Translations under genes and position numbers: made by a program
In this document: one piece after another, positions 1 through 64,000 of the stretch
How the letters are laid out: every line of letters starts with the position of its first letter
Position numbering within the stretch: position 1 is the first letter of the stretch
Source of the DNA: a virus
Virus record (IMG/VR): IMGVR_UViG_3300045911_000062
Span: 1-64,000 of that record
Strand: one strand, 5' to 3'
Length of the DNA stretch: 64,000 nt
The notes under the pieces: generated by a model
Seen by the model: only the letters and a program-made list of their open reading frames with translations
What the model was told of the DNA's origin: nothing
Database searches by the model: none

Positions 1-402
1 TGATGGATCTACAGTCCTTTTAGATGCATCTAAAATTCTTCCTTCTTTATCTATAGAAAATCCAATACTTTCAATAAAATCTTTAAAAGATTTTGCATAA
101 TCTTTTTCTTCCATAAAAACTTTTGATTTGTATAGGTCGAAAGAATTCTGATATTCTTTACTAATATCAAATGATATATTCGTTTGATCTACGGATAAAT
201 CAGTATACATTATAACTTTTGATGACATATGATTTTGAAAGTCTATTGGAAAATTTGTACTTGTTGTTTGTAAAATTGTATTATTGCTTTGTATAAAATT
301 TTTTTCGTCCATGTCACTGAAGACTAGTACGGACATTAATATAATGATTCCTATTAAAATCCATGATCCTCCTATTGTCCATTGTTTTATACTTTTTTTC
401 AT
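1..402 (-). CDS. Membrane-anchored hypothetical protein (3' end truncated by the window edge)
   Basis: Manual translation from ATG at 402 gives MKKSIKQWTIGGSWILIGIIILMSVLVFSD..., an N-terminal TM helix, and the frame stays open to position 1. Not in the ORF track. Confidence 0.7.
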   Translation of the reverse strand, partial: MKKSIKQWTIGGSWILIGIIILMSVLVFSDMDEKNFIQSNNTILQTTSTNFPIDFQNHMSSKVIMYTDLSVDQTNISFDISKEYQNSFDLYKSKVFMEEKDYAKSFKDFIESIGFSIDKEGRILDASKRTVDPS

Positions 403-468
403 AGTGGTGTTAAACTTTTAGTCTTATTTATTGTAAATAAAAATAGTTTATTGGTTGGCTGTAACTTT

Positions 469-476
469 TATAAATA
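469..476 (+). promoter_or_regulatory. T4-type late promoter TATAAATA
   Basis: Exact T4 late (gp55) consensus, 20 nt upstream of the ATG at 497. Confidence 0.55.
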
Positions 477-496
477 AATCATAAAGGTCTACGTAA

Positions 497-790
497 ATGC
501 GTATTTATTTATTATTGCTATTACTAATTCTAACTAGTTGCAAACAAACTGTAACACTAGATTATAACAAAAATATAATAGCATGTACAAACATTTATGA
601 TAAAAAAGACAAAATAATATATTACGAAGATAATAAAAATACATTCCAATCTGTTTCTACTGGTGTTACTCAATATACTTATATTGATGTATATGGCGAA
701 CGTAAAATGCTTAATGAATATGAAATAGATAATTATAATTGTGTAACTGTTAGTTCACAAGAACAGTTCAATAAAATAGTGAATGAATAA
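497..790 (+). CDS. Putative lipoprotein
   Basis: MRIYLLLLLLILTSC: basic N-terminus, hydrophobic core and lipobox LTSC. Confidence 0.65.
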   Translation: MRIYLLLLLLILTSCKQTVTLDYNKNIIACTNIYDKKDKIIYYEDNKNTFQSVSTGVTQYTYIDVYGERKMLNEYEIDNYNCVTVSSQEQFNKIVNE

Positions 791-1747
791 ATGCTATTAA
801 ATTTTTGTAATGGAATAGTGCAAAAACAGCCAATCATACCATTCCTTATTAAAAATGGAAAATCTGTTACTCTCAATTGCACTACAGCACCATTAATATT
901 AACATTTTCACATGGATTATCTAATTATCTAACTATACATTCTGATGTTATAAAAAATGCTTGGGTAGGTCCATTTAACAAATTAAAAGATTATTATCTA
1001 TATGTTGATATTGATATCAATACGGCCTCAGTATCGTTTGGTGAAACACATTTGCCACCAAAATCTATAGGTAAATTGCCTCTTCATGCTGAAATTGGTC
1101 AACATTATTTTGAATTTAAATCCAGAAAAATGTATGAAAAAAGACCAGGGTTAAATTCATGGAAAGAAGTAATAAGAGTTTTTGTTGGAGAATATAGAAA
1201 ATCTGCAATTTTAAAATGTTATGATGTTGGTTCCAATTTCAATTTAGCCACTAGAAATTATTCTGGTATGATTTTATTTGATGACAATAGAAGACCCATT
1301 AAAAAAGAAAATAGACAAGAATTCTTAACAACAGAATCTGAATTGACCATAGAGAATGGTTATATAGGAAAAATAGATCAACATTTAAATATAACAAAAT
1401 GTATGGAAACTATTCCAAAACACCGCTGCATCTCTATAGATAATAAAAATTATAAATACTGCAAATTAGCTAAAAATGGATTAGAATGTAATGGCATAAC
1501 ACAAAATAGTCACGCTTCTGGCGATATTGTGAATTATGTAAAATACGGATATTTGTACGATACTCTAGGATGGAATTTTTCTAAACCTTCTGGCTCACCT
1601 TTATACTTAGGTGAAGATGCATCAGTAAGCGAAACACCTTCAAGATATATTATACAACAGGTCGGATTTATTGTTGATCGTAATACAATATTTGTTGATA
1701 TTAAGAATCCAATTAAAACATCATTCAATTATATAAATACAGTTTGA
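791..1747 (+). CDS. Putative virion structural/fibre-anchor protein, paralogue of 25632..26591
   Basis: Same layout as 25632..26591. C-terminal module (G-L-D-W-F...PLYLG...QQVG...IFVDI) is also found at the N-terminus of 59928..61784. Confidence 0.55.
   Translation: MLLNFCNGIVQKQPIIPFLIKNGKSVTLNCTTAPLILTFSHGLSNYLTIHSDVIKNAWVGPFNKLKDYYLYVDIDINTASVSFGETHLPPKSIGKLPLHAEIGQHYFEFKSRKMYEKRPGLNSWKEVIRVFVGEYRKSAILKCYDVGSNFNLATRNYSGMILFDDNRRPIKKENRQEFLTTESELTIENGYIGKIDQHLNITKCMETIPKHRCISIDNKNYKYCKLAKNGLECNGITQNSHASGDIVNYVKYGYLYDTLGWNFSKPSGSPLYLGEDASVSETPSRYIIQQVGFIVDRNTIFVDIKNPIKTSFNYINTV
1732..1739 (+). promoter_or_regulatory. T4-type late promoter TATAAATA
   Basis: Exact consensus followed by a GAGGT RBS and the ATG at 1762. 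Confidence 0.6.
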
Positions 1748-1761
1748 GGTTCTAACAGCAT

Positions 1762-2046
1762 ATGAAATTAAATGATATAATTACAGAAAATAAACGTGAT
1801 GAAAACAGAGATTTAAATAAAGCTCCTCCACCAGAAGATGGTAAAATGACTACTGCTCAGGCAGCTAAACGTCTTAACGTTACTATGGGGCGCATACGTC
1901 AACTGATAATGAATGGGGAACTCGATGCTCAACGACCAGAAAAGGGCAGAAGAGATAATTTATTATCTATTAAAGATGTGCAAGAAATCGCAAAGAAAAA
2001 GAAAAAACCTGGACGTCCTAGTAAAAAAAATAAGGATAGAGATTAA
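1762..2046 (+). CDS. Excisionase-like (HTH_17) DNA-binding protein with a C-terminal AT-hook-like motif
   Basis: MTTAQAAKRLNVTMGRIRQLIMNGEL helix-turn-helix pattern, plus KKPGRPSKK. Confidence 0.75.
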   Translation: MKLNDIITENKRDENRDLNKAPPPEDGKMTTAQAAKRLNVTMGRIRQLIMNGELDAQRPEKGRRDNLLSIKDVQEIAKKKKKPGRPSKKNKDRD

Positions 2047-2270
2047 TGAAAATAAAAAACAGATTTCGGCATGATAAATATTGATGCCGACAGTATATCA
2101 TACTATATAACATAGCTGTTGACACAAATGCAAAAACATACGAGATTACATTTTATTTTAGTGAAACTTCAAATTCATTAACTACAAGGTTGAATTCAGT
2201 TGAAGAAACAATTAAAATGATGAAAACTATAGACTATGAAAGAACGTCTTTAAAAGTTTTAAAGAAATAA
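2046..2270 (+). pseudogene. Small ORF interrupted by an in-frame TGA (2082-2084), probably a doubly frameshifted gene
   Basis: ATG 2046 and TAA 2268-2270 are in the same frame with one internal TGA. Removing one A from the A6 run (2054-2059) and one AT from TATATA (2104-2109) gives a clean MKIKTDFGMINIDADSISYYNIAVDTNAK... reading. Confidence 0.45.
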
Positions 2271-2283
2271 AAAAGGAGAAACA

Positions 2284-2514
2284 ATGAAAGTAGAAATTTT
2301 TTCAAAAGATGGTTGTCCCTATTGCATTAAGGCAAAAAATTTATTGACAACAAATGGGGTGCAATTTACAGAATATAAAGTTGGTGAAAATGGAATAGAT
2401 AAAAACTTCATACAAGAAAAAGCTGGTAAACCAATTCACACAGTTCCACAAATTTTTATTAATGAAACACATATAGGCGGTTTCTCAGACCTACAAAACT
2501 GGTTTAAAACATAA
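2284..2514 (+). CDS. grx: Glutaredoxin
   Basis: CPYC active site, TVPQIF and IGGF motifs, strong AAGGAG RBS. Confidence 0.95.
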   Translation: MKVEIFSKDGCPYCIKAKNLLTTNGVQFTEYKVGENGIDKNFIQEKAGKPIHTVPQIFINETHIGGFSDLQNWFKT

Positions 2515-2535
2515 ATATATTAAAAGAGAATTATC

Positions 2536-2838
2536 ATGGATAACATTTTAGCCTTAATTATAGTCTCAACAATTATTTTATTCTTGGCATATAAAACTTT
2601 AAAAATAAGTAAATATAATCCACCAAAAGTAATCATAGGACATAGAAAATATTATGATGTTGTTAATAGATTATATGTTGATGTAGTAGATTACGATGGT
2701 GTGACAGTTTTTTATAAATTTGAAGTAGAATCCGAAAATTATGATCTTCAGACTCTTCCAGAGAAAGATTTTCTAAAAAGATTTCGCAAAGTTGGAAATG
2801 ATATAAGATCAGTAAATGACAATCATTTTATTGAGTAA
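2536..2838 (+). CDS. Membrane-anchored hypothetical protein
   Basis: N-terminal hydrophobic helix. Confidence 0.6.
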   Translation: MDNILALIIVSTIILFLAYKTLKISKYNPPKVIIGHRKYYDVVNRLYVDVVDYDGVTVFYKFEVESENYDLQTLPEKDFLKRFRKVGNDIRSVNDNHFIE

Positions 2839-2839
2839 T

Positions 2840-2869
2840 AAAAAAGGGACTAGAAAATGTCCCTTTTTT
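2840..2869. terminator. Bidirectional rho-independent terminator
   Basis: AAAAAAGGGAC-tagaaaat-GTCCCTTTTTT between convergent genes. Confidence 0.85.
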
Positions 2870-4115
2870 ATTCATAATCCTTAAGTAAGAAACTTTTACA
2901 AGTGTTTGGAAAACAGCTTTTATTATTTTCAGTAAGAAACCAAAACCATCTTGTAGGAAACTTTGGTGAAACACAATTTCCATAGCCATCAGTTATAATA
3001 AATACCGCATCTGGATATTTTTTAAAATTTTTATGAATTGACTCTTCTATAATAGAAAAACTAGTTCCGCCACCCATGGGCAATTTATTTTTATTTAAAT
3101 CAATCTCTTTAACATAAGTGGAAAAGCAAAAAAATCTAACATCAAAACGATCTAAAGGTACGCTTTTTGAAGCGTCAAAAAAGCGCTGTGCGTATTGGTG
3201 ACATGATCCAGATGTATCTAAGAAAAACGCTATTGTAATTTTTTCTTTTTCTTTTTTAATAGAATCAGATATTGTTGGTAAAAAGAAATTTTTACCTAAT
3301 GTTACAAACCTCCTATTCTTTTTGGCCCATTGATAATGTTCGCTTTCTGTCTCCATGAGTTTACTCTTAACCCACTTATGTATGATAGTTTCCCATTTTT
3401 TATTTTTTACAACTTTTTTGTTTTCTAATTCTTGTATTAGAAATGCATAAGCACTATCTTTTGATTTATTACTTGATTTATTATTTTTATAATAATTATC
3501 TAATAAATTTTTTAATTTTTCTAATTCTGATTTGTCAAGCTGTTGAATTATTTCTTTTATCACATCATCAGATAGATTAAACCAACTTCCATGGTCATCT
3601 GCCATTTTTCCATATACTGATAATGGGTTATCCATATTTTTTTGCTTGTTCATCAATAAATCATAGTAGTATTCCATATTCATTCCATATGGAACTTCCT
3701 GATCCGGAAAAACTTTATCCAGCCAAATCAACGTATTGTCAATGTCAACATCACTTCTAATAAATTTATAATGCCTTATTAAAATCTCATTGACGCATAA
3801 ATCAGCAGCAATGTTCATCAATTCCATATTAAAATTTTTATTTTTAGCCATTTCACGAAGCCTAGTCAAATGTGATAGCATTACATGTAGGCATTCATGG
3901 CTTATAAAAAATAATTTTTGTATTTTCGTTGAAGACTCCCAAAATTTTGGATTTATTTTTAATAAATAATGTTCTTCGGTTTCTGCTTCTCTAGAAATTG
4001 AAAGTGTTGGGATCTCTTCCGTAAATTTTATATTACTCATATTTAAAAAAGTATAGTACATGTTACCGTATGGTTGTAAACTTCTTAACAATTCTACTTT
4101 TTCTTCTAATTCCAT
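2868..4115 (-). CDS. Putative metallopeptidase + vWA domain protein (DUF2201-type MoxR partner)
   Basis: HECLH (HExxH) and NIAADLCVN in the N-domain. MIDAS motifs DTSGS, GGGT and ITDG in the C-domain. Confidence 0.85.
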   Translation of the reverse strand: MELEEKVELLRSLQPYGNMYYTFLNMSNIKFTEEIPTLSISREAETEEHYLLKINPKFWESSTKIQKLFFISHECLHVMLSHLTRLREMAKNKNFNMELMNIAADLCVNEILIRHYKFIRSDVDIDNTLIWLDKVFPDQEVPYGMNMEYYYDLLMNKQKNMDNPLSVYGKMADDHGSWFNLSDDVIKEIIQQLDKSELEKLKNLLDNYYKNNKSSNKSKDSAYAFLIQELENKKVVKNKKWETIIHKWVKSKLMETESEHYQWAKKNRRFVTLGKNFFLPTISDSIKKEKEKITIAFFLDTSGSCHQYAQRFFDASKSVPLDRFDVRFFCFSTYVKEIDLNKNKLPMGGGTSFSIIEESIHKNFKKYPDAVFIITDGYGNCVSPKFPTRWFWFLTENNKSCFPNTCKSFLLKDYE

Positions 4116-4118
4116 AAG

Positions 4119-4148
4119 TTGATCCCTACATTTCTCTCATGTTATCAT
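4119..4148 (+). promoter_or_regulatory. Sigma70-like promoter with extended -10
   Basis: TTGATC-N18-TATCAT with TGn before the -10, upstream of the AAA+ gene. Confidence 0.45.
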
Positions 4149-4177
4149 GTTTTCCACTCAAGTAAAAGGAAGCCCTT

Positions 4178-5671
4178 ATGAGTAGTTTAGAAAATAAACT
4201 AAAATTTGCAGCACAAAACCAATTAAATGTAATACTTATAGGACATGCAGGTGTAGGAAAAACTTCAGTAGTTAAAAGTGTGTTTGAGGAATTAGGTTTA
4301 AAGTATCTTTATTATTCAGCTTCAACCATGGATCCATGGGTAGATTTTGTTGGTGTCCCCCATGAAGTAACAGGAGACGACGGGATTAAATATTTGGATC
4401 TAATTCGTCCAAAAGCATTCGCATATGATGATGTAGAAGCTATATTTATAGATGAGTATAACAGGGCGCCTTCAAAAATTCAAAATTCTGTGATGGAATT
4501 GATTCAATTTAAATCAATAAATGGAAAAAAATTTAATAAATTAAAATTGGTATGGGCTGCTATAAATCCAAGCGATGAAGATGACACTGGTAAGGTATAT
4601 AGTGTTGAGAAAATAGATCCTGCACAAATGGATAGATTTCATTTTCAAATAACAGTACCGTACACACTGAACAAAAAATATTTTAAAGAAAAATATCCAG
4701 AATATGCCGATCGTGTTATAGAATGGTGGAATGCTTTACCGAAAATACAAAAAAATTTAGTTTCACCAAGGCGAGTTGACATGGCGCTAAACACACTAAA
4801 ACTTGGTGGCGATTTGAATTGGGTATTACCCAAGGAAGTCAATACAAAAGAATTAATTGATATTATTGATAATGGGTCTTTTGTTGAAAGAATAAAAAAA
4901 TGCTTCCAGGAAAAAAATGAAGAAAAAACTAGAAGTGTTATTTCTGACAATGATAAAATACTTAGTAAATATGTAAAATGTATCTTAGAAAATGAAGAAT
5001 ATATGAATTATTTTATGCCATTCTTCACTGATGAACAAATTGTTGCTTTGATATCTAATAACAATCAAGGTGTTATTGACTACATTAAAAAACCAAATAT
5101 AGCAAAAACAAGAAGGAATGTAATTGTTACTATTGTTAAAAATAAGTCAGTAAAAAAACAAGTATTAGATGAATTTACTAAAATTCTCAGTAGCATAGAT
5201 ATAAAAAATCAACAAAAAAGCGATAGTATCTGTCTTTATGTAGATAAAAACGATACTATAGGAATACCATTAGAAAATAACAGTCATTGGTATAATCATT
5301 ACAAAAAAGTATTGTCTTTTAGTAACAGTTATGACAGGAAAAGAATACTTGAGGCATTAATTTCAATGAAAGGGTATATTTACAAATATTTTGAAGATAA
5401 AGACTTTGAAACTATAAAAAATATATGCATTTGTTCTTTTATTATAATTGGATCTACTCGTAATTTTAACCAAAACGCAGAAGAATTATCTCATTTAGTA
5501 AAAATAATAAACACTTGTTTTTTATTTGCAACACAAAATAATATTGATATAAAAAAGATGCTTCCTCAAGATGATTGGCGTATAAAAAAAGCATTAGAAA
5601 CTATATACCATAACAAAGAAGTATATGAAACACTTCACAGTTATTTCAAGGGTCTTTATGATTATATATAA
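4178..5671 (+). CDS. MoxR-type AAA+ ATPase
   Basis: Walker A GHAGVGKT, Walker B FIDEYNRA, sensor AAIN, DPAQMDRF and SPR motifs. Confidence 0.88.
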   Translation: MSSLENKLKFAAQNQLNVILIGHAGVGKTSVVKSVFEELGLKYLYYSASTMDPWVDFVGVPHEVTGDDGIKYLDLIRPKAFAYDDVEAIFIDEYNRAPSKIQNSVMELIQFKSINGKKFNKLKLVWAAINPSDEDDTGKVYSVEKIDPAQMDRFHFQITVPYTLNKKYFKEKYPEYADRVIEWWNALPKIQKNLVSPRRVDMALNTLKLGGDLNWVLPKEVNTKELIDIIDNGSFVERIKKCFQEKNEEKTRSVISDNDKILSKYVKCILENEEYMNYFMPFFTDEQIVALISNNNQGVIDYIKKPNIAKTRRNVIVTIVKNKSVKKQVLDEFTKILSSIDIKNQQKSDSICLYVDKNDTIGIPLENNSHWYNHYKKVLSFSNSYDRKRILEALISMKGYIYKYFEDKDFETIKNICICSFIIIGSTRNFNQNAEELSHLVKIINTCFLFATQNNIDIKKMLPQDDWRIKKALETIYHNKEVYETLHSYFKGLYDYI

Positions 5672-6125
5672 AAAGTTAGATATAACAACTGTACAAAATG
5701 GTATTGTTGCGCACGGAGTAAATTGTCAGTTTGTAATGGGCGCTGGTGTAGCATTAAGTATAAAAAATAAATGGCCAAATGTTTTCTCAGAATATATTTC
5801 TTATAAACAAAAATGCAATACGAACGATTTACTTGGTAAAGTTTTATTTGTAAAAATATCAGAATCGTTATTTGTAGCTAATTGTTTCACGCAACAATAT
5901 TATGGAAATAAACCTAATGTTCGTTACGCATCTCCTAATGCTATTAGGCGATGCGTAGAACGTTGCGTAGACGAATGTAATGATCGGGGGCTAGACTTAT
6001 ATATGACTAGAATAGGATGCGGTCTAGGCGGTCTTAATTGGAACAGCGATGTCCTGCCAATAGTAGAAAAAATTAATGAAAAACTAAGTGATAAATTAAT
6101 AATATATATTTGTGATTTGAAATGA
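5658..6125 (+). CDS. Macro domain ADP-ribose processing protein (Poa1p/DarG-like)
   Basis: HGVNC, MGAGVA, ANCFTQ and RIGCGLGGL-W motifs. Start reassigned to ATG 5658. Confidence 0.88.
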   Translation: MIIYKKLDITTVQNGIVAHGVNCQFVMGAGVALSIKNKWPNVFSEYISYKQKCNTNDLLGKVLFVKISESLFVANCFTQQYYGNKPNVRYASPNAIRRCVERCVDECNDRGLDLYMTRIGCGLGGLNWNSDVLPIVEKINEKLSDKLIIYICDLK

Positions 6126-6262
6126 TATTTTTGACAATTTATTCCAATTGTAAAAATGATTTATAATTTCCAATACTAAAATTATCAAAAACTACAACCC
6201 TGTTTCCTTCTTAATTTATTTTTTAATCATATGAGATCCTATACTACAAATTAATATATTCT

Positions 6263-8200
6263 TCAAAAGAAATGCCAGGGTCTAGTTTGCAATCCGCACA
6301 AATTATCAAAGGCTGAACCAATATCTAATTGTATTATATTTTTATTATGAAAATCATGAATCAATCTTTTAGCGGCAAACGAACAAGAATATAACACAAC
6401 ACAATTATCTTCAATACATTCTTGTAATTTTTGTAATAACAAAGGGTACTGTTTCACAACTGCGCATGTATCTTTGACACTATAAGGTTTAATCATTGAA
6501 ACTCTATTAAGATTTAAATTATTTTCAGTAACAATATGAATAAAATTTAAATGAGAATTAAGTTTACTTAAATAATCTGGTCCAACTATTATAACTTTTT
6601 TATTTTTTAATAATTCAAATAATTCAAAAATAGTTCCGTCAATTTGCCATCTTGAAAATAAACCACCATCAAACAAATTTAAATCCTTTATGTATTCAAA
6701 TATATTTTCAACCATGTAATCCTTTTTTAATACTTCTGTACTAATACCGACATAATATGGAACTTTTTTAATAATTGGCGTTACAAATTTATCCATGAAT
6801 TCTTCGGCATTTTTATCCCATTTAACTCTATGGATATTATATGCATTTTTTTCTTTTATTCTAAGCATGCATATCCATTCCCCATCATTATATCTAGCTA
6901 ATGATATTGGAATATTATTTTTAATGCTGTTAAAAATTAAATTTTTAATATTATCATTCTCAATTTTTACATTGTCATAAGTCAAAAATGGATTAACTTT
7001 TTGTTTAACTTTAAAAACAGTATTATCAGTAAAAGATTTTGGAACAATTTTTCTATATGTGCTAATTGCTAATGAATAAAACCTATTATCTATAAAATCA
7101 AAAATTTTAGCCTGTTGGTTTTCGTATGATAATATATTATTAACATGTTTTTGCAGTAGTAATGACATAGACAACAACTTATCTCTGTCATTGTAAAGAT
7201 TATGAATAATTTTTATAATATTATTAACATCGTTTTTATTTACTATAAAAATCATATCATCAGTATATTTAAAATGATCTTTACAATTATAGATATCTGT
7301 TGTGATAAGCACTACGCCCTGAAGCATTGCTTCGCAACCTAATGGCCATCCATTATATGCTTTTCCGTTTTCTAAATTTATTATAATATCTACATTTTTA
7401 GAATAAAATTCATCTAAATCTTTAACAGACATTGGTTTATACGATTTAATATATTTCGATTGCACCCCATTTCCTATTGAGATAAACTCTATATCGTGTT
7501 GAGGGAACATTTTTTTATATTGCTCTACGACAGATCTATAAACAAAAGCACCTTTTTGTTCTGGATCGCCCATTGAACTGAAGCACACTCTTAGAGTTTT
7601 AATATTTTTTTGTTTAGGAATTACTATATTATTTTTGGGTAATAAAGTGCCACCCAAAACCTCTATAAAATTTTCGTGTTTAGCCTCTTTCAACCATTTA
7701 GTAGTAATAGGACTGGTTGATATGACGTTTGCATCTTTATGTATTTTCGTAATCGCATTTTTTCCGCTGAGTCCCCCACCAGGATATAAATGTATAAATT
7801 GTTTATTATATTCTACTTTAAAGAATTTATTAAATTTTTCATACATTGAAAGAAATATATGATATATGTACTTATAATTTTTTATATCAAAATTTTCATT
7901 TTTAGTAAATAAATATGAAAACCCATTGATAGTATTAAATCTTTTTCCATCTATCCTTGTATTAAACTTATTTAAATGATTATATTTTTGATCAAAAATT
8001 AATATATTGTAGTCATTTAAACCATAATATTCTTTCATTTCATCATAGTCAAAATCATAGTTTATCTTAGAATATGAGTCGATTTTATATACTAAGAAAT
8101 CTGCATTGTATCTATCAATAAAAGCCTTACTCTCTTCTATTCTCCATTTTCCATATTTACAAGGAAATAGTATATCAGTTACAAGAATCATATGATTCAA
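6263..8200 (-). CDS. Bifunctional glycosyltransferase: GT-B (GT4-like) + GT-D fold domain
   Basis: N-domain has QKG...GWPLGCEAMLQGVVLITT. C-domain has SLARYNDGE...LDIGSAFD...TR, the GT-D/DUF1792-like signature. Confidence 0.7.
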   Translation of the reverse strand: MNHMILVTDILFPCKYGKWRIEESKAFIDRYNADFLVYKIDSYSKINYDFDYDEMKEYYGLNDYNILIFDQKYNHLNKFNTRIDGKRFNTINGFSYLFTKNENFDIKNYKYIYHIFLSMYEKFNKFFKVEYNKQFIHLYPGGGLSGKNAITKIHKDANVISTSPITTKWLKEAKHENFIEVLGGTLLPKNNIVIPKQKNIKTLRVCFSSMGDPEQKGAFVYRSVVEQYKKMFPQHDIEFISIGNGVQSKYIKSYKPMSVKDLDEFYSKNVDIIINLENGKAYNGWPLGCEAMLQGVVLITTDIYNCKDHFKYTDDMIFIVNKNDVNNIIKIIHNLYNDRDKLLSMSLLLQKHVNNILSYENQQAKIFDFIDNRFYSLAISTYRKIVPKSFTDNTVFKVKQKVNPFLTYDNVKIENDNIKNLIFNSIKNNIPISLARYNDGEWICMLRIKEKNAYNIHRVKWDKNAEEFMDKFVTPIIKKVPYYVGISTEVLKKDYMVENIFEYIKDLNLFDGGLFSRWQIDGTIFELFELLKNKKVIIVGPDYLSKLNSHLNFIHIVTENNLNLNRVSMIKPYSVKDTCAVVKQYPLLLQKLQECIEDNCVVLYSCSFAAKRLIHDFHNKNIIQLDIGSAFDNLCGLQTRPWHFF

Positions 8201-9194
8201 TACATTCCATTATAAAGTTTATATCATTATCTGAAATATCTTCGTGTAAGGGGAAATTGATAATTCTTTCGTATAAATCAACTGAATTAGTAAATGGTAT
8301 TAAAGGTTTATAATATTTGTTTGCTTCTATTCCTCTATCTCTGAAATATTTTATATTTGCAGGCTTTTTAAACAATACCGGCAAATTTCCATAAAATACA
8401 CCCTGAGAATAGTTAAATAATTCGTAAGATTGTTTATCATTGAATAGTTTTACAAATTTATTTTGTATTTCTAAATGTTTATCTATATTATAAGATTCTA
8501 AATGTTGTAAAATGAAAGCGGCAGAAACATCTGACATTTTAAAATTTGACGATAGAATCTTATAATCTCTTTGATCGTTGAATCCAAATCCTAATATTCT
8601 TTGTAATTCATCATAAAGATAACTATCGACGACAAGAAAACCCCCCTCTCCGAAACCTAAAGTTTTTGTGTGGTGGAGTGAACTGAAAGAAGCGTCTCCC
8701 ATCATACATATATTTTTACCAAATTTATCTTTACTCATAAAAGACGAAGCATTATCATACATCAATAATCCGCCACGTTTTTTATAATTAATTACAGTAC
8801 CAAATAAATTTGTGATTATAATACCATCATATTTTTCTGAATAATATTCATCTATTGTATACGTATTGCTATTAATATCGTGTATATTAGTTGAAGCTCT
8901 ATTAACTACGCATGAAGGAAAAGTAAAAGCTGGACTTGCCCATCTTTTTGTTGTATTATTAATAGAATCATACCAAAACATAAATGCATGCAATGCAGTT
9001 GTACCATTTGATGAACACAAAACTCTCTTACCTGCTTGCAAATTTATCATTTCTGATAATTTATCTTCCAATAATCTTTTTACTGGCCCATTATTTGTAT
9101 ATTGATTAATAGATTTTGAATTATCTAAATACTTTTCTACTAAATTAAAATTTATCTTTTTTTTCTGTATATAGTTTATCATTTTATAACACAA
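8175..9194 (-). CDS. DegT/DnrJ/EryC1/StrS PLP-dependent sugar aminotransferase
   Basis: SNGTTAL, PAFTF, DNASS and SLHHTKTLGFGEGG (PLP lysine), plus NFKMSD. Confidence 0.9.
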   Translation of the reverse strand: MCYKMINYIQKKKINFNLVEKYLDNSKSINQYTNNGPVKRLLEDKLSEMINLQAGKRVLCSSNGTTALHAFMFWYDSINNTTKRWASPAFTFPSCVVNRASTNIHDINSNTYTIDEYYSEKYDGIIITNLFGTVINYKKRGGLLMYDNASSFMSKDKFGKNICMMGDASFSSLHHTKTLGFGEGGFLVVDSYLYDELQRILGFGFNDQRDYKILSSNFKMSDVSAAFILQHLESYNIDKHLEIQNKFVKLFNDKQSYELFNYSQGVFYGNLPVLFKKPANIKYFRDRGIEANKYYKPLIPFTNSVDLYERIINFPLHEDISDNDINFIMECIESYDSCN

Positions 9195-9934
9195 TAATCC
9201 TGTAAATTTCCATTTTTAAACCAAGGTCTACTTTCTATTCCGGCCCATGCGTCTAACGTCGCCCCGAAATCTATAGCTATTTTGTTTTGCCTTTTTAATA
9301 TTACACCTAAATCTTTCGCAGTTATACTAACTCCGTACAAAACAACATTTTCATTTATATGTGCTAACTTATTTATAATAGTTTGTCGATCATTATCAAC
9401 AATTGTGACAGAAACATCAGTTTGTAACAAATTACAAATTTTATTAACATTTATATTAGAATTTGGCGTAATTATATTAATTGGAACACCAGATATTATA
9501 TTTTTAAAATTATTTGGATCACCAAATAATCTCGATCTTGGTAACTGATGATCACAACAAATTGGAATATCTATATTCATTTTTTTTAAAGCATCTAATG
9601 ATAAAGACCATTGCTCTTTTTTAAATTTCATTTTCTGGCAAACTTTATTATTAAAATCCATAATACCAACTATGTCAGAATATTTAAGACATGTAACCAA
9701 ATGATCATAAAATATTTCTCGCATACTGTCGAACTGCAAAATGTCGAAATTCCATAGTTTTGCTATTTTATTTTTAAGGGCGTCCGGAACATTGTTGTTT
9801 ATTATATGAATTTCTGCATCACCAATTCTGGATAAACAAAAAGGAGTATTTGTTTTTATGCAGTATTTAACACGATCAGCAACTTCTTCGTTGCTTAAAG
9901 ACACCTCAAGATATTTGTTTAAATGGGCAGGCAT
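9179..9934 (-). CDS. GT-D fold glycosyltransferase
   Basis: SRIGDAE near the N-terminus and AIDFGATLDAWAG-SR at the C-terminus. Confidence 0.7.
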   Translation of the reverse strand: MPAHLNKYLEVSLSNEEVADRVKYCIKTNTPFCLSRIGDAEIHIINNNVPDALKNKIAKLWNFDILQFDSMREIFYDHLVTCLKYSDIVGIMDFNNKVCQKMKFKKEQWSLSLDALKKMNIDIPICCDHQLPRSRLFGDPNNFKNIISGVPINIITPNSNINVNKICNLLQTDVSVTIVDNDRQTIINKLAHINENVVLYGVSITAKDLGVILKRQNKIAIDFGATLDAWAGIESRPWFKNGNLQDYCVIK

Positions 9935-10682
9935 TAAATAATTTTCTTAAGTCTATATTAAAATCATATTGTTCAAAACTATTTATTATTTCATTTATAG
10001 TTGTATCTTTATTAATTTTTAAAGAATTGCAATGTTCCCTATTTACAGAAGAGTAATAATCATGAAATTTAAATCCATTACCGAGAACTTTATCAGAAAA
10101 CTCTACCCATTTAGATTTTATTCCATATGCATCCGCTGCTATTAAGCCGTGCAATGAACTTGATGCTATCATTTCACATGATAAAATCTGATCTACTACA
10201 TTATTAATTCCAGATAATATATCTATTTTCAAAATTTCTTTTGATTTGTTATAATTAAACCAATCATTATTAGCATCAACATAATGTGGAATAATTCCTA
10301 GTTTGTACTTCTTTTTTACTAATGGATTATAGTATTTTGGGTACAATAATGCAGGGTCTCCATATACTTCTGGACAATCTATTCCTTGTTTTAAAATGAT
10401 ATCTCTTGATAACTTCCCACGAACAGCACATATTTGTTTTGGAATTGTTGATAATTTTCTAGAGCTTGAAAGAAAACCTGCTCCCCATATTATAGAACCG
10501 GAATCTGCTCTTTGTAAAATACTACCAATACAGATATATTTTTCTAAATTATTTCCATGATTTATCCATACTACTTTTTTTCTAGAGATTTTTTCTATCA
10601 AGGTTTTATTAAGTAAATCCCCCCAATTATTTTTATCACTTCCATTAATTGGATTGTACCAAAACACATTTATTGATGACAT
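9906..10682 (-). CDS. Polysaccharide pyruvyl transferase (ExoV-like)
   Basis: NWGD, IGSIL, AVRG, GDPALL, GIIPHY, SSSLHGLI-ADAYG and FKF-DY motifs. Confidence 0.88.
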   Translation of the reverse strand: MSSINVFWYNPINGSDKNNWGDLLNKTLIEKISRKKVVWINHGNNLEKYICIGSILQRADSGSIIWGAGFLSSSRKLSTIPKQICAVRGKLSRDIILKQGIDCPEVYGDPALLYPKYYNPLVKKKYKLGIIPHYVDANNDWFNYNKSKEILKIDILSGINNVVDQILSCEMIASSSLHGLIAADAYGIKSKWVEFSDKVLGNGFKFHDYYSSVNREHCNSLKINKDTTINEIINSFEQYDFNIDLRKLFNACPFKQIS

Positions 10683-10870
10683 TTATTAATACCTATATTA
10701 TAATTGTTCGAATGAAAAATTAATTATATATTTTTATTTTTTGATATTTGTATTTTATATTTTACTAGAAATAAAACTATCGAAAGATTTCATGCATGTA
10801 GTTTTATACAAATTTATAACATATATAAATATTATATTTCGACAAAAAATACTTTTAGTATTATTTATGG

Positions 10871-10899
10871 TTGACATAATGGGAGTGTTCTTGTATATT
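10871..10899 (+). promoter_or_regulatory. Near-consensus sigma70 (early) promoter
   Basis: TTGACA-N17-TATATT upstream of ATG 10927. Confidence 0.75.
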
Positions 10900-10926
10900 A
10901 TTGGCATACAATTTATTGGATTTACA

Positions 10927-11439
10927 ATGAAAGCAAAAGATATAAAATATAATGAAAAATGGGCAGTTGCAATAGATTTAGACGGAACATTATGCAATTT
11001 CGAAAAAAAAGTTTCAGAAATTAATAACATGGAATTTGATAAAATTCCAAAGAGAAAAATTTGGACTTCTATATCGGAATATGATAAAAACGTACAGCCT
11101 TTCTTTGAATCTTTAGAATTATTACCAGATGCCATGCAACTTTTTAATTTCGTAAAGAATAATTTCATTAATTATTATATTTTATCTGCTTCTGGGCGTA
11201 CACCAAAAAATGCTGCTGAACAAAAAAGAAATTGGTGTAAGAAACATTTGGGACATGTAGTTGTTAAAATTGTTCAAAGTAGCGAACAAAAAAGTCAATA
11301 TGCCACGCCTAACTCTATTTTAATTGATGATAGAGAAAAATCTATTAAACCGTGGGTTGACGCTGGTGGTATTGGTATACTACACGTTAATTCAGCACAA
11401 TCAATTTCTAAATTGAAAGAAATTATAAATTTAAAATAA
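10927..11439 (+). CDS. HAD-family 5'(3')-deoxyribonucleotidase
   Basis: DLDGT motif I, K-W, LIDD motif IV and GGIGILH. Start reassigned to MKAKDIK. Confidence 0.85.
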   Translation: MKAKDIKYNEKWAVAIDLDGTLCNFEKKVSEINNMEFDKIPKRKIWTSISEYDKNVQPFFESLELLPDAMQLFNFVKNNFINYYILSASGRTPKNAAEQKRNWCKKHLGHVVVKIVQSSEQKSQYATPNSILIDDREKSIKPWVDAGGIGILHVNSAQSISKLKEIINLK

Positions 11440-11441
11440 AT

Positions 11442-11684
11442 TTATTTTAACAAATTATTAATATCAATACCATTTATTTTTTTAACTAAAAGATTTGGTA
11501 ATGTATAATTTACTACAAAACCAACATGATTTCCATCCGGTGGTAAATAACTTCCGTAAACTGGAGGTATATCTCCATCTAGCAATTCTTTACCATTTAT
11601 AGTCTTTTTTACTTCTGGATATGTTATATCAGGATAAACAATAAATCCTACTCTATCACCGCTAGGAGGTACATATATGGTCAT
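11442..11684 (-). CDS. Small tail-tip-associated protein with a duplicated YxPPxGxxVGF motif
   Basis: YVPPSGDRVGFIV and YLPPDGNHVGFVV. Confidence 0.5.
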   Translation of the reverse strand: MTIYVPPSGDRVGFIVYPDITYPEVKKTINGKELLDGDIPPVYGSYLPPDGNHVGFVVNYTLPNLLVKKINGIDINNLLK

Positions 11685-12028
11685 ACGGGCGTTATCCTAG
11701 TATGTATTGAATCGTTTTCACCGTTTATACCACGACATATGACAAAATATTCTCTATCTGGTAATCCTTCAAAACTATACGTACCATCGATTGGTGATGA
11801 AATGGTTCTAGCTACGTGTACGTTTGTTTCTTTGTCAAAAATATCTATTACTCTTGATACTGGTGCATTGCCTAAAACCACTTTACTAGGATTATCAGCA
11901 GCAATTCTTTTATTTCCAGGCGGAATGCTATTAGTTATTGAAAATGGGTATATAGGAAATATGTTTGTAGTTATAACATTAACTCCTTCTGAAATTGAAA
12001 TAGTAGGCATTGCATCATAATGTGGCAT
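11681..12028 (-). CDS. Transthyretin/carboxypeptidase-regulatory-like beta-sandwich virion protein
   Basis: PVSR-I...VART-S...GTYSFEGL...YFV pattern. Confidence 0.55.
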   Translation of the reverse strand: MPHYDAMPTISISEGVNVITTNIFPIYPFSITNSIPPGNKRIAADNPSKVVLGNAPVSRVIDIFDKETNVHVARTISSPIDGTYSFEGLPDREYFVICRGINGENDSIHTRITPV

Positions 12029-12031
12029 ATT

Positions 12032-12949
12032 TTATTCCCACCTTATAGCTAAAGAATGTAAAGTAGAATTATGTATAGAAGCATTTCCAGGTGCTCCCAT
12101 CACCCCTGAACCATTAGCACCTAATGCCAAATATGTTATTGGTGTTACACCAACCGGGGTCGCTGTGAATGTACTAGAATAACCTATTTCAGTCGTATAA
12201 TAACTTAAAAAGTTTGGAATGCAAGTAACTGCCCGTTGCATACCAAAATGACGCATGACTTGAGCTTGACCGTTTACCAAAGTAGGGCCACTTCCTGGGA
12301 AGAAACATGTAGACATACCATCATTAGTTACAGAATTTAAATTAGTATTTATTGTAAATCTTTGTATAGGATGATTTGTTTGTGAGTCAGAATAATAAAC
12401 ATAAAATCCTCCAGGTATTGGTGTCCCTGATGAATCTGTAAATCTGCTAATAGCGAAAAAGGAAAAACCTAATTCAATGGTATTCCAATGATCTCTTTGG
12501 CTATATTTTTTATAACATAGTGCTAAATATCCAGGTAAATAACATAAAAATGATGTTTTAGGATCTGTATTTGATTTTATTGGATTAAAACTAGATATAG
12601 TTAATCTTGGAGTGACATTTCCAGTTATTGTACCAGACCCATTTGTTCCGGTACCAACAGTTATGTACATAAATGGAACTCTATTATCACCACCACTATT
12701 TTCATTTGATATTTCCAATTTAAAGTATATTGGATCAGTTGAATGCAGAAAATCATTAATATATCTTATTTCATAAGCTGTAGTCGAAGTATTCGGTGGT
12801 AAAGTAGAAGTTAACCAATTTACTTGTCCTGTATCTGTAGTTTTTGGAATACCTATATTTGTTAGATAATCTGATAACTCTGAATGGGTATTTCTCCAAC
12901 CATTATCATTTGCATGATTTAAAGGTGTTGTCCATAATTCTGTTGCCAT
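12032..12949 (-). CDS. Putative virion/tail-fibre-associated protein
   Basis: Gly/Thr/Ser-rich beta protein with a DTGQ motif, in an operon behind a late-promoter core. Confidence 0.5.
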   Translation of the reverse strand: MATELWTTPLNHANDNGWRNTHSELSDYLTNIGIPKTTDTGQVNWLTSTLPPNTSTTAYEIRYINDFLHSTDPIYFKLEISNENSGGDNRVPFMYITVGTGTNGSGTITGNVTPRLTISSFNPIKSNTDPKTSFLCYLPGYLALCYKKYSQRDHWNTIELGFSFFAISRFTDSSGTPIPGGFYVYYSDSQTNHPIQRFTINTNLNSVTNDGMSTCFFPGSGPTLVNGQAQVMRHFGMQRAVTCIPNFLSYYTTEIGYSSTFTATPVGVTPITYLALGANGSGVMGAPGNASIHNSTLHSLAIRWE

Positions 12950-12965
12950 TTTTTATCCTTTTTAA

Positions 12966-13502
12966 TTAAATATGTGTATAATAGTCATTACTAATATTAA
13001 CAAAAACTTCGTGTGGCGTACTAGCAAATCCTATACGCCTAGTAACTGAGTTGCTAGCTGTTGGTGCTGTCTGAGTCATTTGTCCTGGCGTCTCCGACAT
13101 CATCACCGGCCCAGACACTGTAAAAATTGGAAATAATGAATCTGCCCTTATATTACCAATATATAATATAATGGTATTATCATTCGCATTGCCTCCGCTT
13201 ACACAAACTCCTACTTTGACATCACCAGACGTAGAAGCATCACTAGCATCTGCTTTATACCATTTACTATCTACTCCATTTAGATATATAACTTCTCCAA
13301 ATAAAACAGACTCACCTAATATTCCAGTTTCATAAAATATTCCACCCCAACTATTATTATCTAAAGGTTTAATACAATTAGTAAAAGTTTTAATTTGTGA
13401 TGTAGATATTTTAACATCGGAAGCAGATTGTACGCCAGCTAATTCTTCGCTTCCAGTAAGTGGACTTGCTGGGGTAAAATCTACTATTCTCGTATCTGGC
13501 AT
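12966..13502 (-). CDS. Putative fibre/decoration protein (capsid-cement/DUF2190-like module)
   Basis: GE-V-FG-VIY...W-KADAS...G-M-QTAP...RRIG module. AATAAATA at 13524-13531 (-) and a GAGGA RBS upstream. Confidence 0.55.
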   Translation of the reverse strand: MPDTRIVDFTPASPLTGSEELAGVQSASDVKISTSQIKTFTNCIKPLDNNSWGGIFYETGILGESVLFGEVIYLNGVDSKWYKADASDASTSGDVKVGVCVSGGNANDNTIILYIGNIRADSLFPIFTVSGPVMMSETPGQMTQTAPTASNSVTRRIGFASTPHEVFVNISNDYYTHI

Positions 13503-13584
13503 TTACATATCCTCATCATTTTGTATTTATTTATTACTACTTCTCTCATTTTTGTTTTAACTTTAATATAATCTAAATAAATCA

Positions 13585-14868
13585 TTAGTTAAGTAATATT
13601 TTACCACCATCGACACGTAATATGTAACCCCCATTATGCATCAGCAACGCGGGATTACTAGGTTCAGACGATGGTGTAGGTGTAGGTGTAGGCGTAGGTG
13701 TAGGTGTAGGCGTAGGTGGTTCTATGGTATTTACCGTTATATTTAACACTTCCCCTACATTCATATGTATATTATATGGTTTAGGAACTGAACATTCTTC
13801 AAAACCATCAAAACCAGCCCCAAATTTATACCCATATAATCTTATTTCACCATTCCCAGATAACGGAGCGGAGATACTTTCAGCAAATGTTAATATTGTT
13901 GTATTTGTTTCTGGATTGTATGAATGATTACTAATTTTATATTCAGTTAAATTAAACGTATCAGGATTATAGAACCATACTCGTCTTGGGGCTATTAAAC
14001 CAGTTCGCAGTTGAATTGAACCGTGTATATTTTCTGAAACATGATTAAATACATTATTATTTTTTATTTTTATAATAGTATCAGTACCATTATAAGTTAC
14101 TGTTTTTACTTGATATACACCGTTATTTTTATTTGGACTTTTAACTTCGATATAGCCAGATATTGAGGTGGTATCTACCTGTTCGCTTACAATGATTTCT
14201 GTTCTGTTCGATTCTGGTATGTATCTAACTAAAGTTACAGCATAAACGCCGTCATTATAACGGCTGCCAGACACCCTAAAATGCATCTTACTTTTTATTT
14301 CTGAAACTTTATTTCCAGAAATAAAAAAGCTATTGGGCGTATTATGAACTATATCAAAAGTGAAAAAGGGGACTACTAAAAATAATTTATGTATATTGAA
14401 CGTATTTAAATGGTTCCCTCGCAAAATTATTGTATCATGAGATGGAATATTATGAATTTGAATTCTTTTATCAAATGTAAAATTGTTTATTAAATCAGGA
14501 TCTCCAGATAATTCTACCGTATCTGATGTTTCATTTATTGAAATAATAGGAGCAGAAACTAAAAGATCAGAATTGTCAAATATTAATCCATATCCACCGA
14601 TACATTCAAAAAGATCGCAACACTCTACTGCATCAAAACCACATTCTTCGTCCCATATTAAACCAAATCCAACAGGTCCGCATAATGCTAAATTTTTCTT
14701 AATTATGTCGATATTGTGATTTTCTGTAATACCTACAGAAATGTATTCATTTATCCTATATTTTTCGATGACTTCCAACAGCTTAGTATGATACGGTTTT
14801 ACTTCTAAAAAATAGCGTATCAGTGCATCTATAGGTTTTGATATTCCGGGCCTTAGTTCACAAGACAT
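13585..14868 (-). CDS. Putative baseplate/virion structural protein with a C-terminal Pro-Thr tract
   Basis: EVKPYHTK motif, Cys-rich segment and PPTPTPTPTPTPTPTP. CATAAATA at 14891-14898 (-). Confidence 0.6.
   Translation of the reverse strand: MSCELRPGISKPIDALIRYFLEVKPYHTKLLEVIEKYRINEYISVGITENHNIDIIKKNLALCGPVGFGLIWDEECGFDAVECCDLFECIGGYGLIFDNSDLLVSAPIISINETSDTVELSGDPDLINNFTFDKRIQIHNIPSHDTIILRGNHLNTFNIHKLFLVVPFFTFDIVHNTPNSFFISGNKVSEIKSKMHFRVSGSRYNDGVYAVTLVRYIPESNRTEIIVSEQVDTTSISGYIEVKSPNKNNGVYQVKTVTYNGTDTIIKIKNNNVFNHVSENIHGSIQLRTGLIAPRRVWFYNPDTFNLTEYKISNHSYNPETNTTILTFAESISAPLSGNGEIRLYGYKFGAGFDGFEECSVPKPYNIHMNVGEVLNITVNTIEPPTPTPTPTPTPTPTPSSEPSNPALLMHNGGYILRVDGGKILLN
13672..13719 (-). repeat. 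Hexanucleotide coding repeat, (Pro-Thr)7
   Basis: (CCTACA/CCTACG)n on the minus strand. Confidence 0.95.
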
Positions 14869-14898
14869 TCCAAATCCAAAGTTATAGATTTATTTATG

Positions 14899-15111
14899 CT
14901 ATGCGGATTTGCTATTTAAAGAATTGTTTGGAATTGTTTTGTTATTGTGCAACATAGAATATAAAACTTCCAAAGATTGGCGAGTTGCAATAGTTACAAC
15001 CCGTAACTCGTAATCAGTAATATCTTCTATTTTTGTAGAGTACAAAAAATTTAAAGTTTGTTCTAATGAGTTTACATTAAAAAATTCATGTTCAATAATT
15101 TTATCATTCAT
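14899..15111 (-). CDS. Hypothetical protein
   Basis: Start reassigned to MNDKIIEHEFF, overlapping the upstream stop. Confidence 0.5.
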   Translation of the reverse strand: MNDKIIEHEFFNVNSLEQTLNFLYSTKIEDITDYELRVVTIATRQSLEVLYSMLHNNKTIPNNSLNSKSA

Positions 15112-15304
15112 ATTGAATATTATTTTGTTTATTTTTGTTTTCGTCAATCTTTGATTTGCTACCATCAATTACATGTTTTACTTTTTCTAAAAACTCAGAA
15201 CTAAAAGATTTATTTAGTAATATTTTATTTTTACGAGAATAAGACGCAGAATGTGATAAAAATTCAATGTACTCATTTATTGATGCCTCATCAATTTTTT
15301 TCAT
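15104..15304 (-). CDS. Hypothetical protein
   Basis: 66-aa ORF with an AGGA RBS. Confidence 0.5.
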   Translation of the reverse strand: MKKIDEASINEYIEFLSHSASYSRKNKILLNKSFSSEFLEKVKHVIDGSKSKIDENKNKQNNIQYE

Positions 15305-15346
15305 ATTTTCTGTTATCCTAAACTACATGTTATAACCTATATTTAG

Positions 15347-16342
15347 TTATTTTCTAATTTTAATTTGAAATTCTACATTTGAACCGGAATATATCGAATC
15401 TGTAATCAATTTTATAGTATATGGTCTTCCATTTTTCTTAACACATTCTGTAATATCTTTAACATCATCATCAAATTTAGGTATAGAAATACTCCAATTA
15501 TGTTTTATTGCAAACTCTAACAATTTATCAGATGATCCCTTACGATCTGGAACAATAATTTTTTGTTTTTTACATCTAACTAATAAATGTTCTTGTTCTG
15601 ATGTAAGATAATTTTCCATAACAGCTACTCCATTAATATGAAAAGCATCAAAAAAGCCCTCTGTTATGAACAAACGATTTGTTGTATTATCAAATAACCT
15701 ATCAATAAAGTACATTGCTCCTAATTTTGGTTTATCAACTGACACATATTTTCTTTGAGATTCTATCAATGCTCTAGACTGATAATAAATCATTTTTGAT
15801 TCTTTAAATGCCGGTATTATTAATCTATTTTTTAGATATAATGCTTTAGCATTTTCATCGGGAGAAACAGATGATTTCCCTGTAGAAAGATAAAACGAAT
15901 ATTTTTCATGATCTATGCATTTTTCTTGTTTCAAGAAATTTATAGCTATATTATAAAATGGATGCGATTTAGCATTTTTAAGTTCAACAAAATAATCTGG
16001 AATATCAATATAAGAAAATTTAGGTTTTTCTTTAGGTTTATTTGATATTTTATCTGATAATAATAAACGAAGATATAAAATTTTATTCAAAGGAATACCA
16101 AATGCTTCTAAAATAGTCTTTACATCTTTACTCATTGCATATGGTGGTTCTAATCTTCCCTTTATGCCACAGTTGAAACAATGATAAGAAGCGGAATCAT
16201 TATTCAACAACCATCCGCCTCTAGGTCCTTTAGTCCTACTTCCGTCTCCGCATACTTCACAAAAGACTTTCTGCCAACCAGCAGCAGTTGGGTTTTTTAT
16301 GTTTATATGTTCTCTTATGATATCTTCTAAAGTTTCATTCAT
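15347..16342 (-). CDS. DNA primase (T4 gp61-like)
   Basis: Zn ribbon CEVC...HCFNC, RLIIP, YQSR and TOPRIM ITEGFFDA...VPD...KD. Confidence 0.9.
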   Translation of the reverse strand: MNETLEDIIREHINIKNPTAAGWQKVFCEVCGDGSRTKGPRGGWLLNNDSASYHCFNCGIKGRLEPPYAMSKDVKTILEAFGIPLNKILYLRLLLSDKISNKPKEKPKFSYIDIPDYFVELKNAKSHPFYNIAINFLKQEKCIDHEKYSFYLSTGKSSVSPDENAKALYLKNRLIIPAFKESKMIYYQSRALIESQRKYVSVDKPKLGAMYFIDRLFDNTTNRLFITEGFFDAFHINGVAVMENYLTSEQEHLLVRCKKQKIIVPDRKGSSDKLLEFAIKHNWSISIPKFDDDVKDITECVKKNGRPYTIKLITDSIYSGSNVEFQIKIRK

Positions 16343-16348
16343 CTTAGT

Positions 16349-16378
16349 ATTATACAGTTAGATGAATAGAAGGGTCAA
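16349..16378 (-). promoter_or_regulatory. Sigma70-like promoter for a probably leaderless primase mRNA
   Basis: TTGACC-N18-TATAAT-N6-ATG(16342), with no room for a Shine-Dalgarno sequence. Confidence 0.6.
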
Positions 16379-17061
16379 GTTTTCTTTTTGTTCTGTAGTT
16401 TTTTTGTGGCAGGATTTTTCTTTTCTGATACTGGTGATTTTTTTTCTTGTACTTTCTCTTCGTCTTTTGATTTTAATTCACTATTATTTTGTAAACGTCG
16501 GAGGACTTCATCACTGTCTAGCCATATATCTTTACCTTCTAATACATCTTTAATTTCTGTTTCAGATAAAAATCCTCCGTAAATATCGCGAGTGAGCTTT
16601 TGAAACCAATCACTAACATGATTTATTCTAGAAACAATTTCATTTCCTTTACCAAAATTGCCCTCAGAATAACTATGAATCATAAAACTACAATTTTTAT
16701 TGACAATAAATTCATGCCCTGCCAAAAATATTAAAGTTGCTGCTGAATATACTTTTCCATCCATACATGTAATAACTGTTGCTCGCGATGTTCGTATGGC
16801 ATTTATTATTTGAATAGTGACATATAAATCACCGCCCGGGCAATTCAGATATATTATTATTTTATCATGTGCTTCCGCAGTTTTTAACACATGAATCAAT
16901 TCTTGAAATTGCTTATAGTCTTGTATTTCATCGCTAATATAAAAATGATAGATATTTACTGATATGACTTGCGTATAGCATTTTATTAAATTATTATCTT
17001 GGGGCTGTGTAATTAATTGTTCGGTTTCTACTTGCTTTAAAGGCTGATAGTGTTTGATCAT
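16375..17061 (-). CDS. clpP: ClpP-family serine protease
   Basis: IYLNCPGG, YSAATLIFLAG (Ser nucleophile), FMIH and DIWL motifs. TATAAATA at 17088-17095 (-). Confidence 0.85.
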   Translation of the reverse strand: MIKHYQPLKQVETEQLITQPQDNNLIKCYTQVISVNIYHFYISDEIQDYKQFQELIHVLKTAEAHDKIIIYLNCPGGDLYVTIQIINAIRTSRATVITCMDGKVYSAATLIFLAGHEFIVNKNCSFMIHSYSEGNFGKGNEIVSRINHVSDWFQKLTRDIYGGFLSETEIKDVLEGKDIWLDSDEVLRRLQNNSELKSKDEEKVQEKKSPVSEKKNPATKKLQNKKKT

Positions 17062-17222
17062 CTATTTTTAATCCCATATCGTAAAAGTATTTATATCCAG
17101 TTTTAAAACTACATATTTTACTAACTGTTATAGTTAAAACGCAGAACGCCATTTTTATTGATGCCTCTCCATATATTTTTATATGAAAAATTATGTTTAT
17201 TATGTAATTTTTATTATTAATT

Positions 17223-18344
17223 TTATGTTAATAGATTTGAAAACATGCCATCTCTAATATCATGTTTTACTCCACCAACAACATATGAAGATATCTCTAC
17301 TTCTTGTGGAGCTACTTGTACGTTACTGCCAATTAAATATTTGTCAGTCCATGTTATTGGATTTTTAACTGGATAATCATTTTTTATGCCTATAGTACGC
17401 ATTCTCTTTCCTGCGATATGTTTAACATATTCACATAGAATAGGTTTTGTTAATCCTAACATTGGTCCATCTTTAAACAAATAATCTGCCCATTCAGTTT
17501 CTTGTTTTACACAATCAATATACATTTTTTCTATAATTGGTAAACTTTCTACAAACAATTCTGCCATTTCTGGATCATCTTCTCCATTTGCCCATTTTTT
17601 TAAAATATTTTGGGTAAATGCTAAGTGTAAGTTTTCATCTCTTGCGATAAAAGTGATAATCTTTGCATTACCCTCCATCAAACCTCTTTCCGCAAAGGCA
17701 AAAGAGCACGCAAATGATGCATAAAAACGCACTCCTTCTAATACATTAACAGATGCCATACATAATAGTAATTTTCTTTTTAACTCTCTAAGAGAAATAT
17801 TAACTAATCCATCATCTTTAGTATTATGCCGACCTTCTCCAAAAACCTGATATAATAATGAATATTTCATGAAGTCATCATAATAAGAAGTTACGCTATC
17901 TGCCCTATTTAAAATATTAAAATCTGTCATTATTTGATTAAGAACTTCGGTCGGATTAGAAAAAACATTTTGTATTATCCATGAATATGAAAAGCTATGT
18001 AATGACTCAAACATAGACCATAGCGTTATCATAGATTCTATTTCTGGATTTGAAACATGCGGCATAAAAGACTGTGGACTTCTGCTTTGAACAGAGTCCA
18101 AGAAAGTTTGAAACAACAAATTTTTTATAAAAATATGTTGTTCATTTTGTGGTAAATGTTTAAAATCTTTACTGTCCTTAGATAGATCTATCTCATCAGG
18201 CTTCCAAAAAAAACCTAACTGTTTTATATACAATTGTTTAAATATTTCAAATCTTTGAACATCAAATCTTGAAACATTAGGCGTTTCACCGAAAAACATA
18301 TATTCTTTTGTGAAATCTATATTATTCTTATTAAATGACTTCAT
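17223..18344 (-). CDS. nrdB: Ribonucleotide reductase class Ia, beta subunit
   Basis: FFWKPDE, DSVQ-R, E-LH-SY, LEGVRFY-SF, RDE-LH and QVAPQE-E-SSY motifs. Confidence 0.97.
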   Translation of the reverse strand: MKSFNKNNIDFTKEYMFFGETPNVSRFDVQRFEIFKQLYIKQLGFFWKPDEIDLSKDSKDFKHLPQNEQHIFIKNLLFQTFLDSVQSRSPQSFMPHVSNPEIESMITLWSMFESLHSFSYSWIIQNVFSNPTEVLNQIMTDFNILNRADSVTSYYDDFMKYSLLYQVFGEGRHNTKDDGLVNISLRELKRKLLLCMASVNVLEGVRFYASFACSFAFAERGLMEGNAKIITFIARDENLHLAFTQNILKKWANGEDDPEMAELFVESLPIIEKMYIDCVKQETEWADYLFKDGPMLGLTKPILCEYVKHIAGKRMRTIGIKNDYPVKNPITWTDKYLIGSNVQVAPQEVEISSYVVGGVKHDIRDGMFSNLLT

Positions 18345-18359
18345 TTTTATATTACTCCT

Positions 18360-20678
18360 TTAAATTGTACATGAATCACATTCTTCTTTTACTTCTGTAT
18401 GTGTTTCTAAATTTTTAACATTTTCTGAATGGTTTTCGACCATATCAACATCCTTTTGATCATTAGTATTATGATAGTAAAGAGTGCGAATTCCATAATA
18501 ATTACACTTTAATAAATCGCCAAGCAATACAGACATTGGAATTTCTGCATTATCATAATTTGCAGGATTATAACTAAGATTAGTAGATAATGATTGACAT
18601 ATAAATTTTTGCATCACAGCAGCGGTATGAATTATACCGTCCATATTTTTCATTTCCCAAAGCAGGTCATACTTATTTTTTAATCTCCCTATCTCCGGAA
18701 CAACTTGTTTTGATATATTGGATTTATTACCTTTAACAGTTATTAATGATCTTACTGCTTCTTGGCCGTTAGTCGCATTCATTATTTTTGACGAAGATTC
18801 TGCAGGCATATTTGCTAAAATTGTAGCATTTCGTATTCCATACTTCTTGATTTCGCCTCTCAACCACTCCCAATCTAATTTATACGATGGAGTAATTAAT
18901 TTATCAACATTTTTATTATACCTGTCTATAGGTAGTATACCACGAGCATATTTTGTCTTTTCGTGTTCTCTGCACGGACCTTTTAGTTTTGCTAATTCCA
19001 TTGATGCCTTTATGCCGTAAAAAGACAAAGCCTCAAATGTGTCATGTAACAAATGTAAGGCCGCAGTGTCATTAAATCTGACTCCATTTTTAGCCAAATA
19101 GTATGCTAAATTTACAACACCAATTCCTAATGGTCTATAATCTAAAGTTGCTTCTCTGGCGGCTGGAAGCATGTATTCTTGATAGTCCAACAAATTATCA
19201 AGTTTTGATACAGCATTCCACATTATTTTTTCTAAATCATCTAAATTTCTAATGTTTCCTAAATTTATGGCTGAAAGAGTGCATAACGCAACCCTACCAT
19301 TATCGTCATCTACTGAATTTAACTGCTGTGTAGGTAATAATATTTCTGCACATAAATTACTTGTTCTAATTGGTACGTCAAACGGTACATAATTATTGAC
19401 ATTATCAACATTAAAAATATAAATTCTTCCAGTATCCTTTCTTTCCATCATTAATTTTGTAAATAATTCTGAAGCTGGTATTGATAATTTACGAATATTT
19501 TCGTCTTTTTCATATTTTTCGTATAATTCTATAAATTTGTTTTTATCTGCGAAAAATGCTTCACGTAATCCTGGAGTTTCTTTCTCCGAAGGTGAAAAAA
19601 GAGTTATGTTTTCTCCTTTAATAAATTTATTATAAAAATAGTTGTTTATTTGTATTCCATAGTCTAGTTTTCTAACTCTATTATCTTGTGTTCCTTTATT
19701 ATTTTTCAATACCAAAATATCCTGAATCTCTAAGTGCCAGATTGCAGTATAAAGAGTAAGGGAAGCTCCTCTAATTCCTCCTTGAGAACAAGATTTTAGA
19801 GCAGACTCAAACATTCTGTAAAACGGAACTACGCCAGTGTGACGTATTTCCCCGTTACCTACTTTAGATCCCTCGGCTCTTATGGCAGATGCTTCTAAAC
19901 CTATTCCTGCCCGTTTGGATGCATATTTTACTATCGCACCAGTAGAAGCAATAATACTATCTAACGAGTCCCCACATTCTATAAGCACGCAGCTTGAAAA
20001 TTGGCGAGTAGGTGTTCTCACCCCAGCCATTATAGGGGTAGGTAAGCTTATATTCCAATTTGATATGTCATTGTAATAACTTTTTACAGCTTTTAATGAT
20101 TTTTCTCTAGAGCATAAGACTGCGGCCACTAATATGTAAGTAAATTGAGGGGTTTCCAGTGGAACTATTTCATTAAGTGACCTATCTCGAACAGCATATT
20201 TTGTGACATATTCACTTACACCTATATGAGTCATTTCTAAGTCTCTGTCATGGTCTATAAAATTTTCAATTTTATTCCATTCTTCTTCACTATACATTTC
20301 CAAAAGATCTTTAGTATAATATCCATCATTAATCATTCTAACAATAAACGGATATAATTTAGGCGGTTCCATTCCGCCCCATGCCATTTTACGCATATCA
20401 TAATTCAGCAATCTTCCCGCAACGTATTGATAATTGGGACTGTTTTCGGTTATTAAATCAGAAGCAGCTTTAGTTAAAGCTCTATGAATTTCTGTTGTAG
20501 TAATACCATTAAAAAAAGATAAACGTGCCTGCATTACTATGTCAGATACTGAAACACCAGCTATTCCGTCACAAGCTAAATGTACCATTTTATGTATTTT
20601 TTCTATATTAAGATCTTCTGTAGTGCCATTTCTTTTTATGACTTGAATTGAATTAAAATTTGATACATTATCTTTCAT
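18360..20678 (-). CDS. nrdA: Ribonucleotide reductase class Ia, alpha subunit
   Basis: ATP-cone VIKRNG, PTPIM, SSCVL, SNLCAEI, TLYY and C-terminal CDSC. Confidence 0.97.
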   Translation of the reverse strand: MKDNVSNFNSIQVIKRNGTTEDLNIEKIHKMVHLACDGIAGVSVSDIVMQARLSFFNGITTTEIHRALTKAASDLITENSPNYQYVAGRLLNYDMRKMAWGGMEPPKLYPFIVRMINDGYYTKDLLEMYSEEEWNKIENFIDHDRDLEMTHIGVSEYVTKYAVRDRSLNEIVPLETPQFTYILVAAVLCSREKSLKAVKSYYNDISNWNISLPTPIMAGVRTPTRQFSSCVLIECGDSLDSIIASTGAIVKYASKRAGIGLEASAIRAEGSKVGNGEIRHTGVVPFYRMFESALKSCSQGGIRGASLTLYTAIWHLEIQDILVLKNNKGTQDNRVRKLDYGIQINNYFYNKFIKGENITLFSPSEKETPGLREAFFADKNKFIELYEKYEKDENIRKLSIPASELFTKLMMERKDTGRIYIFNVDNVNNYVPFDVPIRTSNLCAEILLPTQQLNSVDDDNGRVALCTLSAINLGNIRNLDDLEKIMWNAVSKLDNLLDYQEYMLPAAREATLDYRPLGIGVVNLAYYLAKNGVRFNDTAALHLLHDTFEALSFYGIKASMELAKLKGPCREHEKTKYARGILPIDRYNKNVDKLITPSYKLDWEWLRGEIKKYGIRNATILANMPAESSSKIMNATNGQEAVRSLITVKGNKSNISKQVVPEIGRLKNKYDLLWEMKNMDGIIHTAAVMQKFICQSLSTNLSYNPANYDNAEIPMSVLLGDLLKCNYYGIRTLYYHNTNDQKDVDMVENHSENVKNLETHTEVKEECDSCTI

Positions 20679-20762
20679 ATTTTTTTCGTCCTTGGCTTCT
20701 AATTTAATGTAGATTTATTTAGATGATTTTGCGAAATTATATATATATTGTAATTTTATCAA

Positions 20763-21305
20763 TTAGTTATAGATTATTTTTTTATAATCTTCAATAGATG
20801 GAAATAATGAACATTTTATAGCATAAAAATATGGTATGTTATATATTAATATCTCTTTTTTGTTTAAGAGTGCTTCACTTAAACTTTCATCAGTATAATC
20901 ATTTTCCAGTATAGTAGTTAATAAACTTACTGCATGTTGTTCTGCTACTATATCCAATATTTCAGCTAATGCATTTTGATACGTCTTTGATGTGTTCTTA
21001 TCATTTTTACTATAAAGAATTTTATAACCATTAATTGGAAAAACATAATAGTTTTCGTGATTAGGCAATATAATTTCATCAACATTGCAAAATATGGCTT
21101 TTGACAAAATTTTTTTTGTTTGATTTTGGAAAGCAGAATTAAATGCACTTTCAAATGAATTATCGTGAATTTTTCTATGTCTGGCTTTAACCTTTATAAA
21201 GCCATCCTTACCGCTTAATAAGGATTTGTATAATGGAATACCATTAGAATTTACAATAAATTCTGAACATTCTTTTTTGATCGTTGGAAACAGCATTTTA
21301 GTCAT
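20763..21305 (-). CDS. Hypothetical phage protein
   Basis: 180-aa ORF with PLYK...IFC...YYVFP-NG...YS. Remote ART-like fold possible but unsupported. Confidence 0.5.
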   Translation of the reverse strand: MTKMLFPTIKKECSEFIVNSNGIPLYKSLLSGKDGFIKVKARHRKIHDNSFESAFNSAFQNQTKKILSKAIFCNVDEIILPNHENYYVFPINGYKILYSKNDKNTSKTYQNALAEILDIVAEQHAVSLLTTILENDYTDESLSEALLNKKEILIYNIPYFYAIKCSLFPSIEDYKKIIYN

Positions 21306-21312
21306 ATAAATA
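21305..21312 (+). promoter_or_regulatory. T4-type late promoter upstream of glycosyltransferase island B
   Basis: Exact TATAAATA 28 nt before ATG 21341. Confidence 0.6.
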
Positions 21313-21340
21313 AATATCGTATTAGAAGCAGCATTATAGC

Positions 21341-21982
21341 ATGATTAGAAAAACACTTCAAGACTTTTATGATAAGGTATCAGGCAGAACAGTTTATGTC
21401 ATTGCCGGTGGGTCAACAGTAAAAACACAAAATTTAAACCTTTTAAATGGAAAATTAGTAGTATGCCTTAACAATTCATATTCTATTTATCCCGATGCAT
21501 TGGCATTATATTGGGCAGATGAAACATGGGTGAATAACCATATAGAAGGTGTAAAAAATCATCCAGCTAAATTTAGATTTCATAGTAAATTCCATGTCTC
21601 TGATAAGTATTTAAATAGTGAAAAACATCTTGGAATTGGAAATTCAACTATATTAAGACGTACTGGTGATAAAGGAATAGATCCAGATTTAAATAATGTT
21701 AGGGGCAACAATAGTGGAGCACATATATTAAATTTATTGTATAATTGTAAAGTTAGAAGAATAATATTATTAGGATATGATATGAAAATTATTGATGGTA
21801 AATCACATTGGCACGGTGGACACAGCTTATCAATAAAACCAGAAGTATACTGCAATCTTTTTATACCTTCAATTCAATCTATGGCAGATTTTTTTAAGCG
21901 TGCAAATATAGAAGTTATAAACACGTCACCAAATACAGATTTAAAATGCTTTCCTAGAATGAAACTTGAGGATGTCGTATGA
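21341..21982 (+). CDS. Maf/DUF115-like (sialyltransferase-like) glycosyltransferase
   Basis: VIAGGSTV, VCLNNS, WAD--W, NNSG-H-LNL, IILLGYDM and HWHG motifs. Confidence 0.65.
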   Translation: MIRKTLQDFYDKVSGRTVYVIAGGSTVKTQNLNLLNGKLVVCLNNSYSIYPDALALYWADETWVNNHIEGVKNHPAKFRFHSKFHVSDKYLNSEKHLGIGNSTILRRTGDKGIDPDLNNVRGNNSGAHILNLLYNCKVRRIILLGYDMKIIDGKSHWHGGHSLSIKPEVYCNLFIPSIQSMADFFKRANIEVINTSPNTDLKCFPRMKLEDVV

Positions 21983-22548
21983 CACAACCTATTATAGTTA
22001 CAGCTTTCAGTTCAAATGAATACTATATTAAATGCGCAGAAAAATTTAAAAAAATGTTTCATAGAAATTGTAACAATTTATTAATTATGGAACAATTTAA
22101 TGATTGTGGAGACTGGCATTCTAATACTAGAAAAAAACCATCAATAATACTAAAAAATCTATGCGAACAAAAACAAACAATTATGTGGATAGATGTTGAT
22201 GCAGAAATATACAATCCTATAGAACTAGATGTTCCAAATGATATTGATATGATGGCTGTTAGGCAAGAGTGGGGACCAAGAAGAACCTGGTGTGTAGGTA
22301 CTATTTTATTTAATTATACACAAAATTCTATAGATTTTTTAACGGAATGGTGTAATGTATGTAATTCAAATAAAGGAACAGATGAAGCTAATCTTGAAAT
22401 TGTTTGGCAAAAGAATTGGAAAAATAAATTAAAAACACAACTATTACCTAGAAAATTTTTTATGGTAAACAAGTTACACGAAAAACAAAAAGATACTGTA
22501 ATACTACACTATTCTTCTGGAAACGCTAGAAAAAAGGAAAAAATATGA
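21979..22548 (+). CDS. Nucleotide-diphospho-sugar transferase (GT-A, GT77/GT34-like)
   Basis: KP-II, WIDVDA (DxD), DE-L and I-H motifs. Confidence 0.7.
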   Translation: MTQPIIVTAFSSNEYYIKCAEKFKKMFHRNCNNLLIMEQFNDCGDWHSNTRKKPSIILKNLCEQKQTIMWIDVDAEIYNPIELDVPNDIDMMAVRQEWGPRRTWCVGTILFNYTQNSIDFLTEWCNVCNSNKGTDEANLEIVWQKNWKNKLKTQLLPRKFFMVNKLHEKQKDTVILHYSSGNARKKEKI

Positions 22549-23219
22549 ACGGAGTGTCTTGGGGAGTTGTAAGTTGTCAACACGACAGTATAGTAATTGT
22601 TTGTAGTGGAAGAAGTTTAAAATCATTTGACATGAATTTATTATCTGGTATTGGACACATTATATGTGTCAATAATTCTTATATTGGTGTTCCCATTTAT
22701 GATGCATGGTTTACCCTCGATCCATGGGGATTGTCTGGTGGACAGTTACCAAAAAAAGGAAATCCAAAATTATACGCAGCAGTTCCACAAGACTTTGGGA
22801 CGCCACACGCAAAAATTCAAAGTCACAGGATAAATGCACCAAAAAATATAACGTATTTACATAGGTTAATATCCCATAATAATCCAACTGTATCAAGTGA
22901 AACTGCTTATAGATTAGGTTTGAGTGAAGACCCCGGTTGTATAAATACTGGCAACTCTGGTTTTGGTGCTCTAAATCTTGCATACCACATGAAACCAAAA
23001 AAAATTTTGATATTAGGCATGGATGGAGATATAGGATATTATTATTCCGGATCAGAAAAGAATAGATCATTGAAATTTTTACCACTAATGATGGAATCTA
23101 CGGTTGATCAGTTAAAAAAAGCAAATATAACAGTAATAAATGGCAGTTTAAACAGTAGTATAACTTGTTTTCAAAAATATACTCCAGAAGAATCAGTAAA
23201 AATATTCAAGGATATTTAA
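22545..23219 (+). CDS. Maf/DUF115-like (sialyltransferase-like) glycosyltransferase, paralogue of 21341..21982
   Basis: IVCSGRSL, ICVNNS, FTLD, NSGFGALNLAY, ILILGMD and VINGS motifs. Confidence 0.65.
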   Translation: MNGVSWGVVSCQHDSIVIVCSGRSLKSFDMNLLSGIGHIICVNNSYIGVPIYDAWFTLDPWGLSGGQLPKKGNPKLYAAVPQDFGTPHAKIQSHRINAPKNITYLHRLISHNNPTVSSETAYRLGLSEDPGCINTGNSGFGALNLAYHMKPKKILILGMDGDIGYYYSGSEKNRSLKFLPLMMESTVDQLKKANITVINGSLNSSITCFQKYTPEESVKIFKDI

Positions 23220-23222
23220 AAA

Positions 23223-24560
23223 ATGCTTGACACTATAATTAAATCTATAAATGACACTAAAGACATAAATGGCAATATAGTTTTTTTCAGAGTGTATAAA
23301 GGTGATATAATTATACGTTTAGCAAAATTGGATATTACAGAAAAGAATTTTTTGATCATACATAATTCTACTGGCTTAGAGCAACCTACCATTTTTGATT
23401 TTGAAAAAGATAATAAGACTTGCTTATACAACAAGGGAAGGTTTTCATTTTCTAGGAAAAATCTTATAAATCGTCTAAATTCTAACATAAAAAACTATAA
23501 AAATAAATTCACAATAAATGATTTTCGTGATATAAAAACTGCAATAAAAAATTTAAAAAATATATCGCCATCTATTTGTGTTATAGATCTAATCCAATAT
23601 GAGCCTACAAAAGAATGTTTAGAGTTTTGTTTTAAAATACTACCAATAAATGGTAATATTATTATAACAAATTACGTTGAAACGAATAATAATCTAAGTT
23701 CAAAAGCCGTTAATGAATTTCTTTATAAAAATAATGACAATATATGTAAAACAATCAATAGTATAGAAAAAACAATAACATTAACAAAAAAAGAAGAATC
23801 TACACAAGACATAATAGAAATATTTCAATACAAAACGGAATCATATAATAATGAATCAGACTTAATACAAACATTTCCATACAAAATGGAAACATATAAA
23901 AATGAACCAGACTTAATAATATCATGTGTGTTGCGTACAGGAGGACCAGTTTATAATTACAACTATGTTAATGCTCTAGCTAATTCTATTAAAAAAAATG
24001 TAAAAATACCACACGAATTTGTATGTCTTACCGACGATCATACCGGATTTAATTCTAATGTGGACTCAATTATAAAATTAAAACACGATTTTAAAAAATG
24101 GTGGTGTAAAATAGAATTATTTAGACCTGATATATTTAAAAACAAAAGAGTATTTTTCTTAGATTTGGACACAGTTATTTTAGAAAATATTGATAATATA
24201 GTTAGTAAGAAATTTAATTTTTGTGGACTAAGAGATTTTTATAAAAATGATACGCTTGGAAGCGGTTTAATGTCATGGACATCAGGCGGTTATCACCATA
24301 TTTATGAAAAATTTTTAAGAAATTCACAAGCAATTATGAATTACACGCCAGAAGGCGATCAACAATGGATCAATCAAAATGTTGATGGCATAACATATTT
24401 TCAAGATGTTTTCGGATCTGAAATTGTTTCTTATAAAAAACATTGTATTAAAAATAAAATATTTAATATGCCTAAAAATGCAAAAATAATATGCTTTCAC
24501 GGAGTACCAAAGCCACATGAAATTAACTATCCACAAATAAGGGATCATTGGCTGCCTTGA
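23223..24560 (+). CDS. Degenerate TylF-like methyltransferase domain fused to a GT-A glycosyltransferase
   Basis: N-domain has GNIVFFRVYKG and IDLIQYEPTK-CLE...GNII (eroded TylF motifs). C-domain has VLRTGG-Y...YV, WWCKIELF, FLDLD, GDQ and CFHG-PKPHE. Confidence 0.7.
   Translation: MLDTIIKSINDTKDINGNIVFFRVYKGDIIIRLAKLDITEKNFLIIHNSTGLEQPTIFDFEKDNKTCLYNKGRFSFSRKNLINRLNSNIKNYKNKFTINDFRDIKTAIKNLKNISPSICVIDLIQYEPTKECLEFCFKILPINGNIIITNYVETNNNLSSKAVNEFLYKNNDNICKTINSIEKTITLTKKEESTQDIIEIFQYKTESYNNESDLIQTFPYKMETYKNEPDLIISCVLRTGGPVYNYNYVNALANSIKKNVKIPHEFVCLTDDHTGFNSNVDSIIKLKHDFKKWWCKIELFRPDIFKNKRVFFLDLDTVILENIDNIVSKKFNFCGLRDFYKNDTLGSGLMSWTSGGYHHIYEKFLRNSQAIMNYTPEGDQQWINQNVDGITYFQDVFGSEIVSYKKHCIKNKIFNMPKNAKIICFHGVPKPHEINYPQIRDHWLP
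23808..23918 (+). repeat. Imperfect 51-bp (17-aa) tandem duplication in the interdomain linker
   Basis: DIIEIFQYKTESYNNES / DLIQTFPYKMETYKNEP / DLI. Confidence 0.85.
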
Positions 24561-24588
24561 ATAAATAAATCTATAAATTAGAATTGTA

Positions 24589-25635
24589 ATGTCAACTATA
24601 AAATATAAATGTAATACATGTAAAAGAGAAGTTGAATTGTTAGAAAATCAAAACGGGTTAACCGTAATTGGTAGATGCGTGTTGACTAATGGTTGCTTTG
24701 GAAAACTGCAACCTATTGCGAGAAACCCATACAATATAAGAGAAACGTATGATTATTATGACAATGACCTTTCTGAATTATATGAATTCAATTCTAGAAA
24801 CAAATTTTTTAACCATCATCAGATTAATAAAAATACAATATGGAGAATTAAACACAATTTAAATAATCATCCATTTGTAGTAGTATTTGTTAATACTGGT
24901 AACGGAATAAAAAAACTAGATAAATCAAACTATTCTATTAATTATATAGATTCTAATAACTTAATTGTTAATTTAGATAATGCATCTGGCGTAGCTCATT
25001 GTATAGCAAGAACTTCACAACATGACATTATAAAATATTCAGAACCAACAGAACAAATGACCCAAGTTACAGTTGGTGGAACATTCACATTTGCTATTCC
25101 AAAATTACTTACAAAAATTGATACTCCCACACCAACACCAACTCCATCGTTGCCATTAGATTTACAATTTATTGGCGATATAGAATTGGAAATAGGGATA
25201 ACAAAGCCTAATGAAGAGGAAGTTATTTGTTTTGAAAAAATACCAACAACCCAGATAGCTTCTCCATGGGTTGGCATAAATGAAATACTCATACGAAACC
25301 GTAGAAATTATTACGTCAAAATGAAAAACATTTTACAATTTACTACTTTCGATAATGCAAATTTAACTTTTTCTGATATACCTGATGGAACAAAAATTCG
25401 ATTCATCAGAATCAATTATGGTACTGGAATACGTCAAAGCATACCGTCACGAGGAGCATTTGTTCTATTAAGTACCTATCCACACAAAATTCATGATAAA
25501 ACGTTAGACAAAATTCTTGATTTAGGTGAAATAGTAGATACACAATATTGGTATATGACATATAATGGGGGAGAAGTTTATATTAATACTAATGCTATCG
25601 AATCCACATATCCGCATATAAGGAAGGTTTCATGA
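24589..25635 (+). CDS. Putative virion structural protein (Cys motif, HNL beta module, TPTPTPTP tract)
   Basis: C-C...C...C N-terminus, WRIKHNL module and a Thr-Pro insert at about 25123-25146. Confidence 0.55.
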   Translation: MSTIKYKCNTCKREVELLENQNGLTVIGRCVLTNGCFGKLQPIARNPYNIRETYDYYDNDLSELYEFNSRNKFFNHHQINKNTIWRIKHNLNNHPFVVVFVNTGNGIKKLDKSNYSINYIDSNNLIVNLDNASGVAHCIARTSQHDIIKYSEPTEQMTQVTVGGTFTFAIPKLLTKIDTPTPTPTPSLPLDLQFIGDIELEIGITKPNEEEVICFEKIPTTQIASPWVGINEILIRNRRNYYVKMKNILQFTTFDNANLTFSDIPDGTKIRFIRINYGTGIRQSIPSRGAFVLLSTYPHKIHDKTLDKILDLGEIVDTQYWYMTYNGGEVYINTNAIESTYPHIRKVS

Positions 25636-26591
25636 TAATAAAAACAAACTTTTCTAACGGATTGATATATTCTTGGGATGGAATAAATAATCCACTAAAA
25701 TATTCTAATGGATATGTTTCTATTAAAAATACAAAAAAATTAATATCTTGTACTATGTCACATGGTATTAGAAATTATTATATAGAGTTAAAAGATAAAA
25801 ATAATGCTTGGCACATCAATTCATCAGAAAAAACTTGGTTATTAGTACAATTAAATAATTTTACAGGTGAATTACAATATATTACCACAACCATAAACCC
25901 AGAAAACAAATTTGGAACAACTCTACCTAATCAAATTAATATAGGAGAAATGTTTTTTAATTTAACAAATAATAGAATGTTTCAATGGAATGGTTACAAT
26001 TGGGTTAATATAATTCAAATAATAGTTGGAACGTGTCAAAATGGTGTTGTTAATATTTCACATACCGGAACTCAAGTAGGATCAACAAAACCTTCATTTT
26101 GTAGCACAATATTACAGTCTAGAAATGGTATTCCACTGAGAATACAAGATGGTGAATATTATTCATTTATGACTCAAATGGATTATAAAGATAATGTTAA
26201 CTCGTGGAAAACTTCTACAAACATACTTTTAAGTAATTCCATATATTACGGAGTCGCCTCTGAAAATATTCCACATCTTTCTTTGTTAAGTATTGATAAT
26301 AACGGTAATATAGTTAAAGCAAATAACATTAATAAAGTAGCATTTGCTATATCTATGGGGAATTTTTCAATCGGTCAGGTAGTAAAATATATAACTCGTG
26401 GTGAAATTGTTGACAATTCTTGGATATTTGGCCCTGATGAAATCAACAAAAATTTATTTTGTGATGAAAACGGTCGGCTTACTACACATCTTGCTAAATC
26501 TAATATCATTCAAAAAATTGGTACAATAATAGGAAGAGATATTATAGATTTTTACCCGCAAGAGCCAATTTATTTAAATCCTAATTTTTAA
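25632..26591 (+). CDS. Putative virion structural/fibre-anchor protein, paralogue of 791..1747
   Basis: Same layout as 791..1747, with A-ENI...G--V-A...G-I-D-W-F...G-LT...QKIG. Confidence 0.55.
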   Translation: MIIKTNFSNGLIYSWDGINNPLKYSNGYVSIKNTKKLISCTMSHGIRNYYIELKDKNNAWHINSSEKTWLLVQLNNFTGELQYITTTINPENKFGTTLPNQINIGEMFFNLTNNRMFQWNGYNWVNIIQIIVGTCQNGVVNISHTGTQVGSTKPSFCSTILQSRNGIPLRIQDGEYYSFMTQMDYKDNVNSWKTSTNILLSNSIYYGVASENIPHLSLLSIDNNGNIVKANNINKVAFAISMGNFSIGQVVKYITRGEIVDNSWIFGPDEINKNLFCDENGRLTTHLAKSNIIQKIGTIIGRDIIDFYPQEPIYLNPNF

Positions 26592-26619
26592 CAATTTACG
26601 TTTTGAATAAAACTTCATA

Positions 26620-26627
26620 TATAAATA
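26620..26627 (+). promoter_or_regulatory. T4-type late promoter TATAAATA
   Basis: Exact consensus 24 nt before ATG 26652. Confidence 0.6.
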
Positions 26628-26651
26628 CTTATTATACTAGAGAAATTTAAA

Positions 26652-27437
26652 ATGAAATTTTACGGTGACATAGAATTAATAAACGGAAAAATTTTAGGTT
26701 TGCATGTAGAAAATGTTGAATCTATTTCTCTTTCAGAAATTGATAGCAATAGGTTATTGTCATTTAACGGTAAATTATATTTTAATAATGGTACTGGTTA
26801 TAAACTAATACAATTCTCAGATACTGATCAAGAATCTCCATTAATAACAACACTTGGTCCATGGATTAACGATGATTTATCATTTAACTCTACGTTATTC
26901 AATGAATTTAATAATGTGTCTGGATTAACATCTGAAAATTCTTTGTTCGATGTTTTGAACCAGCTTGATACTGCTATATCAAATGTGACTCAAAATTCTA
27001 TATCAGATTTACAAGATGTTATGTTAAATAGTCCAGATTTTGGAGATATTTTAATTTTTACTTCAAACACTTTTGTGAATATAAGCTTAGAAAATGCTAT
27101 AAAAAATTATGGAAATCTACGTATAGCATCTTCAATGCAAGACTATGAAACGTCTGGCGTTTTGCTGAACAATGATTTATTATATTGGAATTCCAACACT
27201 AATAAATTTTCAAACAAACGTTGTTTTTATAGATTTTCGTCTCAAACATCTCAAAGTGAATATGTGTTAACACATAATTTAGGAGTGAAATACTGTTTTG
27301 TTGAAATATTTGATAAACTAACAAGTAAAAAGATAAGTTCAAATAATTATGAAGTAAAATATGTTAATGAAAATCAAGTGGAAATAATTTTAAATAACCA
27401 GACTGCTGCGGAAATTATAGTATTCTCTTTATCGTAA
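26652..27437 (+). CDS. Putative fibre protein (L-DV repeat + HNL module)
   Basis: ISDLQDV...GDILIF...F-N fibre-shaft-like repeat and C-terminal THNLG module. Confidence 0.55.
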   Translation: MKFYGDIELINGKILGLHVENVESISLSEIDSNRLLSFNGKLYFNNGTGYKLIQFSDTDQESPLITTLGPWINDDLSFNSTLFNEFNNVSGLTSENSLFDVLNQLDTAISNVTQNSISDLQDVMLNSPDFGDILIFTSNTFVNISLENAIKNYGNLRIASSMQDYETSGVLLNNDLLYWNSNTNKFSNKRCFYRFSSQTSQSEYVLTHNLGVKYCFVEIFDKLTSKKISSNNYEVKYVNENQVEIILNNQTAAEIIVFSLS

Positions 27438-27450
27438 ATATTGAACAAAT

Positions 27451-27741
27451 ATGTTTAACAATTTAAGAAAATTAAAATTTAATAAAAATGATTTATTATA
27501 TAGCGCAGATGCAATATTAGTTTCTAATGACATCATACAATATTCATTCTCATCACCATCTTTAGAATGGGTTATAAATCATAATTATAATACTAAAAAT
27601 GTAATAGTTCAAACATTTGACTCCAATAATGAACAAATAATGCCATCTTCAATTTCAATAAATGAAAATACAATAAACATAACATTTTCTAATCAAGTTT
27701 CAGGATTTGCAAATATTATGTTTATCAATGTAAAATTATAA
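27451..27741 (+). CDS. Small HNL-module structural protein
   Basis: WVINHNY-T-NV-VQ-FD...P--I...N-I-I-F...SG-A. Confidence 0.55.
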   Translation: MFNNLRKLKFNKNDLLYSADAILVSNDIIQYSFSSPSLEWVINHNYNTKNVIVQTFDSNNEQIMPSSISINENTINITFSNQVSGFANIMFINVKL

Positions 27742-27772
27742 AAAAATTAAAAAATTATAAAAACATTATATA

Positions 27773-27997
27773 TTATTTTATATAAAATTTACTAGAGTCT
27801 TTACATTCTACAGAATGTACTTTTCCAGTAATAGAAATGTTAAGTCTTTTTAAATTTTCATGGCTCTCGCATATTTTTTGTGCTTTTTCATAATATTCAG
27901 GGTTTAGTGGATATTTTATTGATATTCCAATAAGAATTCCTAATATTGCTCCCAATAGAAAACTAGATAATATTATATTAATTATTTTTATATTCAT
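27773..27997 (-). CDS. Small membrane protein
   Basis: N-terminal TM helix and a Cys pair. Confidence 0.55.
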   Translation of the reverse strand: MNIKIINIILSSFLLGAILGILIGISIKYPLNPEYYEKAQKICESHENLKRLNISITGKVHSVECKDSSKFYIK

Positions 27998-27999
27998 TA

Positions 28000-28872
28000 T
28001 TACTCCGAAAATGGAAATACAATTTTTGGATGATGTTGATAATCAATCATTTTAAAACAATCTACAGTAACCCAAGTTTCCAAATCTTCTAAAGAATTGA
28101 TTCTGTCATCTATCCATATTGATGGCGCAGAAAATGGTTGTCTTGTTATTTGATGCATAATTCCATCCATTTGATCTTGGTATATGTGAACATTCCACGA
28201 GAAATGACAGAATTTACCGGGAGACAGACCTGTTATTTTACACATTAATAAAAGTAATAAAGAATACGAAGCAATATTGTAAGGAGCACCTAAAGGCACG
28301 TCCATGCTACGTTGAATCATACATAAATTCAATGTCGAACCCTGTAAACCGAACATATACAATAAATGGCACGGTGGAAGTGCCATAGCATCTAACTCTC
28401 CCGGATTCCAGTGAGTTACTATTAATCTACGATCGTCATTACGTTTATCCAAACGCTCCACAATACATTTTAACTGATCAATTGATCTATTATCATTTGC
28501 CTTCCAATCTCTTGCCTGAGCACCATAGATGCGGCCTAAATCATCTTCTCCTTTCCTATTAGGGTTTTGTAACCATGATTGAGTTTTGTTAGCATTGGCA
28601 TCCCAAATTTTACATCCTAATTTTCTAAAATCTGCGGCGTTGGTACAGCCACGTATGAATCCTAACAATTCAGCAGCAATAGGTCTGATATCCATTTGTT
28701 TAGTAGTCAAAAGTGGAAATTTTCCTTTACTTAAATCGTATTCTCGGTAATCTCCAAATATTGTTGCGCATCGTTTATTAGTTCTTTCGTTTTTTTGTAT
28801 GAAACCGTTATTAATAATTTTTTTACAAAGTTCTATATAATTATTATCAAAATCATTAATTATTTGACTCAT
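28000..28872 (-). CDS. thyA: Thymidylate synthase
   Basis: FPLLTTK, IWD, RR, LPPCH, QRS-D-LG-PYN (Asn, dUMP-type) and HIY. Confidence 0.95.
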   Translation of the reverse strand: MSQIINDFDNNYIELCKKIINNGFIQKNERTNKRCATIFGDYREYDLSKGKFPLLTTKQMDIRPIAAELLGFIRGCTNAADFRKLGCKIWDANANKTQSWLQNPNRKGEDDLGRIYGAQARDWKANDNRSIDQLKCIVERLDKRNDDRRLIVTHWNPGELDAMALPPCHLLYMFGLQGSTLNLCMIQRSMDVPLGAPYNIASYSLLLLLMCKITGLSPGKFCHFSWNVHIYQDQMDGIMHQITRQPFSAPSIWIDDRINSLEDLETWVTVDCFKMIDYQHHPKIVFPFSE

Positions 28873-28873
28873 T

Positions 28874-29248
28874 TTAATTTTCCCATATTAATTGCATTTT
28901 TAAAGTATTTACGGCGTCAATTATTTTTCCGCATTTATTTATACAAAACCAGTTATCTGTTCTAATGCCAATTTCCATGTCGATATAGACTGGAGTATTA
29001 CCAGATGTCAATTCTACATTATATGCGATTTTATTCACTGTCTCTGGATTTATTCCACCAGCATATCTAGTATAGAAACCATCAAACGGTTTATTTATCT
29101 GATGGATTTCTTTACCAATGCCACCAGAACTGTCATATAGTAGACGAATTGCCACACCAAATTCTAACCGAATTGATGACTCGCTGGCAAGTTTTTCTAA
29201 CTGTTTCATGTCGGTTCTTTGATCTATCCCCATGAAATTTTCTATCAA
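28874..29248 (-). pseudogene. Internally deleted TrpF/PRAI-like TIM-barrel protein
   Basis: N-terminal GID-T...EFGV joins directly to the C-terminal LYD-SGG-G, YAGGI-P, IDME-G-RT-W motifs. 124 aa is too short for a TIM barrel. Confidence 0.55.
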
Positions 29249-29255
29249 TCATCTA

Positions 29256-30125
29256 CTATATCTCCGTTAATTTTCTAATCTGTTCTAATCTATCTTTATA
29301 TGCTAAAATTTCATGATTGACTTCGTTGATCCTTCCGTACCGAATTTCGAAACATTGAATCAATAATGTGCGCAAATATGTCCAATCTGGAGCGTATGGG
29401 ATTTTAGAATCCACATATAATTTTTGCAATGCTATCTCTTTATCTTTGAACCACGCTTTTAACTCGTCTAGTGTATACATTCCATTGCGAACAGATTTTA
29501 GGATATCGCCGTTTTTTTCTAAATCCAGATCTCTGTCTGTAAGAATTTGTTCACATTCTAGGCAAAGTCGAACAAGATGACTTGCATATTTTGTATCGTA
29601 TCCAAACCTATCAACCAATTCTCTTCGTTTACCAATAGGCTCTTTATTTTCCATCTTTTTAAATTTTGAATGCGCATACCCAAGAAATTTTTGGACGCTT
29701 CCTTTGTGTAAAAATTGTCGTCTAGCTGACCTCAGATGTTTTCCAACCTGATCTTCATATAGTACACACCGTTGGGGTAAAAACAAAACATCCACGATGT
29801 TTGGATTATTTTCTGCGGCTAGATTGAAGAATTTGACAATGGAAATGATATTAACATCATACTCTTTTTCATTATGATGAATGTGATGTTGATTTAACGT
29901 TTCAAAAAACTCTGGAGATGGACCAAATCCGCGAACATAGCCAGTCCTATGGGGAAATGCCATATCTAACGGCAGCATACAAATACCATAAATGTCTAAA
30001 TCGCTGGTATCGTTAGACGCTGCATATGCAAACGATCCAGTTATGCCCTCAAAAACAATATCAGACATAAAATCTTTAGACAAATTTAGTTTTCCCGCTT
30101 TATGTAAAGCTTTTATAGCACTCAT
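29256..30125 (-). CDS. Pol-beta-superfamily nucleotidyltransferase (RlaP-like)
   Basis: GS-AY...SDLD-YG, NNPN and GYDTK-A-HLVRL. Start reassigned to MSAIK (ATG 30125), just after the endonuclease stop. Confidence 0.85.
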   Translation of the reverse strand: MSAIKALHKAGKLNLSKDFMSDIVFEGITGSFAYAASNDTSDLDIYGICMLPLDMAFPHRTGYVRGFGPSPEFFETLNQHHIHHNEKEYDVNIISIVKFFNLAAENNPNIVDVLFLPQRCVLYEDQVGKHLRSARRQFLHKGSVQKFLGYAHSKFKKMENKEPIGKRRELVDRFGYDTKYASHLVRLCLECEQILTDRDLDLEKNGDILKSVRNGMYTLDELKAWFKDKEIALQKLYVDSKIPYAPDWTYLRTLLIQCFEIRYGRINEVNHEILAYKDRLEQIRKLTEI

Positions 30126-30126
30126 T

Positions 30127-31719
30127 TCATTTTTTCCATGACCAAACAGAACTACCGCAGTCCCAGATGCGATCATACCCGTTATTTTTCATGTTTTCCA
30201 CTTCTGTGAGATTTGGATCAAAAAATGGCAATATATTTTTTAGTTTATGTTTTTGAAATTTTACTCTCGACAATAATGAATCATAATCACTAGTATACCA
30301 ATAAGCTGGTTTAGTATAATGTGAAAACGTCATACCTATTTTTTTATAAACATTTCCAGAAAATAAATGTCTGTGACAATAACTTATGATAGATTCTGGA
30401 TGGTGTTTTTTTATGAAATTTGAAAATAATTTACTGGCACCGCCTATTACGCAGGTATTCAATAAACAACAATATCTTAACAACTCAAACTGATAATTTT
30501 TATTATATCTAGCATTACCAAATGACATCAAACATATTAGTTTATTTTCGGTATTAAATAAACCATAACAAATATTACTTTTTACATATCCCTGAAAATG
30601 GTTATGATTTAGAAATTGTTTTTCTAATTTTTTATCAACTCTTTTTAATATTAATTTTCTAGCGAATTGCCTTTCACAGTTATTCAAATTTGAAAGTATT
30701 ATTGATTTGTAAATATCTTTTTTCTTTTTCCACTCATGTTCGAATATATGTAGTAACTTTACATGTTTTCTTTCACATTCAACAGTTTTATTTAAATGGT
30801 AGTCTTTTGATACCCCAGCATTTTCAGAATGCCAGTATAAACCATTATATTCTATTGCTAAAGAATGCGACGGAATTAAAATATCTACTTCTGTTGATAT
30901 AAAATTTTTGTTTCGTTGTTGTATTAATTCTGGTGGTATTATTTTACATAATTCATTATAGACATCTATCTCACCAGAAGAAAAATAATGAACTTTAGGT
31001 TTTATGCCAAGTTTATGTAATGATCTGACCCATAATGATTCACTACCCCCATATGTTTTCACAATAAGCGGTATAGGCATTTTATCATTGATTTCTTTTA
31101 TTCTGATCGGATCATTAATAATTGATATTATCTCATCTGATAAATGTATCTGCGTTGGGGACGTCCTACCATATTTCTCTATATTGTTACTGATAACTCT
31201 TTGTTTTATTATTTCTGATTGCATAGGATACATAACCCCATAATTTTTAATCAGCGTTTCCATTTGTTTTTGTCGTATTTCATCATTCTGCGATGGCGCT
31301 TTTACACCATAACGCACTCTCATAGTATTTTCAATTTTTTGTTGGATGTCTTTATTGTGGGACACATTTTCCACACCATATTTTTCTAAATTGGTCTTTT
31401 TAATTTTTTCTTTTACTTCTTGAGTTGCAAAGACATTTTCCACACCATATTTTTCTAAATTGGTCTTTTTAATTTTTTCTTTTACTTCTTTCGAGTGGAA
31501 TTGGCTCTCCACTCCATATTTTTCTAAAAATGTTAATTTTGTTTTCTCTCTTGATTTTTTAGAATTATGATACCCCCTACATTTCCAACAACAATAATGA
31601 TTCCAATTGTTTGATCGTTTATTAAATTCTACTTTGTTGTCGCACCTATCACTCTCGCATTTTGGCGGTCCATTCTTTAGTAGCTCTTCCCTTATCAGTT
31701 GTTTTTCTTTTTTAAGCAT
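30127..31719 (-). mobile_element. Free-standing putative homing endonuclease (EKYGV repeats + PD-(D/E)XK-like nuclease + C-terminal domain)
   Basis: N-terminal Cys motif, KKTNLEKYGVENV repeats, EVDI...AIEYNGLYWH, L-IFE-EW, NHFQG, ELLR-C...GGASKL and RIWDCG. Confidence 0.75.
31364..31490. repeat. 58-bp identical direct repeat with 69-bp period (23-aa repeat)
   Basis: acattttccacaccatatttttctaaattggtctttttaattttttcttttacttctt at 31364 and 31433. Confidence 0.9.
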
Positions 31720-31790
31720 ATTTTTATTCCTTTGGTAATGGCGCTACTTATATTTAACATAGACACAAAATAAAATCAAAAAATTCTACA

Positions 31791-31798
31791 TATAAATA
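31791..31798 (+). promoter_or_regulatory. T4-type late promoter TATAAATA
   Basis: Exact consensus 24 nt before ATG 31823. Confidence 0.65.
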
Positions 31799-31822
31799 TG
31801 TAAAGAATTACGGAAATTTTAA

Positions 31823-33010
31823 ATGAAACAATCAATGGGCGTTAACATAACAACAAAAATTAATATTTTCTATTCAGATACAAAAGAATTAATACACACT
31901 GGATCTAATGCTATACATCCGCAAAATATGGCTAGAATTTTAGCCAGAGCACTAGCTAATGAACCAAATTCTATAATATATAGAATTGCATACGGTAATG
32001 GTGGATCATTCACCGATTCCGCAGGTAACACCGTGTTTAAGCCGCCCAATACTGGTGCAGAAGACGGTTGGCAATCAAGACTATACAACGAAACATACTC
32101 GGAAGTTGTCGATGAAAACAGTGTATTTTTTGGTACAGACCCAGGATCAGCAGATTCATCAAACGTTCGTATAGGCGGTGGTGATGATGCGAGTTCAGAT
32201 TCGCCCGGTGGCGGAACAAGAAGCACTGAAGTAGGACTTAAATCCAATATTACAATAATATCAATTTTAAATGAAAACGAACCATCTGGTCAAGTTTTAA
32301 CCGACGACCTTGGAGTTATAGAGGAAGCGCATGAAAAATGTTTTCTATTCGATGAAATTGGGCTTTACAGTCCTGGAAAACCGGCCAGAAGTACGAATGG
32401 ATATAGTAATGTTGATGTAGGCAATAAAAGATCTACAACTAATTCAAATTTAAGTGTTAACACTACATACACTATGGGAATAACTGTAGACGGCACGTTT
32501 TATAATTGTGAAATAACAACTCCTGCATCGGGAACTGGTACGTCTGGAGAGTTAACATATGGTGATATATGTGAAGGTATTAATGACGGGTCTTGGATTT
32601 CATCCGGTTCACAAATAAATGATTATGTTTATTTTTATATAACAGACGACTCCAGTGGAACATATCCTTCAATAACAAATAAACAAAGCTATGGATATTT
32701 AACTATTCAAAGTAAAACTACTGGAATAAATTCTTCCATCGTTCTAACATGTGAAACGGCATCTACGGATTTTTTCAACGCGATAACAAATGGAGTATGT
32801 GCAAATTGCAACATTGAACCAGTTAATGGACAAAATGCTGGGGTGCAAAACGATCCTATAAATCCCGAAAATGAGAGGGAGCGTTTGTTAACACATTTCA
32901 TTTTTAGTCCGATTTTAAAGTCTGCTAATCGTTCTATAACTGTAGAATATATATTGACAATATCTGTCGGCGAAACAAGTGATGCAGAGATAAATCAAGT
33001 TATTAACTAA
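31823..33010 (+). CDS. Putative baseplate/tail structural protein
   Basis: NAIH--NMA, IAYG-GG, FDEIGL and LLTH-IF-PI-KS-NR motifs, with a late promoter upstream. Confidence 0.6.
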   Translation: MKQSMGVNITTKINIFYSDTKELIHTGSNAIHPQNMARILARALANEPNSIIYRIAYGNGGSFTDSAGNTVFKPPNTGAEDGWQSRLYNETYSEVVDENSVFFGTDPGSADSSNVRIGGGDDASSDSPGGGTRSTEVGLKSNITIISILNENEPSGQVLTDDLGVIEEAHEKCFLFDEIGLYSPGKPARSTNGYSNVDVGNKRSTTNSNLSVNTTYTMGITVDGTFYNCEITTPASGTGTSGELTYGDICEGINDGSWISSGSQINDYVYFYITDDSSGTYPSITNKQSYGYLTIQSKTTGINSSIVLTCETASTDFFNAITNGVCANCNIEPVNGQNAGVQNDPINPENERERLLTHFIFSPILKSANRSITVEYILTISVGETSDAEINQVIN

Positions 33011-33031
33011 ACAGATATAAAATAAAAATAT

Positions 33032-33916
33032 TTATTGAGAAAATTCTAAAGAGAAATCTTTCCAATAATCTCTAGCTCTAATTGGAATTTTTTGATCATT
33101 TATTTTTAAATAAAATTGTGGATCTTCATCGTCTTCATAAAAACAATCCGGCAATTGTTTATTCCACGGCATATTATTTTCTAATGTTTCTAGACAAAGA
33201 GTTGGTATATAATTATCTATAGTTATATTTTGCGTTTTAATCATTTTTATTGGTTCAATGTCATTTACACCTACACTAGCAAAGTAGTCTCTAAACTTTA
33301 TTCCATCTCCCCATAACTTATCAGAAAAATGTAACCATAAACATGGAACTTGATATGCATGTGATGTTATTATTCCATGTAAACTTGAAGATATTATTTT
33401 TTCACAACTAAGAATATCATCTATAAATCTTTCCATTTTCTTAGCTGTTGGTGTTGTAGTATTTAAAATTATAGTATCGCGAAAATGCTCTTCATGTTGT
33501 TTAACAAAACTTACCATATCATGATATTCTATTTGATGTGGTATTATGCCAAGCTTATATTTCTTTTTTATATTTTTATTATTATACATAGATGGTAATA
33601 ATAATGCTGGATCTCCATATACCACTTCTCCAACATCAATTCCAGATTCTTCCAAAACTTTTTTCGTCAACGGACCCCTAACAACATTATAAACTAATCC
33701 GTGTCTAAGTTTTTGTGTTCTAGATATAACACCATTTCCAAAAACATGAGTATTTTTCGACAAATGATGAGTTAATGTACTACCTACTAATGTTATTTTG
33801 TTTTCTATCTCATGATGGCAATAATGAAATGGTATGTTTTTTTTAAATAAAATGTACTGATTTAGGGCATCACCGAAATTATTGGAAGGTATGAAATTAA
33901 TTTTAAGTCTTTTCAT
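33032..33916 (-). CDS. Polysaccharide pyruvyl transferase (second copy)
   Basis: NFGD, VRGP, YGDPALL, GIIPH, SSSLHGII-SHAY and KF-DY motifs. Confidence 0.88.
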   Translation of the reverse strand: MKRLKINFIPSNNFGDALNQYILFKKNIPFHYCHHEIENKITLVGSTLTHHLSKNTHVFGNGVISRTQKLRHGLVYNVVRGPLTKKVLEESGIDVGEVVYGDPALLLPSMYNNKNIKKKYKLGIIPHQIEYHDMVSFVKQHEEHFRDTIILNTTTPTAKKMERFIDDILSCEKIISSSLHGIITSHAYQVPCLWLHFSDKLWGDGIKFRDYFASVGVNDIEPIKMIKTQNITIDNYIPTLCLETLENNMPWNKQLPDCFYEDDEDPQFYLKINDQKIPIRARDYWKDFSLEFSQ

Positions 33917-34823
33917 TTTTTATAAACTTTTCAAAATAATCACTAAATGCTACTTTATTCGGGTTATGTAAGTGACCCCAATCTCTATGATAGAACGAAT
34001 CAAACATTATAGTTTTAAATAAATTTTTATTTTCGTGTGATATGGTTGAATATATTGATTCTTCAGAAAATAATTCTTTATCATTTATTATATCTACAAT
34101 TTTTGATACACATAAACAGCAAAAAATATCCATAAATTCTTTTCTTCCGCCGAAGAACCCGCCTATCATAGAATCTGTACGCATATTCGTGTCTATATGA
34201 TAGAACCGTTTTGGCAGTGGTCTATTGTTGGGTATTGTATGACATATGGATATGATTTTATTTTCTATGTCATTTAAAATATTTTGTATTAAATTTTTAT
34301 TAAAAATTCCAACAGACTTATTAGGATTATTTTTAACATCATGAAAATATTCATGTGGAAATAATAGACTACTAGACAAACCAGCATCAATCCAAAACAA
34401 ATAATCAACAGTAATATTAACTGAATTCATTACGTGACGTATCATTTCAGTTTTACCCCACATGATATGACAATTTCTATCTATCCAAAATCTACTTTTT
34501 AAATATGGATCAGATTTTTCAATTTTAATTTGAAAAATACTGTTAGAAAACCAAAAATCAGTTAAATCTTTTTTTATTACAAATATATTATTATACTCTT
34601 TGAATTCATTACATATCTGATGAAATGTATCACTAGAAGTAAAACAATATATTGGATAACCTATATTTGATATGCTTTTTAAAGATTCTCTATAATATTT
34701 TTCTCTATCTGGTCTTCCGCCAAATGGCGTTCCATGATAACCATCATAAATACAAGTTACAAATATGACATTATTATAGTTCTTTTTATTTTTTTTCACA
34801 GCATAACCATGCACATTTTTCAA
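33903..34823 (-). CDS. HtrL/WlaTC-like putative glycosyltransferase
   Basis: FVT-IY, K--M, FWIDAG, GGFFGG and EE motifs, shared with the middle domain of 35391..37730. Confidence 0.6.
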   Translation of the reverse strand: MKNVHGYAVKKNKKNYNNVIFVTCIYDGYHGTPFGGRPDREKYYRESLKSISNIGYPIYCFTSSDTFHQICNEFKEYNNIFVIKKDLTDFWFSNSIFQIKIEKSDPYLKSRFWIDRNCHIMWGKTEMIRHVMNSVNITVDYLFWIDAGLSSSLLFPHEYFHDVKNNPNKSVGIFNKNLIQNILNDIENKIISICHTIPNNRPLPKRFYHIDTNMRTDSMIGGFFGGRKEFMDIFCCLCVSKIVDIINDKELFSEESIYSTISHENKNLFKTIMFDSFYHRDWGHLHNPNKVAFSDYFEKFIKNEKT

Positions 34824-35349
34824 AGTCTATATTTGAGTATTTTTTTAAATTTTTTAATGATTCTAATACATCGGAATCTATTATTTCACACCAATCCCAA
34901 TATGTATCTTTAATATTGTTTAAAAAATGTTCCTCATTTATAGCATAATCGTGTGCCATAATAAAATCGCCAGAGTTTATTATCCTAGAAAAATAATTAA
35001 ATTCCTTTTTTTTATCGCCACCGTCACATAAAATCAAAGTTTTTCCACTTGATATTTTATCATTGATAATATCTAATGCATCTTTAGAGAATACGTCTAA
35101 TATTATTCTTCCTTTTAAATTTTCGTCTCCTACCCTATCAACAATATCAAAAGATAAAAAATTATAATTATATTCTATAGATTTTTCATATAAAAACAAA
35201 CAAAATCCACCATATGCAGTTCCAATTTCTATAACATTTTTAAAATTTTGTTCTTTTAAAAAAACATCAAAAGATGCAAATGTTATATTATTTTGCATAG
35301 CTTTAAAGTTTTTATATACAAAAAATCCAGTTTTATTAAAGTAATCCAT
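34786..35349 (-). CDS. Class I SAM-dependent O-methyltransferase (CmcI-like)
   Basis: VIEIGTAYGG, LILCDGG-K--EF and GD-I-AHDY. Confidence 0.75.
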   Translation of the reverse strand: MDYFNKTGFFVYKNFKAMQNNITFASFDVFLKEQNFKNVIEIGTAYGGFCLFLYEKSIEYNYNFLSFDIVDRVGDENLKGRIILDVFSKDALDIINDKISSGKTLILCDGGDKKKEFNYFSRIINSGDFIMAHDYAINEEHFLNNIKDTYWDWCEIIDSDVLESLKNLKKYSNIDFEKCAWLCCEKK

Positions 35350-35369
35350 TTTCTTTATTGTTTATATAA

Positions 35370-35377
35370 TATTTATA
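35370..35377 (-). promoter_or_regulatory. T4-type late promoter inside glycosylation island C
   Basis: Exact TATAAATA on the minus strand, 20 nt before ATG 35349. Confidence 0.55.
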
Positions 35378-35390
35378 TATTAACTTTGAG

Positions 35391-37730
35391 TTAATTTTCC
35401 CTTCGTTCGTGAGGTTTATAATGTTTAATTCTATTATGTAATATTGGAGATGCTAATAAAACTGCTGGCCTCAAATTACCTTCTTTAGTCATCTGGTACA
35501 TATAAGACATCCATGTTTGTTCATATGGATGAACCCATTTTGTATCAATAAACATTTTCTTATTACCTTTTTTAGAAACTATCATTGGCCAGTTTGCATA
35601 ATAAATTTCACCGTCAATATATGTTAATCCATCCAAATTTCTTATATTTTTGAAAATCGTCAACGGTGAATTGGGATCTAGACCTTGAATTGGTAATTTA
35701 TCATAATCTGGCCAATCTCTACTCCTTATATGTTGCGGAACGTTATACCATGAACATTGTTTATCATTGTCCAAGAACACTTCTGTAAAAGTTAATTTTA
35801 GAAAATCAAATTCATCTTTTAGCATTATTCTATGCACTAAATTATAAAGATTTGGAATATATTTTCTAAATCCATTCCTACAAAATTGTGATGAAAACTC
35901 TGGAGGGTTAATCGTCATATCATCTTCAAAGAAAAACATAAAATCTGCTTCAGAATCATGAAAATGTTCAGCGGCTCTTTGTCTTCCACCACATATACCA
36001 GTATTTCCGTTCATATCTATGTATTCAAATTTATACTCATTAGCAATCTTTTTATTTTGTTTTTTTGCTTTTACGTCTGTTGAATTGTCTATAAGAACTA
36101 AATGTGGCCTTTTTAACCATTCTGGTGTTTTTTCCATAGATTTAATAGTATGCTGTAATTGTTCTGGAAAATTGAATGTTAATATATACAGATTTGTCTT
36201 GTACTTTTCTACATCTTTATCGGTATATATTTTTATATTTTTAATTTTCTTTTTTTCTGTTTCAACAATTTTAACATTACCGTCGATAATAGCCTGTGTA
36301 AATTTAACAATTAAACCATTCCCATCCAATTCAAATCTTCTATAAATGTCAGGCTGATTATATGCCATGATCGTAAATATACTTTCCTCAGTCCCCATAT
36401 AACCATCATTTAATGTTTTATTTAAAATAGAATAATATGTTGCATTCGCATCATTTATTTGTTTTTTATGTCCACCAAATAGCCCACCTCTACAAACATA
36501 TTCTACTTTTTTTCCAGCGTAAATATTAATTTTATTAAATTCAAATCCATGAATTTCGGTATTAGCTTCATATGGATAACTAAGAAACAAAAATGGATTT
36601 GCATACTCTGGTAATTTGTCGAGTACATTATTATCTACTAAATGAGAATATGAAACAGTATTTGTAATACCAGCGTCTAACCAGAAAAAATATTCAGTAT
36701 CAAATGGATTCCAAATAGTCGCATCATTTAGCATAAACATTTTTGATTGTACTATTGGGTTGTACCACTCTAAACTGGCTTGTGGCGATTCAGATAACCA
36801 TCCTGCTAAATTTCTCCATTTAGGATTATTGCGTATTTTTTGTGTAACATCCCAAAAAGGTGAATATAATTTTTTTATATCTTCTAATTCATATATTTTT
36901 ACATAAGTGTTGCGTCTGTCTCTTTTTTCCCAAACTAAATATTCCAAATCTTTTGGAATATAAATAAAAAGATTTTGTGGAATATCTAAAAAATTTTTAA
37001 AGTTTTCTATATAATGTTCAAATGGTCTGCCGACTCTGTTAATGTTCCACAATCCTGTAACTATAGTCATGTTTTTATTAACATTAATGCTATTTTTATA
37101 TTTCATATTAACAAAATCCTCAAATTGTTCAACTCGACCAATTTTTAAATTATTTTTTCGAACTATTAATAAATTATATGTATAAAAATATTCATGATTA
37201 TCAATAATATTAAAAATTTCATGTCGATAATCTACTAAAACATTACTAGAATCTGCATTGCCACCTATATCTTCAATTATATAGTATCCATCATTTTTTA
37301 CTTTGTTAAACAAATTTATAAATGTTTTATACTGACCTTCTGAAGTATGTAAGCCATCATCTATTATAATATCAAATGTTAGTCCATTTAAATTATCTTC
37401 ACAGCTTTGTTTATCCAAAGAACTAAACAAAAATGTTTTTATTCTATCTTCAGAAATCATACAATCTTCTGCTATGTCAACGCCATATATATTTGCATTT
37501 TTAAAGTATTCTTTCCAGGCTCGTAAACAAGCTGCTGGCTTATAGTGTGGGTAAAAATTAGTCACTCCTACAAATGTAGATTCAATATTTGGATCTAAAG
37601 TACCTAAGCCAACCTCCAATATGTCTATACTATTATCTCTAATTTTTTCAAACAATGCAGAGTATTTTTTAGTATATCCAGAAAGAAATTTATCACTACC
37701 ATTTTTAATTATTATATCATCTAAGTTCAT
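35391..37730 (-). CDS. Three-domain protein: methyltransferase + HtrL-like + GT2-like glycosyltransferase
   Basis: Methyltransferase: SDK...LEVG...GVDI...IIIDDG-H...YIIED. HtrL-like: IVTGLW...WLDAG...GGLFGG...GTEE. GT2-like: IDNS...N-GI-GGR...FFEDD. Confidence 0.75.
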   Translation of the reverse strand: MNLDDIIIKNGSDKFLSGYTKKYSALFEKIRDNSIDILEVGLGTLDPNIESTFVGVTNFYPHYKPAACLRAWKEYFKNANIYGVDIAEDCMISEDRIKTFLFSSLDKQSCEDNLNGLTFDIIIDDGLHTSEGQYKTFINLFNKVKNDGYYIIEDIGGNADSSNVLVDYRHEIFNIIDNHEYFYTYNLLIVRKNNLKIGRVEQFEDFVNMKYKNSINVNKNMTIVTGLWNINRVGRPFEHYIENFKNFLDIPQNLFIYIPKDLEYLVWEKRDRRNTYVKIYELEDIKKLYSPFWDVTQKIRNNPKWRNLAGWLSESPQASLEWYNPIVQSKMFMLNDATIWNPFDTEYFFWLDAGITNTVSYSHLVDNNVLDKLPEYANPFLFLSYPYEANTEIHGFEFNKINIYAGKKVEYVCRGGLFGGHKKQINDANATYYSILNKTLNDGYMGTEESIFTIMAYNQPDIYRRFELDGNGLIVKFTQAIIDGNVKIVETEKKKIKNIKIYTDKDVEKYKTNLYILTFNFPEQLQHTIKSMEKTPEWLKRPHLVLIDNSTDVKAKKQNKKIANEYKFEYIDMNGNTGICGGRQRAAEHFHDSEADFMFFFEDDMTINPPEFSSQFCRNGFRKYIPNLYNLVHRIMLKDEFDFLKLTFTEVFLDNDKQCSWYNVPQHIRSRDWPDYDKLPIQGLDPNSPLTIFKNIRNLDGLTYIDGEIYYANWPMIVSKKGNKKMFIDTKWVHPYEQTWMSYMYQMTKEGNLRPAVLLASPILHNRIKHYKPHERREN

Positions 37731-37775
37731 GGCCAATACTTTAAAAAAATAATAATATTAGTGCATTAGTAAATT

Positions 37776-40466
37776 TCACAAACCTATCTCCACTCTTTCG
37801 GCCCATCCTCTTTCTGGTGAATGTCCCCAAAAAACTAATCTATTTGGTTTTTCATTAATAATAAACATTTCTTCATAGTGAATAGTACCATCTCCATTCA
37901 AAAATCTTTTTAGATTTTGTCCATCAATGTATTTTGTATGAATTGGTTTCCCTTCTTTGTCATCAAAAGCTACTAATATAAAATTATAATCGTTTGCTGG
38001 TAATTGTTTTCTATCTATATTAACTAGATGGTAAAATGATTTGTGGAATGATTCTTCCCATTCTCGTTCAGATTTATATGTGTATGGATTTGGCGGAAAA
38101 TTATTTTCCATTGTCCATTTCTGGAAAGCACGTTTTTTGAAATGTATTCCAGCATATTTCTCATAATCACGTAAAGATCTTACTTTTCCTAATGTATATG
38201 GTCCTAGATCGTGACCATTATTTTCTGTTTGTAGTAATTGCCTAATACGAGATCTGGCTATATCTTGTTGCTTCCACCATCTGTTATCTCCTCGTTTATG
38301 ATGATCGTCCCAAACTAAAATTCCAGACCGCTCCTCACGCATTGTTGCATGCCATATAACTACCCTGTGAGGATGAAATAAATCATATCCATGAGTATAG
38401 CTTCTGACTGTTAAATTTATCTCTTCTCCACTAAAAAATATATTAGGATCATGACGAACATCTCTAGCCCATTTATTAGGTCCAAAAGCAAAATGACCGC
38501 TTAAGAATCTTGCTGGATATGGCTTAGTAAGACTCTTCCAATTTTTAACAGCAGTCGGCCTAATAAAAATAGTTCCGAATGGATAAAAACATGCTGCTTC
38601 TGATAACCACGGCTCTTGTACTCTATCTGCCGGATCATTTTTTGGATTATAATATGGCAAATAACCACATATTAAAGGATTATATCCTTCATTCTTTAAT
38701 TCGTAGTACCAAGACAAAAGTGTAATATCCCAATCTTCTTTAAATCTATGGTGAGAATCTAATTGTAAAACAAATTCTTCATCTTCAAGTAAAGTATCAT
38801 TTATTAAAGCTCTTGCATATCCCAATCCTTTAGCTTCTAAGTAATTAATATCTATTATTTTAAATCTGGAATCAGTTCTAAATTCATCTAAATTATCAAA
38901 CCCATCATCTGGATTGAATTGCCTACATATTCCAAAAATTATTCTATCTGGATATTTTGCATTCTTTAGAGCATCCTTTATAGTAGGAACTAACTCTGGC
39001 TCTCTATATGCTGGTAGATGAACCAATATTCTATCAGATTTTATATGTTCATCTATTGATTTTATAATTTGTATTTTATTCTCATCTTGTTTATACTTTA
39101 CATCAATATTAAAATTTATAGTAGGCACTTTTTCTTCAATTTTGTTTTTTTCGTATATGTTTCCTTCTATAATAGATTGCCAACCATGCTCTTTTGAATG
39201 AGGCCATACGATCCACTTATAAGGTTTTTTATCATAATAAAAAGATCTCCAAATTTTACAATAACCATCTGGATCATTTTTCATTCTTTTTATTTCTTCG
39301 GGGTCTATATCTTGACGATGAATCTCTTTGCCATCTTCATCCTTAAATGCTACAACTAAACAGGTATAATCATCATATGGCAACTGATTAAATTGAATAT
39401 CTATGCAATGTTTAAAAAAGTTTAAAAATGAATTATTATAATCTTCTTCATTATCAAACTGTGGATTCGGAGCATAATTATTTTCTAAAGTGTATCTTTG
39501 AACTTTTTTATCACTAAACCTTATTCCCGAATATTTTTCATAATCTTTTAAAGTCCTTTCTGGTCCAAAACCATACTTACCAAACTCTTCAGGGTTATAA
39601 ATTTCACCGTCCATACTAAACAATTTTCTACAACGCAAATGTGCATTAGAATTTAGTTTATGCCAATTTGAATAATCATCCCAATGTTTCTTCAACCCCC
39701 TTCTTGTATAGAAATGCCAAGCGACCACTTTATGAAGATGATATAAATCATACCCCCATGTAAAAGCACGTACTGCAATAGAATGCTCTTCTCCATGGAA
39801 ATATAATTCTGGATCGTGTTGAACCTCTACAGCAAATTCACCCTGAGTAAATGCAAAATGTGCAGAATAAAATCTTGCTGCAACTGGTTCGGTTCTAGAC
39901 TCATAATCATCTATCGTTGCTGGTAAAAAATGCACTATACCTTCTGGACTAAATCTATCAAAATTCATTTTCCATGGTGCTTTGAGCCTGCTATCAGGAT
40001 CATTATCAGGATCATATGATGGTAAATAACAAGTTATTAATGGTTTTTTTGATTTTTTCTTCAATGATTCATATTCATTTATTAAAATACTATCCCATTT
40101 TTCTACAAATCTATGATGAGAATCTAATTGAAGTGTATATTTTTCCCCATTATATTCCTGTTGAATCCTATTTCTCGCCCAGCATGCGCCCTTAGATTCA
40201 GTATATGGGACGTCTAATAAAAGTATAGACGCCCCATCTTTACTTAGTAAGTATTTGTCGAAATCTTTATCGATTTCAGAAAACACCTGCTCTATAATAA
40301 AGTTATTATCTAAAAAATTTTCTACTGATTCATCGTCTGAATGTTGCCAATTTACACAAATCTTTAAATTTTGTGGGTATTCAGCATTTTTTATAATATC
40401 TATTAATGTAGGTATTAATTCGTTATCTCTATAAGATGCAATCTGTACAAAAATTGTATTTTCCAT
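37776..40466 (-). CDS. Tandem double GT60-type (Gnt1/GlcNAc family) polypeptide N-acetylhexosaminyltransferase
   Basis: Two repeats. Domain 1: IFVQIASYRD-EL--T, KGACWAR, LQLDSHHRF, F-GEE, R-FT-GYD, WH. Domain 2: ILVHLPAYRE-EL--T, KGLGYAR, LQLDSHHRF, FSGEE, RSYTHGYD, WH. Confidence 0.8.
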   Translation of the reverse strand: MENTIFVQIASYRDNELIPTLIDIIKNAEYPQNLKICVNWQHSDDESVENFLDNNFIIEQVFSEIDKDFDKYLLSKDGASILLLDVPYTESKGACWARNRIQQEYNGEKYTLQLDSHHRFVEKWDSILINEYESLKKKSKKPLITCYLPSYDPDNDPDSRLKAPWKMNFDRFSPEGIVHFLPATIDDYESRTEPVAARFYSAHFAFTQGEFAVEVQHDPELYFHGEEHSIAVRAFTWGYDLYHLHKVVAWHFYTRRGLKKHWDDYSNWHKLNSNAHLRCRKLFSMDGEIYNPEEFGKYGFGPERTLKDYEKYSGIRFSDKKVQRYTLENNYAPNPQFDNEEDYNNSFLNFFKHCIDIQFNQLPYDDYTCLVVAFKDEDGKEIHRQDIDPEEIKRMKNDPDGYCKIWRSFYYDKKPYKWIVWPHSKEHGWQSIIEGNIYEKNKIEEKVPTINFNIDVKYKQDENKIQIIKSIDEHIKSDRILVHLPAYREPELVPTIKDALKNAKYPDRIIFGICRQFNPDDGFDNLDEFRTDSRFKIIDINYLEAKGLGYARALINDTLLEDEEFVLQLDSHHRFKEDWDITLLSWYYELKNEGYNPLICGYLPYYNPKNDPADRVQEPWLSEAACFYPFGTIFIRPTAVKNWKSLTKPYPARFLSGHFAFGPNKWARDVRHDPNIFFSGEEINLTVRSYTHGYDLFHPHRVVIWHATMREERSGILVWDDHHKRGDNRWWKQQDIARSRIRQLLQTENNGHDLGPYTLGKVRSLRDYEKYAGIHFKKRAFQKWTMENNFPPNPYTYKSEREWEESFHKSFYHLVNIDRKQLPANDYNFILVAFDDKEGKPIHTKYIDGQNLKRFLNGDGTIHYEEMFIINEKPNRLVFWGHSPERGWAERVEIGL

Positions 40467-40523
40467 TATTCACCTAGCATAAAAAAGGGGGTTAAAAATT
40501 TCACTTATATTTTTATTTCTTTA

Positions 40524-40970
40524 TTATGATGAGACTGAACTTTGTTTAGATTTTGTTGTAGTAGCTTCTACTTTAGGAGCTTCTACTTTAGGAGCTTCTT
40601 GCCCAGAAACAGCCATAGATAAAGACATTTGATTATGTGATACACCAAATCCATGTCCTGGGAGAGATGTTTTCCCATTAGTATGTAATACTCGTACTAA
40701 TTGATGATATAAAACCAATGCGTTCTGCCCATTTGGTAAAGTTACTTGACTTAATAAATCCCATAGCTCATAACGATGAGCATCGCGACGTTTAAGTATT
40801 TTTACAAAACGCTCCTTATCAATTTTATCTAAATGCAATGTCTTGATAAAATAAATATCACCATTTGATGGATCTTCACGCATAACTAACACTTCTTGCA
40901 TCACTCCGTCTATCAATATTCTACGTAAGTGATTGTATACTGGTGCTGTTTTTTGTGTAACTCTTGACAT
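40524..40970 (-). CDS. Hypothetical late protein
   Basis: AAGGAG RBS, CATAAATA at 40999-41006 (-) and a short EAPKV duplication. Confidence 0.6.
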   Translation of the reverse strand: MSRVTQKTAPVYNHLRRILIDGVMQEVLVMREDPSNGDIYFIKTLHLDKIDKERFVKILKRRDAHRYELWDLLSQVTLPNGQNALVLYHQLVRVLHTNGKTSLPGHGFGVSHNQMSLSMAVSGQEAPKVEAPKVEATTTKSKQSSVSS

Positions 40971-41022
40971 AATTTCATTTCTCCTTTAGAATTTGAATTA
41001 TTTATGACAGGAAAAAAATATC

Positions 41023-41430
41023 GTGCCGAAAAGAGCTATGTTAGTCCCATATATGAAATGGGAAGAAAAAATATATTTTTTATGCATGAGACCATCCAAC
41101 TCAAAATATGGTGGAACGCATTATCAATTCTGTAAAGGTAGGATAGATGATGGTGAAACATCTAAATCCGCTGCTATAAGAGAGGCTACAGAAGAGCTTG
41201 GCATCAATCCAAACTATGCATCACCATTGGTTTTTGTAAATCGGGTAATGAATGGTACATGCGATCTATACATATGTGAATATAATTATAATTCATATCC
41301 AGAAACTACGGAAGAAACGTTACACACTGCTTTCTTGTCTGAAGAAGAATTTATGTTAATAGGTCGCGATTGGCAAAAGCCAATCGCAAAAATGATATCA
41401 AATTTTATAAATCAACAGAAACTAATTTAG
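41023..41430 (+). CDS. NUDIX hydrolase
   Basis: Nudix box KGRIDDGETSKSAAIREATEELG, GTG start. Confidence 0.88.
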   Translation: MPKRAMLVPYMKWEEKIYFLCMRPSNSKYGGTHYQFCKGRIDDGETSKSAAIREATEELGINPNYASPLVFVNRVMNGTCDLYICEYNYNSYPETTEETLHTAFLSEEEFMLIGRDWQKPIAKMISNFINQQKLI

Positions 41431-42340
41431 TATCTAGATCCATTATTAAGCTATATACGTTGTATAATTCATAATCTCCCTGTTCCCCACCCCAATACTC
41501 TTGACCATATCTAGAAACAATAATTTTATAATTAAAACCATCTTCATATTCATAAATTTTAATTAGTTTGAATTGGTGATACCTAGCATACTCAAGAATT
41601 TTTTCCAGTTTAACATTAGTTATATCAATCTTAAATACATTATGTGGCATGTTGTAATATTTTGCAATAAACAAATATTTTGTAGAACTTATTTCTTCAA
41701 TTATTCTGTCTAAATGATCGTACCCAAGAAATTGTTTCCAAGAAATCCAATTTTTTCTGTAATGTAAGTCTGGCCTTCTTGGTATGCCTTTTGGACATTT
41801 TCCGTTTTTACAAAGTTCCTTCCAATCTTCGTATCGTTTCAGTCCTAACTTTCTAACAACTGCAACAGCATCGTCATATTTCATATATTTTCTATTTTTT
41901 GCTTGTTGTATAATAGAAAGATTATTTGTTCCTAAATAATAGTTCCATCCCTTCCAATAATGTTTATAAATTTGATCTGGATTTCTTGGTATTTTTGAAG
42001 GTCTGTTGAATTTATACCATTTTATATACTGTTTTATAGAACCTATGTTTTCTTCCAATATAATAGCCCTAGCCTTTTCGTATGGTAATGATGTTCTTTT
42101 TCTCCCTGGTTTCTTTTTTAGATGTTCTGGAATTCTTTTGTACACCCTTTTTTTGGGAGGTACTTTTAAATGGTCTGGTTTTTTTGGTCGGCCACGCGGC
42201 CTGCCAGTTGGCACATAGGGGGTTCTTCCTTTCTTATTAGGATTAGGCGGCCTTCCTACTGGTCGTTTAACAACCTTTTTTTCAATTTCTGTAATAGGCA
42301 TATCATTACCTATTTCGATAACATCTTCTTTATCTAACAT
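41405..42340 (-). CDS. DNA-binding protein with multiple AT-hooks and two integrase-repeat-like units
   Basis: RPVGRPP, GRPRGRPK and KKPGRKR, plus two Y--A...W...P--IP--P---Y---W--W--FLG units. Confidence 0.7.
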   Translation of the reverse strand: MLDKEDVIEIGNDMPITEIEKKVVKRPVGRPPNPNKKGRTPYVPTGRPRGRPKKPDHLKVPPKKRVYKRIPEHLKKKPGRKRTSLPYEKARAIILEENIGSIKQYIKWYKFNRPSKIPRNPDQIYKHYWKGWNYYLGTNNLSIIQQAKNRKYMKYDDAVAVVRKLGLKRYEDWKELCKNGKCPKGIPRRPDLHYRKNWISWKQFLGYDHLDRIIEEISSTKYLFIAKYYNMPHNVFKIDITNVKLEKILEYARYHQFKLIKIYEYEDGFNYKIIVSRYGQEYWGGEQGDYELYNVYSLIMDLDTKLVSVDL

Positions 42341-42376
42341 ATCCCCATCTTTTTGTTTTTCTCATAAATATATTGC

Positions 42377-42835
42377 ATGGATATTAGAAAATTATCACTA
42401 CATTTAGCTGAATCTGTTGATGCGTGGAGAGTTGTTCCCCGCATGATATTAGTTTGCTATGCTTGGCTAGTAAATCAACTATATTTATGGTATACAAAAA
42501 TACCGACATATGTGCAAGAGAAATGTGATGCTGCCATTCTACAAATATTCACAGAAGCAGGAATGGAATTGGAAAAAGCTCAAAAACTTGCATGTACGGT
42601 TATAGATGTGGTCGGAGGGCCGACCCCTGCACAATCTGCGTTCGTGACTACAATCATTGGGTTATCAACTGGTATATTTGGTCTATATGCGTCTACGGGA
42701 CGAAAATGGGATAAAAGTGAATCACAAATAAACATAGTCCCATACGCTCCACCTACTGATGTTCCTTCAGAACAACCTATTGTTAAAAACAAAAAATCTT
42801 ATAATGATCAAGAAGATACTGGACCAAAACCATAA
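42377..42835 (+). CDS. Putative holin-like membrane protein
   Basis: D-WR--PR motif and two hydrophobic helices. CATAAATA ends 6 nt before the ATG. Confidence 0.5.
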   Translation: MDIRKLSLHLAESVDAWRVVPRMILVCYAWLVNQLYLWYTKIPTYVQEKCDAAILQIFTEAGMELEKAQKLACTVIDVVGGPTPAQSAFVTTIIGLSTGIFGLYASTGRKWDKSESQINIVPYAPPTDVPSEQPIVKNKKSYNDQEDTGPKP

Positions 42836-42836
42836 A

Positions 42837-43769
42837 TTACTTTTTGCCAAGTAATAAGCCAGTAAAGTTAGATAAATTTTCTGAAATGTTTTTTAAGCCC
42901 GCATGATTACAAAATTTCATAAATTCTATCATGTTGTAACGTGATCTATCTGTTTTCTTAACAGTTTGACGTATTAGCTCTTTTATTTCATCAGGCTGAG
43001 AATCGAGATCCATTAATAAGATATTTTCATTGAATAAATCAACAGTTTTGAAATTTTTCTTTTTTAAATCACCATTTTCATCAAAATATTCAACTTCAAA
43101 AGTATGTTGTAAAATATTTTCTAACGTATAATCATCGGTATACGCTTTTTTAATTTTATCTGAACGCAAACGTGGATATGATGACATAACATTATCACCA
43201 GCATCTCCACGGAAACATTTTTGAAACATGAAATAATCTACATCAAAATCATATTCCTCAAGTGTTTTGGGTTTATCTTTAATAGGATCATAAACAATAA
43301 CATTATCATATTTTAATAATTGAAGTAAATCATTATCACCGGATAATATTATATGTGTATCATCTGGATATTCAGCAACAAACCCTGCTATTATATCATC
43401 TGCTTCTAATTTTTCTTTTTCTAATACTAGAATTCCAGTTTTTTCTTTAAGAATAGATTTAAAGTATTTAATGTGATCATCGAATATTTTTAATTCATTT
43501 ATTTGATTTTCTGTTAAATTTTTTCTACGATTTGCTTTGTACTTTTTAATAGTAATACACTTATCACTAGAAGTATACTCTTTCCTCCAAGAAAAACTAT
43601 CAAATACACATACAACATTATCTGGAAAAAACTTCTTAAAGTACATATTCATGGATGTTAATGCTTTATGTAGCCCTAATGCAATCATAGTTTCTGCATC
43701 AAGATCTTCACGTATAGAAAAAAATGTTCTATATAATAAATGATGTGTATCAAATATTAAATGTTTCAT
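42837..43769 (-). CDS. rnh: RNase H / 5'-3' exonuclease (T4 rnh-like)
   Basis: FD, WRK, YKANR, LEADD, SGD-D-QL and GD-GDNV motifs. Confidence 0.92.
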   Translation of the reverse strand: MKHLIFDTHHLLYRTFFSIREDLDAETMIALGLHKALTSMNMYFKKFFPDNVVCVFDSFSWRKEYTSSDKCITIKKYKANRRKNLTENQINELKIFDDHIKYFKSILKEKTGILVLEKEKLEADDIIAGFVAEYPDDTHIILSGDNDLLQLLKYDNVIVYDPIKDKPKTLEEYDFDVDYFMFQKCFRGDAGDNVMSSYPRLRSDKIKKAYTDDYTLENILQHTFEVEYFDENGDLKKKNFKTVDLFNENILLMDLDSQPDEIKELIRQTVKKTDRSRYNMIEFMKFCNHAGLKNISENLSNFTGLLLGKK

Positions 43770-44281
43770 TGATTAGCTAATTCTTTTAACCATAATTCTA
43801 CCACTTGTGATTCATCTTCTGCAGTAAATCCATTTTTCCTAAGCATAGAAATAAAAGAATCATTCCAATCTAGAGACAATTTAAATTTGCCGTCATTATC
43901 ATCCCACATATCACCAACTATGCTTACCCATGGCTCTTTAGACTTTTTTTTATGTTCAATAACGATATCATTAGTTTTATCTAATATTTCTGATATTTTT
44001 TGCTTTCCGTCATCAGTAGTCGTTAACCTGACTAATATTTTATCTATTATATTTAATATTAAATCGTCCTTATTTACTATCTTTTCTATTAAAGAATTAT
44101 ATATAGAGTCCACAAACTCATTCTTTTTCTGTGATATGAGATCATCATATTCGCTTACCGACTGAATATTTTCTAAAAGTTCTGCTATGTAAGCACCTTT
44201 ATTTTTTGCAATACTATCTGCAAGATCTTTTATAAATTTATTGTCTTTTAGAAGTTTTTCTTTATTTAAAAGCATATTCAT
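43766..44281 (-). CDS. Hypothetical protein
   Basis: EPWV...LDWN--FI--L---G motif, in the replication block. Confidence 0.6.
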   Translation of the reverse strand: MNMLLNKEKLLKDNKFIKDLADSIAKNKGAYIAELLENIQSVSEYDDLISQKKNEFVDSIYNSLIEKIVNKDDLILNIIDKILVRLTTTDDGKQKISEILDKTNDIVIEHKKKSKEPWVSIVGDMWDDNDGKFKLSLDWNDSFISMLRKNGFTAEDESQVVELWLKELANQ

Positions 44282-44285
44282 CCCT

Positions 44286-44999
44286 TTATAATTCTGCTAT
44301 TGTATATACGGTAATGCCTTTTGATTGCGTTATCATAAATCCACGTTTTGTTATTTTTACATTCCTATAATTCGCTAACACTGCATCACGGATAAGTCTG
44401 GATATCTTCTTTGTGGAATAAACAAAATTAAATTCATCAACACTACCATCATCATTCCATGTGATTTTGGATTCCGTTTCGTGTTCTAACACATCTCTAT
44501 TTTCATCTTCAACTTTTAATAATAATCCAGGTGTAGATTTCTTTCCTATTAAGGAAATCGTTTTTGTATCCATCGCGGTAGTAACTCTATTAAGAACTGT
44601 TAAAGTTTCGGCATCCATATCGAATGAAAACCAAACTGGATCATTTACCCTGACTGGAAATTTTACTTTTTCAGGATCTATACATCTAAATTCGATTTTT
44701 GTTCTTTTACTTTTAAATGTAAGTTTTGTTATTTTCTTTCCATCATCATCGTAAAAGACATCATAATGTGACAGGTTATCAACCATTGCTAAACGTTTTT
44801 TTAACGAATCTAATCTAGAAACAGCCAATGGAGGAAAAGAAAATTTCTCAGGCATCTCTTGTAATATAAATATTCCAACTTCTGAAGAATACCCACCTAT
44901 TCTGTTTTCTTTAAATGATATATCAGTAATCTCATTCGAATGAGCTATATCGATTGTTTTTCTAATAAGTTCTATATCTTGTTGTGATAGTTTATTCAT
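44286..44999 (-). CDS. Probable sliding clamp (gp45-like)
   Basis: 237-aa alpha/beta protein immediately downstream of the DNA polymerase. Call rests on size and synteny. Confidence 0.55.
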   Translation of the reverse strand: MNKLSQQDIELIRKTIDIAHSNEITDISFKENRIGGYSSEVGIFILQEMPEKFSFPPLAVSRLDSLKKRLAMVDNLSHYDVFYDDDGKKITKLTFKSKRTKIEFRCIDPEKVKFPVRVNDPVWFSFDMDAETLTVLNRVTTAMDTKTISLIGKKSTPGLLLKVEDENRDVLEHETESKITWNDDGSVDEFNFVYSTKKISRLIRDAVLANYRNVKITKRGFMITQSKGITVYTIAEL

Positions 45000-47612
45000 T
45001 TATTCAAATTCCACTAAGTCTTGTACTAACAATGTTTTTCGTGTTGGTAACTCTTCACCAATTGCATCTAATAAAGGTTTACATACTTGATCTATCACGC
45101 GAACAATCTGTTCGTCTCTATCTATTAGAGGTTCAATCTGTTCTGTGAACCATTTTGGTATGTTTTTTAAATCTACTGGAATGGCAATTGATTTAAAGTT
45201 TCCAATTTTCTTTTTGAGATAAAAAGTTTTTATTCTCATTCCAGACAATATTTTCATAGATTCTTTATCATTATTGGCTTCCAAACATTTATTCCAATGT
45301 ATTGCGGCCATTGCATGCCCTGTAATTGTAACACCCTTTTGTCCGTTTTGATAGTATTGAATATATTCATCTAATTTGTTAACACGTTTGGGGAGTCCTA
45401 ATCTATCAAGATCTAATTTTTCTGCATTTAATAATTTTTCCCTCTGTTCCAAAATAGAAAGGCCCACAGACTTCCAAGGCTCTCCTTTTAAGAATCTTTC
45501 AAAATGTTGAGACAACATTTTACGAATTAACTTAGGAGTATTAGTCTTTTTAATTTGTAACCCTTTTGTTACCATTTTATCAACTTTAATGCCATCTTTT
45601 TCCACTATGTGCATCATATAATTTTTCTTACCTTTCGTAAAAATACATCGGTCAGAAATAGTTTCTTGAGAAACTTTAAATATATTTAAATAATCTTCAC
45701 TTAATAGAAAATGTTCTTGTGAAAAGGAATTAAAAGAACTATTAATAAAATCTGCAATATCTTTCGCCTTTTTTGAACATGCTTCATAATTATTTTCTAA
45801 GGTTTTGAAAAGATTAGAGTCTGTATCGCCAGCTATAACATACTCATTAGGATATACATATTTCCCATCTAAAAACTTAGATATAGATTTTGCCATGTGA
45901 TATAATATCTGTCTGCCAGTCTTAGTCGTAGATTCTGCCATTCTTACATCGAAGAATCTAAAAAACCTATTTCCACATGCGCCATAAGTCGAGTTCAATT
46001 TTAATTTGAACACTTTCTGCATAAGATCATATAATTTATGTTCGTCTTGATATTTTTTAGCAGTATTAGGATCTGTAGATTCCAGTTCTAGGAATTTTTT
46101 CTCAAATTCTTCCGACTTATTTTTAAACTGTTTTCTCTTACTAAACCATTCCTTTAATAAGGATGGAATTATCCCCTTTTTATCTAAGTTAAAAACTGTA
46201 CCATACCCACTTATAGAACAATTCATCTCTCTTAATAAAGAATTCCATTCCTTACCAGTCAAAAATTCTACACTACCGTCTTCAAATATGAATGATAATT
46301 TTTTATCAGTTTTTTGTATAACATTCTCATATGCTATATCGGTATCAGTAAACTGTCCAACCAATGTATCAAAACTTATATTAACAGACATCATTGATGA
46401 TGGATATAATGAATTTACATCGATTGAACCAACCCATTCGTGCAAACCAACAATAGGATTGAGAACGAATGCACCACCAAACTTTTTATCAGAGGTCTCT
46501 CCATCTATTTCTTTATCATTTACAACAATATTTAAAGTATGATGGCAATAATTTATTATTGCCATCTCCGTTAAACGTATAGTTCCTAAAACATCATTCA
46601 ATAGACCTGTATCCATATGATACATTAAAATTGCTAATTTAATGTAGCCAAATTTTTCCTCAAAACCTTTCAAAATTTCACAGTCTCTAATATTATATCT
46701 TAGAAAAAAGTTAAAGTCATTTTTATACAAATCTGCTAAACTTCCTTCGTATTCTAATTTTGGTAAATCAGGAAGTTTCTCTTCTGCGACAGCCTCTAAA
46801 GCAAAAGAGTCACGTTCTCCTGGCTCAAATTTAATCATTACTAACATCAAATCTATAAGACACCTACCAGAAGTTACTAATACTGGGTTTACCTTTCCTA
46901 AAGTATCTTGCTTATCTTTTAAATATGGTTTTCTGGCTTTATCAAAAGATAATTTATTAACTATTTCTTCACCACATACCATTTTCAAACGTTGATATAT
47001 GTATATGTCATCGAAACCTTCGCTATTCCATCCAGATAATATATCAACGTCTTCTAATTCATCAATAAATGATAATAATAATTCTTTCTCCGTATAAAAA
47101 AGTCTTATTTCTGCTAATTGCAATACTTCTTTTGAAACATGTTTCATTTTGAAATTTTTATCTGGAGGAACAGCTAATACAAGCATCTTTCCTGTATGTA
47201 CTGAATATAAAGATATTGCATTAATTGGTGCGTATGGTTCATTGTATATGTCTGGCATGCCCCTCGTTTTGTCGTAGTCTATTTCTATATCATAGAATGC
47301 TACATTAAGGTTTGTAGTAGATTTATTATTAAAATAATGCTGTGACAATACTTTATATTCTAAAGGGATATCAGACTCCCATAATTTTTTTCCTTGCGCT
47401 TTTAATTTTTTTGCAGAATCGTAATAATCATTATAATTGTCAAACTCTAATTTTGCTAGTTTTGTTCCTTTATAGTCACGATATTTTCCATTAGGATCTT
47501 CCAAATAGAAATATAAAGGGGAAGGATATTCTTTAATAATCCTTCCCTGATCTGTTCTCTCCCACACCTTTACGTGGGATCTATCATAACTTGCTTGTGC
47601 AGAAATATACAT
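45000..47612 (-). CDS. Family B DNA polymerase (gp43-like)
   Basis: Exonuclease motifs DIE, GWNSEGFD and YNIRD. Polymerase motifs DVNSLYPS, K-KLNSTYG and GDTDS. No intein. Confidence 0.97.
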   Translation of the reverse strand: MYISAQASYDRSHVKVWERTDQGRIIKEYPSPLYFYLEDPNGKYRDYKGTKLAKLEFDNYNDYYDSAKKLKAQGKKLWESDIPLEYKVLSQHYFNNKSTTNLNVAFYDIEIDYDKTRGMPDIYNEPYAPINAISLYSVHTGKMLVLAVPPDKNFKMKHVSKEVLQLAEIRLFYTEKELLLSFIDELEDVDILSGWNSEGFDDIYIYQRLKMVCGEEIVNKLSFDKARKPYLKDKQDTLGKVNPVLVTSGRCLIDLMLVMIKFEPGERDSFALEAVAEEKLPDLPKLEYEGSLADLYKNDFNFFLRYNIRDCEILKGFEEKFGYIKLAILMYHMDTGLLNDVLGTIRLTEMAIINYCHHTLNIVVNDKEIDGETSDKKFGGAFVLNPIVGLHEWVGSIDVNSLYPSSMMSVNISFDTLVGQFTDTDIAYENVIQKTDKKLSFIFEDGSVEFLTGKEWNSLLREMNCSISGYGTVFNLDKKGIIPSLLKEWFSKRKQFKNKSEEFEKKFLELESTDPNTAKKYQDEHKLYDLMQKVFKLKLNSTYGACGNRFFRFFDVRMAESTTKTGRQILYHMAKSISKFLDGKYVYPNEYVIAGDTDSNLFKTLENNYEACSKKAKDIADFINSSFNSFSQEHFLLSEDYLNIFKVSQETISDRCIFTKGKKNYMMHIVEKDGIKVDKMVTKGLQIKKTNTPKLIRKMLSQHFERFLKGEPWKSVGLSILEQREKLLNAEKLDLDRLGLPKRVNKLDEYIQYYQNGQKGVTITGHAMAAIHWNKCLEANNDKESMKILSGMRIKTFYLKKKIGNFKSIAIPVDLKNIPKWFTEQIEPLIDRDEQIVRVIDQVCKPLLDAIGEELPTRKTLLVQDLVEFE

Positions 47613-47623
47613 TTAAAATGCCG

Positions 47624-47932
47624 TCACTCCGTTTCGCTTACAGACTCTTTAAATAGTCTAGTATATACTTCTCCAAAGATTGTATTCTCATGATCAAGGT
47701 CATCAAAATTTTGCTTATTAAAAGTTACAGCCATTTTCTTTGCAACAGCTTTTGGAATCTTAAATCCAACTTCGATGTCTTCGCATCTGTCAGATATTTT
47801 TTCTCGGGTATCTTTAATAACTTCTATTAAGCCTGAAATTTCAAATAATATATTTCTTAATGCTTTAATATCTTCTTCTTTAGTTGGCATTACAAAAGTA
47901 TCTACTACTTTTTCTTTCTTTGGTCTTGGCAT
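47624..47932 (-). CDS. T4 DsbA-like double-stranded DNA-binding protein
   Basis: Size and helical pattern EIS......I...FKIPK...KKM...F-KQNF. Confidence 0.65.
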   Translation of the reverse strand: MPRPKKEKVVDTFVMPTKEEDIKALRNILFEISGLIEVIKDTREKISDRCEDIEVGFKIPKAVAKKMAVTFNKQNFDDLDHENTIFGEVYTRLFKESVSETE

Positions 47933-47992
47933 TTTGATAAATCCTCTATTGTCCAGTCATGATAAACCGATTCAGAAGAAATATCAACCACC

Positions 47993-48319
47993 TCAATACA
48001 AAGAATACCACATCCCAACAAAGTTATGTTTATTATATTTTATTTTAAAAACATTAACGTTATTAAACGAATCAAAAGATAGCATTAGATAACAATCTAG
48101 TAGCTCCAAACTATAATTATTATAATGAATTAATATTTCGTCAAATTTATTTGTTATTTCAAATTGATAGGTATGGTTTTTATCTAATAAAATTAATTCA
48201 TATAAAGTTATAAAATTAGTATCTGCATCTTTCGTTATTAATTTTTCCTCTTTTATATCTGCATGAATTTCATATATTTTTTTATTTTGTGTTAATATTA
48301 TTTTTGCTGGTTTTTTCAT
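47993..48319 (-). CDS. Hypothetical protein
   Basis: 108-aa ORF within the operon. Confidence 0.5.
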   Translation of the reverse strand: MKKPAKIILTQNKKIYEIHADIKEEKLITKDADTNFITLYELILLDKNHTYQFEITNKFDEILIHYNNYSLELLDCYLMLSFDSFNNVNVFKIKYNKHNFVGMWYSLY

Positions 48320-48322
48320 AAT

Positions 48323-48961
48323 TTATTCGAACCATTTTGAATAGTCGCCTGGAAATTTATTTTTATCATATACATATGGTTTAGTTGCTGCTATATAAAA
48401 TCTAACCTGATGTAAATCTCCATATAAAATATCACTAGTACAGTTTATGAAATGTTCTTCCCCAGGAAAAACAACCAAAGTACCGCGTTTGGGATTGATA
48501 GAAAAATTATGATTTAAAAATTGTAATTTACCGCCCATTACTTCATAATATGGATCTAAGGGTTTTTTATCTCTATAATCCTTCAAAAATAAAACTGCGC
48601 AAAAATCCTTTGAATTAATTCTGTACCAACTTTTTTTTCCGTTTGTAGCAACAAATACGCTATTTTCACAACGTTGTTTATTATTTTTACAGCCCTGTGG
48701 GTAATATTCTATTTCAAATGGATGCATACCTTTATACTCAAAATCATAATATTTTTCTAATTCTGGTATAAGAATGTCATTTATAGATTCTGAAAGTCTC
48801 AATTCTGCTAACCTATTAAATCGTACACTCATTATAGGGTTATTGTTTTCATCTCTGTCTGGTACTTCTATAATACATGAATCTACTATTTCTTCACACA
48901 ATAACGGTGAAACAAAATCTTCAAATAATAAAATTGGTGACTTAAACATAAAAAACCTCAT
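48323..48961 (-). CDS. Prolyl-4-hydroxylase-like 2OG-Fe(II) oxygenase fold, metal ligands degenerate
   Basis: Fold motifs EDFVSP--C, Y--G, VLFL-D, GG-L-F and P--G-LVVFP are present. The HxD/E...H ligands are replaced by RCE...N. Confidence 0.65.
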   Translation of the reverse strand: MRFFMFKSPILLFEDFVSPLLCEEIVDSCIIEVPDRDENNNPIMSVRFNRLAELRLSESINDILIPELEKYYDFEYKGMHPFEIEYYPQGCKNNKQRCENSVFVATNGKKSWYRINSKDFCAVLFLKDYRDKKPLDPYYEVMGGKLQFLNHNFSINPKRGTLVVFPGEEHFINCTSDILYGDLHQVRFYIAATKPYVYDKNKFPGDYSKWFE

Positions 48962-48985
48962 ATTTTGTACAGGATATTTATGAGA

Positions 48986-49303
48986 TTATTTTTCGTTTAG
49001 TTTTCCCTTGAGAAAATCATTGAATTTTACTAAACGCCTAGAAAATGGTTTTGCTTTAGTCCTTTTGGATTTTCTGATTTTTTGCGCTTTCTTATGTCTT
49101 GCAAAGATTTTTCCTTGTCTAACTCTTTTAGGGTCTTTTCTTATGCCACATTTACTAGCATCGGAGACCAATCTTCCTTGCTTATCTCCAGACATACATC
49201 TAAATTGTCTTTTAATATTATTACCAATACGTTTAAATTGTCTTGTGATTCTAGGACTTTCTTCCAAGAAATCAAAAAAATAATTAAAAATATTCTGAGA
49301 CAT
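48986..49303 (-). CDS. Basic hypothetical (possibly virion) protein
   Basis: Highly Lys/Arg-rich with RQFRC-SG-K-GR-V. Confidence 0.6.
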   Translation of the reverse strand: MSQNIFNYFFDFLEESPRITRQFKRIGNNIKRQFRCMSGDKQGRLVSDASKCGIRKDPKRVRQGKIFARHKKAQKIRKSKRTKAKPFSRRLVKFNDFLKGKLNEK

Positions 49304-49305
49304 AA

Positions 49306-50820
49306 TTAGCGCATACTTCCAAGTCTTCCTGATCCTGCTGTTTTTTGTGGCAATTGAGCTACTGCATTATTTTTTTGTTGATTCTGTTGATTCTGATTTT
49401 GTTTGACTAAATTTTTTTCATTAGCCAATTCTTGCTCTTTTGCTGCAATTGCCTGCTGCTGTTGTGCTTTCTCCGCGTCCAATGTCTGTTTTAATCTTAC
49501 CCCCCGCATTCTTGCCATCAACTCTTGCATTGCTGCGCGCCTTGCCGCAGTTTTATATTTTTTAGTTGCTGGATCGTCTGTTGGCAGAATTTTATATTCC
49601 ATATCTAATTGACGTCTTGCAGCCATTACCGACTGCATATTATCTGTTACAGAAATTTCTGTGAGAATTTTATCTAATGCATCCACGCTATTTACTGCTT
49701 CTGATGTAAAATTATTTAATTTTTTAACCTGGAATTTTGCTAAATCTGCTAACTTTCTAGCTTCTTTTTCTTTTTGTTTCTGTTTAGCTATTTCTTGTTC
49801 CATGGAAATTAATTCTTTTTGTTGTTCAATTGATGCCGAAGCAGCCTTAGCTGAATATTCAGCTTGTAACGCTCTAGCTTTTTCTGCCTCTGCTTCCGCT
49901 TGTGCTTTTTTAGCTTCTGCATCAGATTGTAACATTTTTAAAATGGCGCTCAGTAATTCTTCCGTTCCTTTAGGCGCTGATTTACTTGAAAAGTCTTCTA
50001 CACTTTCGTCATCTGATAAATCTTCTTCTTTGTTTGAAAATTCATTATTTTTATATTCATCATCAATATTATCATCTGATAAATCTAAATCACCAATACC
50101 AAACTCATCTTTATCCGTGTCACTATCTGATGTATCATAATCTTCATACCCTAAATCGTTATCTAAATCTGTGTTACCAACATCAGTGTCTGGTTCACGC
50201 ATGTCTATACCTGGAGCTTTATAAACAGTATTCTTTGGTATAGTTGGGAATTCCACATCAATAATCTCAAACTCGTCTTTAAGCCTAAACAATACTTCAG
50301 CCATTGAAGGTGCATTTCTATTTGTAATTTTATCAAAATTTGAATCAAATTGTAAATTTTTATGAATTTCTGCTGATAATCTATCTTCAAAATCTTTAGC
50401 CACTCTGGCCTTGACAGTGATTTTCATCAAATTGCCTTGATCATCCTCCACACCATAAGTTACAGTTTCTTCATCAGTTGCACCAGTCTGTAAATATCTT
50501 AAGCGCGATGATACATCGTTCAAATCTACTGATTCTCCTAAACCAAAAAATTTTTTAATCTTGCTTTTCATGGATTTCTTTTTCTTCAATTTTTCTTTAG
50601 CAAGTTTTAAATTTTCTTTTGATTTAGGATCTACGTACATTTTTATCCTGTCTTGCCTACGTTCTTCTTGCGCAGCTTTAGAAGAACTAATCCATTCACG
50701 TCTGCTTGCATCTCCACGTATGTCGTGACGTCTTATTTCCCCGCCAGCACTAGGATTAACGGCAATAGAATTTGAACTTGTGATAGCCATTTCTTTTATA
50801 ATTTTTTCTAATATAGACAT
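49306..50820 (-). CDS. Acidic coiled-coil protein, putative head-internal/scaffold-like
   Basis: D/E-rich tract, Ala/Gln coiled coils and several (I/L)xE sites. GATAAATA at 50841-50848 (-). Confidence 0.5.
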   Translation of the reverse strand: MSILEKIIKEMAITSSNSIAVNPSAGGEIRRHDIRGDASRREWISSSKAAQEERRQDRIKMYVDPKSKENLKLAKEKLKKKKSMKSKIKKFFGLGESVDLNDVSSRLRYLQTGATDEETVTYGVEDDQGNLMKITVKARVAKDFEDRLSAEIHKNLQFDSNFDKITNRNAPSMAEVLFRLKDEFEIIDVEFPTIPKNTVYKAPGIDMREPDTDVGNTDLDNDLGYEDYDTSDSDTDKDEFGIGDLDLSDDNIDDEYKNNEFSNKEEDLSDDESVEDFSSKSAPKGTEELLSAILKMLQSDAEAKKAQAEAEAEKARALQAEYSAKAASASIEQQKELISMEQEIAKQKQKEKEARKLADLAKFQVKKLNNFTSEAVNSVDALDKILTEISVTDNMQSVMAARRQLDMEYKILPTDDPATKKYKTAARRAAMQELMARMRGVRLKQTLDAEKAQQQQAIAAKEQELANEKNLVKQNQNQQNQQKNNAVAQLPQKTAGSGRLGSMR

Positions 50821-50846
50821 GAAAAATCCTTTATTTTATATATTTA

Positions 50847-51290
50847 TCAGCGCATTATATTTTTTTCTATAGCAAATCTATATTCAATGCCTCTTGATGC
50901 ACACCACTTACGCGCAGCTTCAGCCTTTATCATATTAATCATATAAGTATAATTTTCAACAATTGCTGTTTTTCGTTTTTTAGACTTGCTTTTATTTATA
51001 AATTTTTCAGGTTTTACTTCTAATAAAACTTTTTTTATTTCCTTGTCTTTGTTGATAAACTCAACATAAATGTCTGGGTAATATATTGATGGTTTATAAG
51101 TACCATCAGGATATGGTTTCATATATGGTATTTTTATTATTTCAGAACCCCATCTTAGTACAAATGCATTGTTATCACAAAATACAAAAGCATTATATTC
51201 TAAATTAGACCTATAAATTATTTTATCTGGATCACCAATGTATTTGTCTAAATTTTTTGGAAAAAATTTTCCTTCGTTAGCTTTTTTCAT
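50847..51290 (-). CDS. Head completion nuclease (T4 gp4-like, TnsA family)
   Basis: P-N--KY-GD, YRS--E, W-SE, IPY, YYPD, EVKP and K--AA--WC. Confidence 0.9.
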   Translation of the reverse strand: MKKANEGKFFPKNLDKYIGDPDKIIYRSNLEYNAFVFCDNNAFVLRWGSEIIKIPYMKPYPDGTYKPSIYYPDIYVEFINKDKEIKKVLLEVKPEKFINKSKSKKRKTAIVENYTYMINMIKAEAARKWCASRGIEYRFAIEKNIMR

Positions 51291-51297
51291 TAAATTT

Positions 51298-52212
51298 TTA
51301 TCTTACGTTATCATATGTACTAGGTGGTGAATCTTTATGAATAACAAAAACGCTATCATAATTAAATGTCAAATCAACAGTTGTTACCGTACTTTGTGAC
51401 ATATCTAAATCGTCCATATTGACAGAAACGATTTTTGGATTAAGATATGTATAAACAGTAGTTTTTCTTGATGGGTTGTTAATTCCAGGTTCAGTTACAA
51501 AATATTCATGATATATTTTAATATATCTTATTATACCGTGTCTAGCTTCTAGTTCGCCCAAAGATGCAGTATGCGGCTCGGTTGTTGCATTTACAGATGG
51601 AAAAATCGGTGTACCATCTGGATTAAAACCAATTGGTGAAGCTGCCGTACCAGAAGAAGGAGATGAAGACATTCCATATATTCCATAACGATCCATCGTA
51701 TTAGCCCTACTTTCTGTGGTATAATTAAAAACTGGACTCAATATTTGAAAATATTTATCAAAAATATCGTGCGCCCTATTTGAAGAATCGTCATAAAACA
51801 CTAAATTTATAGTACCATAATCAACATTAGTAGCTACATTAGTTCTAAAATTATAAAAATTAGCTTTAACATAGTTAACTGTTGGCGCTGGTCTTGTGAC
51901 TTTTAATACTGAAAATTTGTTTATGTGTGGGTCTTCATGACCGGGATGTTTAATTATATCATCTCTTATATTTGGATTATTATCTCTAAAAGCAAATTCA
52001 ACAGTAAAATTAAATTTTAATTTTGGCGATTCACCATTAGCCATACCATCAGGAATTATAGCTGGCCTTAAATCATCATCATTCAACGAAACACCAAGTT
52101 CTTGTAATGTAGAATAAAATTCTTGTGTGTTATAATTTAATTGCCAAGTTGGATTGAATAATTTAACTCTTCTAGGTCCAGAAGAAGAAGGAGGAGGTGG
52201 TGGTATAATCAT
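51298..52212 (-). CDS. Tail-tube-like baseplate protein (gp48/gp54-like)
   Basis: KF-F-V-F, P-V-Y, YG-I-L-FYDD and LDMS-S...F-YD tube-fold motifs. Confidence 0.65.
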   Translation of the reverse strand: MIIPPPPPSSSGPRRVKLFNPTWQLNYNTQEFYSTLQELGVSLNDDDLRPAIIPDGMANGESPKLKFNFTVEFAFRDNNPNIRDDIIKHPGHEDPHINKFSVLKVTRPAPTVNYVKANFYNFRTNVATNVDYGTINLVFYDDSSNRAHDIFDKYFQILSPVFNYTTESRANTMDRYGIYGMSSSPSSGTAASPIGFNPDGTPIFPSVNATTEPHTASLGELEARHGIIRYIKIYHEYFVTEPGINNPSRKTTVYTYLNPKIVSVNMDDLDMSQSTVTTVDLTFNYDSVFVIHKDSPPSTYDNVR

Positions 52213-52751
52213 ACTACTTGCCTATAATTTACACAAATTTTAATAACTCGTTTACATTTTATTTTTATAAAATTAGATAATGCATCTTTATCAAATGATC
52301 CAGATTTAACAAGTTTAAATATTTTAGTCAAAAAAGTTACAAAATCATTATATTCAGTTTTGTTTATTCTTCGCAATAAATCATAATACTGCCTCATATT
52401 CAATGTATCTACAACTAAAATAGCTCCACTAATTTCATTAGCAAGTTTAAACTGATCTGGAGTATGAACAAATGAATAAATGTTAAATTTCTGCATCCCT
52501 GTGTATGATGAACCATTTATGACCATTGTTATAGCTTTTAAAGTTTCTATACCTTTTGAAATAGGACCATTAGTTATATCTTGTAAATATGGAAATGCTC
52601 GATCAATTTCTGCTTGTTTTGTAATTGGATCGTTTGGTTGAAAATTTGTAGAACTAACAAATGTATTATCTCTAATTTTTTTAATTAGTTGTTGAACTTC
52701 AGTAAATTCTTGTCTATCAAAAGCTTCTATTACCTCTTTAACAGTTCCCAT
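52209..52751 (-). CDS. Hypothetical late protein
   Basis: ORF in the tail block, with CATAAATA at 52779-52786 (-). Confidence 0.55.
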   Translation of the reverse strand: MGTVKEVIEAFDRQEFTEVQQLIKKIRDNTFVSSTNFQPNDPITKQAEIDRAFPYLQDITNGPISKGIETLKAITMVINGSSYTGMQKFNIYSFVHTPDQFKLANEISGAILVVDTLNMRQYYDLLRRINKTEYNDFVTFLTKIFKLVKSGSFDKDALSNFIKIKCKRVIKICVNYRQVV

Positions 52752-52790
52752 AATAGCCCATAGTTTGTTTATATATTTTATTTATGATAA

Positions 52791-52820
52791 AAACAAAGGG
52801 ACCAATTGGTCCCTTTGTTT
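52791..52820 (-). terminator. Perfect 30-bp palindrome, terminator downstream of the tail tube gene
   Basis: AAACAAAGGGACCAATTGGTCCCTTTGTTT is its own reverse complement. Confidence 0.8.
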
Positions 52821-52845
52821 AATACAATGCACTTGAAAAATAGGT

Positions 52846-53466
52846 TTAACTGATACTGTTGCCAAGTGGTGCTGGACCGCCTGTAGCCATACCTTCCTTA
52901 CCAGTGATTAACTGACGTGCATGATCAAAACGAAAAGATACTACTAATTTCATTGCTTCTGATACACTATAATCCTTTTCACCATATTCAATAGATTTAA
53001 TAAAGCATCCCTCTAAAGCCCATGATTCCAGAGGGTCAATATCACCATCAAGCATTTGTGAAATCATAGAAAATTTATATTGCTGACCTGCATATGCTGA
53101 GTTTAAAACTCTACCAGAACCGGGTGCAATAATAGCTTGCTGCTTCTCAAGCTGCTCTTGGAAAATCTGTGTCACACGACCACCAACATCAGCTTCAAAT
53201 TGATAAGTAACTGGTTGCCAATTATGTTTTCCGGCGATCCATGCACGTGAATTATAGCGATGTAGTTCAATATCATCAAATTCTAATTTAGGTCTTTCAC
53301 CTTGAACAGCTTGTAAAGTCAAAATCTCACTCTCTGACCCAGAGGTTTGAATATTTCCGCGTGGGCCACCAATTCCATAAAAAAATACCCTCCATTTATG
53401 TTTAACAATTGGATGGATAATTCCACCAGCATTTGGTAGTACGCCCATATCTGTTATTAATGCCAT
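52846..53466 (-). CDS. Tail tube protein (gp19-like)
   Basis: WRV-F, RP-L-F, YNS---AGK--W, W-LEGC and RFDHA. AAGGAG RBS and AATAAATA at 53502-53509 (-). Confidence 0.85.
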   Translation of the reverse strand: MALITDMGVLPNAGGIIHPIVKHKWRVFFYGIGGPRGNIQTSGSESEILTLQAVQGERPKLEFDDIELHRYNSRAWIAGKHNWQPVTYQFEADVGGRVTQIFQEQLEKQQAIIAPGSGRVLNSAYAGQQYKFSMISQMLDGDIDPLESWALEGCFIKSIEYGEKDYSVSEAMKLVVSFRFDHARQLITGKEGMATGGPAPLGNSIS

Positions 53467-53579
53467 GACTTAGCTCCTTAAACATGTACAATAGTTATAT
53501 GTATTTATTATAAATGTACAATAAATCCTAATTTTTTTTAGATAATATCAATAAATATATCAAACAGGAACTATAAAAA

Positions 53580-54308
53580 ATGAAACGATTTATATCTTTT
53601 TTATTAGAAAAAACTAATGCCTATCAAGAAGAAGCAATATTGGTATTGCACAAGATTTACGGCGGTTTAGATACTGCTCATATAGAAAAAAAATCTAACT
53701 TTTGTGAATTAAATATTGGGCAGGTTATAAAAGATAAAAACTATAAAACATTAAATTTGGCATTTCGTTCTGGTCCTGATAATGTGCGGTTAGCCACGAA
53801 AAAAGATGAATTTTATATAGTAGTTGATTTTCCTGATTATAACCATGAAATTACTAGAGCAGAATTATTAAAAAAGATAGAAGATAAAAAAACGGCTATT
53901 AAAATAAAAGATATTATTATACGTTTTTTAACAGAAATAAGAGATGAATTTGATGAAAAAAATAAAGAAACTGCCCATGAAATACTAAATAAAGACGATC
54001 ATGAAGTTGATAAGAGATATGATGAATTAATGAAAGCATATTCTCAAAAATTGAAAGAATATAAATCTGCTATTGAAAACTTGGATAAAATTGCTGATTC
54101 AACTGCTAACATTGCGAAGCAAACATCTATTAATATGGCTAAAGAGACTATAAAAAAAGAATATTTAGGTGATAATTTTAAAAAATTTCTATCTATTTTG
54201 ACAAAATTACCACAGGGTAGATTTATATCTAATCTTGAAAGTGATATGAAGAAAAAGATATTGGCAAGGCTAGAAAATTTTTATGATCATTACACTGAAA
54301 CGAATTAA
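53580..54308 (+). CDS. Putative internal head protein
   Basis: N-terminus MKRFISFLLE resembles the T4 capsid-targeting sequence. AATAAATA at 53550-53557. Confidence 0.5.
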   Translation: MKRFISFLLEKTNAYQEEAILVLHKIYGGLDTAHIEKKSNFCELNIGQVIKDKNYKTLNLAFRSGPDNVRLATKKDEFYIVVDFPDYNHEITRAELLKKIEDKKTAIKIKDIIIRFLTEIRDEFDEKNKETAHEILNKDDHEVDKRYDELMKAYSQKLKEYKSAIENLDKIADSTANIAKQTSINMAKETIKKEYLGDNFKKFLSILTKLPQGRFISNLESDMKKKILARLENFYDHYTETN

Positions 54309-54375
54309 TGTTAATAACTAAAATAATTTAAACGAAAAGAAAAAATAATATTAAAATTATAAATTAAAACATAAT

Positions 54376-55932
54376 TTAGTCATTGACATTATGATTTATC
54401 CATTCCCATTTACTAGAACCATAATCGTAAATATGGTAAAAGCCATCCAAAAATCTTAATTCTTTTTCTGTCATGTTCTTTGGTTCTCCATCTTTCTTTC
54501 TCATACTAAACCTGTGAATTCTTTTAAGTTCATTCGGCTTAAAATACCAATAATTTGGTACAGTTTGTCTAATAAAAGAAAAACCAAGTTTTCCATAAAC
54601 ATTACCATTTGACCATCTTGAATCAGCATATGTTATAACTTTATCTGGATTAAACTGTTTTAAAAAATACTTGAAAATTTTACTAGCGCCTCCAACAACA
54701 GAGACATCAATTCTATTACAAAATCTAGTTATTTCCCATTCTAAATTTTTTCTAGAAATATTCACTTTAGAAAATGACATAGCAGATAATAGTTCTTCTT
54801 TGTAAAATAAACCGTATCTGACCTGTGAATTGCCGTATCCCTGTATATGATTTTCTTCAAAAAATTTTTTAGCAGTTAAAATATCTAATTCTTTTATTAT
54901 ACATTTTCTAGCACCGATTTTTATACTGCTCCCAAATATATTATTCAATTTGGATACAACTATTTGTTTTTTGTTAATCCATTCATCTTCAAAAATACAA
55001 ATTATCTTTATTCCTTCACTTCTAAGTTTTATATATTTTTCAAAATCTTTTATTTTAGATTTATTATTATAAGATAAAACTTCTACAGAATGCCAATACA
55101 AACCATTATATTCTATTCCAAGATTTTTAGATGGAATATATATGTCTATAATGCCATGCACAGTTCTATAGTTTAAAATTGCATCTGAAGATAACTCTTT
55201 AACTAAATTATATACTTCTTTTTGTGCTTTGCTTGTTAAAAAAGTTCTTGGAAAACATACTGGACAAAGTTTTTCGTGAAATTTACAATCATTAAAATAT
55301 TGTTTTGTAAAACTAAACTGTGTTTTACAAATTTTACAACATAACTGTAATTGAGTATTACTTATGTCATTAATAAGTTCTAAATTAGATTTTTGAATTT
55401 TTTCAATAATGCTTATATGACTTTTTTCAATTATTTTTTGCCTATATTTTTTAAATAATTCAGCGAATAATTTTATGTTTTCAAAAGAGTGTTTTTTACC
55501 TCTAAACGATGGTACAGGAGAAATCCCTTTATTAATTTTTGTCTTTTGTGCCTTTTTAAATCTTTCAGCTAATTCTTTTTTGTTGTTTTCTGAATATTTT
55601 TTAATCGAATTGGAAATTTTAGATTTGGTCTCTTCACTTAAACTATTGTATTCTCTACGTTTCAGTTGGCTAGAATTATATTTTTGTTCTCTCAAAATGT
55701 AAGACTGTTTTTGAGCATCTGTCAATTTTATTTTTTTATTTTTGTTCCAAGGAATTTTTTTAGAATTTGTTTTTTTAAAATGTTCTGATTTTTTCTTTCT
55801 ATATTCATCGGTTGATAAACTATTTACCCCAAAAAGTTTTTTATAATCAACAGGAAGAATACCATGCTTCTTTAAATGTGATGGATGAATTACTGATTTA
55901 AATTGTGATTTACATATTTGGCAAGTTATCAT
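54376..55932 (-). mobile_element. Free-standing putative homing endonuclease (same family as 30127..31719)
   Basis: C--C...HL--H finger, PWNK and F-GKKHS (NUMOD3-like), IDIYIP...GIEYNGLYWHS, IFEDEW, NHIQG, GGASK and IYD-G. Start reassigned to MITCQIC. Confidence 0.75.
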
Positions 55933-55949
55933 AGTAAGAATATACAACA

Positions 55950-55982
55950 AAAAAGGCAAGGACACAAGTTCCTTGCCTTTTT
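55950..55982 (-). terminator. Rho-independent terminator downstream of the tail sheath gene
   Basis: AAAAAGGCAAGGA-cacaagt-TCCTTGCCTTTTT. Confidence 0.85.
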
Positions 55983-56003
55983 ATAATAGTTTATATTATT
56001 TAT

Positions 56004-58247
56004 TTATCGGTTTGATAGTGAAAAACGAGTTCTACCAGTTCCAATATTAGCTCCAGTACGGACTACCCTTACCTTTACATAAATGAATTCTACAGCCTTC
56101 ACTGGTTTGATAGCGATGTCTACATGAAGCTCATTGTTATCTATAGTTTCTGGCGTATTATTTGTTTCATCAACTAAAACTGCAAAGTCATACAAACCTC
56201 TACGGTCAACCAAAGTGCTCAAAAAACCATCGCATGCTGATTTAACTAAATCCCATGTGATACTATCGTTAGGCTCGAAAAGGAATGAAAATAATCCCTT
56301 CCTTAATTGTCTCTTGATAAACTTACATAGTCTTGAAACATTTATTCTATCAAGAGCAGAAGGAGTACCCTGACCAGTCTTTTGACCCATTACCAAAATT
56401 CCTCGTCCTGGTATATAAGCTAAAGGATTAATATTCTTAGGTGACTCATATAATTCATCTCTTGTTCCAGTATCACAATATTCTTGAACAAAAGTGGTTG
56501 GACCGCCTAAAGTTCCAGATACATATCCAATATCTTGCAAGAACCCGCACTGACCGCGGTTAACACCTGCAGGTGGCCACCAAACATCCCTCTGTTGGTC
56601 ATTATAAGCAAAAACTCGCAATGCCGCAGATGCTGCCGTAGTCATAATATTTCTACCGTCTATATTAGATGATAAACCATGTGGAAAATATGCTGCACCA
56701 TGCCAATTTTCATTTCTATTCTGTCCTGACGTTGCCCATGCTGCAATAGAGCCAGGACCTGTTGCTGGTTTGTCAAAAGGAGTTTCATCTAAAATAAACA
56801 CCTCTTCTAATTGATCCTGCATTAAACGATATAATGCTGAAGCAACTTTATTTCCGTGAAAACCTGGAGCCAAAACTATATTGTATTCTAACCATTCTGA
56901 ACGTGATCCATTATTAGGGTTATTAATAGCTGCAACTATTGCTCTTTCAATTTCATTATATCGTTCTGCATTATTAGAACCCAAAGATGTAAAAAATACG
57001 AATTCTTTTGTATTATCAAAATCTCCAGCGGCTGCTAATAATAATCCTTCTGCTTCATCAGCAGTAAATTCTGTAGGTTCTACAGATCCTGAATTCCATT
57101 GATCGATTAAACCATAAAGGCCAACGTAACCGCCTACTATTTGATTATCACCACCTATAATTGTATCATATGAATCATCATATATGTTTAATGTTGATGG
57201 GCCTTTTCCGTTGATAGGTGCTGCAATCCTATCGAATAAGCTTAAAGATGCGAACAATGGTAATGAACCAGAAATTCCGTCAGATATTACTACGCTAGAA
57301 GTTGGGCCTTCCCATGTACTGGTTATTCTTATAGCGCCTTGAATCAATTCACACGTAGCATAATTATTCAATTGAGAATTTATAGCATCTACTAAATCTC
57401 CAAATGTAATAATATCACTACCGCTAAAAGATAGATTAATTGTTGTTGATTCAGCATTATTGTCATTATTATAATCACCAACTATGTATATACTTGCACG
57501 ATATTCTTCGTCTTCGTCTAGACCTGCAAAATCTCCCAAAGTAATAAATCCGTTATAAGTTTCTGTTAATACATCTTGATATGCTGGTCTAGCTGTTAAA
57601 TTACTTAACAAAAATTCATCACGAAATGATGATGTTCTACCATCATTTACTGGATTTTCATCAGGGAGATCTTTTGCCTCTCTACTAAAGTTGTACATAT
57701 TAAATACATCTTTCAATGCTTCATTTAATAGTACCTTTAAAGTATCGCCATCAACTGATGTTTTATAAAATTGGTCTGCTGGATATAAATTATTAACAGA
57801 ATTATATTCTTGTAACCAATTAGACACTAATTCATTTAAATAATCCGCTGCAATCTGAATTTTACGAGTCCATAATGCTTTGATATCTTGTATATTATCA
57901 TTCAAATTTACATTTGCACGAATTACATACGCTCTATTACCTATTTCTAAGTATTTATTTAATGCATCCAAACCATATTCATTACGAGCATCGCCATGAT
58001 GATTTGCATCTGAAGCTGAACGTAAATATTTTGGAATACCATATAACTGCAATGATTGGCGTAAGCTAGTAACAGTTCTCAGAACATTATGTTCGTATGT
58101 TCCAACAGCAGGCGAAACCCCATCTGGTTGTAGTTTTTCATCTTCTGTTGCAATAAAAATAAGTGGAAAGCTCGCTGCACGACCTGGAATATAAAAAGAC
58201 TCGTCTACGATGGTTACGTCTACGCCTGGGCTAATTAATTGTGCCAT
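56004..58247 (-). CDS. Contractile tail sheath protein (gp18-like)
   Basis: L-SPGV-V---DES-Y, NEYGL, PAG--RG, SALDRINV-RL, FLFEPND, DETNNTP and IKP-KA-EFI. Confidence 0.95.
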   Translation of the reverse strand: MAQLISPGVDVTIVDESFYIPGRAASFPLIFIATEDEKLQPDGVSPAVGTYEHNVLRTVTSLRQSLQLYGIPKYLRSASDANHHGDARNEYGLDALNKYLEIGNRAYVIRANVNLNDNIQDIKALWTRKIQIAADYLNELVSNWLQEYNSVNNLYPADQFYKTSVDGDTLKVLLNEALKDVFNMYNFSREAKDLPDENPVNDGRTSSFRDEFLLSNLTARPAYQDVLTETYNGFITLGDFAGLDEDEEYRASIYIVGDYNNDNNAESTTINLSFSGSDIITFGDLVDAINSQLNNYATCELIQGAIRITSTWEGPTSSVVISDGISGSLPLFASLSLFDRIAAPINGKGPSTLNIYDDSYDTIIGGDNQIVGGYVGLYGLIDQWNSGSVEPTEFTADEAEGLLLAAAGDFDNTKEFVFFTSLGSNNAERYNEIERAIVAAINNPNNGSRSEWLEYNIVLAPGFHGNKVASALYRLMQDQLEEVFILDETPFDKPATGPGSIAAWATSGQNRNENWHGAAYFPHGLSSNIDGRNIMTTAASAALRVFAYNDQQRDVWWPPAGVNRGQCGFLQDIGYVSGTLGGPTTFVQEYCDTGTRDELYESPKNINPLAYIPGRGILVMGQKTGQGTPSALDRINVSRLCKFIKRQLRKGLFSFLFEPNDSITWDLVKSACDGFLSTLVDRRGLYDFAVLVDETNNTPETIDNNELHVDIAIKPVKAVEFIYVKVRVVRTGANIGTGRTRFSLSNR

Positions 58248-58283
58248 CTGTTATCTCCTTAAAATAAAATAAGATGTTACAGA

Positions 58284-58291
58284 TATTTATT
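58284..58291 (-). promoter_or_regulatory. Late promoter core (AATAAATA) upstream of the tail sheath gene
   Basis: Followed by an AAGGAG RBS and ATG 58247. Confidence 0.5.
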
Positions 58292-58314
58292 ATGAATGCA
58301 AAAATATTATTAAA

Positions 58315-59103
58315 TTAATTTGGTGGAATGTCCATATCATCAATATCATATAAAACTTTATATGGAGGATCTGACCTATTTACTTCTCTGACTTTTTCAT
58401 TGACATCTTCTGTATTTTTAATAGCTTCTAATCTTAACTTAACAGCCTTAATAAAATTAGTTTTAATATTTACGGGTGGAACTAAATAAAACCACACCAA
58501 AAAATTTAGATTAGTTACTATTATTCTTTTATCTGACAATTTTGGATAATTTGTATTAAACTCAATAGATTTTAATTGAACTTGAGTTATTCTCACAAAA
58601 TCGTGTATGTCATCGCTAGTTTGAATTTGTAAAGTTGGATCAAATATCATTAAAATTTGTTCTAATATTTGAAAATGTTCATGTTCATTACTAGTGTATA
58701 TGCTAAGTTCCATCATTCCATCATAAGGAACGGGAACCTGCTTATAAATTACTTTTAAATCGTCTGGTAGTGCTCCACCTCTTGGCAGATTAGTAGTACG
58801 CTCTTGAGCACCTATTCCCTTTAATCTTTCTGTTGCTAAATCAATACCAGCCATATTAACTGATATAACTGGTAAACTTAACGGCTTATTTTGCGTATTC
58901 TCTGATATAATTGCATCTACTATTCTACTAGAATTTCCATATCTAACTGGAACTTCTACAAAATCATTAGATGAATCAACATTTGAATTTTTTCCGACTT
59001 TTACTTTTAACCCGGAAAAAATTGCCATAAATTGAATTATATAACGCCTTAACTGTGCGTCATAAAAATAAGTATCCAAGTCTTTTTTAAAGTCATTATT
59101 CAT
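58315..59103 (-). CDS. Tail terminator / sheath stabilizer (gp15-like)
   Basis: YFYD-Q-RR---QF, VP--YG, P-PY---ELSIYT and QILEQI---F-P. Confidence 0.85.
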   Translation of the reverse strand: MNNDFKKDLDTYFYDAQLRRYIIQFMAIFSGLKVKVGKNSNVDSSNDFVEVPVRYGNSSRIVDAIISENTQNKPLSLPVISVNMAGIDLATERLKGIGAQERTTNLPRGGALPDDLKVIYKQVPVPYDGMMELSIYTSNEHEHFQILEQILMIFDPTLQIQTSDDIHDFVRITQVQLKSIEFNTNYPKLSDKRIIVTNLNFLVWFYLVPPVNIKTNFIKAVKLRLEAIKNTEDVNEKVREVNRSDPPYKVLYDIDDMDIPPN

Positions 59104-59116
59104 TATTTTAAAATTA

Positions 59117-59842
59117 TTATTTAGTTATTGTATTATTTATAATTATACCAAGCAAAATAGTCTCATTCCATACATGAGTAGAAATTGTTGCATAAAATTC
59201 TATATTAGATCTAATTATATGTTCAATATAATTAGCATAATCACCATCGTCTACTGAATCAGAATTGCTCAAGGATTTATTGACATATTGATTATCAGTT
59301 AAATCAAACCAAGAGATAGCATTCAATGCTTCCGGCAAACTACCACTTTCTGATAGTATAACACATAGTGTAATTCATGGTGTAATTGATGGTGTAATAG
59401 ATGGTGTAATTGATGGTGTAATAGATGGTGTAATAGATGGTGTAATAGATGGTGTAATAGATGGTGTAATAGATGGTGTAATAGATGGTGTAATAGATGG
59501 TGTAATAGATGGTGTAATAGATGGTGTAATAGATGGTGTAATAGATGGAGTATTACTGACTATTACAAATTGTTTTGAATTTTCAATAAAATATATGTTA
59601 AGAAGTCCAATAACATTATTTGAAAAATTAAAATTTATATATGTATCATTATATGTTATATTGTTAGGATATATTTGTTGGCCATTTATATCTAAAATAT
59701 TAAAATAAAAATTTGTTCCGTAATTTCTTACTGATACAGAATTACCATTAAACTTTATAGATCGCCATTTATCATTATCTGGTGCCTGACCAGAATGTAA
59801 TATTATATTTCCAGTTAGTATATCTAAAAAACAATTTGACAT
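59117..59842 (-). CDS. PSIT-repeat structural protein. One 242-codon frame is split by a single TGA (59375-59377) in the last repeat unit; the ORF track lists it as two ORFs
   Basis: CCA TGA ATT ACA versus repeat consensus CCA TCA ATT ACA. The frame continues without a stop into the 59117..59338 ORF. Confidence 0.7.
59369..59548 (-). repeat. 12-bp tandem array: (Pro-Ser-Ile-Thr)14 plus one stop-containing unit
   Basis: (CCATCWATTACA)n. Confidence 0.97.
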
Positions 59843-59927
59843 TCAATTTAATTTTTTTATTTACTTATTTATGCTATTGAAAATTCTTTTTAATTCATGC
59901 TTATTACTATAAATATTATTTTTATAA

Positions 59928-61784
59928 TCAAAATGATGATGGTGTTGGCGTTACATCTGGTGTAATTGTTGGGGTTGGTGTCGGTGTCAATGTAATATTT
60001 GGATCAATATCAATAGAGTTCAATTCACCAAATGCAATTGTTTGAATATCTTCATTAGATGGATCTATAAAATCGACTAAAGAAAAAGAAGAAATAGTAT
60101 TACCATCAAATTCAAATGCATAACCGTTTGAATTTAATGGGAAATAAATTCTATGACGACCTGAACGCCCGGAAACATGCATAGAAGATGCATATGATCC
60201 CATATCATATAGTGGATTAAAAAGTTCATTTCCTAAATGATCAGTCATAATAAATCCACTTGAATAAATTTGAAGGTTATAATCTGATGTGTCAACTAAA
60301 TATGTCACATAGCCTGTAATGGTATCCATTTTAACATCTAATAAATTTGAAATTGTATAAGAGTTATTTAATGATATGGTTCCAAAACTATCTACAGAAA
60401 AATAATTTCCAATATGATCTACACCTGTGTATACATATGCAAAAACAGTGTTATTATAATATTGAATATATTCTATTTCATCATCAAAAGTATATGTATC
60501 AACTAAAGTAAATGTATTTGTTATATTATCAAACGTGTATGTATGAAAACTATAATTTTCACATATTACATAATAATCTCCAACTTTACCTATATTTCTA
60601 CAATGCATATTTGTATTAGAAATTAAATTTAAATGATTATTTGTTATAGTAAATATTAACAAACCTGGAGGTGTTAAATTCTCTGGCGGTATTCCTTCCG
60701 TAAAACCCTGTCCCGCTGGCACGAATAGATATTCAGTTCCATCAATATAAGTAAATAAAACATCCCTAGTAAAAAGAAAACAAGAACCATTCCATGGATA
60801 TGGTTCTACTATTGCATCATAATATGAAGTTATAAACAATGAAGAACCATATCTAACCAACATTAAAATTGAATCATACCTGACCAAAACTGCATGATTA
60901 TTATGAATGGCGGATAGTATTGTATAAGTTTCAGTGTTAAAAACTAAATCTGGAAAATCATAATTATATGCAATTATATTTAAATCTGACATATCATACG
61001 ACACATATGAAGATGCATCGACGTTTGATTGTAACATAAATTCTTCTTCAACAACAAGTATTGGCGTATTTGATGGTGTAATAGATGGTGTAATAGATGG
61101 TGTAATAGATGGTGTAATAGATGGTGTAATAGATGGTGTAATAGATGGTGTAATTGATGGTGTAATTGATGGTGTAATTGATGGTGTAATTGATGGTGTA
61201 ATTGATGGTGTAATTGATGGTGTAATTGATGGTGTAATTGATGGTGTAATTGATGGTGTAATTGATGGTGTAATTGATGGTGTAATAGATGGTGTAATAG
61301 ATGGTGTAATTGATGGTGTAATTGATGGTGTAATTGATGGTGTAATTGATGGTGTAATAGATGGTGCTACATATTCTATATTAATGTAATCTTTTATGTC
61401 TACAAAAATTAAATTGGCATCCATAACAAAACCAACTTTTTGCATTATCCCTTTATTTGGTACAACAGTAGTTAATTCTCCGCTTTTACCTAAAAAAAGT
61501 GGAGTCATTGGGGGTGCAGAAAATATATTTTCACCAAAATCTATAACGCCAAATCTAATATATTTAATAAGTTCTTGTGGAGAAGAATTTTGTATTGCTA
61601 CTCCATGACATTCTAAAAAATTTGCTGTTGATGCCAATTTTACTAAATTATCACCATACGATACATTTACACAATAAAATTTTGGTATATATTCTATTGC
61701 AGACCCTTCGAGATGTTGACATTCAAATTTAGTGCTACGTAGATAATTATCTATAATTGATATTTTTTTATCTGGGTCAATCAT
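59928..61784 (-). CDS. Putative fibre protein: anchor module + (PSIT)24 stalk + beta-rich head + TP tail
   Basis: N-module shared with 791/25632, then the repeat, about 350 aa of aromatic beta-rich sequence and C-terminal TPTPTPTITPDVTPTP. CATAAATA at 61806-61813 (-). Confidence 0.65.
   Translation of the reverse strand: MIDPDKKISIIDNYLRSTKFECQHLEGSAIEYIPKFYCVNVSYGDNLVKLASTANFLECHGVAIQNSSPQELIKYIRFGVIDFGENIFSAPPMTPLFLGKSGELTTVVPNKGIMQKVGFVMDANLIFVDIKDYINIEYVAPSITPSITPSITPSITPSITPSITPSITPSITPSITPSITPSITPSITPSITPSITPSITPSITPSITPSITPSITPSITPSITPSITPSITPSITPSNTPILVVEEEFMLQSNVDASSYVSYDMSDLNIIAYNYDFPDLVFNTETYTILSAIHNNHAVLVRYDSILMLVRYGSSLFITSYYDAIVEPYPWNGSCFLFTRDVLFTYIDGTEYLFVPAGQGFTEGIPPENLTPPGLLIFTITNNHLNLISNTNMHCRNIGKVGDYYVICENYSFHTYTFDNITNTFTLVDTYTFDDEIEYIQYYNNTVFAYVYTGVDHIGNYFSVDSFGTISLNNSYTISNLLDVKMDTITGYVTYLVDTSDYNLQIYSSGFIMTDHLGNELFNPLYDMGSYASSMHVSGRSGRHRIYFPLNSNGYAFEFDGNTISSFSLVDFIDPSNEDIQTIAFGELNSIDIDPNITLTPTPTPTITPDVTPTPSSF
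61077..61364 (-). repeat. 12-bp tandem array encoding (Pro-Ser-Ile-Thr)24
   Basis: 288 bp of (CCATCWATTACA)n, the same unit as 59369-59548. Confidence 0.97.
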
Positions 61785-61808
61785 TTGAAAATCCAAAGAT
61801 GTTAGTAT

Positions 61809-64000
61809 TTATGACGGACATGATCCATTTTCAAAATTTTGTAATCTTATAACACCAATAGATGGAGAAGATACATTAATAGTAGACTGTAATGCTACCC
61901 ATGATGTTTTAAATATATCAGAATGATGTTTTTTATGCGTCATAGCTGCATGCAATAATTCAAAAAATATTTTATTGACTTCTTCTGTTGTAAAATTGTT
62001 ATATATTGCATACATAGTAGTTATAATATTACTTTCACTATTCAAATTATTATTTTTTAAAAACTCATTAATATCTACATTATTATACTTTATATTTGGG
62101 TCGTTTAACATGCTATTGACAATATATTTTGCTAATTCTCCATCCATAAATACCTGTTCTTCACCTAGACCATAACGAGTATCACTATTATAAATGTTGT
62201 CATAAACTGTCCTATTTAATGATGGTAATAATTTTGTTTCATCAACAGTTCCTGAAACAATTCTTTTTCCTATCATACTTTCTATGACTCTATCCCATAA
62301 AAACATATCTATTTTAGCTAATTGCTTTTCACGAATTAATTTCCATTCCCAATGTACATTTTTTAGATATAAAGGAGAATATAATGAATTTGGTGAAGGC
62401 AATTCGTCACGTAACGTAAAATCTCTTGTAAATCGTAGAGCATATCTAGAATCATCTTTTATCGTATTTTCTAACCCTTTAACTACCAATTGTGTATATC
62501 TATAAGGAAGTTCATATTCATCTTCATCATAAACAATACCATAAACTAAGCCATAACCGAACTCTGGCGTTCTCAACCCTTGCAATATCATATGTGGTTC
62601 TGGTATAAAACGTAATTGATTTTGAGCCTCTTTCAGATTTATTAAGGAGTCTCCAGTCAGAGCTATTTTATTCTCTTTATTTTTTACCCAAAAATAGTAA
62701 ACTTTATATTCTTTTTTGCTCAATGGATCTAGTTTAGTTACATAAGAATGTGGGTATACTTTTTTGTAAATTCCTCCAGCATCTAACTCATCTTGTGTAG
62801 GCATGCGCGCTTCAAATACAAGTGTCACAATATCTTGTGGTTTAGGTTTAGAAATTTGATTTTCCAATAATGCACCATAACAATAATCATGTAAAGAATA
62901 TAAATCTAAATCTAAAGTTCCTACATAAAAACCATTAATATATACTTTTGCATCCGTATGAATTAGATTTTCTACTATAGTATCTGGCTCTACTAATTTT
63001 ACTGTAAATTCGAATATTTCATCTTTATGTTCCACCCAAATTGGTGGCATTCCAGTTTCTTCTTCTATATTTCTATATATTTTATAATAAGCCTCACCTG
63101 TACGTTTATCATTCTGTAATAAATTTTTATTTTTCAAATCTTTAGCAACTGCTAATCCCCATTCTTCAGGATGAACCAAAGATTCTGTCCATTGATACAT
63201 AACTATTTCACCAAAATCGGCCATGCGCCCCCAATTAAAGATACGATAGTTAATATCTGGAAATATTTTAGAATCATAATATGGTATGTAATACATTTTA
63301 GACGTATCTAACCATACTATTCCCTCTTTATTCTTCAACCAAACAGTCTCATTGGCACTTGTATCCTCAAAATTATAAATGGCTTTATCATTGTCTGATT
63401 GTATATCTATCACGAAATTGGGTATATGATAATGATGACCTATAGCTGGGTGCCATATTGGTATTCTTTTCATCACCACATCAGATTTTTTATCTAATAA
63501 AGTAGCAGGATTTTGAGCATCATAATTATATGATAAAGTTGTTACTGTTATGTTAGTCTTTCCTGATATGTCATAAAATTCTATTGCACCTGTGTTTATT
63601 AAATTATAATCATACCCCTCAGATAATTGTTTATTAGTTTGTGTTTCACTGTCATAGTATGTAACTATTACTTTGTCGGATTTTAACGGTAACTTAAAAA
63701 TATATCTTCCATTTATTACTTTGATTGGAACTGTATTATTAAAATTAACTATGTTTATTTCATTTTTTGTAGTTTTAGCATATTTTGTATGTATTTCTAA
63801 TTCATTTTCTATATTATATGATATTGATGTTACTTGCACATCAAAGTAAAAAGAAGGTTTTGGTGATAGCATGTATAACTGATCTGGTTGATTCCACCAT
63901 CTGTGTAAATCTGTCAAACGAACAGGCTCAAATGTATCATTTAATGATCCACCATCTGGAGTTACAAATTCAACCCTCATTTCTTTTGTTGATGCATCTC
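61809..64000 (-). CDS. Large baseplate wedge-like virion protein (5' end truncated by the window edge)
   Basis: Frame is open beyond 63980. Motifs VWLDTS---Y-PY, WG, YQWTES---P-EW, YYFWVKNK, H-EW-LIRE and FKTSW. Confidence 0.65.
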   Translation of the reverse strand, partial: DASTKEMRVEFVTPDGGSLNDTFEPVRLTDLHRWWNQPDQLYMLSPKPSFYFDVQVTSISYNIENELEIHTKYAKTTKNEINIVNFNNTVPIKVINGRYIFKLPLKSDKVIVTYYDSETQTNKQLSEGYDYNLINTGAIEFYDISGKTNITVTTLSYNYDAQNPATLLDKKSDVVMKRIPIWHPAIGHHYHIPNFVIDIQSDNDKAIYNFEDTSANETVWLKNKEGIVWLDTSKMYYIPYYDSKIFPDINYRIFNWGRMADFGEIVMYQWTESLVHPEEWGLAVAKDLKNKNLLQNDKRTGEAYYKIYRNIEEETGMPPIWVEHKDEIFEFTVKLVEPDTIVENLIHTDAKVYINGFYVGTLDLDLYSLHDYCYGALLENQISKPKPQDIVTLVFEARMPTQDELDAGGIYKKVYPHSYVTKLDPLSKKEYKVYYFWVKNKENKIALTGDSLINLKEAQNQLRFIPEPHMILQGLRTPEFGYGLVYGIVYDEDEYELPYRYTQLVVKGLENTIKDDSRYALRFTRDFTLRDELPSPNSLYSPLYLKNVHWEWKLIREKQLAKIDMFLWDRVIESMIGKRIVSGTVDETKLLPSLNRTVYDNIYNSDTRYGLGEEQVFMDGELAKYIVNSMLNDPNIKYNNVDINEFLKNNNLNSESNIITTMYAIYNNFTTEEVNKIFFELLHAAMTHKKHHSDIFKTSWVALQSTINVSSPSIGVIRLQNFENGSCPS

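What the first reader, a model, noticed from the sequence alone, without database searches (positions are those of the whole stretch)
6263..61784. Candidate phage-encoded mucin-type virion glycosylation system (glycan-coated fibres)
Seen in sequence: 13 glycan-related genes in three islands (6263-10682, 21341-24560, 33032-40466; about 15 kb). They include a double GT60-type initiating transferase, two GT-D domains, GT4-, GT2- and other GT-A enzymes, two Maf-like enzymes, two pyruvyltransferases, methyltransferases and a DegT aminotransferase. At least four putative structural proteins carry Pro/Thr/Ser tracts: (PSIT)24, (PSIT)14, (PT)7 and (TP)4. Exact TATAAATA late promoters sit at 21305 and 35370, and island B runs directly into structural genes. 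Established knowledge: GT60 enzymes put GlcNAc on protein Thr/Ser/Hyp in protists, and GT-D extends glycans on serine-rich repeat adhesins. Mimivirus fibrils carry pyruvylated and methylated amino-sugar glycans made by viral enzymes, and virion glycosylation is known in some actinophages. Inference: this jumbo myophage encodes the writer enzymes and dedicated mucin-like acceptors, and builds a glycan coat. Possible roles are shielding from proteases, antibodies or predators, stiffening fibres, adhesion, or mimicry of host capsule. I know of no description of such a complete system in a T4-like jumbo phage.
Basis: partly seen in the sequence, partly recalled or inferred. Interest (0 to 1): 0.92.

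Follow-up and report, generated by a model that had tools for sequence, protein, structure and literature searches.

The report
Phage sugar-coating kit for Thr-Pro fibres
A giant phage from a hot-spring microbial mat carries a mucin-type protein-glycosylating enzyme set together with fibre proteins built around long Thr-Pro repeat stalks, and the same enzyme cassette travels with such stalks in three unrelated giant-phage lineages, which makes sugar-coated phage fibres likely but still unproven.

Summary
The 896-aa gene is a tandem GT60 (PF11397, 393 bits). Both halves keep the DxH motif, and the N-half model fits mucin-type ppGalNAc-transferases best (Z 19-21).

The tracts are one motif, hydrophobic-Thr-Pro-Ser/Thr: ITPS here, VTPT in a 307-kb close relative, V/I/L-TPT in XacN1. 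They lie in fibre-like proteins. One anchor domain combines a receptor-binding-protein shoulder with a gpD-like fold.

The strongest evidence is comparative. The cassette GT60 + HtrL/GT2 + methyltransferase occurs in three jumbo-phage lineages that share almost nothing else.
- All 9 GT60-positive genomes examined have TP tracts; 0 of 7 GT60-negative ones do. The negatives include RsoM2USA, a clade relative that lacks every island and every tract.
- In reverse, 10 of 44 tract-bearing IMG/VR contigs carry GT60, against 0 of 44 controls.
- Published periodic acid-Schiff (PAS) staining found at least two glycoproteins in XacN1 virions.

Limits:
- There is no direct evidence for this phage.
- The kit is not complete, and TP tracts also occur without GT60.
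- The XacN1 authors had already proposed phage-encoded virion glycosylation.

Verdict: a probable new variant of phage virion glycosylation. Earlier notes of this scan cover the same stretch only.

The parts
37776..40466 (-). Tandem GT60-type polypeptide GlcNAc-transferase-like enzyme (896 aa, two catalytic units); the proposed initiating enzyme
   Evidence: PF11397 at 1.6e-117, 393 bits, three stretches. Both halves keep LQLDSHHRF, the DxH motif. The AF2 model of the N-half (pLDDT 84) fits GT27 ppGalNAc-Ts best, Z 18.6-21.4 over 261-284 residues. It is the orthologue of XacN1 ORF334 (48% and 35% identity) and of the G001 gene (82%).
35391..37736 (-). 781-aa fusion: weak SAM-methyltransferase N-part, HtrL_YibB domain and GT2 domain; the cassette partner of GT60
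   Evidence: Pfam PF09612 at 4.5e-12, PF00535 at 1.5e-4, PF13847 at 0.009. It is kept next to GT60 in most of the 80 IMG/VR loci, at 27-82% identity.
34786..35349 (-). 187-aa SAM-dependent (CmcI/rhamnosyl O-methyltransferase-like) methyltransferase; a cassette member
   Evidence: Weak Pfam hits only: PF04989 at 0.005. It is conserved in the cassette in G003 and G005 at 38%. A TATAAATA lies 20 nt upstream, at 35370-35377.
33903..34823 (-). 306-aa HtrL-like protein
   Evidence: Paralogue of the HtrL part of the 781-aa protein (1.4e-4). Homologue of XacN1 ORF332.
33032..33916 (-). Polysaccharide pyruvyltransferase, copy 2
   Evidence: PF04230 at 7.5e-13. Paralogue of 9906-10682. No XacN1 homologue.
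21341..24560 (+). Island B, four overlapping genes: MptE/DUF115 (Maf-type)-like 213 aa, GT-A Nucleotid_trans 189 aa, MptE-like 224 aa, and a 445-aa protein whose homologues carry TylF-type sugar O-methyltransferase domains
   Evidence: TATAAATA at 21305-21312 lies 28 nt upstream. XacN1 homologues at 261719-264341 lie directly beside the tract-bearing fibres ORF372, ORF370 and ORF369.
6263..10682 (-). Island A: 645-aa protein (weak GT4-type region plus GT-D-like C-part), DegT aminotransferase, GT-D-like protein, pyruvyltransferase
   Evidence: Conserved in G001. Absent from XacN1 and RsoM2USA.
59928..61796 (-). 622-aa fibre-like protein: gpD-like module (residues ~27-142), (PSIT)24 stalk, predicted beta-propeller (~246-598), TP tail
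   Evidence: The module is shared with 791-1747 and 25632-26591. The module's fold is gpD-like, Z 10-11. The propeller is a lead from the ESM Atlas model only, TM 0.62-0.76. The gene lies two genes upstream of the gp15-like gene, where XacN1 has the tract-bearing ORF369.
59375..59842 (-). 155-aa protein ending in (PSIT)14; a TGA replaces the TCA of a repeat unit, and the frame stays open for 77 more codons, to 59144
   Evidence: The G001 orthologue carries (TVTP)n.
13585..14868 (-). 427-aa protein with (PT)7
   Evidence: The orthologues in G001 (two VTPT tracts) and XacN1 (586 aa, tract of about 140 aa) keep tracts at the same place.
24589..25635 (+). 348-aa protein with (TP)4, directly after island B
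   Evidence: It equals the N-terminal 348 aa of XacN1 ORF370 and ORF372, whose long TP tracts start at residue ~360-381.
25632..26591 (+). 319-aa fibre-anchor paralogue, without a tract here; the G001 orthologue has a 70-aa C-terminal TP tract
791..1747 (+). 318-aa fibre-anchor protein, without a tract here; the G001 orthologue is 569 aa with a ~130-aa tract and a head domain
   Evidence: AF2 pLDDT 92. Residues 1-155 resemble receptor-binding-protein/tail-fibre shoulders (Z 7.0-7.5). Residues 193-310 resemble gpD-like decoration proteins (Z 10-11.3). The family has 1326 clusters and the domain is always N-terminal; 40 of 107 extended members carry a TP tract, and in 35 it starts right after the domain.
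59134..59141 (-). TATAAATA 30 nt upstream of the gp15-like gene: a reference example of the late-type motif before a known structural gene

Best explanation
The phage builds short decorated O-glycans on Thr (and Ser) of hydrophobic-Thr-Pro-Ser/Thr repeat stalks in its own fibre proteins, in the host cytoplasm, before or during virion assembly.

Proposed steps (all inferred):
1. The tandem GT60 enzyme starts the glycan by transferring a HexNAc, probably GlcNAc from host UDP-GlcNAc, to the peptide. This is what mucin-type ppGalNAc-Ts and protist pp-alpha-GlcNAc-Ts do.
2. The HtrL/GT2 fusion and the other GT-A, GT-D-like and Maf-like enzymes extend it.
3. The O-methyltransferases, the pyruvyltransferases and the DegT-dependent amino sugar cap or decorate it.

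The acceptors are trimeric fibre-type proteins with three parts: an anchor (a gpD-like module, with or without a receptor-binding-protein shoulder), a TP stalk, and a distal binding domain such as a beta-propeller. Glycosylation would stiffen the stalk into a bottle-brush rod and protect it from proteases.

Shown here:
- the family and fold of the enzymes;
- the tracts and their positions;
- the fibre-type folds;
- the promoter motif;
- the co-occurrence and the synteny.

Inferred: the acceptor, the sugar identities, the order of steps and the biological role.
For: 1. Enzyme identity. PF11397 at 393 bits. DxH is kept in both halves. The 28 best solved-structure matches are all mucin-type polypeptide GalNAc-transferases, Z 18.6-21.4. 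Characterised GT60 enzymes glycosylate protein Thr/Ser (PMC8724618, PMC7185993, PMC3769586).
2. Location. None of the 14 island proteins has a membrane segment.
3. Timing. Island B and the island C methyltransferase carry the same positioned TATAAATA as the gp15-like and prohead-protease-like genes. Nine of 18 motifs sit upstream of starts, against 0.76 expected.
4. Motif conservation. The tetrapeptide is kept from 29% to 50% GC: ITPS here, VTPT in G001, V/I/L-TPT in XacN1.
5. Independent lineages. The GT60 + HtrL/GT2 + methyltransferase cassette is the best-conserved shared block among three clades that share only 2-22 ORFs. Each clade is rich in TP tracts.
6. Co-occurrence.
   - Protein metric: 9 of 9 GT60-positive genomes against 0 of 7 GT60-negative ones.
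   - Strict DNA pattern: 13 of 23 against 0 of 13, p=7e-4.
   - Reverse test: 10 of 44 tract contigs carry GT60 against 0 of 44 collagen-repeat controls, p=0.001.
7. Within-clade contrast. RsoM2USA shares 67-79 ORFs with G001 and XacN1 but lacks GT60, all islands and all tracts.
8. Adjacency. Island B abuts fibre genes both here and in XacN1. In seven loci of other lineages a tract ORF ends less than 1.6 kb before GT60.
9. Surface-type carriers. Tract proteins carry RCC1, SprB, LamG and propeller domains and fibre anchors.
10. Experiment in a relative. XacN1 virions contain at least two PAS-positive proteins (PMC5852040).
Against: - There is no direct evidence of glycans on any protein of this phage.
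- The PAS-positive XacN1 bands were not assigned to ORFs in the text held here.
- TP tracts also occur without GT60. Seven of the 8 tract-bearing IMG/VR genomes that are at least 90% complete lack it, so tracts can serve as plain linkers.
- The GT60-negative controls were chosen by a collagen-like repeat. That choice may bias them against TP stalks, because the same anchor family uses either stalk type.
- HtrL, pyruvyltransferase and DegT families are best known from polysaccharide and LPS pathways.
- No nucleotide-sugar dehydratase or NeuB was found to feed DegT or the Maf-like enzymes.
- Island A is absent from XacN1, so it need not belong to the same pathway.
- The two fibre-anchor paralogues in this window carry no tract.
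Confidence: 0.58

Rival explanations
1. The islands remodel the host's surface polysaccharide (LPS O-antigen, capsule or EPS) during infection. This would block superinfection or stop progeny from sticking to debris. The TP tracts would then be ordinary unglycosylated linkers.
For: - HtrL_YibB, PS_pyruv_trans, DegT and GT2 are typical of polysaccharide pathways.
- Iyer et al. proposed this role for glycosyltransferase clusters of jumbo cyanophages (PMC7824862).
- TP tracts exist in GT60-negative phages.
Against: - No island protein has a membrane segment, and no flippase, polymerase or initiating phosphoglycosyltransferase was seen in the window.
- GT60 is known only with protein acceptors, and the model fits ppGalNAc-Ts best.
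- The late-type promoter motif and the adjacency to fibre genes do not fit this role.
- The cassette tracks TP tracts across unrelated lineages with presumably different hosts.
Confidence: 0.15
2. The enzymes glycosylate something other than the tract proteins. Candidates are other phage or host cytoplasmic proteins (regulatory O-GlcNAc-like marks), small molecules, or only a few sites such as capsid or tube termini as in actinophages. The co-occurrence with TP tracts would then reflect shared ecology or ancestry of aquatic jumbo phages.
For: - The association is correlational, and the controls are few and were chosen by another repeat.
- Clade C contributes five of the nine positive genomes.
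- In mycobacteriophages the glycans sit on the C-termini of capsid and tail-tube subunits (as cited in PMC12619734).
Against: - Three independent clades plus one within-clade double absence.
- Tract ORFs lie directly upstream of GT60 in several loci.
- Island B is syntenic with fibre genes.
- The tetrapeptide motif is conserved across a wide GC range.
Confidence: 0.2
3. The glycosyltransferases hypermodify phage DNA (glycosylated hydroxymethyl bases) to evade restriction.
For: Phage glycosyltransferases often do this (statement and citations in PMC12619734). A thymidylate-synthase-family gene lies at 28000-28872.
Against: - That gene matches thymidylate synthase strongly (phrog_160, 1.9e-94).
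- GT60, GT-D-like, Maf-like, pyruvyl- and sugar O-methyltransferases are not the families known for DNA glycosylation.
- A link to DNA would not explain the association with TP tracts.
Confidence: 0.04

Closest known systems
Xanthomonas jumbo phage XacN1 (Yoshikawa et al. 2018, PMC5852040): PAS-positive virion proteins attributed to phage glycosyltransferases ORF328 and ORF334
   Same: - It belongs to the same broad clade: DNA polymerase 43% identical, 113-125 shared ORFs with G001, and synteny over window 31.8-59.1 kb.
- ORF334 is the GT60 orthologue.
- Homologues of island B, the HtrL genes and the tract-bearing fibres are present.
   Different: - The paper named only two glycosyltransferases.
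- It did not identify GT60, the cassette, the TP tracts or the glycosylated ORFs.
- XacN1 has a single GT60 unit and a carbamoyltransferase, and it lacks island A and the pyruvyltransferases.
- XacN1 is 50% GC and infects a plant pathogen. This phage is 29% GC and comes from a hot-spring mat.
Mycobacteriophage virion O-glycosylation (Freeman et al. 2023, known here only through its citation in PMC12619734)
   Same: Phage-encoded glycosyltransferases are held to modify dedicated segments of the phage's own structural proteins in the bacterial cytoplasm.
   Different: - There the glycans sit on C-terminal extensions of capsid and tail-tube subunits, and the phages are small siphophages of actinobacteria.
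- Here the candidate acceptors are long tetrapeptide-repeat stalks inside fibre proteins, the initiator is GT60, and the phages are jumbo.
- The enzyme families of that system were not compared here.
Mucin-type O-glycosylation: GT27 ppGalNAc-transferases (animals) and GT60 pp-alpha-GlcNAc-transferases (Trypanosoma cruzi, Dictyostelium)
   Same: - HMM membership in PF11397/GT60, the DxH motif and a GT27-like fold.
- Dense Thr/Pro-rich repeat acceptors, as in the T. cruzi test peptide KPPTTTTTTTTKPP.
   Different: - The known enzymes work in the Golgi, or on Skp1 hydroxyproline in the cytoplasm, of eukaryotes.
- This one is a soluble phage protein in a bacterium, is tandemly duplicated, and carries a roughly 100-residue beta-rich C-terminal module in place of a ricin lectin domain.
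- No prolyl hydroxylase accompanies it.
Mimivirus fibril glycosylation (virus-encoded pyruvylated and methylated amino-sugar glycans); recalled from general knowledge, not read here
   Same: A virus-encoded set of aminotransferase, pyruvyltransferase, methyltransferase and glycosyltransferases, together with surface fibres.
   Different: - That is a eukaryotic giant virus with its own nucleotide-sugar pathways.
- Here no NDP-sugar epimerase/dehydratase (PF01370) or NeuB was found in the complete relative G001.
- Homology of the individual enzymes was not tested.
Fibre proteins with a conserved N-terminal anchor and an exchangeable stalk (phi29 head fibre gp8.5, lambda gpD-type decoration proteins, lactococcal phage p2 receptor-binding protein, Bordetella phage Mtd)
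   Same: - The predicted fold of the 318-aa anchor is a shoulder like p2 RBP, Mtd and the HFTV1 tail fibre (Z 7.0-7.5).
- It is followed by a gpD-like module (Z 10-11.3; phi29 gp8.5 base Z 7.0).
- Relatives carry collagen-like or other fibre repeats where the TP tract sits here.
   Different: - There is no detectable sequence similarity to these proteins.
- Whether the proteins attach to the head or to the baseplate is unknown.

Membership tests
CAZy GT60 / Pfam PF11397 (polypeptide alpha-GlcNAc-transferase, Gnt1) | Profile match above the curated threshold | tested here: met
   393.4 bits against a cut-off of 21, in three stretches covering two catalytic units. The six-frame HMM search also finds it in G001, XacN1 and G002-G005.
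CAZy GT60 / Pfam PF11397 (polypeptide alpha-GlcNAc-transferase, Gnt1) | DxH metal-binding motif in place of DxD (shared by GT27 and GT60; PMC7185993) | tested here: met
   LQLDSHHRF is invariant in both halves and in the XacN1, G003 and G005 orthologues.
CAZy GT60 / Pfam PF11397 (polypeptide alpha-GlcNAc-transferase, Gnt1) | GT-A catalytic fold closest to GT27 polypeptide GalNAc-transferases | tested here: met
   AF2 model pLDDT 84. The top 28 entries are all ppGalNAc-Ts, Z 18.6-21.4, rmsd 3.5-4.1, 261-284 residues aligned. Other GT-A enzymes score 18.6 or less.
CAZy GT60 / Pfam PF11397 (polypeptide alpha-GlcNAc-transferase, Gnt1) | Transfers GlcNAc from UDP-GlcNAc to protein Thr/Ser or hydroxyproline | not testable with these tools
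   This needs an enzyme assay. No prolyl 4-hydroxylase (PF13640) is present in G000, G001, G005 or XacN1, which favours Thr/Ser over hydroxyproline.
Phage virion glycosylation system (enzymes plus acceptor segments in structural proteins) | Phage-encoded glycosyltransferases expressed with structural genes | tested here: inconclusive
   A late-type TATAAATA lies before island B and the island C methyltransferase, as before the gp15-like and protease-like genes. No transcript data are available.
Phage virion glycosylation system (enzymes plus acceptor segments in structural proteins) | Ser/Thr-rich acceptor segments in virion proteins | tested here: met
   Four tract-bearing proteins. Fibre-type folds and domains. 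Virion incorporation itself is inferred.
Phage virion glycosylation system (enzymes plus acceptor segments in structural proteins) | Glycans demonstrated on virion proteins | not testable with these tools
   Only indirect evidence exists: PAS-positive bands in virions of the relative XacN1 (PMC5852040).
Maf / DUF115 (PF01973) flagellin-type nonulosonic acid transferases | Profile match above the threshold | tested here: not met
   The window copies score 11.7-14.8 bits against a cut-off of 34.6. At least 17 of 39 homologues carry a precomputed PF01973 hit, so these are remote relatives at best.
Maf / DUF115 (PF01973) flagellin-type nonulosonic acid transferases | Accompanying nonulosonic acid synthesis genes (NeuB type) | tested here: not met
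   PF03102 is absent from G000, G001, XacN1, G003 and G005. A host supply is not excluded.
GT-D (DUF1792-type) glycosyltransferases of serine-rich repeat adhesins | GT-D-like domain | tested here: met
   PF22882 at 42.5 bits against a cut-off of 27 in 9179-9934. The C-part of the 645-aa protein is paralogous to it.
GT-D (DUF1792-type) glycosyltransferases of serine-rich repeat adhesins | Acts on a GlcNAc-primed Ser/Thr-rich repeat protein | not testable with these tools
   Inference only.
XacN1-like jumbo myophages | Shared gene content and synteny with XacN1 | tested here: met
   About 25 syntenic orthologues between window 31.8-59.1 kb and XacN1 215-250 kb. DNA polymerase 43%, sheath 54% identical. 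The close relative G001 shares 113 ORFs with XacN1.

The most novel reading that the evidence does not exclude
A horizontally mobile mucin-type O-glycosylation cassette is a general module of several unrelated jumbo-phage lineages that has not been recognised before. It consists of a GT60 initiator, an HtrL/GT2 extender and a sugar O-methyltransferase, to which individual lineages add carbamoyl-, pyruvyl-, amino-sugar and Maf-like functions. The cassette would convert hydrophobic-Thr-Pro-Ser/Thr repeat stalks of head or tail fibres into glycan bottle-brushes, in effect phage mucins made in the bacterial cytoplasm. The repeat unit of each genome would be tuned to its own enzyme.
Probability: 0.45. 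Interest if true: 0.85.

Novelty: new variant of a known kind. Interest (0 to 1): 0.74.

Why it matters
Protein glycosylation of phage particles has been shown for only a few actinophages. It was hinted at once for XacN1.

If the cassette really glycosylates TP-repeat fibres, mucin-type O-glycosylation would be a recurrent trait of large environmental phages. That trait would bear on particle stability, protease resistance, adhesion and escape from grazers or immunity. It would also yield a soluble, bacterially active polypeptide O-glycosyltransferase with a simple tetrapeptide sequon, a useful tool for glyco-engineering.

The hypothesis can be tested directly because XacN1 is culturable and its virion proteomics data are public.

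Tried and rejected
- Megablast of 20 kb against cultured phages found nothing.
- A sequence search of the GT60 protein against PDB chains found nothing. The 645- and 445-aa proteins gave only weak, uninformative PDB hits.
- Hydroxyproline route (Skp1-type). No PF13640 prolyl hydroxylase was found in G000, G001, G005 or XacN1; G003 has only a sub-threshold hit. This route was set aside.
- Nonulosonic acid supply. NeuB is absent.
- NDP-sugar epimerase/dehydratase (PF01370) is absent from G001 and XacN1 but present in G003, G005 and RsoM2USA. It is therefore not part of the conserved set.
- The fibre-anchor HMM finds full-length members only in G000 and G001, not in XacN1 or clades B and C. The anchor is therefore not what links GT60 to the tracts.
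- Overall enrichment of TATAAATA was rejected. Only its positioning is informative.
- No RNA holder was listed among public runs.
- Laying contigs beside the repeat showed the TGA in the probable source run and no variant.
- An ESM Atlas search for ORF 31823-33010 returned only viral hypothetical proteins.
- Literature searches for PF11397 and for Gnt1+Skp1+phage found no phage paper.
- The Freeman et al. paper is not held.
- The XacN1 supplement held as text does not list which ORFs were detected or PAS-stained.

Full report
**What the window is.** The window is the first 64 kb of a 73.9-kb viral contig of about 29% GC. CheckV rates the contig 21% complete, which implies a genome near 350 kb.
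- PHROG and Pfam scans find a T4-type replication and tail set. It includes DNA polymerase, clamp, RNase H-type exonuclease, primase-like protein, RNR subunits and ThyA. It also includes sheath, two tube-like proteins, a gp15-like sheath stabiliser, a head-closure protein and a ClpP-like prohead protease.
- The closest cultured relatives are the jumbo myophages XacN1, Xoo-sp13, CM1 and RAS14, with DNA polymerase 41-44% identical. RsoM2USA is more distant.
- Window 31.8-59.1 kb is syntenic with XacN1 215-250 kb.
- The IMG/VR genome G001 (306,759 bp, terminal repeats, 100% complete, 36% GC) is a close relative. It has orthologues of nearly every window gene, including all three glycan islands.
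- Public run records place the source in a hot-spring / microbial-mat metagenome.

**Check of the enzymes.**
- Pfam confirms the following: DegT; a GT-D-like domain; two pyruvyltransferases; a Nucleotid_trans GT-A; HtrL_YibB+GT2 with a weak N-terminal methyltransferase; a weak CmcI-type methyltransferase; and a tandem PF11397 (GT60) protein at 1.6e-117.
- Five genes have no significant Pfam hit of their own, and each has indirect support:
  - The C-part of the 645-aa protein is paralogous to the GT-D-like gene. Its middle gives a weak GT4-type hit.
  - The 213- and 224-aa genes are paralogues with sub-threshold MptE/DUF115 hits, and many of their homologues carry PF01973.
  - Homologues of the 445-aa gene carry TylF-type sugar O-methyltransferase domains. 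Shorter matches are fused to MptE-like or SAM-methyltransferase domains.
  - The 306-aa gene is HtrL-like.
- No island protein has a membrane segment.
- Both GT60 halves keep the DxH motif, which the literature gives as typical of GT27 and GT60 (PMC7185993).
- An AF2 model of the N-half (pLDDT 84) has mucin-type polypeptide GalNAc-transferases as its 28 best solved matches (Z 18.6-21.4). Generic GT-A enzymes score lower.

**Check of the tracts.**
- (PSIT)24 plus a TP tail, (PSIT)14, (PT)7 and (TP)4 are all present, in four different ORFs.
- Read in register, PSIT is ITPS. The G001 orthologues carry (VTPT/VTPS)n at the same positions, and the XacN1 positional or sequence homologues carry V/I/L-TPT tracts of up to about 230 residues.
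- The unit hydrophobic-Thr-Pro-Ser/Thr is therefore conserved from 29% to 50% GC. Composition drift alone would not produce that.

**What carries the tracts.** A module of about 115 residues at the N-end of the (PSIT)24 protein recurs at the C-end of two 318/319-aa paralogues. In G001 each of these three proteins runs straight from the module into a TP tract.
- A profile search finds 1326 clusters of this family. The roughly 315-residue domain is always N-terminal.
- Of 107 extended members, 40 carry a TP tract, and in 35 of these the tract begins at the domain's end. Others carry collagen-like or other fibre repeats there.
- The AF2 model (pLDDT 92) has two parts:
  - a shoulder like those of phage p2 receptor-binding protein, Mtd and the HFTV1 tail fibre (Z 7.0-7.5);
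  - a gpD-like decoration fold (Z 10-11.3; phi29 head-fibre base Z 7.0).
- The part after the (PSIT)24 stalk looks like a beta-propeller in the ESM Atlas model. This is a lead only.
- Tract proteins of other lineages carry RCC1, SprB and LamG domains.

These are fibre-type, surface-type proteins. Whether they sit on the head or the baseplate is open.

**Link between enzymes and tracts.**
- Adjacency. Island B is followed directly by the (TP)4 protein and an anchor paralogue.
  - In XacN1 the island B homologues (ORF373 and the two Maf-like genes) lie in one minus-strand block with the tract fibres ORF372, ORF370 and ORF369 and the gp15-like gene.
  - The (TP)4 protein equals the N-terminal 348 residues of ORF370 and ORF372.
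- Other lineages. Of 80 IMG/VR loci found with GT60, only G001 shares the polymerase synteny. Most of the others keep GT60 next to the HtrL/GT2 protein, and many also keep the methyltransferase or the HtrL-like gene beside it.
- Clades. Whole-genome comparison gives three clades that share only 2-22 ORFs with each other:
  - A: G001, XacN1 and RsoM2USA.
  - B: G003.
  - C: G005, G100, G102, G104 and G107.
  The cassette is the best-conserved shared block.
- Co-occurrence by protein metric. All nine GT60-positive genomes examined have TP tracts, 3-15 ORFs and 172-2122 residues each.
  - None of seven GT60-negative genomes has one.
  - The negatives include RsoM2USA, which belongs to clade A yet lacks GT60, islands A-C and the tract proteins.
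- Strict DNA pattern, (TPxx)6: 13 of 23 GT60-positive records match, against 0 of 13 negatives (p=7e-4).
- Reverse direction. Of 44 IMG/VR contigs picked only by that pattern, 10 carry GT60. None of 44 contigs picked by a collagen-like pattern does (p=0.001).
- In seven loci a tract ORF ends just upstream of GT60.

**Timing.** TATAAATA is not over-represented overall. However, nine of its 18 copies lie 20-63 nt upstream of same-strand starts, where 0.76 would be expected. They precede the gp15-like and protease-like genes, island B, the island C methyltransferase and three other genes. This fits a late promoter, but no transcript data exist.

**Prior knowledge.**
- GT60 enzymes initiate mucin-type O-glycans on Thr/Ser in protists (PMC8724618, PMC3769586).
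- The XacN1 paper reports at least two Schiff-positive virion proteins and proposes that ORF328 and ORF334 make them.
- It did not recognise GT60, the further enzymes or the tracts. I found no paper that connects them.
- Virion glycosylation is established for mycobacteriophages (cited in PMC12619734).

**Limits.**
- All evidence for the acceptor is correlative.
- TP tracts also occur in complete phage genomes without GT60 (7 of 8), so a tract does not need this enzyme.
- The controls are few and were picked by another fibre repeat.
- Several families in the islands are better known from polysaccharide pathways. That keeps host-surface remodelling alive as a rival.
- The kit lacks sugar-nucleotide enzymes.
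- Island A is restricted to the G000/G001 branch.

**Verdict.**
- It is neither proven nor wholly new.
- It is best filed as a new variant of phage virion glycosylation.
- The hypothesis is concrete and testable in the culturable relative XacN1.

Noticed in passing
window 59144-59842 (-): The (PSIT)14 gene stops at a TGA (59375-59377) that sits exactly where a repeat unit has TCA. The frame stays open for 77 more codons, up to just before the gp15-like gene. The stop stands in the probable source run's contig at a depth of about 38, and no variant is seen in contigs. It could be a nonsense allele, a readthrough site or a repeat-mediated switch.
   Followed up: partly
window 59368-59552 and 61062-61366: Both long arrays use the same 12-bp unit, 15 and 25 copies at 97% match. 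G001 uses a different unit (VTPT) in all of its arrays. The arrays therefore look homogenised within a genome, by concerted evolution or by selection for one sequon.
   Followed up: partly
window 30127-31719 (-) and 54376-55965 (-): Two paralogous homing-endonuclease-like genes (DUF7487; HNH phrog_3339/559; 36% identical over 295 residues). One is lodged between the sheath and tube genes.
   Followed up: no
window 28000-28872 (-) versus G001 34653-36617: The thymidylate synthase is 290 aa here. Its first 168 residues match (83%) the start of a 654-aa ORF in G001. This suggests an insertion (intein or fused domain) in the relative.
   Followed up: no
window 61809-64000 and on to contig position 71111 (-): A 3100-aa giant virion-type protein (phrog_10938). 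It is 40% identical over about 2600 residues to XacN1 ORF325, which itself carries a short TP tract near its C-end.
   Followed up: no
window 2868-6125: Next to island A lie a DUF2201 metallopeptidase/VWA-like protein, an AAA ATPase and a macro-domain protein. They may form a separate module related to ADP-ribose handling or counter-defence.
   Followed up: no
window 11681-12949 (-) versus G001 436-1647: In G001 the homologues of these two genes lie between the (TVTP)n gene and the gp15-like gene. Here they lie 46 kb away, next to the (PT)7 gene. This is a local rearrangement around the tract genes.
   Followed up: no
L044 8849-9952; L080 8554-9987; L081 7126-9921; L054 7514-9934: In other phage lineages an ORF with a TP tract of 170-220 residues ends immediately upstream of the GT60 gene. 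These are candidate enzyme-acceptor gene pairs worth cloning.
   Followed up: partly
window 31823-33010 (+): A conserved 395-aa protein (55% identical to XacN1 ORF329, 86% to G001). A positioned TATAAATA precedes it, and it sits between glycan genes in both phages. It matches no known family.
   Followed up: partly

Follow-up and report, generated by a model that had tools for sequence, protein, structure and literature searches.

A fused pair of GT60-type glycosyltransferases in a jumbo phage, a candidate initiator of fibre O-glycosylation

The DNA analysed here, a 64-kb window representing about 21% of a jumbo phage akin to Xanthomonas phage XacN1, contains a gene whose product, P0001, combines two GT60-type glycosyltransferase units and is probably a cytoplasmic initiating O-glycosyltransferase pair for the fibre proteins of the phage. 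This candidate role is supported by the family to which the protein belongs, its intact active sites, its fold similarity and the linkage of its gene, from which we infer what the donor and acceptor are and how the two units, named A and B, share the work.

The fused gene and its two catalytic units

The gene occupies positions 37776-40466 of the minus strand as a single uninterrupted ORF with an ATG start, coding for 896 residues according to the ORF list and the translation. Its parts are as follows.

37776..40466, minus strand: fused A+B GT60-type glycosyltransferase gene, product P0001 (ORF list, PF11397, AF2 model)
39483..40466, minus strand: catalytic unit A, GT-A fold, aa 1-328; PF11397 over aa 4-317, DSH at 115-117, GEE at 225-227, WH at 250-251
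39141..39482, minus strand: accessory domain A, a small beta-sandwich, aa 329-442, outside the Pfam GT60 model; pLDDT 93 when folded alone
39051..39140, minus strand: linker between the units, about aa 443-472, of low confidence (pLDDT 43-64)
38109..39050, minus strand: catalytic unit B, aa 473-786; PF11397, DSH at 570-572, GEE at 680-682, WH at 705-706
37779..38108, minus strand: accessory domain B, aa 787-896, paralog of accessory domain A (half-versus-half BLASTP and further alignment)

P0001 matches the Pfam family PF11397 (GlcNAc, GT60) with an E-value of 1.6e-117 and 393 bits, for a cut-off of 21 bits. The match is composed of three stretches covering both halves, and extends over profile positions 1-350 of 352 in half A, and 2-43 plus 93-351 in half B. 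Two matches to PHROG 24687, annotated as 'glycosyltransferase', were also found. The HMM search proposed in the first-pass annotation therefore returned a strong match in both halves, and the GT60/GT27 similarity whose absence would have spoken against that annotation is present, in the PF11397 matches as well as in the nearest solved folds, which belong to GT27.

When aa 1-460 were compared with aa 461-896 by BLASTP, 37% identity across 439 columns was obtained (E 2e-97), so that the two halves are related far beyond chance. Another, independent phage genome, which is complete (L006/G001), has the same 896-residue ORF at 82% identity, and some 50 protein clusters with lengths of 825-1070 aa span 98-100% of the P0001 query; the fusion is therefore no assembly artefact. 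The earlier description of a tandem double GT60-type enzyme is thus right as to the double unit, since P0001 comprises two complete PF11397 units with halves 37% identical, but the arrangement arose when two old paralogs, in general encoded by separate genes, became fused.

Judged by sequence comparison, the halves are indeed old paralogs. In most of the relatives fetched, A and B are two adjacent genes, and the position of the P0001 linker corresponds to a stop followed by a new start. The A-B fusion recurs in divergent lineages, and phages with a single copy, XacN1 included, possess the A type only. Within A+B pairs, the A copies share 41-47% identity with the A half of the window and the B copies 56-74% with its B half, B forming a well-conserved clade of its own. 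The GT60-type family as a whole is present in at least 591 viral contigs.

The motifs LQLDSHHRF, GEE and WH, noticed earlier in each repeat, were all located in both halves, the first of them being encoded at 40107-40133 (unit A) and 38742-38768 (unit B). Among 47 fused homologs, D115, S116, H117, E226, E227, W250 and H251 are invariant in unit A, as are D570, H572, E681, E682 and W705 in unit B, and the DxH, EE and WH residues are likewise invariant in about 100 separate units. The DxH motif and a distal His (D115-S-H117 with H251, and D570-S-H572 with H706), conserved among homologs, would serve as metal ligands by analogy with GT27 structures. Duplicated enzyme domains often become inactive in one copy, and the A copies of A+B pairs diverge faster than the B copies, which could mean that a single unit is catalytically relevant and the other a degenerate, lectin-like or scaffold copy. 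We regard this as improbable, because all metal-binding and catalytic motif residues are invariant in both units of all homologs examined, and B is a well-conserved clade.

The N-terminal motifs ASYRD and PAYRE, whose divergence had been taken to suggest different donor or acceptor specificities, are both present. A different nucleotide donor was rejected as an explanation, since both types keep an invariant Y-R-(D/E) core, with Y12 and R13 conserved throughout the units. Residues diagnostic of A versus B stand at 10/485, 229/684, 253-254/708-709, 352/812 and 406/865.

An accessory domain comes after each catalytic unit, as anticipated from the sequence; it has about 110 residues and is folded in both cases (329-442 and 787-896). 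A Foldseek search with this domain yielded no match at E<=1e-3, and the best VIA-align score (Z 7.4) was obtained with FN3-type domains, a generic similarity; there was no ricin-type beta-trefoil lectin among the matches of either program. At the other end, the protein enters beta-strand 1 at once, with no signal or membrane segment ahead of it in the translation or the AF2 model, and P0001 is accordingly predicted to be soluble and cytoplasmic.

The AF2 model has a mean pLDDT of 91.5 and a whole-model pTM of 0.55. Compared with the PDB, its best 29 entries are all GT27 polypeptide GalNAc-transferases (Z 19.6-23.2), aligned through model residues 469-788 over about 280 residues with an rmsd of about 3.5 A and 12-15% identity; other GT-A enzymes come next, with Z-scores of at most 17.6. 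In sequence, P0001 is not a GT27 member, Pfam assigning PF11397 alone, and a full-length query of the PDB sequences turned up nothing beyond a chance match (E 0.06), with no GT27 chain at E<=1 and no solved structure of a sequence relative.

Sugar-tailoring and replication genes around the transferase

Two groups of genes located downstream, both on the minus strand, would act together with P0001.

35391..37736, minus strand: P0002, 781 aa, with methyltransferase, HtrL/YibB-like and GT2-like domains (PF09612, 4.5e-12; weak GT2 and methyltransferase matches)
33032..35349, minus strand: tailoring genes for a 187-aa methyltransferase-like protein, a 306-aa protein and a 294-aa pyruvyl transferase (PF04230, weak CmcI-type)

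The tailoring genes, which include a PF04230 match at 7.5e-13 and a weak CmcI-type methyltransferase match, are co-directional with the P0001 gene, and the intergenic gaps are short or the genes overlap. Homologs of P0002 residues ~220-781 lie within 10 kb of the glycosyltransferase in 69 of 80 related loci taken from IMG/VR, and the 187-aa and 306-aa proteins have homologs near it in 18 and 12 of them, respectively. The sugar-tailoring genes of the window comprise a DegT aminotransferase, pyruvyl transferases and methyltransferases. Such a set would also suit a cluster devoted to making or altering a polysaccharide on the surface of the host (O-antigen or capsule) during infection, for instance to block superinfection, with the GT60 enzyme acting on sugar- or lipid-linked acceptors, and a comparative study of jumbo phages took glycosyltransferase clusters as modifiers of outer polysaccharides (PMC7824862). 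We consider this quite unlikely here: the ORFs scanned include no priming transferase, flippase, polymerase or membrane protein, the transferase is soluble, and polypeptide-transferase folds rank above polysaccharide synthases in the structure search. A role in polysaccharide synthesis would, moreover, leave unexplained the tight and directional linkage to Pro/Ser/Thr-repeat proteins described below.

With regard to the upstream side, the immediate neighbours of the transferase are replication genes. A family-B DNA polymerase gene lies 4.5 kb away in the same orientation, an arrangement common to XacN1. This location beside polymerase, RNase H and thymidylate synthase genes would be in keeping with glycosylation of modified bases of the phage DNA, as for the glucosyl-hmC of T4, an explanation to which we give very little credence. 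A polymerase is near the transferase in just 11 of the 80 related loci, against 69 for the glycan partner P0002, and the fold of P0001 is nearest to polypeptide transferases. Furthermore, the ThyA homolog of the window passes the thymidylate synthase equivalog TIGR03284 (230 bits, cut-off 108 bits), and since the complete relative has one ThyA-family gene only, which likewise scores as a true thymidylate synthase, there is no separate hydroxymethylase of this family.

Repeat proteins as candidate acceptors

Glycosylation of the phage's own fibres by P0001 is indirectly favoured by the genes that accompany such transferases in related phages. Three proteins of the window carry the repeats in question.

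59928..61796, minus strand: candidate acceptor P0003, 622 aa, with an N-domain, about 24 PSIT units, a beta-rich domain and a TP-rich tail (translation)
59375..59842, minus strand: candidate acceptor P0004, 155 aa, with about 16 PSIT units at its end (translation)
13585..14868, minus strand: candidate acceptor P0005, 427 aa, with (PT)7 near the C-terminus (translation and tract scan)

The PSIT genes belong to a tail/neck module, flanked on one side by a sheath-stabiliser gene and on the other by one for a virion structural protein; that of P0003 adjoins the sheath and sheath-stabiliser genes and has several paralogs in the complete relative G001. Their distance of about 19 kb from the transferase gene, which has replication genes as its direct upstream neighbours, speaks against the fibre role. 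The P0004 reading frame runs on beyond an in-frame TGA.

In related loci, repeat proteins of the (T/S)P(S/T)(I/V)T type are encoded within 10 kb of the transferase in only 34 of 80 cases, and their position is biased. In 62 dereplicated loci, a long repeat tract is present in 13 of 61 genes directly upstream of the transferase (position -1), compared with 31 of 1066 other genes, corresponding to an odds ratio of 9 and a Fisher p of 1.3e-7 that overstates independence because the loci are phylogenetically related. Positions +1 to +3 contain no such tract (0/182). The baseline is gene position inside the transferase loci themselves, an internal control that was used because the external one, centred on the polymerase gene, gave 4 loci, which are too few. 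Since related phages often place such enzymes beside Pro/Ser/Thr-repeat proteins, P0001 probably sugar-coats the phage's own fibres.

The composition of the tracts varies with the enzymes. Tracts of A+B loci have a median Ser share of 0.44, against 0.20 for those of A-only loci (p 3.7e-6), a contrast that rests on few independent lineages; background composition is equal in the two groups and GC overlaps. The presence of B thus tracks Ser-rich tracts, with which the earlier idea of Thr versus Ser specificity is compatible.

Eight repeat proteins from related loci received no structural annotation from Pfam or PHROGs; PHROG 15511 matches only their low-complexity tract, and one of the eight carries a P-domain. 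That these proteins are virion components is suggested by gene position.

Host proteins could be the targets instead, as part of host takeover, or hydroxyproline could be modified in place of Ser/Thr, as by Gnt1 on Skp1. GT60 does include this hydroxyproline-directed member, every PSIT unit contains a Pro, and ORF 48323-48961 has a weak, sub-threshold match to a 2OG-Fe(II) oxygenase (PF13640, E 0.004, 14 bits), found again in the ortholog of the complete relative. The match nevertheless falls under the Pfam cut-off and is absent from hmmscan, and the complete relative has no clear prolyl hydroxylase. As the Ser/Thr content of the tracts covaries with paralog content, hydroxy-amino-acid acceptors are indicated, and a host target would leave the adjacency to phage repeat genes unexplained; both variants are therefore judged unlikely.

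Under the preferred reading, O-glycosylation of the phage's fibres, each head of P0001 would be a GT60-family GT-A domain that depends on Mn2+ and has a beta-sandwich appended. During infection, the enzyme may start the glycan by attaching a sugar from a UDP-linked donor, probably UDP-HexNAc, to Thr and Ser of the Pro/Ser/Thr repeat linkers of fibre-like virion proteins, which in the window would be those with (PSIT)n and (PT)n tracts. Subsequent lengthening and capping would fall to P0002 (HtrL-like/GT2-like), the methyltransferases and the pyruvyl transferase. Unit A would represent the core transferase and unit B an added paralog, probably broadening the range of sites to Ser or to already glycosylated neighbours.

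A bolder proposal, which we put forward tentatively and hold to be less probable than not being so, is that jumbo phages run their own mucin-type O-glycosylation with a two-enzyme logic, A initiating at Thr-Pro and B opening Ser or glycosylated neighbours. The gain of B would let fibre repeats drift from near-pure Thr to mixed Ser/Thr, as in PSIT, and the A-B fusion would create a double-headed enzyme able to cover a repeat stalk densely with sugar in a single encounter. This, if correct, would constitute a prokaryotic-virus counterpart of the animal GalNAc-T isoforms, spread over hundreds of environmental phages.

Significance and comparison with known systems

Members of a family familiar from protists, where it acts in cytoplasmic and mucin glycosylation, thus often adjoin mucin-like repeat genes in phages. 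To our knowledge, experimental proof of phage virion glycosylation is confined to a few systems, most of them mycobacteriophages, which employ other enzyme families. Literature searches on GT60 and bacteriophage, PF11397 and phage O-glycosylation found no characterised phage member, no phage GT60-type initiator and no description of mucin-like repeat acceptors. The A/B paralogy, the recurrent fusion, the upstream linkage of repeat genes and the Ser-richer repeats accompanying B appear to be newly seen here. Should the proposed function hold true, the sugar coat would influence how phages adsorb, resist proteases, adhere to mucus or particles and are recognised by the immune system. The clade would then also be a source of simple and soluble enzymes, amenable to bacterial expression, for making mucin-type glycopeptides, and the series of A-only, A+B and fused forms, together with the Ser/Thr shift, would offer a testable model of how site specificity evolves.

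The chlorovirus PBCV-1 and mimivirus decorate their own structural proteins by means of virus-encoded cytoplasmic glycosyltransferases. The same holds for mycobacteriophage virion glycosylation (Freeman et al. 2023, cited in PMC12582341). These three systems differ from the present one in their transferase families and their acceptors, namely capsid or tail-tube ends, N-linked capsid glycans and fibrils.

The closest phage relatives, XacN1 (ORF334), Xoo-sp13 and the Stenotrophomonas phages CM1 and RAS14, have an A-type unit with 47-48% identity to half A. The PolB proteins of this lineage are 41-44% identical, the polymerase-to-glycosyltransferase gene order is shared and ORF334 is syntenic. 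However, these phages have a single unit of about 450 aa without the B paralog, and the gene after the transferase codes for a carbamoyltransferase and not for P0002. XacN1 virions contain at least two glycoproteins, whose tie to ORF334 is a proposal (PMC5852040); in cultured relatives such as XacN1 or Xoo-sp13, the predicted target would be an ORF325-type protein with a PT tract.

Two GT-A domains per chain are also found in E. coli K4 chondroitin polymerase and LARGE1, with which both P0001 halves align (Z ~16-17). In those enzymes, the domains have two unlike activities and build a disaccharide-repeat polymer, whereas the domains of P0001 are paralogs of the same family, and domains of this type are usually separate genes.

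Within GT60, Dictyostelium Gnt1 is the Skp1 hydroxyproline GlcNAc-transferase and Trypanosoma cruzi OGNT a polypeptide alpha-GlcNAc-transferase. P0001 resembles them in its PF11397 match, GT-A fold, DxH motif, soluble cytoplasmic nature and predicted job of placing the first sugar onto protein. It differs by its position in a phage clade, by the extra ~110-aa beta-sandwich of each unit outside the Pfam model, by the split of this clade into A and B paralogs, here fused, and by its presumed acceptors, the phage Pro/Ser/Thr repeats. GT27 enzymes use Thr/Ser in Pro-rich repeats as acceptors, with naked peptides and glycopeptides served by different isoforms. With human GalNAc-T2, T4 and T10, P0001 shares the site formed by DxH and a distal His, and the succession of a catalytic and a C-terminal accessory domain; the latter is an FN3-like sandwich in P0001 and a ricin-type lectin in GT27, and GT27 members are membrane-anchored Golgi enzymes, whereas P0001 is neither anchored nor a member of that family.

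Predicted architecture of the fused glycosyltransferase

The glycosyltransferase gene, a single unbroken ORF with an ATG start, was identified from the ORF list and its translation, and codes for 896 residues. The tandem GT60-type enzyme proposed by the first-pass annotation was recovered by the Pfam profile PF11397 ('GlcNAc', GT60 family) with an E-value of 1.6e-117, and a search of the record itself gave matches covering both halves. PHROG 24687 ('glycosyltransferase') also matches twice. Residues 1-460 (half A) and 461-896 (half B) share 37% identity over 439 columns (E 2e-97), and the translation contains every motif named beforehand, namely, GEE, WH, ASYRD/PAYRE and two copies of LQLDSHHRF.

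37776-40466, minus strand: fused glycosyltransferase gene
40107-40133, minus strand: LQLDSHHRF motif
38742-38768, minus strand: LQLDSHHRF motif

The full-length AF2 model has a mean pLDDT of 91.5 and a pTM of 0.55, with a low-confidence linker (residues ~443-472), which fits two independent modules. Its top Foldseek match is human GalNAc-T4, and the 29 highest-ranking PDB structures, once re-aligned, all belong to GT27 polypeptide GalNAc-transferases (Z 19.6-23.2, rmsd 3.3-3.7 Å, ~280 residues), as against Z≤17.6 for the remaining GT-A enzymes; no PDB chain similar by sequence was found. The accessory domains expected after each catalytic unit are indeed present as folded domains of ~110 residues, which lie beyond the limits of the Pfam GT60 model. 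Folded alone, the accessory domain forms a small beta-sandwich (pLDDT 93) with generic FN3-type structural matches only (Z≤7.4). The protein is a PF11397/GT60 member by profile and fold, and its donor, linkage and acceptor are predictions. That one of the two units is inactive seems improbable, since both predicted active sites are conserved.

The A and B paralogs

Eighty related IMG/VR loci were fetched from at least 591 holding a relative of the gene. Their commonest arrangement is two separate, frequently overlapping genes of ~420 residues each, of which the first is always A-like and the second B-like. Among the fetched loci, the fused form occurs only in the window and in L006, L007 and L008, but it is also found in ~50 clusters of a large protein database. 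These fused examples share 46-82% (A) and 55-85% (B) identity with the window halves and are thus divergent from one another, which makes the fusion either old or recurrent. A tree of ~100 units puts all B units (36/36) in one clean clade with support 0.99; the single copies are nested among A units. Single-copy phages, including XacN1 and Xoo-sp13, are of A type (47-57% identity to A versus 35-44% to B), and B without A was never encountered among loci with 10 kb of context. The window A unit lies close to the single-copy clade, although the window itself carries the fusion. Judging from these comparisons, the two halves are old paralogs, fused in the window.

Neither type has lost any metal-binding or catalytic motif residue, and ten positions are fixed differently between them. 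Examples are as follows.

A10/P485
S229/N684, directly after GEE
Y253-T254/T708-M709, directly after WH
three positions in the accessory domain

The ASYRD/PAYRE divergence had been taken to suggest a different donor or acceptor specificity; both types have the Y-R core in common, so a difference in nucleotide donor cannot be argued from this motif. With regard to acceptors, the median Ser share, S/(S+T), of Pro/Ser/Thr (PST) repeat tracts is 0.44 in loci with both paralogs (n=17) versus 0.20 in A-only loci (n=8), with scarcely overlapping ranges (Mann-Whitney p 3.7e-6) and few independent lineages. For the other proteins of these loci, Ser/Thr usage is alike (0.51 vs 0.55), and GC ranges overlap. 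The window follows the trend, with a fused enzyme, PSIT repeats and a Ser share of 0.5. We can hypothesise, with the first-pass annotation, that A and B are split by Thr versus Ser, with which this contrast, drawn from few independent lineages, agrees; it would agree equally with a split between peptide and glycopeptide acceptors, by analogy with animal GalNAc-T isoforms.

Genomic setting

The source record (73.9 kb, ~29% GC) is estimated to be ~21% complete. Compared with its counterparts in the jumbo phages XacN1 and Xoo-sp13 (Xanthomonas) and CM1 and RAS14 (Stenotrophomonas), the family-B DNA polymerase of the window shows 41-44% identity, and the gene order polymerase, RNase H, glycosyltransferase is common to the window and these phages. 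A complete relative, G001 (306,759 bp, direct terminal repeats), encodes a glycosyltransferase with 82% identity. In the window, the gene is the first of a tightly spaced, co-directional minus-strand block, followed by four genes.

35391-37736, minus strand: P0002, 781 aa, methyltransferase, HtrL/YibB-like and GT2-like domains
third gene, minus strand: 187-aa methyltransferase-like protein
fourth gene, minus strand: 306-aa protein
fifth gene, minus strand: pyruvyl transferase

A DegT aminotransferase, a GT-D-like protein, a second pyruvyl transferase and other glycosyltransferases are encoded elsewhere in the window. In XacN1 (219791-222088) and Xoo-sp13 (223218-225515), a 765-aa carbamoyltransferase follows the A-type gene in place of a P0002-type protein, and glycan decoration in these phages therefore probably differs (O-carbamoylated). 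Apart from this, three neighbouring window genes (2868-6125) code for a DUF2201 metallopeptidase/VWA-like protein, an AAA ATPase and a macro-domain protein, which may form a stress- or defence-related module.

Proximity to replication genes raises the question of whether phage DNA bases are glycosylated. This is unlikely, since the linkage is not conserved across related loci (a P0002 homolog is the most constant neighbour, in 69/80, with the polymerase nearby in only 11/80), the window ThyA homolog scores as a true thymidylate synthase, and G001 has only one ThyA-family gene. The latter (34698-36608, plus strand) is a single 655-aa frame whose Pfam match is split (2-149 / 142-264) by ~1 kb, which suggests an intein or other in-frame insertion; the window gene (28000-28872) is uninterrupted.

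Candidate acceptors and comparison with known systems

Three window proteins carry Pro/Ser/Thr repeats.

59928-61796, minus strand: P0003, ~24 PSIT units
59375-59842, minus strand: P0004, ~16 C-terminal PSIT units
13585-14868, minus strand: P0005, (PT)7 tract

P0003 and P0004 are flanked by the genes for the tail sheath stabiliser and for a virion structural protein, beside the sheath gene; in T4-like phages, the corresponding region encodes neck and whisker proteins. The P0004 frame has an in-frame TGA within the last PSIT unit (TP*IT) and stays open for 85 further residues to a second stop (59117-59842, minus strand); readthrough at this codon is one possible reading, others being a nonsense allele or a longer repeat gene that has recently become a pseudogene. 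The tail sheath gene also adjoins a 529-aa homing/HNH endonuclease-like gene (54376-55965, minus strand; PHROGs 3339 and 559, E ~1e-80). G001 encodes at least six proteins with P0003-type N-domains and/or PST tracts.

Long (T/S)P(S/T)(I/V)T-type tracts are encoded within 10 kb of the enzyme in 34/80 loci, many of which have a 700-1800 aa repeat protein gene on the same strand, ending 13-70 nt upstream of its start. After dereplication to 62 clusters, tracts occur in 13/61 genes at position -1 versus 31/1066 of all other locus genes (odds ratio 9, Fisher p 1.3e-7), and in none of 182 at positions +1 to +3. The densest interleaving of enzyme and candidate acceptor genes among loci examined is in IMGVR_UViG_3300010158_000120 (941-11299), in the order PST, PST, A, PST, PST, B. 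XacN1 and Xoo-sp13 encode a giant protein with a PT tract 9 kb from the enzyme. [quoted passage not shown] We consider it fairly probable that the enzyme O-glycosylates virion proteins.

Remodelling of host polysaccharide by the cluster (cf. PMC7824862) has little probability by comparison: lipid-carrier machinery was not found among the ORFs scanned, and the repeat-gene linkage would be left unexplained. Hydroxyproline as the acceptor would need a prolyl hydroxylase, and the sole oxygenase match is sub-threshold (PF13640, 2OG-Fe(II) oxygenase, E 0.004). It concerns a 212-aa ORF directly upstream of the polymerase (48323-48961, minus strand), kept in G001 and relevant only under that reading.

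No characterised phage GT60 turned up in the literature searches; virion glycosylation in phages is known from mycobacteriophages, where other enzymes carry it out (PMC12582341). New here are the enrichment by gene position, the phylogeny of A and B, and the correlation of Ser/Thr content with paralog content. The proposed function is that of GT27 enzymes, although the protein is not a GT27 member; where these carry a ricin lectin domain, it has a beta-sandwich that is not ricin-type. Four features distinguish it from known GT60 enzymes: it is encoded by a phage, it carries an added beta-sandwich, the A and B paralogs occur as a pair and are fused here, and such genes are linked directly to those of mucin-like repeat proteins.

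Follow-up and report, generated by a model that had tools for sequence, protein, structure and literature searches.

What is a protein with 96 consecutive residues of pure Pro-Ser-Ile-Thr doing in the tail and neck gene block of a jumbo phage, and does that tract carry sugars? The window analyzed here is a stretch of 64,000 nucleotides (positions 1 to 64,000 of IMG/VR record IMGVR_UViG_3300045911_000062) from an XacN1-clade jumbo myophage of a hot-spring microbial mat. The target ORF occupies positions 59928-61784 on the minus strand, with its ATG at 61784, and encodes 618 aa. On balance we slightly favor the reading that it encodes a modular appendage, a fiber with an O-glycosylated stalk.

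The architecture is clear: a module, a repeat tract, a large C-domain, and a Thr-Pro tail (Table 1). The earlier note had described an anchor, a stalk, and a head, and this arrangement holds up: both relatives and unrelated viral contigs repeat it, placing lectin or propeller domains behind the tract. Its count of 96 residues with 48 Ser/Thr is exact, 24 PSIT units being found, and the second TP tract that it reported is present as TLTPTPTPTITPDVTPTPSS (residues 598-617). With 50% Ser/Thr and 25% Pro, the (PSIT)24 tract has the Pro/Thr/Ser-rich tandem repeats of a mucin-type domain. At E ≤ 0.01, the whole protein matches no Pfam family, including the PT repeat PF04886 and other curated linker families. 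Recoding of TGA was considered and rejected: TGA terminates 20 of 62 genes, the target among them, and is therefore an ordinary stop here.

Table 1. Features of the target gene, its paralogs, its neighbors, and the glycan-related genes of the phage
Feature	Position	Strand	Details
Glycan island	6263..10682	-	645-aa protein (C-terminus resembles GT-D-like ORF), DegT aminotransferase, GT-D-like protein, polysaccharide pyruvyl transferase
PF03407 nucleotide-diphospho-sugar transferase and phrog_1962 glycosyltransferase-like protein	21979..24560	+	Directly upstream of paralog cluster
HtrL_YibB and borderline GT2 protein, 781 aa	35391..37736	-	
Tandem PF11397 protein, 896 aa	37776..40466	-	Putative GT60-type polypeptide GlcNAc-transferase; Pfam E = 1.6e-117; two domains resolved
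Paralog ORF791	791..1747	+	318 aa; N-domain like RBP shoulder/tail fiber, and C-terminal bead module
Second paralog ORF25632	25632..26591	+	319 aa; C-terminal bead module
gp15-like tail sheath stabilizer	58315..59103	-	PF16724, E = 2.7e-41; downstream landmark
In-frame continuation behind small-gene TGA	59117..59374	-	86 codons; no family match
Small PSIT gene	59375..59842	-	92-aa N-domain and (PSIT)14
TGA stop of target	59928-59930	-	
C-terminal TP tail	59931..59993	-	TLTPTPTPTITPDVTPTPSSF, residues 598-618
Orphan C-domain	59994..61067	-	Residues 240-597 (~360 aa); probably all-beta
(PSIT)24 tract	61077..61364	-	Residues 141-236; 24 exact 12-bp units; k-mer depth supports long array
Bead (beta-tulip) module	61371..61718	-	Residues 23-138; blastp paralogs, profile match to 8KEG, paralog model
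N-terminal arm before bead domain	61719..61784	-	Residues 1-22; aligns with linker and first strand preceding module in ORF791-family proteins
Late-promoter-like core	61806..61813	-	CATAAATA (ATAAATA); ends 21 nt before ATG
Giant virion structural ORF, phrog_10938	~61809/61812..71120 (window to 64000: 3′ part)	-	3,103 codons; upstream neighbor

At the DNA level, the 24 units come in only two 12-bp forms, 15 copies of CCATCAATTACA and nine of CCATCTATTACA, which differ at one synonymous site. TRF reports 25.4 copies with 97% matches (score 533) for the target array, far beyond chance, and the 12-bp units are identical across two adjacent genes, the target and the small PSIT gene that stands between it and gp15. 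Arrays of this kind invite the suspicion of an assembly artifact: 288 bp of perfect 12-bp repeats are unresolvable for short-read assemblers, the Logan contigs collapse both arrays, and the assemblies of relatives break within such arrays. However, the k-mer depth of the repeat is 1215 compared with 37.6 in the flanks (~32x), which fits ~39 units over both arrays, short-read assemblies being unable to fix the exact number in each. The order of the array pieces is fixed, since in a contig of 1,581 nt the 1,509-nt inter-array segment is bordered by repeat sequence on each side. We consider an artifactual long array very improbable.

The gene order runs gp6-like gene, giant structural ORF, target, small tract gene, gp15, and sheath, making up a tail/neck block. 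The earlier note had placed the target between the baseplate wedge gene and gp15; this is right for the gp15 side, whereas the wedge gene is not adjacent, the gp6-like gene lying one gene beyond the giant ORF (61812..71120). The giant ORF has 79% identity to a 3,110-aa frame in the closest relative (G001). In the small PSIT gene, the 15th unit reads CCATGAATTACA, so the protein stops at the TGA at 59375-59377; at 37.6x, a contig from the probable source run shows this codon with zero differences. The G001 ortholog of the small gene reads through via (TVTP)n into a C-terminal domain, and the in-frame continuation behind the TGA is possibly the former distal domain of the small gene. The N-domains of the small gene and the L021 protein were considered as possible homologs, and this was rejected, their alignment being collinear but not significant (E = 0.15).

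The module at residues 23-138 is the part of the target for which homology is informative. By blastp, it matches the C-terminal ~115 aa of ORF791 at 35% identity (E = 1e-15) and the C-terminus of ORF25632 (E = 2e-5); an N-terminal module shared within the window had been claimed, and it is indeed shared, although it is C-terminal rather than N-terminal in the two other ORFs. As a query on its own the N-module found nothing among longer proteins, and only an alignment-based search succeeded: a profile search of the PDB (hmmsearch) identified 8KEG chain a, residues 118-241 of A-1(L) gp82 (E = 2.6e-13 [A4] and 1.3e-6 [A1]), and hhalign gave 95% to gp82C and 75% to gp81. By sequence similarity, then, the N-module is a homolog of the A-1(L) neck-fiber bead domain and a genuine virion-fiber domain. 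This homology gives a first clue to the function of a family of jumbo-phage proteins that lack annotation, and we think it probable that the target protein itself is a virion fiber.

In A-1(L), trimers of gp82C, gp81, and gp80 make up a bead-chain neck fiber and are joined head to tail via N-terminal hairpins (PMC10966104). The gp81 protein has a short N-terminal segment before its bead, as does the target (22 residues), and the layout of gp82, a virion-binding N-domain followed by a bead, is shared by ORF791, although the ORF791 N-domain does not align with gp82N and the profile matched the bead part alone. The two systems differ in how they gain length: A-1(L) uses ~14 globular beads and no low-complexity tract, whereas the target has one bead, the 96-residue tract, and a large orphan domain. 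A-1(L) contains neither (TPxx)5 tracts nor PF11397.

The fold of the module was seen on a model of the paralog ORF791 (pLDDT 79), whose module is 35% identical to that of the target. Residues 193-310 of this model match the decoration proteins of HFTV1, FCWL1, Pam3, Adjutor, and T1 at Z 10.4-11.5 (PDB 8qsy, 9kmg, 8hdt, 8saj, and 9kzj), over 105-116 residues at an rmsd of 2.4-3.1 Å and just 8%-15% sequence identity, and the base of the phi29 head fiber at Z 7.0. The ORF791 N-domain (model residues 1-153) matches the HFTV1 tail fiber (Z 7.4) and the phage p2 RBP (Z 6.7). On the evidence of the paralog, the module would adopt the beta-tulip fold known from decoration proteins that form trimers on capsids. 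This fold is compatible with attachment to the neck, to the capsid, or within a fiber chain, and by analogy with A-1(L) gp81 and the decoration proteins, the N-terminal arm may act as a docking arm. The order of module, tract, and optional distal domain is found in P0005, P0008, P0010, P0011, P0013, and the G001 ortholog of the target; the orthologs of ORF25632 in relatives terminate in TP tracts (P0008, P0010, P0011, and P0013).

The C-domain is an orphan. No relatives were found among 1.84 billion representative proteins (exhaustive phmmer), by word-index search of 5.8 billion proteins, by tblastn of the whole 618-aa protein against 50,697 phage records, in an IMG/VR pattern scan, or in Pfam even at E ≤ 10. 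Self-alignment gives no internal repeats (z < 1), and hhalign assigns a 0.1% probability to a match with the propeller-like N-domain of XacN1 and Xoo-sp13. The single-sequence AlphaFold (AF2) model consists almost only of strands at pLDDT 37, too poor for a fold search, and the residue composition favors strands (Y, T, I, S, and N 8.9% each; K 0.6%). Since the domain has no relatives and its model such a low pLDDT, we rate a beta-rich head as no more than plausible, and for the same reasons a role as binding head would be a guess from the layout. The chance of 360 open codons at the genome's base composition is ~5e-13. The target's ortholog in G001 (221 aa) is missing the whole C-domain, which is therefore either dispensable or newly acquired.

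Tracts of this type are a property of the clade. All six clade members examined have T-P-(S/T)-(V/I)-type tract gene(s) just upstream of gp15, and the motif is kept across members, G001 included, by different codons. Every genome of the clade has (TPxx)5 tracts, which are absent from RsoM2USA, PA5oct, and A-1(L); the nearest jumbo phages outside the XacN1 clade have no such tracts. Distal or proximal domains of the clade's tract proteins include Laminin_G_3 lectin and propeller-like domains. XacN1 ORF369, Xoo-sp13_331, and a 542-aa ORF of CM1 occupy the same slot upstream of gp15 and combine globular domain(s) with a long T/P tract, but have no detectable similarity to the globular parts of the target. 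In Xoo-sp13, a Laminin_G_3 lectin domain is displayed behind the tract; in both XacN1 and Xoo-sp13, a large propeller-like domain precedes the tract, the tracts are imperfect, and the bead module is missing. A separate viral lineage has an N-domain, then (ITPS)6, then an FG-GAP-like propeller. With the fibritin whiskers of T4, only the gene position, upstream of the neck and gp15 genes, is analogous, and no fibritin (wac)-type family in Pfam or PHROG matches the target.

Could the phage glycosylate such a tract? We take PF11397, going also by its Pfam name, to correspond to CAZy family GT60, PMC8724618 and PMC6939170 having also been drawn on. Judged by its family match, the tandem PF11397 protein (37776..40466), which has LQLDSHHRF in both halves, is a candidate initiating enzyme for tract glycans. 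Of the characterized GT60 enzymes, some initiate mucin-type O-GlcNAc on Thr-rich tracts and others modify Skp1 in the cytoplasm (PMC8724618, PMC6939170, PMC3769586). PF11397 was found in G000, G001, and XacN1 and was absent from 14 control prokaryotes; among the 50,697 phage records, it occurs in only four phages, all from the XacN1 clade. Its co-occurrence with the tracts is limited to one clade and thus amounts to a single evolutionary event. PF11397 was not found in four fragmentary viral contigs either, three of them unrelated and tract-bearing; as these contigs are only 12%-23% complete, the absence is uninformative. Neither the PF11397 protein nor the 445-aa phrog_1962 protein has sequence relatives in the PDB. 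The window contains two pyruvyl transferases in all, alongside the other enzymes in Table 1.

Since a protein O-GlcNAc transferase of eukaryotic type is encoded by the phage, the spacer may bear a mucin-like coat of sugars. The support for glycosylation is circumstantial: PF11397 and the other glycan enzymes, the limitation of enzyme and tracts to the same clade, and XacN1 virions, which show at least two PAS-positive glycoprotein bands, not matched to proteins (PMC5852040, Suppl. Fig. S4). From gene content, the chances that the stalk is glycosylated appear to us about even. Hydroxyproline-linked glycosylation was rejected, the only match to a 2OG-oxygenase being below threshold (14 bits) in G000 and G001, with none in cultured clade members.

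The closest parallel is found in protists. The mucin domains of GT60 systems (T. cruzi mucins and gp72; Dictyostelium modB substrates) have dense Ser/Thr and regular Pro, as does the target, and the gp72 tract, PTVTPTP...TPSPTITI, belongs to nearly the same motif class (PMC3630849); a PF11397-family enzyme is common to these systems and the target's genome. In contrast, the target tract has Ile/Val at each fourth residue, it is a perfect tandem array, and its sugar is hypothesized. The protist enzymes except Skp1 Gnt1 work in the secretory pathway, whereas the phage would need to use the bacterial cytoplasm. Mycobacteriophages, a lineage different from the XacN1 clade, also encode glycosyltransferases, whose targets are Ser/Thr-rich extensions of virion proteins (Freeman et al. 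2023, as cited in PMC12619734).

These observations bear on three other readings, of which the most serious keeps the fiber and removes the sugar. The PSIT tract could be a plain flexible or extended linker, unglycosylated, like the Pro/Thr linkers of bacterial cellulases, and the glycan enzymes could serve capsid or tail-tube proteins, phage DNA, or host surface polysaccharides. PT-rich linkers in many bacterial enzymes function without sugars, and glycosylation is predicted here from gene content. In the text of PMC12619734 that cites its refs 44 and 46, the best-known roles of phage glycosyltransferases are in modifying DNA and serotype, and in that citing ref 45, the mycobacteriophage glycans are on capsid and tail-tube C-termini and not on fibers. 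The lack of PF11397 in the three unrelated tract-bearing contigs points the same way, although these are fragments. A mere spacer, however, requires less constraint than is seen in a T-P-(S/T)-(V/I) motif conserved with different codons; the characterized PF11397/GT60 members that we found are polypeptide transferases (PMC8724618, PMC6939170, PMC3769586); and enzyme and tracts were gained together in one clade, both being absent from the nearest relatives. We regard the plain linker as rather unlikely.

A capsid location, with the beta-tulip base and N-arm bound to the capsid lattice at three-fold sites like phi29 gp8.5 and the cement proteins, appears unlikely, and a little more so. It would explain why the module, in structure, best matches decoration proteins, which bind capsids and share its combination of N-arm and beta-tulip, and phi29 gp8.5 has, like the target, a base with a projecting fiber. 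The phi29 stalk is structured and is not a Pro/Ser/Thr tract. Against this reading, at the sequence level no homologs other than the A-1(L) neck-fiber beads have a role that is solved or assigned, the paralogs carry the module C-terminal to a domain resembling a tail fiber or RBP shoulder, and the gene lies in the tail/neck block beside gp15, not near the head genes. Finally, the tract might matter mainly as DNA, the two direct 12-bp arrays being a hotspot of recombination or slippage that shuffles or deletes distal domains, with a transient and possibly nonfunctional protein. Identical units in two adjacent genes, the nonsense codon within a unit of the small gene, the breaks inside arrays in relatives' assemblies, and the G001 ortholog, in which other genes are inserted in place of the C-domain, all fit this reading, which is compatible with a functional protein as well. 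But the frame is open over 618 codons, 360 of which alone would be hard to obtain by chance, the arrays always keep the reading frame, and the motif is conserved at the protein level with different codons in G001; we consider it improbable.

The favored reading, a fiber with an O-glycosylated stalk, suggests how the parts might work together. The bead would mediate trimerization, and the short N-terminal arm and bead would dock onto bead-bearing ORF791 or ORF25632, whose shoulder-like N-domain would bind the virion, or else onto the neck or capsid with no such protein in between. The tract would form an extended spacer of up to ~30 nm that keeps the orphan domain, a putative ligand-binding head, off the particle. 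Its Ser/Thr residues would be O-glycosylated during cytoplasmic assembly, the tandem GT60-type transferase starting the glycans and other phage enzymes extending them, so that the stalk would be stiffened and shielded. The identical 12-bp units would allow in-frame changes of stalk length and the swapping or loss of distal domains. More tentatively, and with the odds somewhat against it, XacN1-clade phages as a group may run a self-encoded, eukaryote-like mucin-type O-glycosylation in the bacterial cytoplasm, in which GT60 starts the glycans, GT-D, GT2/HtrL, amino-sugar, pyruvyl, and methyl enzymes extend and cap them, and T-P-(S/T)-(V/I) arrays, the stalks of several virion fibers, are the dedicated acceptors. 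The virion would then bear a glycan-coated, length-variable, domain-swappable set of appendages.

Glycosylation of phage virion proteins is barely documented. If the favored reading is true, a fiber stalk would serve as a dedicated acceptor of mucin-like type, and the GT60-type initiator encoded beside it would be of a kind otherwise characterized in protists; phages would thereby have a novel means of constructing, stiffening, and shielding their appendages. In addition, it would suggest where a "eukaryotic" family of glycosyltransferases has its source or its sink. The rule of module, tract, and domain, together with the identical 12-bp arrays, suggests a simple way in which distal domains, probably binding ones, could be exchanged rapidly. 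The question of glycosylation is testable in the cultured relatives XacN1, Xoo-sp13, and CM1.

A late-promoter core had also been claimed upstream of the target. The exact TATAAATA was not found before the gene, and the strict form is not enriched in the window (18 observed compared with 25.7 expected); what does hold is CATAAATA, with ATAAATA. There are 61 copies of ATAAATA in the contig, 19 of them 15-45 nt upstream of the 62 coding-strand gene starts. Because ~0.6 would be expected there and the opposite strand has two in the same windows, we conclude that ATAAATA is a genuine upstream signal of this phage, and this core is common to the target, gp15, the sheath gene, and other genes.

The contig carrying the putative fibre gene is viral, 73,946 bp long and of ~29% G+C, with 64 kb of it in the window; the public runs that contain it are hot-spring and microbial-mat metagenomes. 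The gene is a frame of 618 codons on the minus strand (59928..61784), encoding a protein of 68.5 kDa with a pI of 4.3. The frame is coding, since at this base composition a stretch of 360 open codons would arise by chance with a probability of only ~5e-13. The earlier note had described a pure PSIT tract, a second TP tract and an N-terminal module common to other proteins of the window, and all three are borne out (see table). The array counts exactly 24 units in two variants only, 15 CCATCAATTACA and nine CCATCTATTACA, which are one synonymous base apart (TRF: 25.4 copies, 97% matches, score 533). The k-mer depth in the repeat is ~32x that of the flanks, which fits the total number of units, the copy number per gene not being fixable from short reads.

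Parts of the fibre gene product, carriers of a second shuffled module, and sugar-related proteins
Feature	Location	Strand	Remarks
Short arm of fibre protein	residues 1-22		
N-module, common to other proteins	residues 23-138		
PSIT array	residues 141-236		exactly 24 units
C-domain	residues 240-597		~360 residues
C-terminal tail (second TP tract)	residues 598-618		TLTPTPTPTITPDVTPTPSSF
Shuffled module, ~60-90 aa (phrog_21918 / phrog_16122)	ORFs 24589..25635, 26652..27437, 27451..27741	+	span 24589-27741
Shuffled module, ~60-90 aa (phrog_21918 / phrog_16122)	59565-59842	-	N-domain of small PSIT gene
896-aa protein, two PF11397 "Glycosyltransferase (GlcNAc)" domains	window		E 1.6e-117; LQLDSHHRF in each
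HtrL_YibB + borderline GT2 protein	window		
GT-D-like protein	window		
Protein with C-terminus resembling GT-D-like ORF	window		
DegT aminotransferase	window		
Polysaccharide pyruvyl transferases, two	window		
PF03407 sugar transferase	window		
phrog_1962 glycosyltransferase-like protein	window		

Within the contig the N-module recurs at the C-termini of ORF791 (791..1747; E 1e-15) and ORF25632 (25632..26591), and a profile search recovered 18 members of its family. Against solved chains, the family profile has a single match, gp82 of the neck fibre of Anabaena myophage A-1(L) (8KEG, residues 118-241), with E 2.6e-13, or 1.3e-6 for a module-only profile; hhalign gives 75% for the gp81 bead (E 2.6e-5) and 95% for gp82C. 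By these profile matches, the module is homologous to the bead domains gp82C and gp81 of that fibre. In A-1(L), gp82N attaches to the neck, and the bead chain consists of trimeric gp82C, ~14 gp81 trimers and one gp80 trimer, joined head to tail via N-terminal hairpins (PMC10966104).

The fold of the module was read from an AlphaFold model of the paralog ORF791 (pLDDT 79, family alignment as input). Residues 193-310 of this model superpose on trimeric capsid decoration proteins (HFTV1, Z 11.5; FCWL1, Pam3, Adjutor, and T1, Z ~10.4) and on the phi29 head-fibre base (Z 7.0), and its N-domain is like the HFTV1 tail fibre (Z 7.4) and the shoulder of the phage p2 receptor-binding protein (Z 6.7). 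Because of the gp82 and gp81 matches and these superpositions, the "anchor" is, by profile and model, a virion-appendage domain of the bead or beta-tulip kind, probably a trimeric one.

In the family alignment, the module leads directly into a period-4 T/P tract in P0005, P0008, P0010, P0011, and P0013, the first of which has a further globular domain behind the tract. The close relative G001 (a 306,759-bp IMG/VR genome with gp15 92% identical) keeps the module in its ortholog (68% identity), followed by a tract of ~55 residues of the (S/T)VTP / SVTA type; since this protein ends only 23 residues past the tract, it lacks the C-domain. Three other genes are inserted in G001 ahead of the ortholog of the small gene, which there encodes an N-domain, (TVTP)n, and then a small C-terminal domain. 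Across these architectures, distal domains are thus gained and lost at the tracts. Both ends of the G001 contig (L003:1-370, L009:2713-3160) fall within the array of this small-gene ortholog, a (TPTV)n array, and the terminal repeat recorded for the contig is therefore probably this tandem repeat; a second contig, L002, breaks in the same array. The "100% complete" call for G001 and its "direct terminal repeats" may thus reflect the tandem repeat rather than true genome ends.

No relatives of the C-domain were detected in phage records, in a protein word-index and 1.84 billion-representative search, in IMG/VR, or in Pfam, and no internal repeats were found in it. Its single-sequence model (pLDDT 37, unreliable) consists almost exclusively of hairpins; its composition is rich in Tyr, Thr, Ile, Ser, and Asn and poor in Lys. 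A "beta-rich head" is plausible, and a propeller or lectin would be a candidate fold. Analogous layouts help a little: in Xoo-sp13_331 the tract is followed by a Laminin_G_3 lectin domain (E 3e-11), L021 and L022 from an unrelated viral lineage have an N-domain, (VTPA)3(ITPS)6, and a long FG-GAP-like repeat domain, and L023 has several domains strung on PS(I/V)T tracts. In L023 (IMGVR_UViG_3300010412_000089; an unrelated viral contig, 41% G+C), "beads on a mucin string" describes an open frame of >831 aa in which at least three globular domains alternate with PS(I/V)T/PSIS tracts of up to ~200 residues.

The sheath of this phage shares 54% identity with the sheaths of Xanthomonas phages XacN1 and Xoo-sp13 and Stenotrophomonas phages CM1 and RAS14. 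Directly upstream of gp15, XacN1, Xoo-sp13, and CM1 have a gene for two globular parts with a T/P tract of 40-230 residues between them; G002 has a (TPSV)n array 116-190 nt upstream of gp15, and the tract genes of the window and G001 lie in the same region. A strict DNA pattern for (TPxx)5 matched in G000, G001, G002, XacN1, Xoo-sp13, and CM1 (the reversed pattern, as control, had zero matches in every genome); the next-nearest jumbo phages, RsoM2USA and PA5oct, lack it, as does A-1(L). The clade tracts have a common T-P-x-x register with frequent Ser/Thr and Val/Ile. Three G001 genes encode this class of motif in different codons and with different higher-order periods, which argues for constraint on the tract peptide, not solely for DNA homogenisation. 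The N-terminal 310 aa of XacN1 ORF369 (L001:6285-8069) and Xoo-sp13_331 (L017:2153-4063) contain repeated S-x-D-G-x-x-W motifs, an Asp-box-like pattern that by eye suggests a propeller; Pfam gave no match to this region. ORF369 ends in a Cys-rich 45-aa tail, Xoo-sp13_331 in its lectin domain.

The gene had been placed between the baseplate wedge gene and gp15, which needs correcting upstream: the adjoining gene there is a 3,103-codon structural ORF (phrog_10938) that extends beyond the window to 71120, and only the next gene upstream of it is gp6-like wedge (phrog_10646, E 6e-269). On the downstream side the small gene (59375..59842) comes first, then a gp15-like sheath stabiliser (PF16724, E 2.7e-41) and then the tail sheath. 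The 723-aa window gene at 61809-64000 is the 3′ end of the 3,103-codon frame (to contig 71120; L015:813-10121), a virion structural protein with 79% identity to a 3,110-aa frame in G001; its first ATG is 248 codons in, and the start position is therefore ambiguous. Directly downstream of the sheath gene is one of two paralogous HNH/homing-endonuclease genes (54376-55965 and 30127-31719, minus strand; phrog_3339, E 2e-81; mutual identity 36%). Elsewhere, a DUF2201 metallopeptidase/VWA-like protein (2868-5671) adjoins an AAA ATPase.

In the small gene, a 92-aa N-domain precedes 14 copies of the 12-bp unit seen in the fibre gene. In its 15th unit, CCATGAATTACA, TGA (59375-59377) stands in place of the Ser codon (TCA/TCT); the frame behind it is open for 86 more codons, so that one frame is split into 59375..59842 and 59117..59338. 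In the probable source run this TGA stands unchanged in a contig at 37.6x, and the G001 ortholog reads uninterrupted at the site. With 20 of 62 genes ending in TGA, the codon serves this phage as an ordinary stop. The N-domain contains a second shuffled module, annotated "virion structural protein" (see table).

The proposed late-promoter core holds in a shorter form: the exact TATAAATA is absent before the fibre gene and not enriched within the window, and ATAAATA lies 21 nt before the ATG, with similar distances before gp15, the sheath gene, and the small gene. The contig has 61 copies of ATAAATA, and 19 of the 62 genes carry one on the coding strand 15-45 nt before their start (e.g., 59134-59141, 17088-17095, 26620-26627; expected ~0.6; opposite strand, two), often extended as TATAAATA. 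It is a T4-late-like promoter core, widely used in this phage.

PF11397, which we take to be CAZy GT60, is absent from 14 control prokaryotes, and a search of 50,697 phage records places it in the four XacN1-clade phages alone (ORF334 in XacN1). Characterised GT60 members start mucin-type O-GlcNAc on Thr-rich domains (T. cruzi, Dictyostelium) or modify the hydroxyproline of cytoplasmic Skp1 (PMC8724618, PMC6939170, PMC3769586). The phage tracts closely resemble one that is glycosylated in T. cruzi gp72, PTVTPTP...TPSPTITI (PMC3630849), and XacN1 virions have at least two PAS-stained glycoprotein bands, the proteins not being named (PMC5852040). The case for tract glycosylation is circumstantial, GT60/tract co-occurrence counting as one evolutionary event. 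If the tract is linked to sugar at all, a Ser/Thr linkage is likelier, since no prolyl hydroxylase scored above threshold. A sub-threshold 2OG-Fe(II) oxygenase match (PF13640, 14 bits; 48323-48961, minus strand), conserved in G001, is relevant only if proline hydroxylation is involved. Maf-like assignments on the contig were not confirmed, the matches being only MptE-like and sub-threshold.

We infer that the protein would assemble as a trimeric fibre whose arm and bead would attach to ORF791 or ORF25632 as a partner with a bead of its own, or else to the neck or the capsid. At 0.31-0.34 nm per residue, the 96-residue tract would span up to ~30 nm as an extended spacer; the GT60-type enzyme probably O-glycosylates it in the cytoplasm, and the other enzymes would extend the glycans. 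The orphan distal domain would serve as binding head, and the TP tail may be an additional acceptor. Two adjacent genes carry the same units in direct arrays, which allows in-frame length change as well as deletion or exchange of the material between the arrays; the differences between this phage and G001 fit that. Another possible glycan acceptor is a 427-aa protein (13585-14868, minus strand) with a (TP)8 tract, TIEPPTPTPTPTPTPTPTPSSEPS, near its C-terminus and a weak head-protein PHROG match.
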